Notes under the pieces: model-generated | What the model was told of the DNA's origin: nothing | Seen by the model: the letters and a program-made list of their open reading frames with translations, nothing else | The model's database searches: none | Shown: positions 1 through 36,995 of the stretch, in pieces | Layout of the letters: every line of letters starts with the position of its first letter | Position numbering within the stretch: position 1 is the stretch's first letter | Made by a program: the position numbers and the translations under genes | Virus record (IMG/VR): IMGVR_UViG_3300028588_000055 | Span: 1 to 36,995 of that record | Length of the DNA stretch: 36,995 nucleotides | Strand: one strand, 5' to 3' | Source: a virus | Lineage: Duplodnaviria > Caudoviricetes

Positions 1-135
1 GAAGTGCAAATGCGGCGCATTCGGATCCGAATTGCCGGTCACACCCACGTAGCCGACCAGGTCACCACGTTTGACCGTCGCACCTTCCTGCAGCCCATCG
101 GCGTAGCGGTCCAGGTGCGCATAGTAATAGGCGTA
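1..135 (-). pseudogene. Displaced 3' part of the host M23 peptidase gene (continues left of the window)
   Basis: Minus strand reads [45 protein letters not shown], the same as the ORF at 36667-36990 except one V/I; no start codon, homology stops at 135. Confidence 0.88.
128..135. repeat. att core (left junction) TAGGCGTA
   Basis: Identical 8-mer at 36872-36879; homology to the right copy ends exactly here. Confidence 0.8.
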
Positions 136-191
136 AGGCAACAATCCCCAGACAGTCAGATGCCAGTAGGGCGGAACCGTCATCGAGCCTG

Positions 192-213
192 CGCGTGCAA
201 ATTTTGTGCAAAA
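192..213 (+). promoter_or_regulatory. Putative integrase arm-type sites (CGCGTGCAAA, TGTGCAAAA)
   Basis: Same motif is repeated about 7 times at 36475-36555 beside the integrase; lies ~60-80 bp inside the att core. Confidence 0.6.
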
Positions 214-237
214 TAGATGAAATTCGAAAGGAGAAAA

Positions 238-639
238 ATGCACACTTTGACATGCAAAGGCCGGGATGGCATTGCTCGTACGTTTTCCTACACTTACAAA
301 CTCGACCCTCTCAGTGAAGTATGGACTTTCAGAGTCCATACTACTCCGCCTCTCTCCAGTGGTGAGTTTTTTGAGCTGGCCGTCTCTGAAATCGAACCAG
401 GTACTGTTCGCGTGGTCATGGCCAACCATTATGGCGTTCCTGAATACACTGCAATGGGCATTCCTGAGGCCCTTTTGCCGGTTGTAAAGCAAGTGCTCCA
501 GATGGAAGTTGAGTCGAGTCCACCGGCGGGGCATGGAAACGTCTATCGCACAGCTGCCGCTACAAGCTACTGGAAGCGTTTAGAAACAACGGGTGGTGCA
601 GTCCATGATTCTCTAAGGGACGTGTATAGGGTCGTATGA
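238..639 (+). CDS. Hypothetical protein, possibly GNAT-like fold (accessory)
   Basis: ATG at 238 follows an AAAGGAG RBS; the [11 protein letters not shown] and AATSYWKRL segments loosely resemble GNAT motifs A/B. Confidence 0.55.
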
Positions 640-725
640 CCCAAATGTTTGTGAAGCAGCGTTCTTCGATTGCATTAATCATGTCCGATGAGTAACATCG
701 AAAGCCCGTTACGAGAATACGCCAG

Positions 726-1814
726 ATGAGCAAGTACACGTTTAAGGTCAACAAGCATTACACGCGTGCTGACGTCAAAGCCAGGTGTGGCCTTGACCCG
801 ACCACAAAAGGTGGCATTTGGGATACTGGCTATGTTGAGTACAACGGAGTCAGTTTCTTATTTTGCAACGTCGGGATTGCTGGCGCCACCGGTCACGATT
901 ACGACAATTACTTTGACGGGCCAGATCTGATCTGGCGGGCCAAGACCAACACCCACCTTGGACAACCCACAATTCAGCGGATGACTAGTCCGGGCGCTGA
1001 GGTGCACGTTTTCTGGCGAAACGACAGACGGGCGCCGTTCACCTACGCGGGGTTGGGGCAGGCTGCTGAGGTTGAAGACGTAACGCCGGTAAAGGTTCGT
1101 TGGCGGTTCAGTGAACCGCAGGACCAACGTAAGGACTCGCGCAGCGCAGAGCGCCTGCCGGCTGAGGTGTTCGGTAAGATTGGCGCAGACCATGTCTTAG
1201 AAGCTGTGCAACTGCTCTTGGACGGTTATGCTGACCATGCATTTGGACCATCGACCGACTACGATCTGATCGCGACTGACGATAAGCGACTACCGCCGAA
1301 GGCTGTATTTGGCCTTGCGGCTAAGCTTGCGCTTGGCTTTGAGGTGCTTCCAAAGCACTTTACTGCTGGCGAGACATCGACATGTTTCCGCATCCTGCGC
1401 CAGGCAGGGTATCAGGTTGTACCGAAAGGGCAGCAGGTCGAGTCGACTCCGCTGCTGTCCGAAAGCGATCAGGAGTGGGCAGAAGGGAAGCCGAAGCTGA
1501 TAACACACCTGGTACACGAGCGTGCCAAAGGGCTCGCACAGGCAAAGCGCAGCCAATTCAAGCGAGACCACGATGGAAAATTATTCTGCGAGCGCTGCAA
1601 GCTTGACCCTGTGGAAGTTTACGGTTCAGTCGATGGCGAAGCCTGCATCGAAGTACATCACAACGATGTCCACGTAAGCAACATGGACACCGAGCATAAG
1701 ACCCGGTTAGCCGCTTTGCAGTGCTTGTGCGCGAACTGCCACCGCTTCATTCACAGGCAGTTGAAACAAAATCAAAATAATTTGAGGAACGTAGATGCCG
1801 AGCAAGCTAGCTAA
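726..1814 (+). CDS. McrA-like HNH endonuclease (putative type IV, modification-dependent restriction enzyme) with an N-terminal DUF3427/SRA-like domain
   Basis: C-terminal EG..HER..CERC..IEVHH..LCANCHRFIH HNH zinc motif; middle STDYDL..PPKAVFG..FTAG segment resembles the ScoMcrA head domain; N-terminal DYDNYF..WR..VHVFWR..FTYAG. Confidence 0.8.
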   Translation: MSKYTFKVNKHYTRADVKARCGLDPTTKGGIWDTGYVEYNGVSFLFCNVGIAGATGHDYDNYFDGPDLIWRAKTNTHLGQPTIQRMTSPGAEVHVFWRNDRRAPFTYAGLGQAAEVEDVTPVKVRWRFSEPQDQRKDSRSAERLPAEVFGKIGADHVLEAVQLLLDGYADHAFGPSTDYDLIATDDKRLPPKAVFGLAAKLALGFEVLPKHFTAGETSTCFRILRQAGYQVVPKGQQVESTPLLSESDQEWAEGKPKLITHLVHERAKGLAQAKRSQFKRDHDGKLFCERCKLDPVEVYGSVDGEACIEVHHNDVHVSNMDTEHKTRLAALQCLCANCHRFIHRQLKQNQNNLRNVDAEQAS

Positions 1815-2085
1815 CGCCTTGTCTATTTGCTCCATCGCCTGCGGACTGCTTTCGGCAGCAAGCTGGTATCGAGGGAGTGCTGTCAAGGTGTCACATGAGA
1901 AAGCGATGCAAGCCCGTGCAAAGGAGGCTGCGAAACGCGGAGAAAAGCCCAACTTTGCGTCTGTCAGCCTAGACGGCTGGGACATGTCAGCAACGTTTGC
2001 AGCTCAATCTAAGTGGAATTCGATTGGAGCATTTTTTGCTGCCTGTTCGATTTTGGCGCAAACAATCGCGCAGATAATTGGTTGA
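1795..2085 (+). CDS. Small membrane protein (2 predicted TM helices)
   Basis: Hydrophobic N- and C-terminal segments; overlaps the end of the HNH gene. Confidence 0.55.
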   Translation: MPSKLANALSICSIACGLLSAASWYRGSAVKVSHEKAMQARAKEAAKRGEKPNFASVSLDGWDMSATFAAQSKWNSIGAFFAACSILAQTIAQIIG

Positions 2086-2118
2086 CAGCTTCCATACCAA
2101 CCACCCGTTCAAGAGCTG

Positions 2119-2505
2119 TTAGGTGTTTTTCCAGCTGAACAGCTCACCGTCATCAACCAACGGGGTGTTAGCCAGCGACTCTGCAAGCTGACGTTGCTTT
2201 GCCGATCTGGCTTTCAGTTTGGCTTTCGGCTGTACTTGGTGGACTGAAACCCAATCAAATTGGTCAATCCAGATTCGATCTTGCGCCTTATACGACCACA
2301 CGAGTGCGCGAACTACTTTCGTCTGGACTTGGTAACGAGCATTCAATGTCAACTGGCTTACGTCGAATGTGCTAGTTGATGGGATGCGCCATTGCTCTGA
2401 CTGCCCATTTGCAAACAACTCGTAAAAAACGGCCTTCGCTGTAATCTTGGTAATCACCACATCAAGTACGCGTGGTGTCAGTGGTTTGTTCGATTGCTTC
2501 GTCAT
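2119..2505 (-). CDS. Hypothetical phage protein
   Basis: 128-aa ORF with an AGGAG RBS and a TAAATA motif upstream on the minus strand (2553-2558). Confidence 0.7.
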   Translation of the reverse strand: MTKQSNKPLTPRVLDVVITKITAKAVFYELFANGQSEQWRIPSTSTFDVSQLTLNARYQVQTKVVRALVWSYKAQDRIWIDQFDWVSVHQVQPKAKLKARSAKQRQLAESLANTPLVDDGELFSWKNT

Positions 2506-2632
2506 GGTGTTCTACTCCTAGAAACATGAAGCTCCTTTGCTTCATTCACCCGTATTTAGTAATTAATTAAATTTCAGGCTGAATAGGAGTGAAAAACCGT
2601 CAAAAAGAATGACAACTGGCATCACTCTTTGC

Positions 2633-2661
2633 TTGATGGTTTGACAACATGGCTACACCAT
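2633..2661 (+). promoter_or_regulatory. Putative sigma70-like promoter TTGATG-N17-CACCAT
   Basis: Same spacing and hexamers recur at 4476-4504 and 5049-5077. Confidence 0.55.
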
Positions 2662-2702
2662 AAGGTATGGCGGAAACGCAATCAACCAAATGGAGTAAGC
2701 AA

Positions 2703-2879
2703 ATGGCAACCGACAAAGCACTGCACATCGAGTATCTGGAACTGACGGCAACTGGCGCAACGATGGCTGAAGCACTGATTGAAGTTGCCAACATTAATGA
2801 GCTTGCGGTGTGTGATGTGTACGACGCGTTGCAACGTGAAGGCTTTGAAAACCCATGCGGTAATCTGTTCGACGCATAA
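2703..2879 (+). CDS. Small acidic hypothetical protein
   Basis: ATG 2703 with a GGAG RBS at 2692-2695; followed by a terminator. Confidence 0.65.
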   Translation: MATDKALHIEYLELTATGATMAEALIEVANINELAVCDVYDALQREGFENPCGNLFDA

Positions 2880-2902
2880 ACAATCGAGACAGACAGACAT
2901 TT

Positions 2903-2934
2903 AAGCCCAGGTGTTGGCGTGCCTGGGCTTTTTT
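2903..2934 (+). terminator. Rho-independent terminator
   Basis: AAGCCCAGG...CCTGGGCTT followed by a T-run. Confidence 0.7.
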
Positions 2935-3078
2935 GCGACTAGCGACTTATCTGGATTTCTTGTGCAGGAGTACAGGCGGCATGAATTCGTCACTTCGGCT
3001 GACTGGTAATGCTCATGGCTAGTGACTTTCCCGTCACGTAATCCCCAGATGCCAGTCTGTTTGCATGCTCGTCTCAAA

Positions 3079-3272
3079 CTCATTTTTGCCATGATGATGA
3101 GTGATGACTCAACTTCTAGGTGTTAGATGGGTTTCCCAATAAGGAGATAATAAGAGTTGATGTTTTGAGCATCACTTCGTTCGCTCAAAACCAATCTTAC
3201 CTTCCTTCGGAAGTAGTTCTGGATAAACCCAGAAACCAATAACTGTTGGTCGCTACGCTCCTTCCCAGAAGA
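3079..3272 (-). repeat. Structured ~195-bp element, copy 1 (inverted relative to 13622-13817)
   Basis: Near-identical to the reverse complement of 13622-13817; several hairpins. Confidence 0.92.
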
Positions 3273-3479
3273 GCTGGTTGAAAGACACCGAGTGTATGAA
3301 CGCGCCGCGAGCTTGTGCGACTGCCTTAATAAGAGTTGATGTCTCGGCTAGTCAAGACATACAAATTGCAGCGGTACGCAATCTGCCTTATCCTAAATAC
3401 TTGCAGAGACAGGGAGTGCAATGCTTCCGCAACATTCGTTCTCGCTCCTAGTGTTATTTTTAGTCATACTGTTCACAAG

Positions 3480-3506
3480 AAAGCCCAGTTCGCGAACTGG
3501 GCTTTT
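3480..3506 (+). terminator. Rho-independent terminator (26-bp perfect palindrome)
   Basis: AAAGCCCAGTTCGCGAACTGGGCTTTT. Confidence 0.75.
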
Positions 3507-3620
3507 GCGTATGTGGCTGATGTCAAACTCTATTTTGAGCACGGTTTTCGAGCTGCTACCATAAATAACTCTGAACGCCTGAACAACGTTCAACTAAAAA
3601 TAATAATAGAGAGTATCCCG

Positions 3621-4430
3621 ATGACATTCCCATCATTTGGCGCAAGCGTCAGCGCCGACCCATTTAAGGACTTTTTCGCACACCAAGATCAACTGACGTA
3701 CTTGGACAGCAACCCAGAGCCAGCCGTTGAGGTCAAGCCTGAAGTCAAGCAGGAGACACGGCAAGGCGATCCGCACCGCATGAAGAAAGTAGGTGAGCAA
3801 CTGGTCGATGACCACGCGTCCAACTACTCGCTCCCCAACCTCGATCACATCTCGTGGATGCGCGTTGAGCTGTTCCACAACGAACCAGGCAGCGGGCTAA
3901 CTGAATGGGTGCTCAAGTTCATCATCAACGAATGCGCAGCGCCAGAGCATGTGAACACATCGCTTAGCACTCGCGAAGTCTACTTCAACCTGTTTTCAGG
4001 CTATGCATTCAAACGCGCACTCGGCAACTGCAAAGAGAACCCAACATTCCTGAATCGCTTTGCCAGGGTGTACGAGCGAGCAAAGGGCCGCTTAAAGGAG
4101 ATCAAGGCATGTCGGCCACGCGGACAAAAGACTATCGACGCGCCAATTGATCAAGTGGTTGCCGGTTTCTGCTACGTGAAGAAAGCACCTTGGGGCACTG
4201 TCACGTTCCCACAGCAGCAAGCGGTTTTGATGCCTTGGTCAATGCCGGGCCGAAAGCACGAAGCTATACTGTCATTGCGTCAGAACGATCAACGCTTCCG
4301 TACCATTATCATGCATGACATGCGCGGCCACATACCAGAAGGGAAAACGCAGCGCGACGAAAACGCCGCTGTTATGGTTGGCTATTTGGATCAGGTGGGT
4401 TACATGGAATGGCTGACGGCAAATCAGTAA
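3621..4430 (+). CDS. Hypothetical phage protein (269 aa)
   Basis: Probable start is ATG 3621 after GAGAG; the upstream ORF extension crosses a terminator; no family recognised. Confidence 0.7.
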   Translation: MTFPSFGASVSADPFKDFFAHQDQLTYLDSNPEPAVEVKPEVKQETRQGDPHRMKKVGEQLVDDHASNYSLPNLDHISWMRVELFHNEPGSGLTEWVLKFIINECAAPEHVNTSLSTREVYFNLFSGYAFKRALGNCKENPTFLNRFARVYERAKGRLKEIKACRPRGQKTIDAPIDQVVAGFCYVKKAPWGTVTFPQQQAVLMPWSMPGRKHEAILSLRQNDQRFRTIIMHDMRGHIPEGKTQRDENAAVMVGYLDQVGYMEWLTANQ

Positions 4431-4446
4431 AACGGACGCCAACAAA

Positions 4447-4473
4447 AAAGAGTGACAGCGCTTGTCACTCTTT
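4447..4473. promoter_or_regulatory. Palindrome AAAGAGTGACA-N5-TGTCACTCTTT (terminator and/or operator) directly upstream of a -35 box
   Basis: Perfect 11-bp arms; degenerate copy at 2603-2630. Confidence 0.6.
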
Positions 4474-4552
4474 GCTTGATGAACATGATTGATGGCTGCA
4501 CCATTGGTGTACTGCAAAACGTTGCAGCAACTAACCAAATGGAGCGAATAAA

Positions 4553-4978
4553 ATGGCAAAGAACACCAACGCAGCAAACACCCCGGCAAACACCGAAGTA
4601 ACTGGCTTTCTGGCACAACTGGGGACGTTCGCAACTGCAATTACCGATTTGTCCCAAGTTGCTGTAAAACGCGACCCGGTAATTTACGCACGCACGAAAT
4701 TCGCGACTAACTGCGACGAGACGATCAAGCTGATTACGCAAGAAGCAGATCAGGGCAAGTTTTTCAAAAAAATCGCTGACGGCTTTTTGATTACGTTCCG
4801 CAACGGCAATTCGGCAATGCAGCTCAACGGCACGCAACACTTCAAAGTCGGCAACGTGGAAGCTGCAACCAAATTTGTGGAAGCTGCTAAAGCTGCTGCG
4901 GCAAATGGCGAACTCAATCAAGCATTCCGCGACACGATGCGCACCCCACGTAAAGCCAAAGACGAAACGCCAGCTTAA
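4553..4978 (+). CDS. Hypothetical phage protein
   Basis: GGAG RBS, repeated promoter module upstream, terminator downstream. Confidence 0.8.
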   Translation: MAKNTNAANTPANTEVTGFLAQLGTFATAITDLSQVAVKRDPVIYARTKFATNCDETIKLITQEADQGKFFKKIADGFLITFRNGNSAMQLNGTQHFKVGNVEAATKFVEAAKAAAANGELNQAFRDTMRTPRKAKDETPA

Positions 4979-4995
4979 CTAACAACACATAAGCA

Positions 4996-5024
4996 AAAAT
5001 GGCACCCTGCGCGGGTGCTATTTT
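4996..5024 (+). terminator. Rho-independent terminator
   Basis: AAAATGGCACCC...GGGTGCTATTTT. Confidence 0.6.
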
Positions 5025-5099
5025 CATTTAAGCTCGACGAGAAATAATTTGAAGCGTGTAGCAGGGTATCGCACCATAGATACATTACAAGGAGCGATG

Positions 5100-5573
5100 A
5101 TGACCAACACCCAGCAATCCAGAATAAGACTGCCTGCACGCCACGGCAAGAACTTACCAAGACCACCAGACCTTAACAACCTGAACAGGCATGCGCTTGT
5201 AACCAAAGCGTTCTCGCGCATGTTCTATCTGATGGACACAACCGACAAACTCGACTGCGTGATCAACAACCAAGCCGTAGCTGCAATCCGAGTAACGGCG
5301 CCGTATGTAACGCAAGACCGAGCACGCATTATGAAGCTGGCGTTTGCGATCCTAACCACGACCGGAGACAAGCTCATAGCGATCGACTTTGAAGCAAAGG
5401 CCCAGAACGTAGGCCAGATCACCGTCTACGTGCCAAGACCAGATGCGGCACACCTGGAACTGGCAATCAAGGAACAACATCAACTGGCAATCGAGGAATG
5501 GGGAGCAGCTAACAAACAGCGTGCCCGCTTAATTGAGCGCTATCTAGTGATTGCACAACACTTACCTACGTAA
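5100..5573 (+). CDS. Hypothetical phage protein
   Basis: AAGGAG RBS at 5089-5094; promoter TTGAAG-N17-CACCAT upstream. Confidence 0.7.
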   Translation: MTNTQQSRIRLPARHGKNLPRPPDLNNLNRHALVTKAFSRMFYLMDTTDKLDCVINNQAVAAIRVTAPYVTQDRARIMKLAFAILTTTGDKLIAIDFEAKAQNVGQITVYVPRPDAAHLELAIKEQHQLAIEEWGAANKQRARLIERYLVIAQHLPT

Positions 5574-5581
5574 ACAATTCG

Positions 5582-6748
5582 TTACCTAATGTCTTTGCCT
5601 AATGAATGGAATTGCTCAAGCCTGCCGTCTGTATCAATCTTGAGGTTGAAATAATCGCCATTAAAGAAGACCGACATTGCTCCTTTCCGATTAAATGGCT
5701 TATTTTCTGTCTTGAAGTGTAATTCGATCTCGTCGTCAATGCTCATCAAGACCTTCTCTATCAAACTGCCGAGGTCTTTTGGTTTGTAAGGCAATGGAGT
5801 CTTTACCGCAAAATCACCTAGTTGAAACTCTTTGATGTGTCTCATTGTAATGTGCAGATAAGAAGTGAGGTCCCAGTAAATCTGCTTCTTCTTATGTAGC
5901 AAGATTCCAGGTTCAAATTTTAATGCGGACTCCATCAAAGATTTCAGGGCGTCTTGCGTGCGAGGCGATAGCGCTTTCGATAGATTGGATTTCTCTAGCT
6001 CTTCTGCGACAGCCATAATGACCCTAGCTTTCTTAATGAATGCCAAGTCGGACTTTTGCCTTTCCTCATCTTCGGTTAAGCGACGATGTCGTGCTTTGGC
6101 TTTAATTCTCGCAAAGCCTATGTTGACGTTTGTTTGCAGGTCTTCAATAGTAAAGCCAAAGTGATCCAAAAGTCTTCTATCGATCTGACCATAGACTCCA
6201 AGCAGTGTACCAACTAACTCTTCCTTCTCAAATGGGATCAGTTCATAACCACTATTGATTTTGCTGGCAAGGTAACCTATGAGTAGCTTACTCTCATCAA
6301 CATCGGAAAGATCAGCCTCTACATACACGACGTTTGGAATCTTTTTTTCTCCCGACTCATGGATTTCAACTGGGCGCGAATAGTGAAGATACGAGATACT
6401 CAGCAAATCCTCTAATAGGACACCTTTGTACTTCAGCGCTTTCTTTTGTTCAGTGCTTAAAAGCTGATCTGGTGAATCAATGCGTAAAATTGAAAGGTTT
6501 GGCAGCTCTGTTGGGTTATCAAGGCCCTCCAGGTAGTGCAAGGTCTGAAAAGTATTGAACAGTGTTCCAGTAATTACTGGTCCGTAAGTTTCATACGCTT
6601 TACTGTTTTCCTTGAAGAAGAAACTTGTCATGTACCCTCTGCGACCGACCATCTCATGTAAGTCATGCATGTGGAAGCAAGGACCTTCGACGTCAATTGA
6701 CGGAAGACCAACGTCAATTAAGTTGGTTATCTTGTATTGGCCAATCAT
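5582..6748 (-). CDS. AT-rich accessory protein, possible C-terminal nuclease/toxin domain
   Basis: 388-aa ORF with low GC, antisense to its neighbours; C-terminal HITMRH...GRLEQFH. Confidence 0.7.
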   Translation of the reverse strand: MIGQYKITNLIDVGLPSIDVEGPCFHMHDLHEMVGRRGYMTSFFFKENSKAYETYGPVITGTLFNTFQTLHYLEGLDNPTELPNLSILRIDSPDQLLSTEQKKALKYKGVLLEDLLSISYLHYSRPVEIHESGEKKIPNVVYVEADLSDVDESKLLIGYLASKINSGYELIPFEKEELVGTLLGVYGQIDRRLLDHFGFTIEDLQTNVNIGFARIKAKARHRRLTEDEERQKSDLAFIKKARVIMAVAEELEKSNLSKALSPRTQDALKSLMESALKFEPGILLHKKKQIYWDLTSYLHITMRHIKEFQLGDFAVKTPLPYKPKDLGSLIEKVLMSIDDEIELHFKTENKPFNRKGAMSVFFNGDYFNLKIDTDGRLEQFHSLGKDIR

Positions 6749-7259
6749 AATCAGAGCTCTCGAGTCAACTTAGGTAAAGCTTACCAAATGATACTACTGC
6801 CCTGTGAATAAGTTGAAATTGCATAAAAGCAATAGTCGCCAAAGGTCACGACGACGGTTCAGCTACCCTGTGTCGAACTGGCCTCAAACGCTGCTGGTAT
6901 GACGATCTATGACGTGCTGTGACGTGTTGCGGGTTTGATGCCCTGTGTACTAGCTGTGCTGGGCAGTGGGGAGGAATGCAGGAGGGCAGGGCATTTGTGC
7001 AGATTTTGCACGCGATGCCCAACTGTCGCGTAAGCGCTTGATTCTTCTGATGCTTTGTAGAGGTCTGTAATACTCAGCGTATTGCACAGGTCACGCTTTG
7101 TACACATGAGGTTACGTAACCTCATGATTCTTCTGATGTTTCTGGAGTTATTCACAAAATCGAACCGGCCTGTGAATAACCGGCCGATTCCTGATCCCGA
7201 AAACGCATGTCTGCTTGGCTTGGCTGCTGCCGTATAGGTGGCGTCAAACAAAAACTGAT
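6749..7259. other. Non-coding repeat/palindrome island (candidate origin or recombination site)
   Basis: DnaA-box matches at 6803-6811, 7148-7156 and 7171-7179; 22-bp perfect palindrome at 7105-7126; 14-bp direct repeat at 7039 and 7125; arm-like motif at 7004-7014. Confidence 0.5.
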
Positions 7260-7859
7260 TTAAATTTTGCTATCGGACTTATAGCTCGGTAGCCCTCTAC
7301 GATAAGCAAGGATAGCTTCGCTAACGTTCTCGACTGCGGCTAGATAATCTTGTGCAGCCTCAGCTGTCGGAATAACTTTCACATGAGCTACCTGATTACG
7401 AAGTTCTCTTAGGGAACGTACCACTGTAGCGATTTCTGGAGGCAGTTTTTCGACGATTTTGCTGTAGACTTTACCTGTGTTTTCTAATGGGTCGTCGCAA
7501 AGTCCGAGTTGAAGACCTAATCGGAAGAGTTCACCATCAATGCTTCCCCATCCTTGCAGAATCGCTCCAGATGGGTTCGCACGAGCGTTTAGCAGTTCGG
7601 TAACGATTTTCTGGCTTGGCTTTTCGACGGGCGCCTCTGTAGCGGTAGGAGTCTGCGTACTCGTACGTGCTTCGGACGCTTCAGCTAATGCCTGTTTGGT
7701 GGCAAGTTCAAATTCTGCTTCGACTGGACCGGCCTTGAACTTTTTCATGGTTGGTAAAAGGTCCAGAATTCTCTTTCGAAAAGCGAGACCTAAAATCAAA
7801 GCAACGCTAGGCCAAGCTAATGATTCAATGACCTTGCTGATAAAAGTTAGACGATCCAA
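7260..7859 (-). CDS. Membrane-anchored HEPN-like (DUF4145-type) protein
   Basis: N-terminal LAWP transmembrane helix; Rx4H motif RNQVAH. Confidence 0.7.
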   Translation of the reverse strand: MDRLTFISKVIESLAWPSVALILGLAFRKRILDLLPTMKKFKAGPVEAEFELATKQALAEASEARTSTQTPTATEAPVEKPSQKIVTELLNARANPSGAILQGWGSIDGELFRLGLQLGLCDDPLENTGKVYSKIVEKLPPEIATVVRSLRELRNQVAHVKVIPTAEAAQDYLAAVENVSEAILAYRRGLPSYKSDSKI

Positions 7860-7923
7860 TTTTTCCCCAAGCTAGATACGGTAGTGGTCCTGCTGGACTG
7901 ATACCGATCTAATCATTGCTGCA

Positions 7924-8655
7924 CTAGAAAATGTTTTTCGTGAGCCATTCGGCGCCAGCTATTAATTCTTCGACTTGTTCCTTCGTGGGATCAACATCCT
8001 TCTTGTGCGAACAGAGATTGCGCAGATCAGCCAGGTAACTGATTTTTCGCCAGCCAGCCGTGTCGGTCACCGCCGCAGCTTTAAGCGGGTCATTGAGATC
8101 AGCAATCGTCGGATTCTTTTTAGGAATTTTAATTTCGTGCGCATCTGCTACTTTTTGAAGATGGCCTTCGATAACAACTCCAATGAGAGCCCCAGCAGCA
8201 CGGGGACTTACCTTCAACAGTTGTTTGGCAACCGCCACTTCATTGTCTTGAAGTTCCGAATACAGCTCGCCTTCTATGTTGGCTAATACTGAATTTACAC
8301 GTCCGTTTAATGCATGAAGTATGCTTAATTGATTTAAAAAGCATTGAAGTACCTGTTTACGACTATCAAAGTCATCGTATCCATACCCTCCCGGAACTAC
8401 ACCCTTCATGTAGTCTTGAATAACGTAAGTGCCGTAACCAAGCGATTTTCGCTTTGGATCGATCTCGTAATAGCCGCGAAATTCAGCATACCGGTCTGGC
8501 GCAAGGGAAGAAACGGCTTTTACGGCTTTGGTGTACCACCCTTGATAGTCGTAATGAAACTGTTTGTCCTGCTCCTTTTGAAACGCAGTAGCAAGCTTTA
8601 CTCCTCCCTTATAAAGATCATCGAGCTCTTTGTGAATGGCTTCGCGCTTAGTCAT
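7924..8655 (-). CDS. HEPN-domain protein (candidate abortive-infection RNase)
   Basis: AAGALIGVVIEGHL helix and RNLCSH Rx4H motif, typical of HEPN domains. Confidence 0.75.
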   Translation of the reverse strand: MTKREAIHKELDDLYKGGVKLATAFQKEQDKQFHYDYQGWYTKAVKAVSSLAPDRYAEFRGYYEIDPKRKSLGYGTYVIQDYMKGVVPGGYGYDDFDSRKQVLQCFLNQLSILHALNGRVNSVLANIEGELYSELQDNEVAVAKQLLKVSPRAAGALIGVVIEGHLQKVADAHEIKIPKKNPTIADLNDPLKAAAVTDTAGWRKISYLADLRNLCSHKKDVDPTKEQVEELIAGAEWLTKNIF

Positions 8656-8718
8656 TTGGTCCCAGTAATGGAATGTTGCCTCACTCTATTGTCGTACTTT
8701 GATGGTCAAAAGGCAACA

Positions 8719-9135
8719 TCAAACTCGCCATTTCGAGGGGCGCATGCCTTGTTCTTCGCGGTGCTTCGTGATCTGTTTGCGGCGGTACTCTCTCCAACTC
8801 GCGCGGTAACTACCACTCGTGTGTCGTCGCCAGTCACAGACTGCATCACCCATCACAGGAACCCAGCGCGGATTCGGGCCCACGCTCGCGAAGTGCAAAG
8901 GGCTTGCTATCTCGGCTTTCCATCGCTCGATGATCTGCGCGAAGGGTAAAGACAAGTGATCCCATTCGCCAGCCTTCCACATTGCGTCAAACGACGCCAG
9001 TAGCAACAGCTCGCGTTTCTTCGCCTCCGCTTCCCGCTTCCAAAAGCCATGACTGAACAGGTCAGTTGGCAAGCCCAGGTTGCGAAGCCGCTTCATGTTG
9101 TCTGCTCTCAGACTACGACGTTGTCCTCGTTTCAC
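8719..9135 (-). CDS. Basic, Trp-rich hypothetical phage protein
   Basis: GTG start with a GGGAG RBS; TAAATA on the minus strand at 9190-9195. Confidence 0.6.
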   Translation of the reverse strand: MKRGQRRSLRADNMKRLRNLGLPTDLFSHGFWKREAEAKKRELLLLASFDAMWKAGEWDHLSLPFAQIIERWKAEIASPLHFASVGPNPRWVPVMGDAVCDWRRHTSGSYRASWREYRRKQITKHREEQGMRPSKWRV

Positions 9136-9196
9136 TTGATTGTCTCCCGATTGATAAATAGCCGACGGCTCATGATGAGCCAGCGAGGTTATTTAA

Positions 9197-9598
9197 GTGG
9201 AAGACAAGAACAAGACGACCAAGGAGGTCGCGGAGGTCAGCGCCGAAACGCTAGACAAGCTGGCAAGCCCAGATGCCGACATTCGACAAAGCGGTTTGAT
9301 CGACATCTTTGAACAGCACTTGCCTGTAATCCCACCTGACTACGTGTTCAAGCGCAAGGATCGCAAGTTTGTTGAAGACGCACTCAACGTTGCGTTCGAT
9401 CTGACAGGCGGTATCCCGCGCTTAACGAAGTACGCGCACGAGAACTACAACGAGTTCATTAAGCTCTATGCGCGCATGCTACCCGAGGCGCAGAAGGCCG
9501 AGACAGGCCCGGCCGTTGTGCAGGTATTCCATAACGTCCCGTCGTCGCCGCTCGACCTGGGCGACGTTGTAGACATGGATGACCCGGACGATGAGTAA
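9197..9598 (+). CDS. Putative terminase small subunit
   Basis: Directly upstream of and overlapping TerL; GG..L..YA.EN..EF.KLY.R.LP pattern common in podovirus TerS. Confidence 0.7.
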   Translation: MEDKNKTTKEVAEVSAETLDKLASPDADIRQSGLIDIFEQHLPVIPPDYVFKRKDRKFVEDALNVAFDLTGGIPRLTKYAHENYNEFIKLYARMLPEAQKAETGPAVVQVFHNVPSSPLDLGDVVDMDDPDDE

Positions 9599-11036
9599 CG
9601 GCGTCCAAACGATCCAACTCGACTACCAGCCCCGGCCAGCCTTTCTTCCCCTGCACCAGCGCACTAAGCGCTACACCGTAATCGTTGCGCACCGACGAGC
9701 GGGCAAGACGTACAGCGTAATTCAAGACCTGATCGCCCGCGCACTTAATTTCCAGAAGAAAGACCGCACCACCGGCAGGCTGTTTCCCCGACCGCGCTTT
9801 GCTTACCTCTGCCCTTACAAGGGACAGGCCAAGTTGGTCGCTTGGCAGTACCTGATCGACTTCACCAAGTCGATCCCCGGCGTGAAGAAGAACGAGACCG
9901 AACTTTGGGTCGAGGTTCCAACCGTCGCCGGCGACATGGCCCGCATCACGCTCGGCGGCGCTGACAACCCTGACAACTTGCGCGGTACGTATTACGACGG
10001 CGTTGTGCTCGACGAGTACGGTGACATGAAGCCAGATGCGTACAGCCTGGTTCTGCGTCCTGCGCTGTCTGACCGTAAAGGCTGGGTTGTCTTCATGGGT
10101 ACGCCCAAGGGCAAGAACGACTTTTATAGGCGCTGGTTGCGAGCTCAAGAATCACCAGACAAGTATTTCTCCCTGTGTTTGAAAGCCAGTACTAGCGGGA
10201 TTCTAGACCCACTCGAAATCGAGGCCATGAAGGAAGAAATGGAACCCGAGGAAGTGGATCAAGAGCTTGAGTGCTCTTTTGATGCTGCATTCAAGGGCGC
10301 TTTCTACGGCAAGCAGATCGCAATCGCTAATCAGCAGAATCGCTTCCGCACTCTTGAGTATGAGCCAGAAGAGAAGGTCAGTATTGCGATGGACTTGGGT
10401 CACAGCGATGCGGCTGTAATTTGGTTCTGGCAAGTCGTTAATGGCGAAATACGATTTATAGACTATTGGGAGCAATCCGGCTACGACGCTGAAGAAGTCT
10501 GCGACATGCTCGCCCTCAAGCCATACGACTATGAAACGGTATGGCTCCCACATGATGCATTGCACCGCACGTTTGCAAGCAAGAAGTCAGTGCTTGATAC
10601 GTTTATCGAGAAGGGTCTGCCAGCTCGTAAAGCACCGAACCCAGACCGAGGCAATCGAGTAATGCACGGTATTGATGCTGTGCGTAAGTTCCTGCGAACT
10701 TGGCCATTCGCGATTGATAAAGAAAGCTGTGCTCGCGGTATCGAAACACTCAAGAACTACAGCCGCAAATACAACCGCTCAACCAACAGTTATGGGAGCG
10801 AAGCCGATCACAACGAGTGGTCACACGGTGCTGACGCATTCCGTTATGCGGTTCTCTCTATAAAAGAAGCTGATCTTGGTCGATCCGTCGAGCGAGGGCG
10901 TCAACGCCACATCGCGCGGCTAACAAATCACGGCCAAGTAAATAATCATCGCGGTATCACTCTGAACGAAGCATTTGCTTCAAGAGACCGCCAGATGATG
11001 ATTAAGAGACGCGATGTAAGTCGAGCATTCGACTAA
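9591..11036 (+). CDS. terL: Terminase large subunit
   Basis: Walker A HRRAGKT, Walker B VVLDE, coupling motif GTPKG, nuclease motifs MDLG and HGADAFRY; alternative start at 9579. Confidence 0.95.
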   Translation: MSNGVQTIQLDYQPRPAFLPLHQRTKRYTVIVAHRRAGKTYSVIQDLIARALNFQKKDRTTGRLFPRPRFAYLCPYKGQAKLVAWQYLIDFTKSIPGVKKNETELWVEVPTVAGDMARITLGGADNPDNLRGTYYDGVVLDEYGDMKPDAYSLVLRPALSDRKGWVVFMGTPKGKNDFYRRWLRAQESPDKYFSLCLKASTSGILDPLEIEAMKEEMEPEEVDQELECSFDAAFKGAFYGKQIAIANQQNRFRTLEYEPEEKVSIAMDLGHSDAAVIWFWQVVNGEIRFIDYWEQSGYDAEEVCDMLALKPYDYETVWLPHDALHRTFASKKSVLDTFIEKGLPARKAPNPDRGNRVMHGIDAVRKFLRTWPFAIDKESCARGIETLKNYSRKYNRSTNSYGSEADHNEWSHGADAFRYAVLSIKEADLGRSVERGRQRHIARLTNHGQVNNHRGITLNEAFASRDRQMMIKRRDVSRAFD

Positions 11037-11072
11037 TGAATAAATGCGCCACAAGAAGCGCATGGAGCATAA

Positions 11073-13169
11073 ATGGATAACCAATACAATAACGAAGTGG
11101 AAGGACTGGAAAGCCCTGTAAACGAAGACGCATTTGAGCAATCGCCAGTGCAGAGCCAGTATCAAACTGAGGGCGAGCAGGAGAAGTGGCTTAAAGACCT
11201 TGAGGCAAGCCGCAAAGAGCGTAAGACGTTTAATGATACTGCTGTGAAAGCGATCAAGCGTTATCGTGATGATCGAGACGACGCGTTCAAAGACGCAAAG
11301 CTATACAACATCTACTTTTCGAATACCGAAATCAAGCTGTCAGCGCTTTATGCTCGCACACCGAAAGCTGACATCAAACGCCGCTTCGATGATACGCAAG
11401 ACGACGTTGCTCGTGTAGCGGGGATTCTGTTGCAACGCAATCTGGAATACGAAATGGATTCGTGCAACTTCGATGCGTCGTTCAAACAGGTCTTGTTTGA
11501 CCACGTTGTGCCAGGCATGGGCGTTAGCTGGCTGCGCCTTGAAGAACGCCGCGAAGCACAACCAGATGCAGTTGATCCAACTGGCCAGGTCATGCCGCAA
11601 GAGCCCTTAGTTGTTGACCAAGCCGCACATACAGATTATGTGGCATGGGACGACTTCTTTTGGAGTCCATGCAAGGTATGGACTATGTGCAGCTGGGTTG
11701 CTCGCCGCATTCCCATGACGCGTGAAGCAATTCAAGACCGCTTTGGTCATACCCTGCCGGCGGAACTCATGAAAGAGATTCAGTACAGCGACAAGCCAGA
11801 AACACAGGACGCGGGCAAGTCAAAGCTGGCTCCGCAGAACCAGACAGAGAAGACTGCAGACGTATACGAAATCTGGGACAAGGAGCGTCGCCTTGTGTTT
11901 TGGGTCAACGAGTCGTCTCCGGTTCCGCTGGACGTGCAGCCAGACACCATGGAGTTTGATGGCTTCTTCCCGACCCCATTACCACCGCTCGGCCGCTTCG
12001 ATACATCGAACACGATTCCGATTAGCGATTACTCCTTAGTGAAGGGAAAGTATGCGGAGCTGGACGCGCTCAACAACCGTTGCAATCAGCTGAGCAAGGC
12101 ATTGGGCGTGCGCTTCGCGTATGACGCATCCAATCCAGAGCTGAAAGACCTCTACACGACCGTTGGCGAGAACGAAGGCGTAGGCGTCAAGGACTGGAAC
12201 GCGTTGACGGAGAAGGGCGGTTTAACGGGCTCGATCCAGTTTGCACCGCTTGAGCCTGTCGCAAACGCATTCAGTATCGCATCGGCGCAGTTGGAGCGCA
12301 TCAAGGGCCAGATTCTGGAGGTAGAAGGTATCAGCGACATCATGCGCGGCCAGTCCATGCCGTACGAGACCGCCACCGCAACGACCTTGAAGGGTCAGCA
12401 ATCGTTTGGACGATTCGCGGCTCGTCAACAGCAAGTAGCTGAGTACGTGGAAGCCCTGCTTCGCTTGAAGGCCCACGTGATCTGCAAGTTCTACAAGCCA
12501 GAACTGATTGTGCAGCGAGCTATGCCATTGCAGCAAGCGGACCAGCAGTTCATCGGGCCAGCAATTCAACTGCTCAAAGACGAATTGATGAGCCTGTTCC
12601 GCTTGAGCGTTAGTGTGGACAGTTTGCAACTGCCCAACTGGAACACAGAGAAAGCCGAACGTAGCGAGGCTATTCAGGCAATTACAAAAATGATGAGTGT
12701 GATCATGCCTGCTGTACAGCAGACGCCAGAAATCGCCCCGTTGGGCTTGGAAATGATCAAGTTCGGCATCAGCGGCTTCAAAGGCGCGCAGTCAATCGAG
12801 GGCGTTGTTGATCAAGGTTTGCGCCAGCTTATGCAAGCTAAACAGCAGGGCCAAGGCCAGGGGCAGCAAAAGCCAGCGCCTGAACAGATCAAGGCCCAAG
12901 CTGCCATGCAAAAGACGCAAGCTGACCTGCAAATCGCTCAAATGCAAGAAGAAACAAAACGCATGGTCGCCCAGATGGATGCTCAAGTTAAACAAGCACA
13001 GATGGCTATGGCGCAGCAAAAAGCCGACTTTGAGAATCGCTTGCGTGCAATGGAAGTCCAAATCCGTCAGGGTGAATTAGCAGCTCAAGTTGCGCATCAA
13101 CAGGCTACTCAAGTACACAATGCGGCACTTGACTTGCTCGACAACGGCAAGATTGATGGGAGCGCTTAA
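11073..13169 (+). CDS. Portal protein (P22-like, with Gln-rich C-terminal barrel)
   Basis: 698 aa after TerL; GISDIMRG..ETAT motif; long coiled-coil C-terminus. Confidence 0.88.
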   Translation: MDNQYNNEVEGLESPVNEDAFEQSPVQSQYQTEGEQEKWLKDLEASRKERKTFNDTAVKAIKRYRDDRDDAFKDAKLYNIYFSNTEIKLSALYARTPKADIKRRFDDTQDDVARVAGILLQRNLEYEMDSCNFDASFKQVLFDHVVPGMGVSWLRLEERREAQPDAVDPTGQVMPQEPLVVDQAAHTDYVAWDDFFWSPCKVWTMCSWVARRIPMTREAIQDRFGHTLPAELMKEIQYSDKPETQDAGKSKLAPQNQTEKTADVYEIWDKERRLVFWVNESSPVPLDVQPDTMEFDGFFPTPLPPLGRFDTSNTIPISDYSLVKGKYAELDALNNRCNQLSKALGVRFAYDASNPELKDLYTTVGENEGVGVKDWNALTEKGGLTGSIQFAPLEPVANAFSIASAQLERIKGQILEVEGISDIMRGQSMPYETATATTLKGQQSFGRFAARQQQVAEYVEALLRLKAHVICKFYKPELIVQRAMPLQQADQQFIGPAIQLLKDELMSLFRLSVSVDSLQLPNWNTEKAERSEAIQAITKMMSVIMPAVQQTPEIAPLGLEMIKFGISGFKGAQSIEGVVDQGLRQLMQAKQQGQGQGQQKPAPEQIKAQAAMQKTQADLQIAQMQEETKRMVAQMDAQVKQAQMAMAQQKADFENRLRAMEVQIRQGELAAQVAHQQATQVHNAALDLLDNGKIDGSA

Positions 13170-13205
13170 ATCAAATAAATAAGCGAAACTAACCTAATCA
13201 ATACG

Positions 13206-13574
13206 ATGCCAACCTACACAGCACATTGCCTTACTTGCGGGCACGAGCAAGACTACATTCGCAGTATCGCAAACCGCAACGACACTCCCCTATGTTGTGA
13301 AACGCCGATGGTCAAGGGGCTGACTGCCCCGGCCATCAGCGCAATGGCCTTTACTGGCCATAAAGGCTTTCACATGCCAGATGGTCAGCATGGAGGCAAG
13401 GGAACTTGGATTGAATCCGGCCAGGACTACAAGAAATACCTGAAAGAGCACAACAAACTGCCAGCGAGCGAAGGCGCAGCCGAAGCGCGTCTGCAAAAGC
13501 GAAATGCCGACGCAGCGGATAACAAAAAGCGCCGTCAAGCAGTTATTAAGGCGGTCGAGAAGCTGAGTAGGTAA
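13206..13574 (+). CDS. FmdB-family zinc-ribbon protein
   Basis: MPTY..CLTCGH..PLCCETPM. Confidence 0.75.
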   Translation: MPTYTAHCLTCGHEQDYIRSIANRNDTPLCCETPMVKGLTAPAISAMAFTGHKGFHMPDGQHGGKGTWIESGQDYKKYLKEHNKLPASEGAAEARLQKRNADAADNKKRRQAVIKAVEKLSR

Positions 13575-13621
13575 TGCGACAGCGAGCAAGCGCGCTCAAA
13601 CTTTCCTTGGTTATTTCTTTT

Positions 13622-13817
13622 TCTTCTGGGAAGGAGCGTAGCGACCAATCAGTTATTGGTTTCTGGGTTCACCCAGAACTACTTCCGTAGGAAGGTAAGA
13701 TTGGTTTTGAGCTGAACGAAGTGATGCTCAAAACATCAACTCTTATTATCTCCTTATTGGCAGCCCTTCTTCAAACCAAGAAGTTAAGTCATCACTCATC
13801 ATCATGGCAAAAATGAG
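13622..13817 (+). repeat. Structured ~195-bp element, copy 2
   Basis: Inverted copy of 3079-3272. Confidence 0.92.
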
Positions 13818-13896
13818 CGAAACCGCTAGAAAGGAATGCCGAACAAATAAATAACGATAGGCAGTAATAGTGCTGCCAGAACATGAGGAACACGCC

Positions 13897-14940
13897 ATGT
13901 CTGACTTTGAAGATACCAGCAAAGAGCTGGAAGTCACGGACAACGTTGACCAATACGACGTAGCACCCGAAGTACAAGAAACACCAGATACACCAGAAGT
14001 TGAAACCGATGAGCCGAAGTCACTGCACGATGTAGTGCGTAAGGCTTACGAGAAAACAACTGGTGCAAAAGAGCCCCCAGCGCCGGAGCCAGTTAAAGCT
14101 GAGCTCTCCAAGGAAGTCGATCCAATCACAGGTCGTGAAATCGAACCTATCCGCGCACCAGCAAGCATGACGCCGATGTTGCGTGAGAAGTGGAATGCGG
14201 TCCCTCGTGAGTTCCAAAAATACTGGATCGACCGCGAACGCGACATCCAGACCCGACTGAATGACACTGTCGACGAACGCAAACTGGCTAAGCAATTCAA
14301 CGAGGTTGCTGCTCCATACGAAGCCATGTTCCGTCAGCACGGCACCAATGCAGTCGCCCATACGAAAGAACTGCTGAACTTGGATTATCAACTTCGCACT
14401 GGCTCGCCGGCACAAAAGGCGCAGCTGCTCCATAGCATGATCATGCATTTTCAACCAGACGTGCGAGTTCTTGCCGAACTGGCTGCTGGTCAACCTATGC
14501 CGCAATCGCAAGCCCAGCAAGCGCCGAACGTGCAAGACCTGGTTCGCCAAGAGCTTGAGGCTCGTGAAGAGAAGCAAGTCATGGATAACGTCAACCGTGA
14601 GATTGCTGCGTTTTCGGCTGATCCACAGAATGAGTTCCTGAATGAGCTTCGCCCGCTGATGCAAAAGGCCATCGACGGAAGCTGGGTGACCGGCAACACC
14701 ATGCCCGAACTGCTCCGCAATGCTTACGACTTTGCGGCAAAGCATCACCCAGAAGTGGCGCAAGTCCTTGCCAGTCGCGCGGCGCAAACCCCGGTAAATC
14801 AGGTAGCACAGACCACAAAGCCAATCCAGAGCGTTAAGCCATCCCTTGCAAGTGGTGGCCGCGGTGGCCAATCAATGCCCCGCCCAAAATCACGGCGCGA
14901 AGCAGTTGAGTTGGCTTACAACAAACACGCCGGTAAGTAA
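13897..14940 (+). CDS. Capsid scaffolding protein
   Basis: Acidic N-terminus, helical body, basic C-terminal helix; lies between portal and capsid; GAGGA RBS. Confidence 0.75.
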   Translation: MSDFEDTSKELEVTDNVDQYDVAPEVQETPDTPEVETDEPKSLHDVVRKAYEKTTGAKEPPAPEPVKAELSKEVDPITGREIEPIRAPASMTPMLREKWNAVPREFQKYWIDRERDIQTRLNDTVDERKLAKQFNEVAAPYEAMFRQHGTNAVAHTKELLNLDYQLRTGSPAQKAQLLHSMIMHFQPDVRVLAELAAGQPMPQSQAQQAPNVQDLVRQELEAREEKQVMDNVNREIAAFSADPQNEFLNELRPLMQKAIDGSWVTGNTMPELLRNAYDFAAKHHPEVAQVLASRAAQTPVNQVAQTTKPIQSVKPSLASGGRGGQSMPRPKSRREAVELAYNKHAGK

Positions 14941-15018
14941 TACAGAGTTCGTTCGCCGCAAGTGAACGAACTTTCCTAAATAGACCAAACACACAACCAC
15001 GACGGAGAATTAGTACAA

Positions 15019-15246
15019 ATGACTGTTTCGCTTTTTTCACTGATCGTGGCGCAAGGCGCCGAAATGCCAGTTGTTGACCCTAGATTAACAACACATGTCG
15101 AGTACGCTTCGCGTGTCAATACAAATTCGCCTGGACCAGCGACGCAAGCTGATTCGATTGCTACGACAGATGAGCTGGATGCGCAGCCAGTTATCACCGG
15201 TAATAGCAAGACAACAGATGCGGTGGCATCCAGCGGGAAAGAGTAA
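15019..15246 (+). CDS. Small hypothetical protein
   Basis: 75-aa ORF with GGAG and TAAATA (14977) upstream. Confidence 0.45.
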   Translation: MTVSLFSLIVAQGAEMPVVDPRLTTHVEYASRVNTNSPGPATQADSIATTDELDAQPVITGNSKTTDAVASSGKE

Positions 15247-15294
15247 AGACCTCGATTAGAAACGGTCGCTAGCCAAATAATAAGGATAAAAACA

Positions 15295-16266
15295 ATGGCA
15301 TTCCCAAACCTTAGTGACCTCGCTGCGACTACCATCGAGTTTCGCTCGAAAGACATCGCTGACAACGTAACAAATCACAACGCCGCGCTTCTGGCAATGA
15401 AGAAGTCGGGCGGCATCGCCAGCTTTGATGGTGGTACTTTCATTAACGAGAACCTGTCCTTTGCCGAAAACGGCAACGGTGGTTCGTACAGCGGCTATGA
15501 CGTGCTGCCAACCGCACCGTCTGACGTGATCTCGGCTGCTCAATACACGTTCTCGCAGTACGCAGTTCCTGTCGTGTTCTCCGGTCGTGAGACCTTGATC
15601 AACAGCGGCAAGGAAGCTGTGATCGATCTGGTCGAAGCGCGCGTCAAAGTTGCTGAATCGACCATGAGCAACCTGTTGAACCGTCATTTTTACCTGGACG
15701 GTACTGGTAACAGCGGTAAGAACATCACCGGTCTTGCGGCTGCAATCCCGCTGGCAAACACTGCTGGCGTGTACGGTGGTATCGATCGCGCTAACTATGC
15801 TTTCTGGCGCAACCAGAAATACCAGGCATCGGTCGACGGCGCAGGTGTTGCTACTACTGGCGCAGAACTGATTGCTCAGTGGAATCTGTTCATGACTAAA
15901 CTGACCCGTGGCACCGACAAACCGAAGATCATCCTCGCCTCGCCGGAAGTGTTCTCACTGTATGAGTCTGGTTTGCAAAACATGCAGCGCATCACCGACA
16001 CTACTCTGGGCGCAGCTGGCTTCACCACGCTGACCTTCCAAGGTATCCCAGTCGTGTTTGACACTGCTGTGTCTGGCATCGGCGCTAACGCTGCTTACTT
16101 CCTGAATACTGATTACATGAAGTGGCGTTCGCACAAAGACCGTAACATGATCGCACTGGAAGACAAGTCGGCAGTGAACCAAGACAGCACTGTCAAGACT
16201 CTGGCTTGGGCCGGTAACTTGACCATGAGCGGCGCGAAGTTCCAAGGCGTATACAGCAACTCCTAA
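15295..16266 (+). CDS. Major capsid protein
   Basis: 323 aa; ATT..RSK.IADNV..HNA.L start typical of this podovirus capsid family; strong codon bias; terminator follows. Confidence 0.9.
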   Translation: MAFPNLSDLAATTIEFRSKDIADNVTNHNAALLAMKKSGGIASFDGGTFINENLSFAENGNGGSYSGYDVLPTAPSDVISAAQYTFSQYAVPVVFSGRETLINSGKEAVIDLVEARVKVAESTMSNLLNRHFYLDGTGNSGKNITGLAAAIPLANTAGVYGGIDRANYAFWRNQKYQASVDGAGVATTGAELIAQWNLFMTKLTRGTDKPKIILASPEVFSLYESGLQNMQRITDTTLGAAGFTTLTFQGIPVVFDTAVSGIGANAAYFLNTDYMKWRSHKDRNMIALEDKSAVNQDSTVKTLAWAGNLTMSGAKFQGVYSNS

Positions 16267-16296
16267 TTCGTAGTGTGAACTAACGTTGTGTAAGAG

Positions 16297-16325
16297 AGGG
16301 CTTCTTCGGAGGCCCTTTTTCTTTT
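16297..16325 (+). terminator. Rho-independent terminator
   Basis: AGGGCTTC-TTCG-GAGGCCCT followed by a T-run. Confidence 0.85.
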
Positions 16326-16433
16326 GAGGATAAATAATGGTTGCAACTGGTAATTGTGCCATTGCGTAATGCCGCCAGTTTGGTGAGCCGCAATAACAAG
16401 CGTAACTCGCACCGATCACGGCAGGAGACATAA

Positions 16434-17135
16434 ATGAATAAAAACACAAATAATGGTATCGATCTGAACGTTGCGATTGCAACTCAGGGCACAGGAAGCC
16501 GCTTCATTGAAGAAGAGCATAACGGCATTCGCGATCCACTTACGGGCCGTTTTGCTACACACAAAGACTACGGTGGTGATTTAGGCGTGAATCTGCATTT
16601 CACTGTCGAGCCAGTTTTTTCGAAGAAAGAAACCTATCTGGCTGGTGGCGTGCCGAAATACGTTGACATGGATTTCATCACAATTTCCATCCCAGGTGAT
16701 AACTACACGAAAGTACATCGTCCTGTAACCGACTTTGACCAATGGCGATTCCCGCGCGAGTACGAAGCATTTAAGCGTGGTCAAGAAGCATCTGTTGTGG
16801 GCGTTCCGCTGGACATGTGGCCCGGTGTTGGTCCGTCGCAAGTAATGGAACTCAAGCATCACGGAATTCGAACCGTCGAGCAACTGGCAAACCTGTCCGA
16901 TAGCACTAATGGCGCACTTCGCGGGTTCTACGCATACAAGCAGAAAGCACAGCAGTACCTGGACGATGCTAAAGACAAGAATGCGGCTGCTGTCGTGCGT
17001 GCCCAGATGGATGAACAAGCCGAACGCCATAAAGCAGAAATGAAAGAAATGGAAGACCGGTTTGCTGCAATGCTTGAGCAAGCTATGTCCGCAAAAGAGC
17101 CGAAAGAAGTCAAGAAGACTAAAGCTGGCGAATAA
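16434..17135 (+). CDS. Phage protein with HhH-like motif and C-terminal coiled coil
   Basis: WPGVGPSQVMELKHHGIRTVEQLA helix-hairpin-helix-like segment; AGGAG RBS. Confidence 0.75.
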   Translation: MNKNTNNGIDLNVAIATQGTGSRFIEEEHNGIRDPLTGRFATHKDYGGDLGVNLHFTVEPVFSKKETYLAGGVPKYVDMDFITISIPGDNYTKVHRPVTDFDQWRFPREYEAFKRGQEASVVGVPLDMWPGVGPSQVMELKHHGIRTVEQLANLSDSTNGALRGFYAYKQKAQQYLDDAKDKNAAAVVRAQMDEQAERHKAEMKEMEDRFAAMLEQAMSAKEPKEVKKTKAGE

Positions 17136-17158
17136 CAAATAACGGAGACGACACAATA

Positions 17159-17878
17159 ATGGCGCAGAGAACCATTTTACAAATTGCCCAGGCTGTTAAT
17201 GCCGAACTTGGATTTCCCAAGCCCACGACGGTTGTGTCGTCTACCGATACGAACGTTATCAAGCTCCTTGCTCTGATCACCGCTACTTGCGAAGACCTAA
17301 TGAATGAGTTTGATTGGCAAGCACTGCAAAAGCGGTACACATTCAACACTCAAAACGGTGTCGAAGAGTATGCCTTGCCAACTGATACGGAGCGCTTTAT
17401 CAGTTCATCGTTCTTTGACCAGAACAATCGCTGGCCGATGCAAGGCCCCTTGAATGCAACTGAATGGGAAGCATTGCGCGTTAGCGGTCTGAATGCAAGT
17501 CCATTCCAGCGTTATCGCGTGTTTGGGAACATGTTGCATTTGTTTCCAACTCCAGGTGCATCACCTTACACGTTTGTTTATGAATACGTCAGCAATAGCT
17601 TTTGCACGAGCAGTGGCGGTGTGGCACAAACCACAGTCCAGCAAGACAGCGACATCATTTTGTTGGATTCACGCTGCGTGATTTACGGCTCGAAGCTGAA
17701 ATGGCTTTCATCAAACAACATGGACACTACGTCCGCACTTGTCGATTACATGCGCGCTCTCGATTTCGCTAAATCGTCTGACGTGCCAGCACGCCGTTTG
17801 AGTCTGGCCGGTGGCAGCATGGGAACGCCATTGCTATCGACTGCAAATCTGCCTGATACCGACTTCGGGGGTGTCTAA
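17159..17878 (+). CDS. Head-tail adaptor (tail tubular protein A-like)
   Basis: Position and size; W..L..Y.LP.D motif. Confidence 0.75.
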   Translation: MAQRTILQIAQAVNAELGFPKPTTVVSSTDTNVIKLLALITATCEDLMNEFDWQALQKRYTFNTQNGVEEYALPTDTERFISSSFFDQNNRWPMQGPLNATEWEALRVSGLNASPFQRYRVFGNMLHLFPTPGASPYTFVYEYVSNSFCTSSGGVAQTTVQQDSDIILLDSRCVIYGSKLKWLSSNNMDTTSALVDYMRALDFAKSSDVPARRLSLAGGSMGTPLLSTANLPDTDFGGV

Positions 17879-19524
17879 TGCCAAGGACTTCATTTAAGCC
17901 ACAACAACGAGCAGCAGCAACGGTACATCTACCAGCGCCGTCAGCGGGTCTCAATACACTTGATCCGCTGTCCAGTATGGACCCAGCGTACGGCCTGAGC
18001 ATTCAAAACTTCATCGCGACCAATCAAGGCCTGGCAGTGCGACAAGGCTATCGAAAATGGGCAACTGGTCTACCCGGCTCCGTGACCAGCTTGATTGCTT
18101 ACCACGCACGCAACAGCACATCGAGCCGACTGTTCGCCGTATCGCATGGGGGCCTCTACGACGTTACCAACGGGGGCGAGGTCGATTCTCCACTGGTGAG
18201 CGGCCTCAATCCAGATTACGGCTACTGGCAATACGCAGTGCAATCAGCCACCACCGCATCAAGTAACACGGTAGTTGCGGTCAATGGATACGACGCGCCG
18301 CTCATCTTCAACGGTTCGACCTGGACCCAAGCGAGCCAAGTCTCAACACCATCGGCTATTGGCGAGTTTTCCCGCCTAGACAACAACAGCCTCGAAGTTG
18401 ACATCAACCGTTTCGTTGATGTGATTCTGCATCAGCAGCGCCTGTGGTTTGTCGGCACCAACTCAACAACCGCCTACTACTGCGACATCGCCCAAGCTGG
18501 CGGCAAGCTGTATGCGTTCGACTTCGGTCCCCTGTTCCCAAACGGCGGACGACTCCACAAACTTGCTACTTGGACGACTGACGGTGGCGGATCAACGGGT
18601 ATCAAGGCCATGCTGGTAGCGATGTCGAACAAAGGCGATGTGGTCGTTTATCAAGGTACCAATCCGGCTGATGCGTCGAACTGGGGCTTGATGGGGCAAT
18701 ACAAAATGGGCTCGCCAGTTGGGCGCCGCTGCACTACTCAGTACGAGGGCGATTTGCTGGTATTGACTCAAGACGGTCTGTATCCGATGAGCCATCTGGA
18801 CTCAAACCGATTTGAAAACACATCGGCACTTACATACAAGATCACGCCGACGATCAGCAATCTGGCGGCTTCCTTATCGAACACTCCCGGCTTTGAGACA
18901 GCGTTCTATCCAGGCGCAAACCTGATGCTGTTGAATGTCCCGCAAAGCGTTCAAAGCAACAACTTCCAATTCTGTTTCAACACGATTACGAAAGGTTGGA
19001 CTCAGTTCACTGGCTGGCCGGCTCAATGCTTTGGTTTATACAATGATGCGTTTTATTTTGGCGGAACTGATTTTGTCGCACTGGCTTTCATCGGTTATCA
19101 AGATAACGCCGACATTAACGGCCAGAACGGTAACAACATCGTTGCCACGGCTATGACCGCATTCAATACGCTGGAAGAAGCGTTCGGCGTTGGTGTGGTC
19201 AAGCATGTGAATCAAGTAAAACCGTTCATCGTGACTGGTAGCTCAAACCCGAGTGTGCTTGTCGGCGTTAATACCGACTTTAATCTGACCGCAATTGTTG
19301 GTAGTGCGACGGTGAACCCTGTAACAGGCGCAGTTTGGGACAGCGCCAAGTTTGATGATCCAAATGCGACTTGGGTCGGCAATCTGACAACCTTTAATCG
19401 CTGGGCTGGTGTAGCCAGTTATCCAGGCTCTTATGTGGCAGTTACTTTATCAATCAGTGCAGCTACTGACACGCTTTGGACTGCCACTGACTTGCTGGTA
19501 GCGCCTGGAGGTCCATTTGCATGA
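17878..19524 (+). CDS. Tail nozzle / packaged-DNA stabilisation protein (P22 gp10-like)
   Basis: 548-aa beta-rich protein translationally coupled to the adaptor. Confidence 0.78.
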   Translation: MPRTSFKPQQRAAATVHLPAPSAGLNTLDPLSSMDPAYGLSIQNFIATNQGLAVRQGYRKWATGLPGSVTSLIAYHARNSTSSRLFAVSHGGLYDVTNGGEVDSPLVSGLNPDYGYWQYAVQSATTASSNTVVAVNGYDAPLIFNGSTWTQASQVSTPSAIGEFSRLDNNSLEVDINRFVDVILHQQRLWFVGTNSTTAYYCDIAQAGGKLYAFDFGPLFPNGGRLHKLATWTTDGGGSTGIKAMLVAMSNKGDVVVYQGTNPADASNWGLMGQYKMGSPVGRRCTTQYEGDLLVLTQDGLYPMSHLDSNRFENTSALTYKITPTISNLAASLSNTPGFETAFYPGANLMLLNVPQSVQSNNFQFCFNTITKGWTQFTGWPAQCFGLYNDAFYFGGTDFVALAFIGYQDNADINGQNGNNIVATAMTAFNTLEEAFGVGVVKHVNQVKPFIVTGSSNPSVLVGVNTDFNLTAIVGSATVNPVTGAVWDSAKFDDPNATWVGNLTTFNRWAGVASYPGSYVAVTLSISAATDTLWTATDLLVAPGGPFA

Positions 19525-20000
19525 GTAAGCGGATCATCGTTACAGATCAACAGTACGCACCTACATTCTTGCAATGGATGCGGGAACGTATTGGCGGCGA
19601 CATTGGCGAGTTTGACGCGAAGGAATGCCGAACTATCGCCCATGTGCTGATACATGACGATAAGCCAGCTGAAATTCTGGCTGTAGTTGCATTCAATCGC
19701 TGGAGCCCGTTTGCTTGTGAAGGGAACATCGCAAGTGATGGCACTAAGCGTTGGTTCAGTCGTGAATTCGCATTCACGGTTTATGACTTTGTGTTTCGTC
19801 ATGCGAACAAGACGCGTTTCAATTTTACGGTGTCGGTGGATAACAAAGAAGCAATCCAGATGCATGAAAGTTTGGGCCATGAATACGTGGCTAAACTTGC
19901 GGATGCGTTTGGAGAAAACGAAGATGCGCTCATTTATGGTTTAACGCGCAAACAATGGCAAGCTGGTAAATGGGCGAAGCCTTCAAAACAAAAGGAATAA
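19521..20000 (+). CDS. GNAT-fold virion assembly protein (P22 gp14-like position)
   Basis: VDNKEAIQMHESLG motif B; conserved position before the ejection genes. Confidence 0.75.
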   Translation: MSKRIIVTDQQYAPTFLQWMRERIGGDIGEFDAKECRTIAHVLIHDDKPAEILAVVAFNRWSPFACEGNIASDGTKRWFSREFAFTVYDFVFRHANKTRFNFTVSVDNKEAIQMHESLGHEYVAKLADAFGENEDALIYGLTRKQWQAGKWAKPSKQKE

Positions 20001-20004
20001 CGAA

Positions 20005-20226
20005 ATGGGTCAAGGCACTTCACCACCAGTAACACCAGCTACACCAGCTACGCCAGCAAATCAAGGCAATTCGGCATTAAACGATAAACAGATTCAAGCA
20101 ATGGTTATTGCTTTGGGAAGCCTGGGCAAACGTCCACAAACAGCAAGCATGGGTCAGTCGTCAATGGCAGCGCAGCCGCAAACACAAACAATGCAGGCTG
20201 GCAGCTTCGTAAACGCCCGCAAATAG
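20005..20226 (+). CDS. Small low-complexity protein, possibly virion-internal
   Basis: AAGGA RBS; TPA repeats. Confidence 0.55.
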   Translation: MGQGTSPPVTPATPATPANQGNSALNDKQIQAMVIALGSLGKRPQTASMGQSSMAAQPQTQTMQAGSFVNARK

Positions 20227-20302
20227 TAAATAACATTAATCGTTAAACCAACGAAAGGAGCGCTATCGCTCAATAAACAACTAATTGATTAAGGACGCGC
20301 AG

Positions 20303-22453
20303 ATGTCTAAAGGATCAGCACCACCGGCACCGGATTACACGGGTGCAGCCCAAGCGACCGCAGCAGGTAACTTGGAAAACTTGAATGCTCAAACGGTCGC
20401 AAACCGACCAGACCAATACACGCCGTGGGGATCGTCCACTTGGACATCGACGCCGAATTCTGACGGCACTACCTCATGGACAAACAACCTCACGTTGTCA
20501 CTAGCAGAGCAATCGGCTTTGGATTCGCAGCAGGCAATCCAACAGAATCAGTCGTCACTTGCGCAGACCATGCAAGGGCAGGTAGCGAACACCATGAAGA
20601 ACGGCTTTACTGCGCCGTCGATGGATTCGTACATGAGCGGCGTGCCGGCGGTAAATGCGAACTTTGCTGGCTTCTATCCGTCTGGCGTCGGTGCGGTCGA
20701 TCAACGCAACATCAACCCGAGCGCTTACACGGCCGGGTATGGCGGTCTAAGCCAGAACTTCAATTCCGGCGCACAACAAGCAACCAGTTTTAACGGCGGC
20801 CCCAGCCTTAACACGTCCTTCGGCACGAACACGCCAGGCCTGAACACCACGTTCAACAGCGGCACGCCAAGCATCAATAACACGTTTAGTTCGAGCGCTC
20901 CAGGCGTCTACACTCAACTGCAAAGCAGCGCATCGAACATCAACACCAACTTCAACAGCGGCACTCCTGGCGTCAACACCACGTTCAGCAGCGGAGCAAA
21001 TCCGGTCAACCAGAACTTCGCCAGTTCGGCTGGAGCACTCCAAAACACTGCCGGCGACGTCAAGGTCAACACCGACCCATCGGCCTATACCGCGCAAGCA
21101 GGTAACGTCAACTTAGGTGCGCCGCAGTTCGACCAGTCAACCGCGGATGCTGGAGCACAGGCGGCGTACAAATCGTCAACTGGTCTGCTTACCGATCAGT
21201 GGGACCAAGATAATAAGAACTTGGATTCACAGCTTCGCCTGCAGGGTCTGACACCCGGCACGGAAGCCTACAACAACGCGATGCAAAACCAGCTTCGCGT
21301 GCAGGGCCAGCAAAAGGACCAGCTCGCAAATCAGGCGGTAGTAACCGGCAACCAACTGGCGAACACGAACTACGCATCCGCGCTTGCAGGATACCAAGCC
21401 GGTAACGCAGCGCAGAACCAAGCGTACAGTCAAGGGCTCAACAACTTCACGGCTGCTAATACGGCGCTCGGCCAGCAATTCAATCAGAGCCTGTCCAATG
21501 CCCAGCTGAATAACACGGCAGCAGGGCAGCAGTACAGCCAAGACCTGCAAGGCTTTAACGCCAACAACGCCGCTCAACAGCAGCAGTTCGGCCAAGACGC
21601 TACTGGGTTTGGTTTGACGAACGACGCACGCAATCAAGCGTTCCAGAACTCGCTATCTGGCTTCAATGCGAATAACGCTGCGCTGGGTCAGCAGTACAGT
21701 CAAGACCTGCAAGGCTTCAACGCGAACAACGCAGCCCAGAATCAAGCGTTCACGCAGGATGCTACGGGCTTCGGCTTGACGAACGATGCACGCAATCAAA
21801 GCTATGCAAATGCGCTGAGCGGCTACAACGCGACGAATGCGGCTCGTAGTACTCAGTTCGGACAAGACCTGTCAGCGGCTAACTTCAACAACACCGCGAC
21901 GAACCAGCAATTCCAAAACAATCTGGCTGGATACAACGCGGTCAATTCGGCGAACAATACTCAGTATCAAAACGATCTGGCGAAGTTCAACGCGAACAAC
22001 AACGCATCGACTCAATCGTTACAAAACGGTTTAGCTCAATACGCTGCTGCATTGCAGGGCCAAAGCGCTTACAACAGCGCGGCGGGTCAAGCCTACAACC
22101 AAGCGTTAGGCACGTATGGCGCAAATCAGGCAGCCCAAGAGAGTTCAAATGCGGCGCAATCACAGGCCTATCAGCAAGCTATGGCCCAGTACCAGACCGC
22201 GTACCAGAACGCATACCAGAACTACTTGCAGCCGCTTAACAGCATGAACGCTGTGCTGACTGGTCAACAGGTCGCGATGCCACAGATGCCTAGCTTTGCA
22301 AGTGCAGGCTACACACCGGGTACGGACTACAGCGGCGCGGCCAGCGCTTTGGGTCAGTACAACTCGGGCGTGGCCGCACAAAATGCGGCAAACAGTAGTT
22401 CGACTATGGGCATGATTGGTTCGCTGGGTATGGCGGCAGCGGTGGCTTACTGA
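20303..22453 (+). CDS. Ejection/pilot (DNA transfer) protein with 11- and 18-aa repeats
   Basis: SAPPAPDY..AA N-terminus, N/Q/A-rich repeats, hydrophobic Gly/Ala C-terminus. Confidence 0.75.
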   Translation: MSKGSAPPAPDYTGAAQATAAGNLENLNAQTVANRPDQYTPWGSSTWTSTPNSDGTTSWTNNLTLSLAEQSALDSQQAIQQNQSSLAQTMQGQVANTMKNGFTAPSMDSYMSGVPAVNANFAGFYPSGVGAVDQRNINPSAYTAGYGGLSQNFNSGAQQATSFNGGPSLNTSFGTNTPGLNTTFNSGTPSINNTFSSSAPGVYTQLQSSASNINTNFNSGTPGVNTTFSSGANPVNQNFASSAGALQNTAGDVKVNTDPSAYTAQAGNVNLGAPQFDQSTADAGAQAAYKSSTGLLTDQWDQDNKNLDSQLRLQGLTPGTEAYNNAMQNQLRVQGQQKDQLANQAVVTGNQLANTNYASALAGYQAGNAAQNQAYSQGLNNFTAANTALGQQFNQSLSNAQLNNTAAGQQYSQDLQGFNANNAAQQQQFGQDATGFGLTNDARNQAFQNSLSGFNANNAALGQQYSQDLQGFNANNAAQNQAFTQDATGFGLTNDARNQSYANALSGYNATNAARSTQFGQDLSAANFNNTATNQQFQNNLAGYNAVNSANNTQYQNDLAKFNANNNASTQSLQNGLAQYAAALQGQSAYNSAAGQAYNQALGTYGANQAAQESSNAAQSQAYQQAMAQYQTAYQNAYQNYLQPLNSMNAVLTGQQVAMPQMPSFASAGYTPGTDYSGAASALGQYNSGVAAQNAANSSSTMGMIGSLGMAAAVAY

Positions 22454-23208
22454 TGCAAGGTCGAAGCTTCGATGAAGTCATGGCTTCGCACACTAGGATC
22501 GCCGTTCAGTTTAGCGGCGGCCGCGATAGCCTTGCGCTTCTGCTTGCAATGCGCCCGTATTGGGATCGCGTCACCGTGTACTACACGAACAGCGGGGATG
22601 CTTACCCGGAGACACAAGGGCTTGTTGATGCGGTCAAGTCCGCTGTGCCGCACTTCGTACAAATCGAAGGGCGAGTTAAGCAAGTACACGAGCAAATGGG
22701 CTGGCCTAGTGACGTGATGCAGCCAGGGGCAGGGTATCCGTTTGCGAAAGCCGACATCGATGGCTATGTGCCGCTGATCGATCGTCACAACTGCTGCTTC
22801 CACTCGATCATGAAGCCCATGCACGAGCGCATGCAGGCAGACGGCATCACGTTGCTGATACGCGGCCAGCGCGACGAAGACACGACCAAAAGCCATGTCA
22901 AAAGCGGCGACGTAATCGACGGCATCCAACTGCTATTCCCGATTGCCCACTGGACTACCGCACAGGTAGAGCAGTTCATCACCGATAACGGAATGCCTTT
23001 GCCGCCGTACTACAAGGAAGGGCTTACGTCAGCGCCGGACTGTATGCGCTGCACTGCATGGTTAGAGCATGGCTCCCATAAATACCTGATGAAACACCAT
23101 CCAGATGTGGCGTCTGAGGTGAGTGAGCGTTTAAAGAAAATCAAAGTCGTCGTTGAGCCGTTTATCAAGCGACTTTACGATGTACAGGAGACATTGAATG
23201 GCAAATAA
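22453..23208 (+). CDS. PAPS reductase-family PP-loop protein
   Basis: SGGRDS PP-loop, CC..MKP, RGQR, FPIAHWT and CMRC motifs. Confidence 0.85.
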   Translation: MQGRSFDEVMASHTRIAVQFSGGRDSLALLLAMRPYWDRVTVYYTNSGDAYPETQGLVDAVKSAVPHFVQIEGRVKQVHEQMGWPSDVMQPGAGYPFAKADIDGYVPLIDRHNCCFHSIMKPMHERMQADGITLLIRGQRDEDTTKSHVKSGDVIDGIQLLFPIAHWTTAQVEQFITDNGMPLPPYYKEGLTSAPDCMRCTAWLEHGSHKYLMKHHPDVASEVSERLKKIKVVVEPFIKRLYDVQETLNGK

Positions 23209-25252
23209 CTGGTACGGACAATTTGTTGATCTGATGGGTAACTCGACTCCATCGGACCCATCGAAATTCGACTACGACACAGCGGCGCAAAAGGTAAAGC
23301 GTCAACGAGCAGCAGCACAGGCACTGCAAGATTTCGGCGCCCAACAAAACCAAGGCCAGCTGATCAAAAATGGCGACTTCATCGGCTTTGCTGGTGGTAA
23401 CACATTGGGTTCGACTCTGGCGCGTTTGGCGTCAGCGGCCTTGAGTGTTCCTGCAAACGATGCAGCCGACAACGCACAAAAGCAACTGGGCGTGGACTCC
23501 CAGAATGCGATGGCTTGGGCACTTGATCCTAACAACTCGGTGGCCGCTCAACGTGCTGCACAAGAACAGATGCAGCGTGAAGCGGATCAAGAAGCGCAGC
23601 GCGAAACCGACCGCATGAGCCGTTCTGTGCAGGGCGGCGAGATCCTCAACAACACGCCTGATGACGCGGCAATGCAAACCCAGCCGGTCTATCTGGCAAG
23701 CACGGACGCCATCACGGCACTTCCGATGCCCAAGTTGGACACCAAGGCCGTCAAAGCAGCCGCGAAAGCTATCGCGAGTCCAGCTAGTGCGACGCCGAGT
23801 GCTCCACTCGGTACAAGCCAGAGCGCACAGTCGGTTGTTGGCGGTCCTCAGTCGTTCGGCACCGGCGCTGACGTCAGCCGAACACTTGGCCCTAAGACCA
23901 GTCTGCCAACTGGTGCGTCTGGTGCGCTGTCGCCGGATGAAATTGGGTTTGCATCAAAAATACTCGGCAGCGATGCAGCAAGTGCGCCAGTCGCTAAAGC
24001 CGCTCCGCCCGCGAAGCCGATGCTTCCACAAGTCGCAGCGACACCAGCTGTCCCAGGTATCCGTCCAGTGCCAGAACAAGGCCCATCGAATGCCCTGGCT
24101 ACGCAGGTTGCAGCGCCTGATACCGACCCAGCGGCCATGCTGGCCAACGCGTCGAAAGCGACCACAGTTGAAGGCAGAGCGCGTGCGCTTGGTATCGACC
24201 CAACCGCGCCACGTGGCCCCGGCGATCCATCCCTGATTGACCAGGTTAATTCTGTGCTCACCGCGCTTACGGGTGTGGCTGGTGGCGTCGAACCACAACG
24301 CGACGAGCGTTCGCTCGTGCAGCAAGCGCGTGATCAAGCCAACGCGAAGGCCAGCTTCGCAGATCAGATGGCGAATTTGCAGCAGCTCTCGCGTACTGGC
24401 CCGATGGGTCAGCAGCTCGCACAAAGCATGACGCAAGCACAGTTCAGCAAGGATTGGGGTGAGGTCAAGAACGCAGATGGCGCAACTATCGGCGTTTATA
24501 ACAAGCGCAATCCAAGCGAAGTTATGAACTTCAAAGGCACCAACGCGGGCACTAAAGTAATGGATGCCGCAATGAGCTTGGTAAAGAACACCGACCCATC
24601 AAACGCGGCAGCAATGCAGCGACTGAATGAAAACCTGACCGCATTGGGTCAGCAGCCTATGACGCCAGAGCAGGTATCTGGCATGCAGCTTTCGGCAGGT
24701 GATCGTACTGACAAAATCGTGGGCCTCAACAAAGCCCAAGGCGAGATTGCTAACGACATCGTATCGTCGAAGAACAACATCATTTCGATGCAAAAGGCGA
24801 TGGACGATGCACAGAAGATCGTCGCGCTGTCGGCAAGGGTCGGTAGCAAATACCCAGGCATTGCAACAATTGATCAGCTGATTAGCCGATACGGTAAGAG
24901 TGATCCTGACATCCAAGAATTACAGCAGTTGTACAGCCAAAACACACTTGAGGTTGCGCGAAATGCATTGCAAGGCCAAGGCCGTCTGAATCAAAGCGAA
25001 TTCGATGTGTTCGCGAAATCGACGCCGAACATGCAAACCAATCCGGCGGCTGTTGCTCGCTTGATGGCGCCTATGATCGGACTGCTCAACAACAAGATGT
25101 CAGTTGAAAGCGCAATCCAGAACGAACGCCTGAACCGTTACAAGTCGCTTGGTGGTGATCCATCGAGATTCGCGCAAGCCGACAATAACGGGGATCAGCA
25201 ATCTCAGCAAGGAGCTGCACCAACACGCACCGCGGGCAATTACAGGTTCTAA
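23198..25252 (+). CDS. Ejection / internal virion protein
   Basis: 684-aa Ala/Gln-rich helical protein in the ejection cluster. Confidence 0.7.
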   Translation: MANNWYGQFVDLMGNSTPSDPSKFDYDTAAQKVKRQRAAAQALQDFGAQQNQGQLIKNGDFIGFAGGNTLGSTLARLASAALSVPANDAADNAQKQLGVDSQNAMAWALDPNNSVAAQRAAQEQMQREADQEAQRETDRMSRSVQGGEILNNTPDDAAMQTQPVYLASTDAITALPMPKLDTKAVKAAAKAIASPASATPSAPLGTSQSAQSVVGGPQSFGTGADVSRTLGPKTSLPTGASGALSPDEIGFASKILGSDAASAPVAKAAPPAKPMLPQVAATPAVPGIRPVPEQGPSNALATQVAAPDTDPAAMLANASKATTVEGRARALGIDPTAPRGPGDPSLIDQVNSVLTALTGVAGGVEPQRDERSLVQQARDQANAKASFADQMANLQQLSRTGPMGQQLAQSMTQAQFSKDWGEVKNADGATIGVYNKRNPSEVMNFKGTNAGTKVMDAAMSLVKNTDPSNAAAMQRLNENLTALGQQPMTPEQVSGMQLSAGDRTDKIVGLNKAQGEIANDIVSSKNNIISMQKAMDDAQKIVALSARVGSKYPGIATIDQLISRYGKSDPDIQELQQLYSQNTLEVARNALQGQGRLNQSEFDVFAKSTPNMQTNPAAVARLMAPMIGLLNNKMSVESAIQNERLNRYKSLGGDPSRFAQADNNGDQQSQQGAAPTRTAGNYRF

Positions 25253-25255
25253 ACA

Positions 25256-27412
25256 ATGGCTGACGTAAACAACTTTATCAATACATACCTTCCGGCAGCT
25301 AAGCTTGCTGCCGCACAGTTGGGCACCGACCCATCCCATGTGTTAGCGCAGTGGGGTTTAGAGACTGGCTGGGGCAAAAGCGTCATTCCAGGTACTAACA
25401 ATCTGGGCAACATCAAAGCCGTAAATGGGCAGGCAGGCGTAGCTGCACGAGACAACCAACTAGGCACCGTCGATCACTACGCGGCATACGACAGCCCAGA
25501 AGCAGCGGCGCAAGCTTACGCTGATCTGTTGGACCACAACCGTTACAGCGGCGTGCGCGGCACTGCTGGCAATCCGGCTGCATTTATTGGCGGCTTGGTG
25601 AACGGCGGCTATGCCGAGGACAAGAGCTACGGCAGCAAGCTCAACAACGCAATCCAGACAGTCAACAAGACAGCGAAGGTTCCAACGTTGGACGACTTGA
25701 AGAACCAGCTCGCGCAACAAGTCACCGAGGACTACGCGAACGGCACCGATCCGGGCGAAATCGTTAATGGCCTGTTGAAGACCAAACTAGCCGGTTCTGA
25801 TGTCATGGACGCGTTGAAGAAAGGCGTGCCGGTGGATCGCATCATCGATGTGGTTGGAGGCGCACAGCTTGCACAGTTCAAAGCCAATGATCCAGGCGAG
25901 AAGGTCAAACAGCAGGGCTTCGTCACCAACGTGGCACAGGGCGCAGGTAACGCCGTTGGCGACCTTGCAAATGGCGCGCGGCAATTGGGCGACCGTGTTA
26001 CTGGTGACGATACCGCTTTGAAGGAACGACAGGCCGAACAAGCAGCGAAGGAAGCCGATCCTGCACGCCAAGCACTCGATAAAACTTGGGGCGGCAAGAT
26101 CGGTAACTTTGGCGTCAAGGCGCTGCCGTACATTGCCGCTGGTGTCGTAGCCCCAGAAGGGGTGATTCCCGCAGTACTGGCAAACGGTGTTGCAGGCGCT
26201 GCATCTGGTGCGTTGACGCCTACTACTGGTGATGGTCAGTTTTTGCGCAATGTGGGCAGTGAAGCCGCGCTTGGCGCAGTTGGTGGAGGTGCAGGCTACG
26301 CAGTAGGCAAGGGCATGTCCGCTGCTGCATCTAAGGTGCTTGGCGGTGACGCCGCAGCGACCGCGAGGCTTACAGCAGCACAGCATGCAGGGCTTCCAGC
26401 CGATGTCGCAAGTGTCAACGGTCCCAACGGGTTTTGGCGCAGTGTTGCTGACTCTATGCCTTCTAATGGCAACGTGGTCTCTTCTCAAGCTGCTGCTGAC
26501 AAAGCGGTAGCGGCTAAGGTTGCCGAAGGGCTTGGCCTAAAAGGCTATGAAGGACCGATCGATACCAACATGTTGAATGCTGCTCGCCCGGCGATCAAAC
26601 AAGCGCTTGACGACGCGACGAACGTTCAAGTCATGCTGCCGCAATCGTTAAAGGGTGATCTGCAAGCTATCGTGCAGCGCGGCACTAATCCGCTAACTGA
26701 CGGCATCGCAAACAACAGCACGGTTCATGCCGCGATCAAGAACTTGAATGCTGCCGTAGACGCAGGCGCTCCTGTAGCGGGCACAGACTTGCAAGGCCTC
26801 GCTAGCGAACTGAAAGGATTGCTGTACAACCAAGGCACATCACATGGTGAAAAGCAGCTTGCCGCCGACGTCATCGACAAGATCAACGGTTCGCTGACCA
26901 GCAACATGACGCCGCAACAGCGTGCGGCCTACCAGATTGGAAACGATCAGTACCGCAACCTTCTGGCAGTACAGAAGATGGTCAAGGCCAGCAATGACAC
27001 TGGTACTGTCACTCCGCGTCAAATGTTGCAAGCAGCAAAGACCGGCTCGTTCAGCAATGCATTCTTGAAGGGTGACGCGCCTTATCAAGACTTGGCCGGC
27101 GTGGCATCCGACCTGTACGGGCCAGCAGCAGGGAAGGGACTTGGCTCGGTCATTGGTAAGGCATTAGGGAATACAGCAGATCACAGCCTTATGGCAGCAG
27201 CCGTGTTGGAGCCGCATGCAGGTGTCCCGCTGTACTTGGGAAAGAAGGCTGCTAACGCTCTGATGGGCAAGCTCGCTAGCTCCCAGAACCCGACCATGAT
27301 TCGTTTGCTGACTGGTGCAGGCGGTAAGCCCATTGATCCAGCGCTTGCCAATGCTATCTCTCGTGCTTTGGGTGCAGGGGTAGCAGGGAGCACAGGTTTG
27401 CTTGGTAATTGA
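25256..27412 (+). CDS. Ejection protein with N-terminal GH73 (FlgJ-like) peptidoglycan hydrolase domain
   Basis: AQWGLETGWG, NNLGNIKA and GYAED..Y motifs; Gly/Ala-rich membrane-like segments. Confidence 0.85.
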   Translation: MADVNNFINTYLPAAKLAAAQLGTDPSHVLAQWGLETGWGKSVIPGTNNLGNIKAVNGQAGVAARDNQLGTVDHYAAYDSPEAAAQAYADLLDHNRYSGVRGTAGNPAAFIGGLVNGGYAEDKSYGSKLNNAIQTVNKTAKVPTLDDLKNQLAQQVTEDYANGTDPGEIVNGLLKTKLAGSDVMDALKKGVPVDRIIDVVGGAQLAQFKANDPGEKVKQQGFVTNVAQGAGNAVGDLANGARQLGDRVTGDDTALKERQAEQAAKEADPARQALDKTWGGKIGNFGVKALPYIAAGVVAPEGVIPAVLANGVAGAASGALTPTTGDGQFLRNVGSEAALGAVGGGAGYAVGKGMSAAASKVLGGDAAATARLTAAQHAGLPADVASVNGPNGFWRSVADSMPSNGNVVSSQAAADKAVAAKVAEGLGLKGYEGPIDTNMLNAARPAIKQALDDATNVQVMLPQSLKGDLQAIVQRGTNPLTDGIANNSTVHAAIKNLNAAVDAGAPVAGTDLQGLASELKGLLYNQGTSHGEKQLAADVIDKINGSLTSNMTPQQRAAYQIGNDQYRNLLAVQKMVKASNDTGTVTPRQMLQAAKTGSFSNAFLKGDAPYQDLAGVASDLYGPAAGKGLGSVIGKALGNTADHSLMAAAVLEPHAGVPLYLGKKAANALMGKLASSQNPTMIRLLTGAGGKPIDPALANAISRALGAGVAGSTGLLGN

Positions 27413-27421
27413 TTGGTCTGA

Positions 27422-27763
27422 TCACTTCACTGTAACGCAGCGGACATTACCTACTGGACCGCTGCACGTAACGGTAACTGACTTGCCGCCCTTGTGGTCG
27501 AAGTTTTCAAACGTCGCAGTAGCCGTCTCTTGTGCTGCTGAAGAAGCTGGGGCGGTAGTAACTGGTTCCACTGCGACAGCATTGCCTTCGACTTTTGGGC
27601 TGGAGAAGAAGACACCCTTTACCACAAGAGCCGTGATAAGAACGGTTGCTATGACGGCTCGGGCTGTCTTGTTCACAGCAGCAGCTATCGACGCGAGAAC
27701 GAGGAGCACGCAGGCTAGAACCCCAAGTATGTCGCGTCCGAAGGTAAGTATTGTGTCCATCAT
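27422..27763 (-). CDS. Membrane protein (moron), candidate superinfection exclusion
   Basis: Two TM helices plus a small Cys-pair C-terminal domain; antisense moron after the last ejection gene. Confidence 0.6.
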   Translation of the reverse strand: MMDTILTFGRDILGVLACVLLVLASIAAAVNKTARAVIATVLITALVVKGVFFSSPKVEGNAVAVEPVTTAPASSAAQETATATFENFDHKGGKSVTVTCSGPVGNVRCVTVK

Positions 27764-28452
27764 GCTTGGTCGCCTTGTTCAGTTCCGCGAGAGGCTGCTA
27801 ACGCTGGGTATTCGTTTTCGAATCGTGCCCGCAGTTCTGGCAGCAAATTATGTTTTTGATCAGTTTGCAAATACCACTTGCGCCGCTTCTCTACTATGAA
27901 CGCAAAGTGGTTGATCAAGTCGCTCAGCTCTCCTTCACCAGCCTTGATCTGGGCGCGGATTTCGGCAGCGAGACGGCATGCTTCGTTTCCGTAATAAGCA
28001 AGGCGCTCTTGTTCAAACTGGTAGGCATCATCAAGGTCGGCCCAATACTGATACTGAGCCTTGATCCATGAATCGGCTTGATTGAAACGATTCACTAGGC
28101 TCTGGACTTTCGCTACGAACGGCACAGGCAGTAAAGTCCAATCGGGCTCGGGATCAAATTTGAATTCAATCGAGGACAGGTTTTCAAACGCAGAAGAGTC
28201 ATGCTGGCTACCATAACGCTCCATCGCTTCTTCGATGTCATAAAGCTGTTCGTTGCAACGCCTCGCGAATCCTTCAAGTTGAAGTACTACCTTCAGGTAC
28301 ACATGGTCAATTTTGTGGGATTCCTTTCTGGCTTCCTTCGCTTGCTCCATCCGCTTAGCATAGTAGTTCCAACCTACATTCATGAGGGCGCTTACAACTG
28401 CACTTGACATCACAAGTGCGAAATAATTCACGGGTTCCCCTGGTGTCGCCAT
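27760..28452 (-). CDS. N-terminally anchored hypothetical protein (moron)
   Basis: Probable start is ATG 28452 with an AGGA RBS; TM segment YFALVMSSAVVSALMNVGW; 4-bp overlap with the next gene. Confidence 0.7.
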   Translation of the reverse strand: MATPGEPVNYFALVMSSAVVSALMNVGWNYYAKRMEQAKEARKESHKIDHVYLKVVLQLEGFARRCNEQLYDIEEAMERYGSQHDSSAFENLSSIEFKFDPEPDWTLLPVPFVAKVQSLVNRFNQADSWIKAQYQYWADLDDAYQFEQERLAYYGNEACRLAAEIRAQIKAGEGELSDLINHFAFIVEKRRKWYLQTDQKHNLLPELRARFENEYPALAASRGTEQGDQA

Positions 28453-28583
28453 TGATGAGAGTCCTAGATAACTTTTGGAGTAAGACGGATTAGTAAGTGT
28501 ACGTTGTTCATTGTCCGGTAGGCAATAGTCCAGATGACTAAATAGCTGATCAAGCCCATAACAATAATAAGAGGCAAACAACT

Positions 28584-31568
28584 ATGTCATTCAACGGTTC
28601 GGGGACTTGGGTTCCCCCAGCAGGTCAGCCAGTCGCGAGCGGTACGGTCATCCAATCGACCACGCACAACACGCTGGTTACCGACATCGGCAATAGCTTT
28701 AACAACACGCTGCCGCGTGACGGCCAAGCCCCAATGCAAGGCCAACTCAAGATCACGGACGGCACAAGTTCGATCCCTGGCATTGGCTTCAACAGCGAAG
28801 CATCTACGGGCATGTTTCGCCCAACTCCAGGCGTACTGGGTTTGTCGGTGTCTGGAGTTGAAGGCCTGCGCCTAAACAGTGCGGGTCGCATCGTGATCGG
28901 CAGTACAGACGATGACGGTACGAATAAGCTGCAAGTCAACGGCCCAGCCAAAGTGACCGGCACTGCTACATTGGCAAGCACGCTAAACGTAGCTGGCGCG
29001 ACGAGCCTTTCGACCTTGAATACGTCAGGTGCCGCAACATTGGGCTCTACGCTCAATGTGACCGGTGCTGTAACGGCTGCATCGTTCAATGGTCCACTTA
29101 CCGGCAATGTAACCGGCAACGTCACCGGCAATGCCAGTGGTAACGCCGGTAGCGCGACCAAGCTGCAAATCGCTCGCAGCATCAATGGCGTGGCCTTCGA
29201 CGGCTCGGCCGACGTCACGGTTGCCGACTCAACTAAGCTGCCTTTGACTGGCCACGTTGGCATGCTGAACGGCGGCACGTCAGTTGACATCAGCAACACT
29301 AGTCTGAACGGCGCAACCAAAGCTGGTTTTTATCGCGGGAAGGCCATGACCGGCGCCCCTGACACCGGCTGGTGGTATGTGCTGGTTGAAAGCCATGATG
29401 CCACTGCGGAAGGTGCGGCTGGATGGTCGAAGCAGACCGTTACAGCTTATGGATCGGAAAATAGTTATCCGCCCGGTACGATCTTTGTACGTGTGCGCTC
29501 GGGCACTGCGGCCTGGGGCACATGGTTGCGCCAAGGCGGCGCAAACGGCGATACAACGCTCGATTTCTCGGCGCGCACCTTGGCTTCGGCAAGCACCGTT
29601 GCCGCGTCAGGTGGAGGCGGCTTCTTGAGCACTACCTATGCGAGCAACGCGCGTAATCCGATCTGGCGTTTCGGTAACGCTGATGGCTACGGTCTGAGCT
29701 ACTTCCAAGGTAGTTCTGGTATTGGTAGCCAAGACACTATCGGCTTGCACTTCGGCACGCCAACTGCACTGGCAGCGCCTTTTGCTTTCCGCCAGGATGG
29801 TACAGCCTGGTTTGGCAATTCGCTGAACGTGAACCAAGGTGGATTGCTATTGGATGCAGGTGGCAACCTGAATTTTAAGGCGAAGGCAGGCACTACGGAT
29901 GCAGGCGATGCTGTGTGGCTGGATGAAACGGGCGCAGAACAACACCGTCTGTGGTCCGATTTCGCCCAAAGCTCGTTGCTCTATCGCTACAAGGGCGGCA
30001 CGGCTTACAAGCTCTGGCATGAAGGCAATTTGAACCCGAGCGAAAGCGCTGACCCAAGCAGCATCGTGCGTCGAACCACGAACGGCTACATCAACGGCAA
30101 CTACATCTGGATGTCAGATGACGGCAACCCAGGCGGCAATCCAAACCCGGTCTCAGCAGTCATCACGAAACGCGGTGACAACTACTACCGTTCCTCGGAC
30201 GCGCTGTCAGTGAAGAACTTCCTTGGCCTGCGCAATCTGACAGTGAAACAGATCGGAGCCAGCGAGGATTTAAATGCTTACTATGCCACCCCGGGCTTCT
30301 TTGGTATGGCCGGTCATCCTGTTAATTCACCTATTGGCGACGGCCAGTTGCTAGTGATGGGAAGTCCTGACAAGGACACGACTGGCATGATCGCCATGCC
30401 GTATAGCAGCTCGGACGCATACATTCGTTCAGCCAACAACTATGGCGCAAACTGGAATCCGTGGACTCGCGTTCTGACGGAGTCTAATCCCACTGTGTGG
30501 CGTTCGTATGTTTCGCGTGTGCCAGACAACGGTGTGGTGCTGGAGACTTTTAACACCACGGCTACCAGCCAACCTCGCCAGTTCTACATTACTCATTCAT
30601 TAGCTGACGCGATAATTGGTAATGACCGTGGCGAACTGTACATGAATGGCGCTGCTTACCGTCTGCGTTTGGGTACGGGGCAGGTCAGCACGTTCAACTG
30701 GCAAGGTCAAAGCTACCAGCCTACATGGCTTTGGGGCGGTAATGATGCCTCCAGTATGAATGTGTACAACCCGTTGAACTTCGACGTGTCCACTGCATGG
30801 CGTCTGCGAACAGATCGCACCAACTACAGTGGTGCCACTGACGGTAACGTCGTCGGTCAGCTGATGTGGAAGAACTTCGGTAACAACCACACGATTTTCG
30901 ATGCCAGTAATGGCACGTCGCCAACTGGAGCGGCTATCGACAAAACCAATGCGCAAATTGCGTGGGGCTTGAACTATCCAACCCTGATGGGCTGGAATGG
31001 TTCTAACACGTATGGCGTACGAGTCGATTCCGCTCGCTGGGCAGACGGGGCGGGTTCTGCAAATGTCTTGAATGGTGCTGCACACACTAATGGCTCAGAT
31101 GGTTGGTTCCGTTCATCGGGCAACTGTGGTCTCTACAACGAAACGTACGACACCGGTATCTACGCCACGCAATGGCATCAAGTACGCACTTACAACGGCA
31201 CGAGCTTCTACTCGGAAGGCGATTTGTCGGCTGCCGGTAACGTCGGCGCGTACTCGGATGAACGCCTGAAAACCAACTGGCGTGATGTCAAGCCGAACTT
31301 CGTTAAGCGACTTGCCAAGGTCAAGTCTGGCGTGTACGACCGTACCGATGTGACGCTTACTCAGGCTGGTGTCAGCGCACAGTCCTGGCGTCGTCTGCTG
31401 CCACAAACGGTCATGAAGGACAAGCAGGGCATGCTGTCGGTGAACTACGGGGCTGCTGCTCTGGTTTCGTCGGTTGAGCTGGCTAAGGAAGTCGTGCAAT
31501 TGAAGCAAGACCTTACCAAAGCCATGAAGCTGATCGAGAAATTGACCAAGAAGCTGGGGGGCGTATGA
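28584..31568 (+). CDS. Tail fibre with C-terminal peptidase S74 intramolecular chaperone
   Basis: Podovirus anchor N-terminus, ATKLQIARSINGVAFDG fibre motif, YSDERLK...VNYG and a terminal coiled coil. Confidence 0.9.
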   Translation: MSFNGSGTWVPPAGQPVASGTVIQSTTHNTLVTDIGNSFNNTLPRDGQAPMQGQLKITDGTSSIPGIGFNSEASTGMFRPTPGVLGLSVSGVEGLRLNSAGRIVIGSTDDDGTNKLQVNGPAKVTGTATLASTLNVAGATSLSTLNTSGAATLGSTLNVTGAVTAASFNGPLTGNVTGNVTGNASGNAGSATKLQIARSINGVAFDGSADVTVADSTKLPLTGHVGMLNGGTSVDISNTSLNGATKAGFYRGKAMTGAPDTGWWYVLVESHDATAEGAAGWSKQTVTAYGSENSYPPGTIFVRVRSGTAAWGTWLRQGGANGDTTLDFSARTLASASTVAASGGGGFLSTTYASNARNPIWRFGNADGYGLSYFQGSSGIGSQDTIGLHFGTPTALAAPFAFRQDGTAWFGNSLNVNQGGLLLDAGGNLNFKAKAGTTDAGDAVWLDETGAEQHRLWSDFAQSSLLYRYKGGTAYKLWHEGNLNPSESADPSSIVRRTTNGYINGNYIWMSDDGNPGGNPNPVSAVITKRGDNYYRSSDALSVKNFLGLRNLTVKQIGASEDLNAYYATPGFFGMAGHPVNSPIGDGQLLVMGSPDKDTTGMIAMPYSSSDAYIRSANNYGANWNPWTRVLTESNPTVWRSYVSRVPDNGVVLETFNTTATSQPRQFYITHSLADAIIGNDRGELYMNGAAYRLRLGTGQVSTFNWQGQSYQPTWLWGGNDASSMNVYNPLNFDVSTAWRLRTDRTNYSGATDGNVVGQLMWKNFGNNHTIFDASNGTSPTGAAIDKTNAQIAWGLNYPTLMGWNGSNTYGVRVDSARWADGAGSANVLNGAAHTNGSDGWFRSSGNCGLYNETYDTGIYATQWHQVRTYNGTSFYSEGDLSAAGNVGAYSDERLKTNWRDVKPNFVKRLAKVKSGVYDRTDVTLTQAGVSAQSWRRLLPQTVMKDKQGMLSVNYGAAALVSSVELAKEVVQLKQDLTKAMKLIEKLTKKLGGV

Positions 31569-32047
31569 CACTCCAAGCAAGCGGTCCTATCAGCTTTAGT
31601 GATGTTCTGGGCGAGCTGCGTATTGCGAACCCAGGGCGAGCCAGTGCTATTTCGCTGAACGATAGCGATGTGCGGGCTTTGGCCGGAAAGCCATCCGGTT
31701 CGATCTCATTAAGTGATCTTTACGGAAAAAGCAGTTTCACGGCAACTGGTCATGACGCTACTGGCTCAGGTATTTCATCAACTTCAGGCGGCACAATTAG
31801 TGTGTCTCCATACGTAACAGTCATTGGCGGCTCTAATGTGACCTATCAGTGGAGCATTACAGCTAGCAACATTAGTGTGACGCTTGGTAATGCAAATAGC
31901 TCGTATTGCACGGTTTCGCGCTCATACGCAAAACTCTCTGACGGATTCTTTAACGTCACACTGCAATGCGTCGTCACAAACGGTAACGGCGCGTCAATCA
32001 CCATTTCCGGCATTAACGCCTACGGCGAATGGTCTAGCTACAGGTAA
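31565..32047 (+). CDS. Tail-fibre tip adhesin-like protein
   Basis: N-terminal SGPISFSDV..ISLSDLYGKS attachment motif followed by a beta-rich domain; overlaps the fibre stop codon. Confidence 0.7.
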   Translation: MTLQASGPISFSDVLGELRIANPGRASAISLNDSDVRALAGKPSGSISLSDLYGKSSFTATGHDATGSGISSTSGGTISVSPYVTVIGGSNVTYQWSITASNISVTLGNANSSYCTVSRSYAKLSDGFFNVTLQCVVTNGNGASITISGINAYGEWSSYR

Positions 32048-32053
32048 CTAACT

Positions 32054-32284
32054 ATGATTTTTTTCAAACATTTAATAACTGGCGCAGATAATCAAACGGT
32101 TGATGTTGCGCGTGTCCTCTGGATTCTTGGTGTAATCGCATTCTTGTTCCTTAGTGGCCTCGACGTTTATAAGTCGGGTCACTTTGACATGGCTAATTTT
32201 TCGCTTGGTTATGGCGGCCTTCTGGCTGCTGGTGCTGCTGGCGTCAAGATCAAAGAGAGCAGTGAGCCACGTATAAATAAATGA
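32054..32284 (+). CDS. Holin-like membrane protein
   Basis: 76 aa, 2 TM helices, charged C-terminus, at the lysis-module position. Confidence 0.6.
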   Translation: MIFFKHLITGADNQTVDVARVLWILGVIAFLFLSGLDVYKSGHFDMANFSLGYGGLLAAGAAGVKIKESSEPRINK

Positions 32285-32336
32285 AAAGTGCCAGGGCACT
32301 AAACATCAAATGCAATTACATCAGCGGGGTAACAAA

Positions 32337-32549
32337 ATGAGTAGTGAAGCAACACAAGCAATTAAGGGAGTTGTGGACGCCCTAGCCGCAAGCGTGACGG
32401 TATTAACTGTATTCAGAGTTCTACCGGGCATTGCTGCTGCATTCGCTATCGTTTGGTACACCGTAGGGCTGTACGAGAAGTTTACAGGTCGTCAGTTTAG
32501 CGAGTCTCGTTTCGCCCGATGGCTGACAGGTAAATCAAAGTCTGAATAA
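32337..32549 (+). CDS. Small membrane protein (holin-like)
   Basis: Hydrophobic core LPGIAAAFAIVWY and a basic tail; probable start is ATG 32337. Confidence 0.6.
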   Translation: MSSEATQAIKGVVDALAASVTVLTVFRVLPGIAAAFAIVWYTVGLYEKFTGRQFSESRFARWLTGKSKSE

Positions 32550-32552
32550 CCT

Positions 32553-32843
32553 ATGATTGCTAACACGGATGATGAAATTGCAGATGTGCTTGACCGTCTA
32601 ACCTGGGATGCAAACGACCTCGTATTGATTCTGTATTTGATAGGTAGAAGCCCGCTGTACATGACCAGAAACTTTATGTTTCATCGGTCGGATAGCATAG
32701 ACCCGTTTGAGTTGAACATGCCAATCGATAAGACTTTGCTTCGCAAATGGTTAAAGGGTCCGCATGATCAAATGCGGGTTGATGTAGTCCGGCCATTCCT
32801 CAGTAGTGATCGGGTGATGTTTCGGCCAGACATTGAATCATAA
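32553..32843 (+). CDS. Hypothetical protein
   Basis: 96-aa ORF tightly following the upstream gene. Confidence 0.5.
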   Translation: MIANTDDEIADVLDRLTWDANDLVLILYLIGRSPLYMTRNFMFHRSDSIDPFELNMPIDKTLLRKWLKGPHDQMRVDVVRPFLSSDRVMFRPDIES

Positions 32844-32900
32844 ATACTTGCGCACTTAACTCATGAGTGTGATTATTCGCAAAATACTCCTCTACGAACT

Positions 32901-32927
32901 GGCTCACTTCGGTGAGCCTTTTCTTTT
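32901..32927 (+). terminator. Rho-independent terminator
   Basis: GGCTCAC-TTCG-GTGAGCC followed by TTTTCTTTT. Confidence 0.85.
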
Positions 32928-33007
32928 GCCAGGACGGTTCATTTAAGCGTCTGTTAACTCCGTGATTATTTAAATAAATAAATCTGTCAACAACGGAGGA
33001 GACCCAA

Positions 33008-33325
33008 ATGACGAAACACACTATCACCGGCAACCAAGTAATCATCCAGCAAATCCAGCTTAGCATTCCGGAACGCTTCGCTTCATACATGCGCATCATC
33101 GCGCCTCAACTGCGCGAAAAAGGCTATCAGTACTTTGTTGCATGCCCAACTGACGAATACATCGAGCACTGCGAATGGTGCGCCGATAACTGTTCTGACT
33201 ACACACTCGCACATCACGACGTATGGCAGGTTGCGCCAGTGTATCCACGCGCATTCGCAAACCAAGCTGACGCTGTACTGTTCATGCTGACGTTTGCTGC
33301 AACCCAGATTGGAGGCGCAAAGTGA
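33008..33325 (+). CDS. Small hypothetical protein with a WC...F.NQADAVLFML motif
   Basis: GGAGGAG RBS; TAAATA upstream. Confidence 0.75.
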   Translation: MTKHTITGNQVIIQQIQLSIPERFASYMRIIAPQLREKGYQYFVACPTDEYIEHCEWCADNCSDYTLAHHDVWQVAPVYPRAFANQADAVLFMLTFAATQIGGAK

Positions 33326-33501
33326 TGCCTGACTATCGATTCTATGTGTTGGTCCGCAAAGCAGACGAGCACCGCAGTGCTGGATTCTGGGGAATGGCGA
33401 GAGGAGGGCAGCTCATCGAGCCGCACGATAAAGGTTGGCTAGTGAGGTTTGAGCAGGAGGGCGACGTAATAAGATTTTTAAACTTCGTGAAGAACAACTA
33501 A
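33325..33501 (+). CDS. 58-aa hypothetical protein (not in the ORF track)
   Basis: TGATG overlap and GGAGG RBS; reads MPDYRFYVLV...VRFEQEGDVIRFLNFVKNN. Confidence 0.65.
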   Translation: MPDYRFYVLVRKADEHRSAGFWGMARGGQLIEPHDKGWLVRFEQEGDVIRFLNFVKNN

Positions 33502-33503
33502 AC

Positions 33504-33528
33504 AAAAGGGAGCATTGCTCCCTTTTTT
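33504..33528 (+). terminator. Rho-independent terminator
   Basis: AAAAGGGAGCA-T-TGCTCCCTTTTTT. Confidence 0.8.
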
Positions 33529-33576
33529 ATTTAATAAATAAATCTGCAAATTGCACATTACAAAGGAGAGAAGGCA

Positions 33577-33753
33577 ATGACCCAAGACGAAATTAACAAA
33601 GCAGTGGCGAAAGCGATTGAGGCCCGAAAGCTTATCCAGGAACTGCGTGAGGCTGGCTTGATTCGCGACAGCTACTTTCCGGCACTCACATCTGGATTGA
33701 GCGCAGTAGAGAAGAAGTTGAAACGTACGCCTCCAAGCAAGGAGGACAAGTAA
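33577..33753 (+). CDS. 58-aa hypothetical protein (not in the ORF track)
   Basis: AAAGGAG RBS; TAAATA at 33535; reads MTQDEINKAVAKAIEARKLIQELREAG... Confidence 0.65.
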   Translation: MTQDEINKAVAKAIEARKLIQELREAGLIRDSYFPALTSGLSAVEKKLKRTPPSKEDK

Positions 33754-33782
33754 TGCAAACTGATGACAGCCATTTTGCGTTG

Positions 33783-33939
33783 TAAGTGGTTGATTTAAAA
33801 GGGTTTGCCGTCATTTCGAGGTTAGTTGTTATTTTTAAGTGATTGAGGGCTGATGATTGCGTGATGCGCATGGGAACTGGGAGAATTTGCCATTTTTTTT
33901 GCAAAAAGTAGCATAGTTTATTGCGCAATCAACTTTTTA
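33783..33939. promoter_or_regulatory. Two IHF-consensus sites in an AT-rich intergenic region
   Basis: TAAGTGGTTGATT (33783-33795) and AATCAACTTTTTA (33927-33939) fit WATCAANNNNTTR. Confidence 0.45.
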
Positions 33940-34042
33940 GGACGTTTTGCGCCCCTTCCTGTTCAGTGTTTTCTTCGGCAGAATGGCTGTCAAGCGATCG
34001 CGAAACGCCAGACCATTTAAAGAAACCGAACTAGGACAACAC

Positions 34043-34840
34043 ATGAATACCGGAGCACAAACCACCGATCAAAACGTAACGCAGCCCGCAGGTGATGAGG
34101 TCAGCGCGCAATCTGCTGATTCATCCGGCACGCCTGCCGAACAAGCTGAACCGCCTGTATCCACGACTTCAGATGAATCTCCGAGGCCACACCCAATGAT
34201 TGAAACGTTATTCGAAATGTGGGATGAAATGGATGGGCCTATCGTCGCAGTGACCACTCTGCTGCATGAGGCATGGTGGGCAAGCAGTCTCCTCGAAAGG
34301 GAAGCCAAGCTTAAGCAGGCATTAGCGCTGCTTCCGGGGGCGGCAGAAAGCATTAAAGAGGGGATCAAACTGAATGGACAGCAGAGGGCGATTCAAGTAC
34401 GCCCGAAGCTGGCCGAAATCGCAAAGAGCGAAGGCTTTCCAAGTGTTGAGGCCATGCTCGAAGCAGGCGGTTTCAAGATGGAAAACCGTCAGGGCAGCCA
34501 GCAAAGTGATCCCGGTCACACTCCTGCTACTAAGAGCGAGCCGCAACCTGCTGCCGAGAAGTCTAGAGCAGGGCGTAATCTCTATCCAGACGCGCAGACG
34601 GTCTACGAGTATCTTGCTTATCCTGACCATAACGATTATCAGTGGGGTTACACGCAGAGTCTGCGTAGTCTGACTGAGAAGAAACACCCTTGGGCAAAGA
34701 AGCTCAAAAATGGTAAGCCTGATCCCGCCCATTTCCGCAAGGCCGATGAGAATGACATCGCGGAAATGCAACGTCGGCGTGAACAGAGGATTGCCGAAGT
34801 GAACGCGATGAGGGAGGCGCGTGCAGCAAAAAAGACGTAA
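34043..34840 (+). CDS. Hypothetical protein with a weak H-NS/MvaT-like oligomerisation segment
   Basis: AGGA RBS before ATG 34043; KLAEIAKSEGFPSVEAML followed by a linker and a basic domain. Confidence 0.65.
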   Translation: MNTGAQTTDQNVTQPAGDEVSAQSADSSGTPAEQAEPPVSTTSDESPRPHPMIETLFEMWDEMDGPIVAVTTLLHEAWWASSLLEREAKLKQALALLPGAAESIKEGIKLNGQQRAIQVRPKLAEIAKSEGFPSVEAMLEAGGFKMENRQGSQQSDPGHTPATKSEPQPAAEKSRAGRNLYPDAQTVYEYLAYPDHNDYQWGYTQSLRSLTEKKHPWAKKLKNGKPDPAHFRKADENDIAEMQRRREQRIAEVNAMREARAAKKT

Positions 34841-34848
34841 GCCAATCC

Positions 34849-35304
34849 ATGCCGGAGCCGTCCCATGGATTGGCAGGGATTGAGGCGAGCTTTGCAGACT
34901 GGGTAAATGCGAAGGGCGGATGCTGTGCAGTTGTGAAGGCCGTAGAGAAGTTTGAAACGGAAATGGCTAAAGCCGTGGAGAAGCCTCGAACAACCGGTAA
35001 ACGAAAATTTCTGTTCAGGAGCGCCGAGGAAGCGATTCGACTGCTTGCTCTTAATGGACAAGCCAGAGATGTCTATGCCATTAACAAAGATGCGATGCCG
35101 GAAATGTTTAAGAAGCTACGCCCAGACTTCGTCAATTCGTTTAGGTTTTTGGTTGTCAACATCATCGGTGATGAACTGGTTTTTCACGGGTTCTACGATC
35201 ATCAAGTGAATTTTGGTCAGAAGTTCATTCGGCCAGTGAACATGGACGGCACAAGCGAAAGCAAATGGCCTGACTGGCTGGTTGGAAAATCAGATACTTG
35301 CTGA
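34849..35304 (+). CDS. Hypothetical protein
   Basis: 151-aa ORF ending before a terminator. Confidence 0.6.
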   Translation: MPEPSHGLAGIEASFADWVNAKGGCCAVVKAVEKFETEMAKAVEKPRTTGKRKFLFRSAEEAIRLLALNGQARDVYAINKDAMPEMFKKLRPDFVNSFRFLVVNIIGDELVFHGFYDHQVNFGQKFIRPVNMDGTSESKWPDWLVGKSDTC

Positions 35305-35311
35305 GCACGGC

Positions 35312-35352
35312 AACGCAAAAGGCCCCTAGCGAACCAGGGGCCTTTGCGTTTT
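35312..35352. terminator. Bidirectional terminator between convergent genes
   Basis: AACGCAAAAGGCCCCT...AGGGGCCTTTGCGTTTT. Confidence 0.8.
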
Positions 35353-35407
35353 AGGAGGACATACACATGCGAACAGCGCGGCCTCATGACTTACCGCGCA
35401 TGTCTAT

Positions 35408-36442
35408 TTATGTTCCGTCGAACACGGCAATAGCGTGCTCTGCAACCTCGCTCGGCATCGCGTGCAAATACACGAGCGTGCTGTTGATGTTCTTGTGGCC
35501 CAGGAACTGCTGTACTTTGCGGATGTCCATACCAGCGCGAAGGAGGCGCGTAGCGGCCGAGTGACGGTAGGTATGACTTGTGACCTTGCCAGCATCGAAG
35601 TTAAGGCCTGCGCGCTTTGCTGTCTCAATCACCCAGCGACCGCTATTTTTAGGCTTGTTGTGTTTGGCCGAGAAGACCCAGTTGTCGATCTTCGTTGCAA
35701 ACCGGCGCTCTAGAACAGCGCGTAGCGCCTTGGTCATCATCAGCAGCGTGTCGTTGCAGTTCTTGAGGCGGCGAACCAAGATCGTGTTGTTTGCAAAGTC
35801 AACGTCTGACCAGCGCAGGTTGTGTGCCTCGTTGATACGTGCGCCCAGGTGCAGCAAGCAGATGAGCACATCTTGATTGTCCTGCCGCTGCGCATCGCTT
35901 TCAGGTGTTTTGCCGGGATACTTGGCGTTTGGGCTGGTTGCCGCAAGCATCAAGGCTTCTTCCTTTTCGCTGATGACACGGAAACGGGTACGCTTTGGTT
36001 TGATGCGGTTGAGTTTGGGGCCGGCTTGCATCTTGCGTTCGATGCAGTGGTTGACTAGTGCGTTCCAGTACGTGACGAACACAGAGATAGTGTTCTGTGA
36101 TGCGCCTTCGGCCAAGCGGGTATTAACGACTGCTTCCAGTTCGGCTTTCGTCAGCGCTTGCATTTTCACGTTAGGCAGCGCGTCTTTCCAGTGCTGAAGG
36201 TGTTGACGCGCTGATACAAAGCTGGCCTTGTGTTTGCGTACTTCCAGAAAGCTGTCGATTGCTTCATACAATGTGACAGGGCGTTCGCCTTCGTAGACGA
36301 CTGTCTGCACAGCTTCGTGTTCCCACTTCTTGGCCAGTGTCTCGGCAAGCTTCTTGTCAGCAGTCTTAGTCGATCGGTTGAACATTACGCCGTCAACCAT
36401 CTTGCGCCAGTACCAGATTCCGTTTCGATTGATTAATGCCAC
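35408..36442 (-). CDS. int: Tyrosine recombinase / integrase
   Basis: Catalytic R (GARINE), K (RLKN), HxxR (HTYRH), LGH and Y; N-terminal arm-binding beta domain. Confidence 0.95.
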   Translation of the reverse strand: MALINRNGIWYWRKMVDGVMFNRSTKTADKKLAETLAKKWEHEAVQTVVYEGERPVTLYEAIDSFLEVRKHKASFVSARQHLQHWKDALPNVKMQALTKAELEAVVNTRLAEGASQNTISVFVTYWNALVNHCIERKMQAGPKLNRIKPKRTRFRVISEKEEALMLAATSPNAKYPGKTPESDAQRQDNQDVLICLLHLGARINEAHNLRWSDVDFANNTILVRRLKNCNDTLLMMTKALRAVLERRFATKIDNWVFSAKHNKPKNSGRWVIETAKRAGLNFDAGKVTSHTYRHSAATRLLRAGMDIRKVQQFLGHKNINSTLVYLHAMPSEVAEHAIAVFDGT

Positions 36443-36474
36443 CTGCGTTCTCCACTAGGAAACGCAACACTGTC

Positions 36475-36555
36475 CGCGTGCAAAGAGCTTGCAGAATCCC
36501 TGTACAAACGCGTGCAAAAAACGTGCAAAAAATTTGTACAAAACGCGTGCAAAAA
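36475..36555 (+). repeat. Array of GT(G/A)CAAA(A) direct repeats, putative arm/regulatory sites
   Basis: CGCGTGCAAA at 36475, 36509 and 36544; CGTGCAAAA at 36522; TGTACAAA at 36501 and 36535. Confidence 0.8.
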
Positions 36556-36666
36556 CAGTATTGCTGAGACCTAGGAGAATGCGTTCGTGTTGACAAAAGA
36601 TCAACATTGGAGTGACAGTCTTGCTGCCGTATTAACAGCCTACGACAGCAATTTGGAAGGGAAAAA

Positions 36667-36995
36667 TCAGTTCGACAGCAAGGGATACGGATTCACCGGC
36701 GTCCCCTTCCACCACTGCTTCTCCGGCGTCAGCTCGAACACCGCAAAATGCAAATGCGGCGCATTCGGGTCCGAATTGCCGGTCACGCCCACGTAACCGA
36801 TCAAATCGCCGCGCTTGACCGTCGCACCTTCCTGCAGGCCGTCGGCATAGCGGTCGAGGTGCGCATAATAGTAGGCGTACTTCTCGGTCGGATCGAACAC
36901 GTAGGCGGTGAGGCCGCCCGGCTTGCTGGTGAACAGCTTGACCAGCTTGCCGTCAGCCGCGGCCAGCACCTTGGTGCCCTTGGGCGCCATGATGT
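36667..36995 (-). CDS. Host M23-family metallopeptidase (5' part outside the window; 3' end supplied by the element)
   Basis: D-I-M-APKGT.V.AAADG, YAHL and GNS..PHLHF M23 motifs; high-GC host-like codon usage. Confidence 0.9.
36872..36879. repeat. att core (right junction) TAGGCGTA
   Basis: Identical to 128-135. Confidence 0.8.

Follow-up and report, generated by a model that had tools for sequence, protein, structure and literature searches.

PLE, P4, PICI and cf-PICI are integrated satellites with defence cargo that encode their own primase or Rep and a regulator and take the capsid and/or tail from a helper; PLE parasitises virulent phages and aims a satellite-encoded nickase, NixI, at its helper. 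PICMI is likewise an integrated satellite with defence cargo and a parasite of virulent phages, and has the same division of labour with its helper (PMC10803314). Virion parts are encoded by the Streptomyces satellite viruses MulchRoom and MiniFlayer, which lack replication genes, MulchRoom also having an integrase (PMC10690885). These two, together with Ando and Aci01-2-Phanie, combine their own packaging and capsid genes with the absence of a primase or replicase and with a large virulent helper (PMC10690885, PMC13587820). According to the same sources, satellites of this type have 20-26 genes (13 kb in Ando) and Gram-positive hosts except for Phanie, MulchRoom and Ando depend on the helper tail and pair an integrase with an Lsr2-like protein, and MulchRoom keeps an HTH regulator; the word 'promoter' occurs 0 times in both papers, which report neither promoter sharing nor a mechanism for sensing the helper (PMC10690885, PMC13587820). 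The eukaryotic provirophages Mavirus and EMALE04 are integrated, silent and virion-encoding, carry their helper's late promoter motif and a polB of their own, and have been shown to reactivate (PMC10945749).

The locus analysed here, a window of 36,995 nt (the whole stretch of DNA), holds a complete, intact integrated short-tailed prophage of 36.7 kb, whose host is probably a Massilia-like bacterium (Table 1). The initial annotation had described intact att ends, an intact integrase and an unbroken podovirus head, tail and ejection module, all of which were confirmed, the module extending over 9197-32047 with PHROG matches to terminase, portal, capsid, tail and fibre. The att cores are embedded in a stretch of 134 nt from an M23 peptidase gene, directly repeated at 88% identity, and Massilia suwonensis holds an uninterrupted orthologue of this target gene (79% over 320 nt). 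The product of 17878-19524 is labelled 'amidase' in PHROGs; since its homologue (28%) in phage BUCT555 belongs to the virion module, and that phage has its endolysin as a separate gene, we infer that it is the tail nozzle.

Table 1. Features of the element and their coordinates in the window
Position	Strand	Feature	Remarks
1..36995		Tetramer ATAT absent	0 sites vs 50.6 expected
128..135		attL core TAGGCGTA, 8 bp	Inside M23 peptidase gene; host 3' remnant to the left
192..213, also 36475-36556 and about 7000		Integrase arm-type-like repeats GCGTGCAAA / TTTGTGCAAA	Putative role
726..1814	+	Cargo nuclease, DUF3427-like N-terminus and HNH	PF11907 below cut-off; no PDB match
2119..2505	-	Core gene, OB-fold, SSB/PriB-like, acidic-aromatic tail	Upstream TAAATA in 8/8 genomes
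2703..2879	+	Core gene, 58 aa	Sigma70-like promoter, upstream palindrome; TAAATA lacking; HTH resemblance by eye only
3079..3272		Hairpin-rich inverted repeat of ~200 nt, copy 1	Candidate origin or inversion site; z = -3.0
3394..3510	+	Candidate small RNA	TAAATA, ~110 nt, then terminator-like hairpin
3621..4430	+	Uncharacterised 269-aa protein, candidate initiator	TAAATA upstream
4553..4978	+	Core early gene, weakly DUF6641-like	Sigma70-like promoter and same palindrome as 2703
5582..8655	-	Variable cargo: uncharacterised 388-aa protein, two HEPN-like proteins (7260, 7924)	DUF4145 weak; RxxxxH motifs in 7260 and 7924 products, which we take to be the HEPN motif
6790..7255		Conserved non-coding element	Candidate origin or recombination site; clade-specific
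8719..9135	-	Core orphan, basic helical protein	Oriented divergently to terS; preceded by a TAAATA of its own in 11/11
9150..9200		Back-to-back TAAATA boxes (9155 +, 9195 -)	Predicted drivers of terS and 8719
9197..16266	+	terS, terL, portal, FmdB-like zinc ribbon, scaffold, small gene 15019, major capsid
10939..10944	+	TAAATA within terL coding sequence	Kept in 20/20 homologous terL ends
13622-13817		Inverted repeat, copy 2	Partner of 3079..3272
16434..27412	+	16434, SU10-type adaptor, putative nozzle, GNAT, three ejection-type proteins, PAPS-reductase-like gene	Third ejection-type protein (25256) with glucosaminidase domain, PF01832
23079..23084	+	TAAATA within PAPS-reductase-like gene	Kept in 14/14 homologues
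27760..28581	-	Cargo with a match to the PADLOC candidate defence PDC-S67	E 2.4e-8
28584..32047	+	Tail fibre with S74 chaperone, accessory fibre gene
32054..32549	+	Two small membrane proteins, holin-like (32054, 32310)	Position and hydrophobicity; no family match
33008..33753	+	Small TAAATA-preceded genes	33008 clade-specific, 8/11 genomes
34043..34840	+	Protein whose layout resembles H-NS by eye	No family match
35408..36442	-	Tyrosine integrase, intact	PF00589; no upstream TAAATA
36667..36879	-	attR core TAGGCGTA (36872-36879) closing replacement M23 3' end	Element-supplied

The element was compared with ten relatives (11 genomes counted), four of them 97-100% complete and one, bounded by att repeats, residing in the cultured strain M. 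suwonensis KACC 12635. Common to the relatives are the virion module and a few small genes of no assigned function. No CI/Cro, Rep, helicase, primase, recombinase, Q/N or sigma match was obtained for 42 window ORFs in PHROGs and Pfam, nor did NCBIfam reveal such families among 26 window ORFs and one ORF of a relative; a repressor, replicase, sigma factor or endolysin is not recognisable in any of the ten relatives, and CI, Rep, helicase, primase and lysin families are absent from 140 non-core ORFs of seven of them. At the sequence level, the lack of recognisable genes for these four functions combined with the TAAATA wiring described below is a clade-wide property. The refuting case foreseen in the initial annotation, close relatives with normal early modules, was not encountered. 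The proposed absence of control, replication and lysis genes stands for a recognisable repressor, replicase, sigma factor and free endolysin, but not for all of lysis and replication. Two holin-like genes, kept in 10/11 and 11/11 genomes with no adjoining endolysin, and the virion glucosaminidase domain make up a lysis set that lacks only the free endolysin. The modelled product of 2119 adopts a generic OB fold (best Z 7.8, rmsd 2.7, 69 aligned) of the SSB/PriB-like kind, so that one replication-associated gene may be present. Because the holin-like and SSB-like genes are retained, borrowing of lysis and replication would be partial at most.

These gene contents set the clade apart from described groups. 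Homologous virion modules (capsid 39-50%) occur in the Myxococcus phage Mx8 (compared by its capsid), the Stenotrophomonas phage BUCT555 and Burkholderiaceae prophages; however, in BUCT555 and the phages G365, G265 and G236, genes resembling repressors, replication proteins and lysins are present, while the TAAATA wiring and the ATAT loss are both missing. Assignment to autonomous Mx8/BUCT555-like temperate podoviruses is disfavoured, as their replication, regulation and endolysin modules were not recognised in the clade. We rejected membership in PICI, cf-PICI, PICMI or P4, since no primase/Rep or AlpA-type regulator was found and the head is complete and accompanied by an adaptor, a nozzle-like gene and a fibre, a division of labour opposite to that of these satellites and PLE. 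A gene transfer agent is argued against by the integrase, att repeats at different sites and patchy distribution. The proposed inversion of the usual satellite dependency would not be the first, because the virion-encoding MulchRoom and MiniFlayer precede it (PMC10690885). Unlike the MulchRoom group, the 36-kb clade members possess a complete podovirus tail together with defence cargo, boxes of the T4 type and the loss of ATAT, and their helper dependence is a prediction; the H-NS-like 34043, whose family is present in G001, G402, G410 and G413 and weakly in G409, parallels the Lsr2-like proteins. A tblastn search with the capsid in 50,697 phage records gave 55 matches with no Streptomyces phage in the tally, and kinship with the Streptomyces satellites was rejected, although the element may function in a similar way.

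The occurrence of TAAATA before many genes was upheld: the window contains 21 sites against 8.25 +/- 2.9 expected (reached by 0/100 shuffles), and 17 of the 21 precede a gene on the same strand by no more than 170 nt. Among its letter permutations, AAAATT, AAATTA, AATTAA, ATTAAA, TAAAAT, TATAAA and TTAAAA have 0-4 of 8-14 sites in such positions; higher scores are reached by ATAAAT (16/20), AATAAT (10/15), TAATAA (5/12) and ATAATA (4/8), which have an AT-rich core in common with TAAATA or with typical leader sequence. The likeness to the T4 late promoter applies to this reduced box, whereas the complete T4 box TATAAATA has 1 site in the window. TAAATA precedes terS, portal, 15019, 16434, fibre and 8719 in 11/11 genomes and scaffold and adaptor in 10/11, with a spacing of 30-140 nt before virion genes; base composition is flat at -40 to -1, with no -35 conservation and no conserved upstream activator site. 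The two intragenic boxes persist at synonymous positions even though synonymous divergence is almost saturated (pS 0.55-0.89), the codon-pair background being about 0.07 for terL and 0.16 for the PAPS gene. We know of no host sigma factor with such -10-only TAAATA specificity. T4 late promoters are similarly -10-only, without a -35 element, and stand before late genes (PMC7892883), and the late box of the jumbo phage CBB is ATAAATA (PMC5259590). T4-family phages encode their own late sigma factor, whereas none is detectable in the element. The identical reduced TAAATA is used by PhiW-14, a T4-like phage of the same host order (Burkholderiales), with 12 sites vs 0.5-1.8 expected in 50 kb, located 21-101 nt before 8 of 30 checked genes, mostly late ones; its gp33 is annotated, with no gp55 in the 50 kb examined. 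PhiW-14 is a Delftia phage, and infection of Massilia would be an assumption. BUCT555 has 0 TAAATA sites, and there is no box before terminase, portal and capsid in the autonomous phages BUCT555, G365, G265 and G236.

The second fingerprint is the loss of ATAT, with 15 sites vs 472 expected in 26 clade loci. The tetramer is at normal frequency in the M. suwonensis chromosome (101 vs 105) and in 58 distant loci (2197 vs 2278), and PhiW-14 is mildly ATAT-poor (92 vs 140). Purging in the clade with a normal host chromosome suggests a conflict that involves a nuclease and treats the host genome as expendable. The sister element G503 shares the TAAATA wiring, yet it has a helicase-like ORF (Walker A by eye) and normal ATAT content (196 vs 191 on both strands), which uncouples replication borrowing and ATAT loss from the promoter. 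Our literature search found no report of this promoter wiring or of the ATAT purge.

From the whole virion, the lack of a recognisable repressor, replicase and lysin, the T4-type boxes and the ATAT loss, multiplication is likely to depend on a T4-like helper, and we consider it fairly probable that the element is an integrated satellite virus whose helper is a large lytic phage of the T4-like type. An autonomous temperate phage, which we regard as unlikely, would need one of the orphans 4553, 8719 and 2703 to be a new sigma-like factor or activator reading TAAATA, 2703 to be a repressor, and its own ATAT-cutting nuclease to degrade host DNA in the lytic cycle. Genes 4553 and 2703, found in 8 and 9 of 11 genomes, are both under purifying selection and share their promoter architecture, and either could be a repressor or activator; self-protection would also account for the ATAT purge. 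The fold check proposed for the orphans covered 8719 and 2119 only (4553, 2703, 3621, 33008 and 34043 were compared by sequence profile): it gave the generic OB fold of 2119, and the confident helical model of the universal 8719 yielded no distinct structural match (best Z 5.8, rmsd 3.4, 54 aligned). However, 8719 itself stands behind TAAATA, upstream activator sites are not conserved, and sequence profiles detected no gp55 or gp33 encoded by the element: a five-sequence gp55 profile, which recovered held-out members at E <= 3e-32 (leave-one-out), reached a best E of only 7 in the elements, and hhalign found no similarity of the orphans to gp55 (probability <= 0.8%). Moreover, the complete members do not all share any suitably sized ORF that could be a helicase, primase or endolysin; the candidate initiator 3621 has a remote homologue at the same position in G410 and G413 only (3/12 elements searched).

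Less probable still is a helper-independent element that relies on a DnaA-box origin and host enzymes, has TAAATA read by a host sigma factor or alarm state and lyses through its holins and virion glucosaminidase. The inverted DnaA-box-like pair TTATTCACA ... TGTGAATAA, which lies with arm-like repeats in the clade-specific 6790-7255 element (8 IMG/VR matches, all clade members), favours replication driven by the host over copying by a helper replisome, and the SSB/PriB-like and lysis genes agree with this reading. On the other hand, the M. suwonensis chromosome is TAAATA-poor (15 sites in 140 kb), its genome gave no match to a T4 gp55 query in a search without a positive-control genome, and the ATAT loss is left unexplained. 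Deletion decay or domestication into a GTA-like prophage with loss of the early and lysis modules is largely refuted and very improbable. Distant relatives with the same virion do hold such modules, and the M. suwonensis copy bears an insertion sequence close to its capsid gene and may contain what is left of a spanin; however, close relatives repeat identical absences and TAAATA positions across saturated synonymous divergence, virion genes are under purifying selection (measurable dN/dS values of about 0.1-0.2, with 0.37 in one case), the sites of integration vary, cargo turns over, and occurrence is patchy (a close copy in 1/401 family genomes).

Under the favoured satellite reading, the prophage would stay mostly silent, host RNA polymerase transcribing integrase, 2703, 4553 and defence cargo from sigma70-like promoters, until a helper brings a gp55-type late sigma, the predicted reader of TAAATA. 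Helper infection would trigger excision, among the weakest steps of the model; the circle would be copied by the helper replisome and the SSB-like protein from either of two candidate cis elements, also a weak step; virion genes would be transcribed by the helper late holoenzyme, and the holin-like proteins would act together with the helper endolysin. The ATAT purge may stem from a nuclease acting during co-infection, either a host-DNA-degrading enzyme of the helper or an anti-helper enzyme of the element, which is again a weak step; an anti-helper role of the cargo nuclease and HEPN proteins, whose family matches are weak, is plausible. The best 25 cultured matches of the HNH gene of G410 lie in 157-193-kb phages, most of them as annotated homing endonucleases, T4-like phages being over-represented among such records. 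Sequence matching found no helper phage, and the inverted repeat, the 6790-7255 element, the small-RNA motif, 33008 and 31565 had no match in a large phage.

We tentatively propose, at slightly less than an even chance, that the clade represents a bacterial provirophage: a repressor-less lineage with a T4-like late sigma as its only on-switch, which makes its own infectious particles, has erased ATAT against a helper nuclease or to wield an ATAT-cutting one, and provides Massilia-like hosts with transmissible defence. If so, a prophage with a complete virion can do without a repressor and detect a lytic phage by means of a late promoter common to both, a parallel to mavirus and CroV, with reactivation being a prediction here. 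TAAATA placement and ATAT loss are two fingerprints that predict properties of the helper or nuclease, and M. suwonensis KACC 12635 offers a cultured carrier for testing both. Should this reading be true, prophages called 'defective' that have no early genes can be intact parasites of other phages, maintained by selection.

The single virus record contains a complete prophage whose 8-bp core repeats both lie within an M23 peptidase gene, the 3' end of which is replaced by the element. Both the integrase gene and the virion genes, terS through tail fibre, are intact, in agreement with the initial annotation, which had described intact att ends, an integrase and a podovirus virion module. Because Massilia suwonensis carries an uninterrupted M23 orthologue (79% identical), sequence comparison points to a Massilia-like host; the run best matching the window is catalogued under leaf litter metagenomes. 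The virion module is related to those of Myxococcus phage Mx8 and Stenotrophomonas phage BUCT555 (capsid about 50%), and the window has no tRNA or Rfam matches.

Searches of the window ORFs against PHROGs, Pfam and NCBIfam recovered no repressor, replication enzyme, antiterminator, sigma factor or free endolysin. The absences reported from first inspection therefore stand for recognizable genes of these classes, but they are qualified by two holin-like genes, a glucosaminidase domain in the virion, and an SSB/PriB-like OB-fold predicted for gene 2119 (best Z 7.8; genes are designated by start coordinate). A capsid query retrieved 26 IMG/VR loci (76-85% identity), and among cultured bacteria M. 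suwonensis emerged as the one carrier; nine IMG/VR records (CheckV completeness 97-100% for four) and the M. suwonensis prophage were compared whole. The virion module and gene 8719 are common to all compared relatives, and genes 2119, 2703, 4553 and 33008 are present in most, whereas gene 3621, considered as a universal Rep, was rejected as such, being found in only 3 of 12 elements. The integrase was detected in 4 of 15 records searched, among them three of the four near-complete ones; pattern-seeded searches with the integrase and gene 3621 were insensitive here and missed known relatives. Three relatives, G410, G413 and the M. suwonensis prophage (G001), are bounded by att repeats at sites that differ from those of the window, and a close copy turned up in just 1 of the 401 family genomes sampled. 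Membership of the relative G409 in the 34043 family is weak, and the family profile contains its own hits. No excision or inversion joints were seen in contigs from four DNA runs, which are unable to exclude them.

The reduced T4-type late-promoter-like box TAAATA occurs at 21 window sites (8.25 expected), 17 of which lie just upstream of a same-strand gene. Among 11 genomes, which count as about six lineages because many relatives are near-identical, the box precedes terS, portal, 15019, 16434, fibre and 8719 in 11/11, scaffold and adaptor in 10/11, and 2119 in 8/8 cases, and it precedes no copy of the integrase, 4553 or 2703; no conservation is seen at positions -40 to -1. The box is also kept within terL (20/20) and a PAPS-reductase-like gene (14/14) via rare codon choices, excluding two spurious terL matches and one spurious PAPS match, and several cargo insertions terminate right upstream of it. 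Relatives thus retain both the box and the absences, as the initial annotation had proposed to examine. T4 late promoters are described as -10-only elements read by the late sigma gp55 (PMC7892883), and jumbo phage CBB has ATAAATA ahead of structural genes (PMC5259590). The T4-like Delftia phage PhiW-14 comes from the same host order; TAAATA occurs 12 times in 50 kb of its genome (0.5-1.8 expected) with the same reduced form and spacing, whereas BUCT555 has none. The non-T base following TAAATA was rejected as a promoter feature, since it follows from the loss of ATAT. Seven relatives share a small unit running from TAAATA to a terminator, in which the 7-nt loop of the first hairpin is complementary to the terminator loop in 7/7 copies, with compensatory changes among three variants; by its sequence it is a candidate kissing-loop small RNA.

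As a second signature, independent of the box, the word ATAT is absent from the window (50.6 expected) and occurs 15 times in the clade (472 expected; 26 loci, partly overlapping whole records), mostly outside the conserved core. Its frequency is normal in 140 kb of the M. suwonensis chromosome (101 vs 105 expected), in 58 distant loci (2197 vs 2278) and in autonomous relatives. As the host keeps the word, a host restriction system does not easily explain the loss, although host sites protected by methylation are possible. The simplest reading would be a nuclease acting once the host chromosome no longer matters, either an enzyme with which a helper degrades host DNA or a weapon of the element itself. 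PhiW-14, which modifies its thymines, is mildly ATAT-poor. The TAAATA wiring also occurs in the sister element G503, together with a remote homologue of 8719 and a helicase-like ORF, but ATAT is not depleted there.

Two clade features could serve as a replication origin, namely the 460-nt conserved element and a ~200-nt inverted repeat; neither was found in any large phage. Searches for a helper phage through shared sequences turned up none. The conserved element, the small-RNA motif (searched in IMG/VR) and gene 33008 match only clade members, and gene 31565 matches only contigs of ≤55 kb. The repeat region and the hairpin region of a relative gave no match in cultured phages; within IMG/VR the repeat motif was seen in a clade member and nowhere else, while metagenomes yielded the contig of the window itself and three chance matches, among them a 326-kb contig, which on inspection was ordinary coding DNA. 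GC skew located no origin, and the density of GC-GNA-GC mini-hairpins did not single out the inverted repeats.

Features of the element and its relatives (window coordinates unless a record is named)
Feature	Coordinates	Strand	Remarks
att core	128-135; 36872-36879		8 bp
Conserved element	6790-7255		clade-specific; integrase-arm-like repeats
Inverted repeat	3079-3272; 13622-13817		also in G410, G413, shorter in G001 (M. suwonensis); in these three brackets the integrase-att-early-gene block, whose orientation is inverted between lineages
Capsid leader	15250-15290		GACCTCGATTAGAAACGGTCGC; hairpin-like, immediately before capsid gene, in all compared genomes; possible translational control element
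5' leader	16340-16430		~100 nt, TAAATA to 16434; conserved, possibly structured
TAAATA-to-terminator units without ORF	3394-3510; 32841-32926; 35410-35309	+; +; -	differ in sequence from relatives' small RNA
Relatives' unit	e.g. L102:3240-3370		~110-130 nt; G001, G402, G407, G409, G410, G413, L156; absent from window
PAPS-reductase-like gene	22453-23208		in ejection-protein cluster of every close relative (75-81% identity); may act in DNA or protein modification
Relative in runs X3/X4	1-15000; 22000-36995		~90-95% identical; retains core and 3621
Cargo exchanged in X3/X4	1766-2138; 5522-6784; 27347-28539; 28999-32417; 33742-35315
Post-capsid cargo	L002:5225-6735; L006:6978-8414		type VI secretion Hcp-like and effector-immunity-like pair (by eye)
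Inverted repeats, presumably IS3-like	G001:C14:1-50; C1:1-70		interrupt end of 15019 homologue just before capsid gene, hence contig break
88-aa ORF	L088:11288-11554	-	o-spanin-remnant-like; G001 only
Sister element	G503:C22 (L139, L082, L140)		33 kb; alphaproteobacterial bin; integrase, H-NS-like gene

On this comparative evidence, the element is best explained, with fair probability, as a satellite virus that resides in the host genome and is activated by the late sigma of a T4-like phage. Decay of an ordinary prophage was rejected and retains only a marginal probability, since the whole clade shares its architecture and a purifying-level dN/dS (~0.1-0.2 where measurable, synonymous sites being near saturation) and is patchily spread. 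Distant relatives with the same virion keep early and lysis genes: BUCT555 and three Burkholderiaceae prophages (capsid 39-49%) carry replication and lysin genes, the prophages additionally regulator-like genes (by eye). Close relatives retaining early modules, which the initial annotation had named as the mark of decay, did not emerge. Pfam searches of 140 non-core ORFs from seven relatives (136 of 187 listed plus four added; near-duplicates, core homologues and some antisense frames omitted) returned only TIR, HNH, H-NS, kinase, AAA, Schlafen and similar cargo, and one LysR match, which lies at the end of the G409 record, probably in flanking host DNA.

That cryptic regulators of its own make a helper unneeded appears unlikely, as the element shows no gp55-like protein: a five-member gp55 profile, which recovers each held-out member at E ≤ 3e-32, gave nothing under E 7 in 14,151 six-frame segments, and hhalign of gp55 against seven orphan families gave <1% probability. 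T4 gp55 likewise had no match in the M. suwonensis genome, in a search without a positive control. A sigma70-like promoter is common to gene 4553 (weakly DUF6641-like), gene 2703 and the integrase gene, and a palindrome lies upstream in the first two (by eye), so that 4553 or 2703 may possibly encode a hidden repressor or activator. Gene 8719, a clade orphan (58 clusters) for which a helical structure was modelled with confidence, had no clear match in fold searches, which does not exclude any family, and no usable match in Atlas; PDB sequence matches were absent for 8719, 2119, 4553, 2703, 3621, the nozzle-like gene and the nuclease, and cultured-phage matches for 33008 and 32054. Propagation driven by the host, consistent with the inverted DnaA-box-like pair in the conserved element, is more doubtful still.

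Virion-encoding satellites without replication genes are already known, the Streptomyces examples, one with an integrase, preceding the window element (PMC10690885 and PMC13587820). A satellite using T4-type late promoters was not found in the openly accessible literature searched. The closest mechanistic parallel lies in the mavirus/EMALE04 provirophages (PMC10945749). For the satellite virus favoured here, the late sigma of a T4-like helper would read the TAAATA boxes and thereby turn on the element's virion genes.

Follow-up and report, generated by a model that had tools for sequence, protein, structure and literature searches.

An inverted pair of multi-hairpin elements in a podovirus-like prophage as a candidate single-stranded DNA replication origin served in trans

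The window, i.e. the whole analysed stretch of 36,995 nucleotides (IMG/VR record IMGVR_UViG_3300028588_000055), comprises an entire prophage of podovirus-like type, integrated and 36.7 kb long. This carrier has a tyrosine integrase and att-like repeats at the two ends. The features relevant to this study are as follows.

2-135, unstranded: left att-like direct repeat, 88% identical to 36746-36879, located inside a host M23 peptidase gene and bounding the prophage
2119-2505, minus strand: 128-aa protein conserved across the family, predicted to adopt an OB fold resembling that of SSB, PriB and LEF-3
3079-3310, minus strand: structured element copy 1, with the core at 3079-3272 and a 5' leader to about 3310
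within 3079-3310, minus strand: three C-GNA-G mini-hairpins of copy 1, two of them (at 3260 and 3182) with tandem G-A framing
3320-3470, minus strand: diverged partial tandem unit (low confidence) in the orientation of copy 1
3394-33540, plus strand: 16 TAAATA boxes of T4-late type (-10 only), 12 intergenic and 15 lying no more than 170 nt from a gene start
3621-4430, plus strand: 269-aa protein without assigned function, behind the TAAATA box at 3562
9197-32549, plus strand: complete virion module of podovirus-like type (terminase, portal, scaffold, Mx8-type capsid, adaptor, nozzle, ejection proteins, fibre)
13587-13817, plus strand: structured element copy 2, core 13622-13817
13634 and 13714, plus strand: GA-framed mini-hairpins of copy 2, with a GTA hairpin at 13682-13694
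35408-36442, minus strand: tyrosine integrase
36746-36879, unstranded: right-end att-like direct repeat

Two small products of the virion module are putative holins, as judged from size and position. Intergenic sequence makes up just 14% of the window, which contains neither tRNA nor tmRNA genes. The initial annotation had remarked on the lack of a visible replication gene, and this was borne out by scans of the called genes against Pfam, PHROGs and NCBIfam, in which no helicase, primase, Rep or sigma factor was recognisable. Among the same genes there was no match to RepA helicase, RepB' primase or RepC and no conserved candidate of that size, and genes for gp55, gp33 and gp45 were not detected in this phage family. 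The largest ejection proteins (684-722 aa) have no polymerase match and the longest product is the 994-aa tail fibre, as compared with ~3,500 aa of an N4-type virion RNA polymerase. It should be added that the conserved small proteins encoded at 8719-9135, 4553-4978, 2667-2879 and 33008-33325 may be factors of replication or transcription that escaped recognition; that at 4553-4978 had no relative in IMG/VR, and the one at 8719-9135 returned nothing in Atlas searches.

The two copies had been described as inverted, ~195 bp long and 10.3 kb apart, which was confirmed by blastn: 3079-3272 is the reverse complement of 13622-13817 with 92.9% identity over 197 nt (E 7e-75). In contigs of the independently sequenced run X4 the shared core is collapsed and continues into both left and both right flanks; since all four flanks are joined to the core, the inverted pair is not an assembly artefact. 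Copy 2 is part of a ~280-nt insertion in the interval between a zinc-ribbon gene and the scaffold gene. Differences between the copies fall, as noted earlier, mainly in loops, bulges and a ~25-nt segment, to which one G-C pair turned into G-T and one lost pair have to be added; no compensatory changes occur in the alignment of both window copies. Across four public runs G and A of the GNA loops are constant and the middle base is T, A or C. The element likely begins ~30 nt further 5' than initially placed, at about 3310 and 13587, because one relative shares the leader stretch with copy 1 and the zinc-ribbon-side copy carries the leader in one public run. Small ORFs across the element are not conserved between the copies, and GC skew in 1-kb bins revealed no clear origin switch.

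All hairpins named in the initial annotation are present in the sequence, and the helix closing copy 2, AAGGAG (13631-13636) with CTCCTT (13750-13755), was recovered in the DNA minimum-energy fold. Folding z-scores of copy 2 were -3.92 (plus strand) and -3.73 (minus strand) for DNA, and -2.88 and -2.47, correspondingly, for RNA; folding energy by itself picks neither strand nor molecule. The loops, frequently within a tandem G-A frame, belong to DNA mini-hairpin types (GNA, GNYA, TT) and are located on one strand. In seven non-redundant elements, GNA/GNNA mini-hairpins numbered 27 on the folding strand versus 5 on the opposite one, with a shuffled expectation of 5.4 +/- 2.3 and none of 1000 shuffles reaching 27; the window element has six, against 0.54 expected. 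Loop classes over 15 sequences were GNA (35), GNYA (15), GNRA (4) and UNCG (1). Such clustering of DNA mini-hairpins on one strand is a mark of single-strand initiation signals; it is weak in the medium form of the element (G004, G005, G115 and contig 1 of G001), with two loops versus one in each.

The GA-framed motif occurs four times in the 37-kb window, every time inside the two copies, and singles out the element less cleanly in G004 and G005. A looser scan for mini-hairpin density did not single it out, and no mini-hairpin clusters were found in loci L001-L086, which mostly span virion genes only. Copy 1 contains the CCGAAGG mini-hairpin, the one named for ssiA in the available sections of PMC13037366. 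The same sections describe such mini-hairpins as far more stable in DNA than in RNA and place them at the origins of G4, St-1 and alpha3, at ssiA and at N4 promoters. Pairs changing on both sides amounted to 8 of 64 in the six long forms and to 3 of 59 in the medium form; the signal in the long forms comes from related sequences, mostly from a single divergent one, and the structure was itself obtained from that alignment. For the single-stranded DNA function proposed at the outset, loop classes and strand asymmetry speak in favour, energy alone is indecisive and covariation is modest; altogether, we consider it quite probable that the element acts as single-stranded DNA.

With the window element itself as the query, direct searches returned no match in INPHARED, PLSDB, IMG/VR or the first 80 related loci; no INPHARED phage shares it, and no similarity to a plasmid oriV emerged among 72,556 plasmids. 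Rfam covariance models yielded no element match at gathering or E-value thresholds. A metagenome scan with a 16-nt word over 9 of 64 parts gave 117 loci, namely 116 chance matches and the window's own record (L101). Neither the element nor gp55-wired satellites turned up in searches of open-licence papers. The direct sequence searches first suggested absence from relatives, until comparing each whole relative with itself showed otherwise. Matches to the window element in G001 and G022 proved to be chance; locus L247 was dropped as chance and L243 as a duplicate of G117.

Of the 14 relatives fetched, 10 have a homolog of the element, all four near-complete ones among them, and the remaining four are fragments missing the usual site; the element is therefore not the private feature of one genome that would have spoken against the earlier proposal. 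In most relatives it lies after the holins, with never more than two or three copies per genome. G004 and G005 possess their own duplicated inverted pairs, 88-93% identical within a genome and about 55% to the window's pair. In five relatives the locus is compact and its two structured halves face in opposite directions, the opposite-strand partner being 350-530 nt away in G002, G123 and G001 and more diverged in G003 and G117. The layout of one copy per strand, initially seen in the window, hence recurs across the family as an opposed two-strand arrangement. The window, G004 and G005 seem to have lost the compact two-sided locus and to carry in its place a single half in two homogenised copies, set apart from each other.

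We propose, with about an even chance of being right, that the copies are the replication origin of the phage: two opposite-facing single-stranded DNA signals for priming or replisome loading, one per strand, with the enzymes borrowed in trans. If the element does act as single-stranded DNA, replication priming or loading would be its likelier task. The prophage would excise and the circle would be melted locally by transcription, whereupon each exposed strand could fold into a multi-arm structure resisting coating by SSB. A primase or helicase loader would act at the folded strand, and synthesis from the two opposed signals would copy both strands, as from ssiA and ssiB of RSF1010. The phage's own OB-fold protein (2119-2505), on its structural model a candidate single-stranded DNA-binding partner, might assist. 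The initial suggestion of priming, origin or entry signals is partly supported, by loop classes and strand asymmetry, the opposed layout, conservation in relatives and the lack of a recognisable replication gene, with priming or replication start as a candidate role; the status of copy 2 as an insertion weighs against it.

The closest parallel is oriV of RSF1010 (IncQ), which, in the consulted portions of PMC13037366 and PMC6925257, has a single-strand initiation signal on each strand and a hairpin with a CCGAAGG mini-hairpin, bidirectional strand-displacement synthesis being the proposed mode, as here. Two signals on opposite strands are present here as well. In contrast to RSF1010, where ssiA is given there as 40 nt, the folds described here are multi-arm and 200-350 nt long, the copies can be 10-30 kb apart, the carrier is an integrated tailed phage, and neither iterons nor RepA, RepB' or RepC were detected. 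The primase-dependent complementary-strand origins of G4, St-1 and alpha3 likewise have several GNA/GNNA hairpins on one strand, with poor SSB binding expected; as far as the excerpt of PMC13037366 goes, these are single origins of single-stranded DNA genomes, whereas here an opposed pair without INPHARED sequence match resides in a double-stranded DNA prophage. Plasmid-associated Rfam motifs ARRPOF, GEBRO and PAGEV resemble the element in being structured, 200-350 nt long, proposed to act in replication and possibly single-stranded DNA (PMC5737381, in part); the element differs from them in having no Rfam match and in being phage-borne and paired. It would represent a rare complex and naturally varying multi-arm single-stranded DNA fold, in which a DNA role can be told from an RNA role by the classes of loops, something that comparative screens usually fail to do.

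The trans-acting enzymes would most plausibly come from a co-infecting T4-like phage, a source we moderately favour over host DnaG/PriA; no helper phage was identified. TAAATA is the late promoter consensus of the T4 family according to the text available from PMC1524935, and the 16 boxes observed (5.5 expected) form a -10-only core upstream of late genes, similarly to the T4 pattern described there. The likeness ends with the genes for gp55, gp33 and gp45, not detected in this family, and with the positions preceding the core, which are unconserved: no conserved -35 was found over 113 TAAATA sites. In five relatives a TAAATA box points into the element locus with no gene found behind it, by a test that also missed real genes; this is what a transcription-opened origin would need. 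Such a gene-free box is absent at copy 1 of the window.

Bacterial satellites with their own particle and without replication genes have been described only recently. MulchRoom and MiniFlayer of Streptomyces bear encapsidation genes, lack key replication genes and, in MulchRoom, encode a tyrosine integrase, with no origin or promoter described in the cited part of PMC10690885. The prophage studied here also has its own virion genes and no recognisable replication genes. It differs from what that part reports in virion lineage, in host and in its T4-type late boxes, and its helper dependence is only a candidate. As a tentative extension, and one that we regard as conceivable rather than probable, it may be a bacterial virophage with the two copies as its cis-acting hijack signals: a virion-complete prophage staying silent until infection by a T4-like phage, whose sigma factor would turn on its genes and fire a gene-free late promoter into a two-sided folded single-stranded DNA origin capturing helper primase or helicase. 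If so, this would be a new kind of helper-gated origin, and satellite-helper dependence would be testable with a 200-500-nt fragment. The family offers a small cloneable candidate origin with a predicted SSB-like protein next to it, and a related prophage, its capsid gene 82% identical, is present in a cultured and lysogen-like carrier, the Massilia genome G001.

It is unlikely, in our estimation, that the pair is instead a non-autonomous mobile or recombination element acting as folded single-stranded DNA (cf. IS200/IS605 ends, IS91 ori/ter or integron attC), moved by the 269-aa protein or the integrase and flipping or reshuffling modules. Copy 2 is an insertion, in a cargo hotspot, relative to all 21 close relatives covering that gap, and therefore a mobile or recombination role stays alive. 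The same reading is favoured by homogenisation of pairs within genomes and by the early gene block, the orientation of which flips between relatives next to the element site. In each of the three genomes that have duplicated pairs (window, G004, G005), the 3621-4430 protein or its remote homolog is encoded beside one copy; it was not found in the other genomes, and the G004 homolog has a weak Replitron_HUH Pfam match (E 0.053). The HUH-like letters are not conserved, though, and the low-confidence model (pLDDT 62) gave generic beta-barrel matches and one viral protein, with no HUH or primase match in the fold search; the protein had no relative in IMG/VR, and Atlas searches supplied a weak integrase-core-binding lead only. 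Against mobility stand also the low copy number, the position after the holins kept in most relatives and the lack of a clear target duplication. A host MITE/REP, which would have undone the original proposal, was not encountered: 110 Massilia genomes contained one match, a chance 27-nt stretch inside peptidase genes, and 401 family genomes no copy of the long form, in a search run without a positive control.

Quite unlikely is a folded single-stranded DNA signal with a task other than replication, either an N4-like hairpin promoter or entry signal, or a decoy titrating helper or host single-stranded DNA-binding enzymes. It fits all the single-stranded DNA evidence equally, and N4 virion polymerase promoters use the same mini-hairpin chemistry (PMC13037366, available sections). 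The phage, however, encodes no virion RNA polymerase, the copies lie internally, at positions that vary, a copy on each strand would be superfluous for a decoy, and the phage would be left without a candidate origin.

The paired origin also has to be weighed against a reading as RNA, either a structured non-coding transcript or a leader acting in cis, such as an antiterminator or decoy RNA. Among the public runs listed for the sequence, none was an RNA run. Most copies run in the sense of neighbouring transcription, as an RNA role would likewise give, and a late transcript from the box at 13176 would cover copy 2. Tandem G-A pairs and CUUG and GAAA loops are stable in RNA too. The two molecules are hard to tell apart by comparative methods, as stated in the cited portion of PMC5737381. 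The RNA alternative is nevertheless weakened to the point of being very unlikely: GNA triloops and GNYA loops outnumber GNRA/UNCG by 50 to 5 on the folding strand, RNA z-scores are weaker than those of DNA, Rfam has no match, and no promoter-like site precedes the folding strand of copy 1. The UUCG/UACG letters invoked for the opposite strand form no C(UNCG)G tetraloop with a second stacked pair (0 found).

Next to copy 1, the low-confidence tandem unit at 3320-3470 shares a 16-nt stretch and the base of the long hairpin with the element, and contigs of runs X2 and X3 extend over it.

By analogy with known origins, the element of approximately 200 nt most likely serves as a pair of single-strand priming or loading signals jointly forming an origin. 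Its two copies, described as inverted in the initial annotation, proved to be reverse complements with 92.9% identity over 197 nt, and the hairpins listed there were found in the sequence:

3079-3310 (minus strand): element, copy 1
13587-13817 (plus strand): element, copy 2

Folding z-scores for the two strands were -3.9/-3.7 as DNA and -2.9/-2.5 as RNA, which argues that the element region is structured beyond chance; fold energy is no guide to the acting strand or molecule (DNA versus RNA). Contigs of the public sequencing run X4 contained one collapsed common core joined to both pairs of flanks, and variants of the region were present in runs X2, X3 and X5; the inverted pair is therefore not an assembly artefact. 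Rfam gave no match for the element, ARAGORN detected nothing, and searches of INPHARED, PLSDB and the open-licence literature did not turn it up.

The window covers its record in full and is a prophage of 36.7 kb, bordered by an 88% direct repeat within a host M23 peptidase gene. It encodes a tyrosine integrase and a complete podovirus-like virion module with Mx8-type capsid, the closest named carrier being a Massilia genome (capsid identity 82%). Scans of the 47 called genes, and then of 10, 20 and 21 selected ones, with PHROGs, Pfam and NCBIfam revealed no helicase, primase, polymerase, Rep or sigma factor. The 47 called genes, a smaller set than the 222 mechanical ORFs, leave only 14% of the window uncovered. 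Among the clusters listed by gene clustering across relatives, conserved non-virion proteins were all small. Further features of the prophage were as follows:

2-135 and 36667-36995: integration in an M23 peptidase gene, the 3' end of which is replaced (other sites are used by relatives G004/G005 and G001, with integrases 57-77% identical)
36475-36553: likely arm-type sites, in the form of three short direct repeats lying between the integrase gene and att; these were also seen beside the G001 integrase
8719-9135 (minus strand): 138-aa gene for a candidate regulator, kept in 14/14 records covering the region and oriented divergently to the promoter of the small terminase; its product matched no family and nothing in the Atlas
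19521-20000 and 22453-23208: GNAT acetyltransferase and PAPS-reductase-like genes amid virion genes, conserved in relatives
27760-28581 (minus strand): cargo gene with a match (E 2.4e-8) to PDC-S67, a candidate defence model of PADLOC

It should be added that the block of 2119, 4553 and 2667 homologs and the integrase arm switch side and orientation between relatives (G003 versus G004/G005/G001; window), and the junctions lie close to element sites.

Using the element as query, sequence searches recovered no homolog. Profile searches and inspection identified homologs in 10 of 14 relatives (G001, G002, G003, G004, G005, G115, G116, G117, G119 and G123), among them 4/4 near-complete records; G118, G120, G121 and G122, without homolog, are 43-72% complete and miss the region after the holins (20,000 of 22,389 bases were covered for G120). 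Three forms were distinguished, window, medium and long (300-350 nt), and G116 has a 5' module in common with the window. Whole-genome self-comparison revealed that G004 and G005 possess their own inverted pairs of ~200 nt, with short motifs identical to those of the window and in the same order. Long-form loci have an opposite-strand partner at a distance of 350-530 nt. In G002, G123 and G001 this partner is clearly a copy of the 5' core, and in G003 and G117 it is a set of hairpins that has diverged further; the records of G116 and G119 end too soon for partner status to be read, and a single copy was seen in G115 (81% complete). Paired copies within a genome are 86-93% identical and those of the window and G004 ~55%, so the pairs were homogenised or duplicated separately.

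A mobile or recombination element is a possible, although unlikely, explanation. The zinc-ribbon/scaffold gap measures 21-54 nt in all 21 close relatives covering it versus 322 nt in the window; copy 2 is an insertion, placed at the type of site where relatives hold variable cargo. Searches of 110 Massilia genomes and 401 family genomes found no host repeat, the possibility that the initial annotation had set against its own reading.

The folding strand of 15 element sequences contains 35 GNA, 15 GNYA, 14 TT, 4 GNRA and 1 UNCG mini-loops with C-G closure, and the opposite strand 8 GNA, 4 TT, 1 GNRA and 0 UNCG; the opposite-strand UUCG/UACG loops once invoked for a non-coding RNA were thus not recovered as C-G-closed mini-loops. 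GNA/GNNA loops numbered 27 in seven non-redundant elements; 1000 shuffles gave 5.4 +/- 2.3, and no shuffle reached the observed count. The window has six versus 0.54 expected. Many mini-loops are framed by G-A steps, which can pair as tandem sheared G-A on one strand only; all four occurrences of the GA-framed motif in the window fall inside the two copies. Among four public runs the loops vary at their middle base, with G and A constant. According to a review (PMC13037366), the DNA mini-hairpin melts at 76.5 °C and its RNA form at 39 °C, and such hairpins bind SSB poorly and are known at N4 promoters, at ssiA and at the origins of G4, St-1 and alpha3. Several points count against a DNA reading: the medium form displays weak strand asymmetry in its loops, long forms (n=6) covaried at 8/64 pairs against 2.8 +/- 1.2 in shuffles, mostly owing to G002 and with the structure taken from the same alignment, the medium form covaried at 3/59 pairs, and ssDNA and RNA motifs are difficult to separate (PMC5737381). 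Among the alternatives to an origin, some other ssDNA signal is less probable than a mobile element, and an RNA is the least probable.

The conserved gene 2119-2505 yielded a confident predicted model (pLDDT 85.5), the best matches of which were OB folds, namely baculovirus LEF-3 (Z 7.9, rmsd 2.3, 67 aligned), PriB, SSBs and RPA; with Z under 8, these indicate a predicted fold, not function. For gene 3621-4430, remote homology was detected (hhalign E 0.0012, 57 columns, probability 19%; profile E 5e-4) to the gene that adjoins one of the copies in G004/G005. It was seen in the three genomes that have duplicated pairs and in no other; structure modelling and fold searches gave no fold assignment.

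TAAATA was found 16 times on the late strand versus 5.5 expected, with 12 boxes intergenic and 15 at <=170 nt from a start; relatives were likewise enriched, and no conserved -35 was found across 113 sites. The boxes of the window match T4-family late promoters, which are recognised by gp55 together with gp33 and the clamp gp45 (PMC1524935); gp55, gp33 and gp45 were not detected in the window. An origin built from one pair of priming/loading signals, in the manner of RSF1010 ssiA/ssiB (PMC6925257), would here depend on factors acting in trans. Their source would probably be a T4-like helper, which would also provide for late transcription, a situation like that of MulchRoom and other satellite viruses (PMC10690885). 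We infer each of priming at the elements, helper identity and essentiality. Membership of the IncQ family was rejected, since neither the Rep genes nor any sequence similarity to that family is present. The window adds a family-wide, two-strand candidate origin in a TAAATA-wired, putatively helper-dependent phage.

In five compact loci, a TAAATA on the side of the partner is aimed into the element without detected gene behind it, by a crude test that missed real genes; copy 1 of the window has no such gene-free box. T4-late-type boxes occur genome-wide in the window (3394-33540) and all relatives, with no sigma gene; the more distant locus L083 (capsid 56%) has 10 in 21 kb, and several GC-rich distant loci have zero. 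Variable cargo hotspots of related loci L001-L028 lie in the scaffold/15019-homolog, capsid/16434-homolog and 16434-homolog/adaptor gaps, just upstream of TAAATA boxes, and hold TIR-like, HNH, Hcp-like (plus two genes) and lipoprotein-like ORFs, as labelled from reading the sequences. Behind the TAAATA at 3394 lies a possible 47-aa ORF with ribosome-binding site (3421-3564, plus strand); it overlaps both the partial tandem unit beside copy 1 and a hairpin resembling a terminator (3481-3508).
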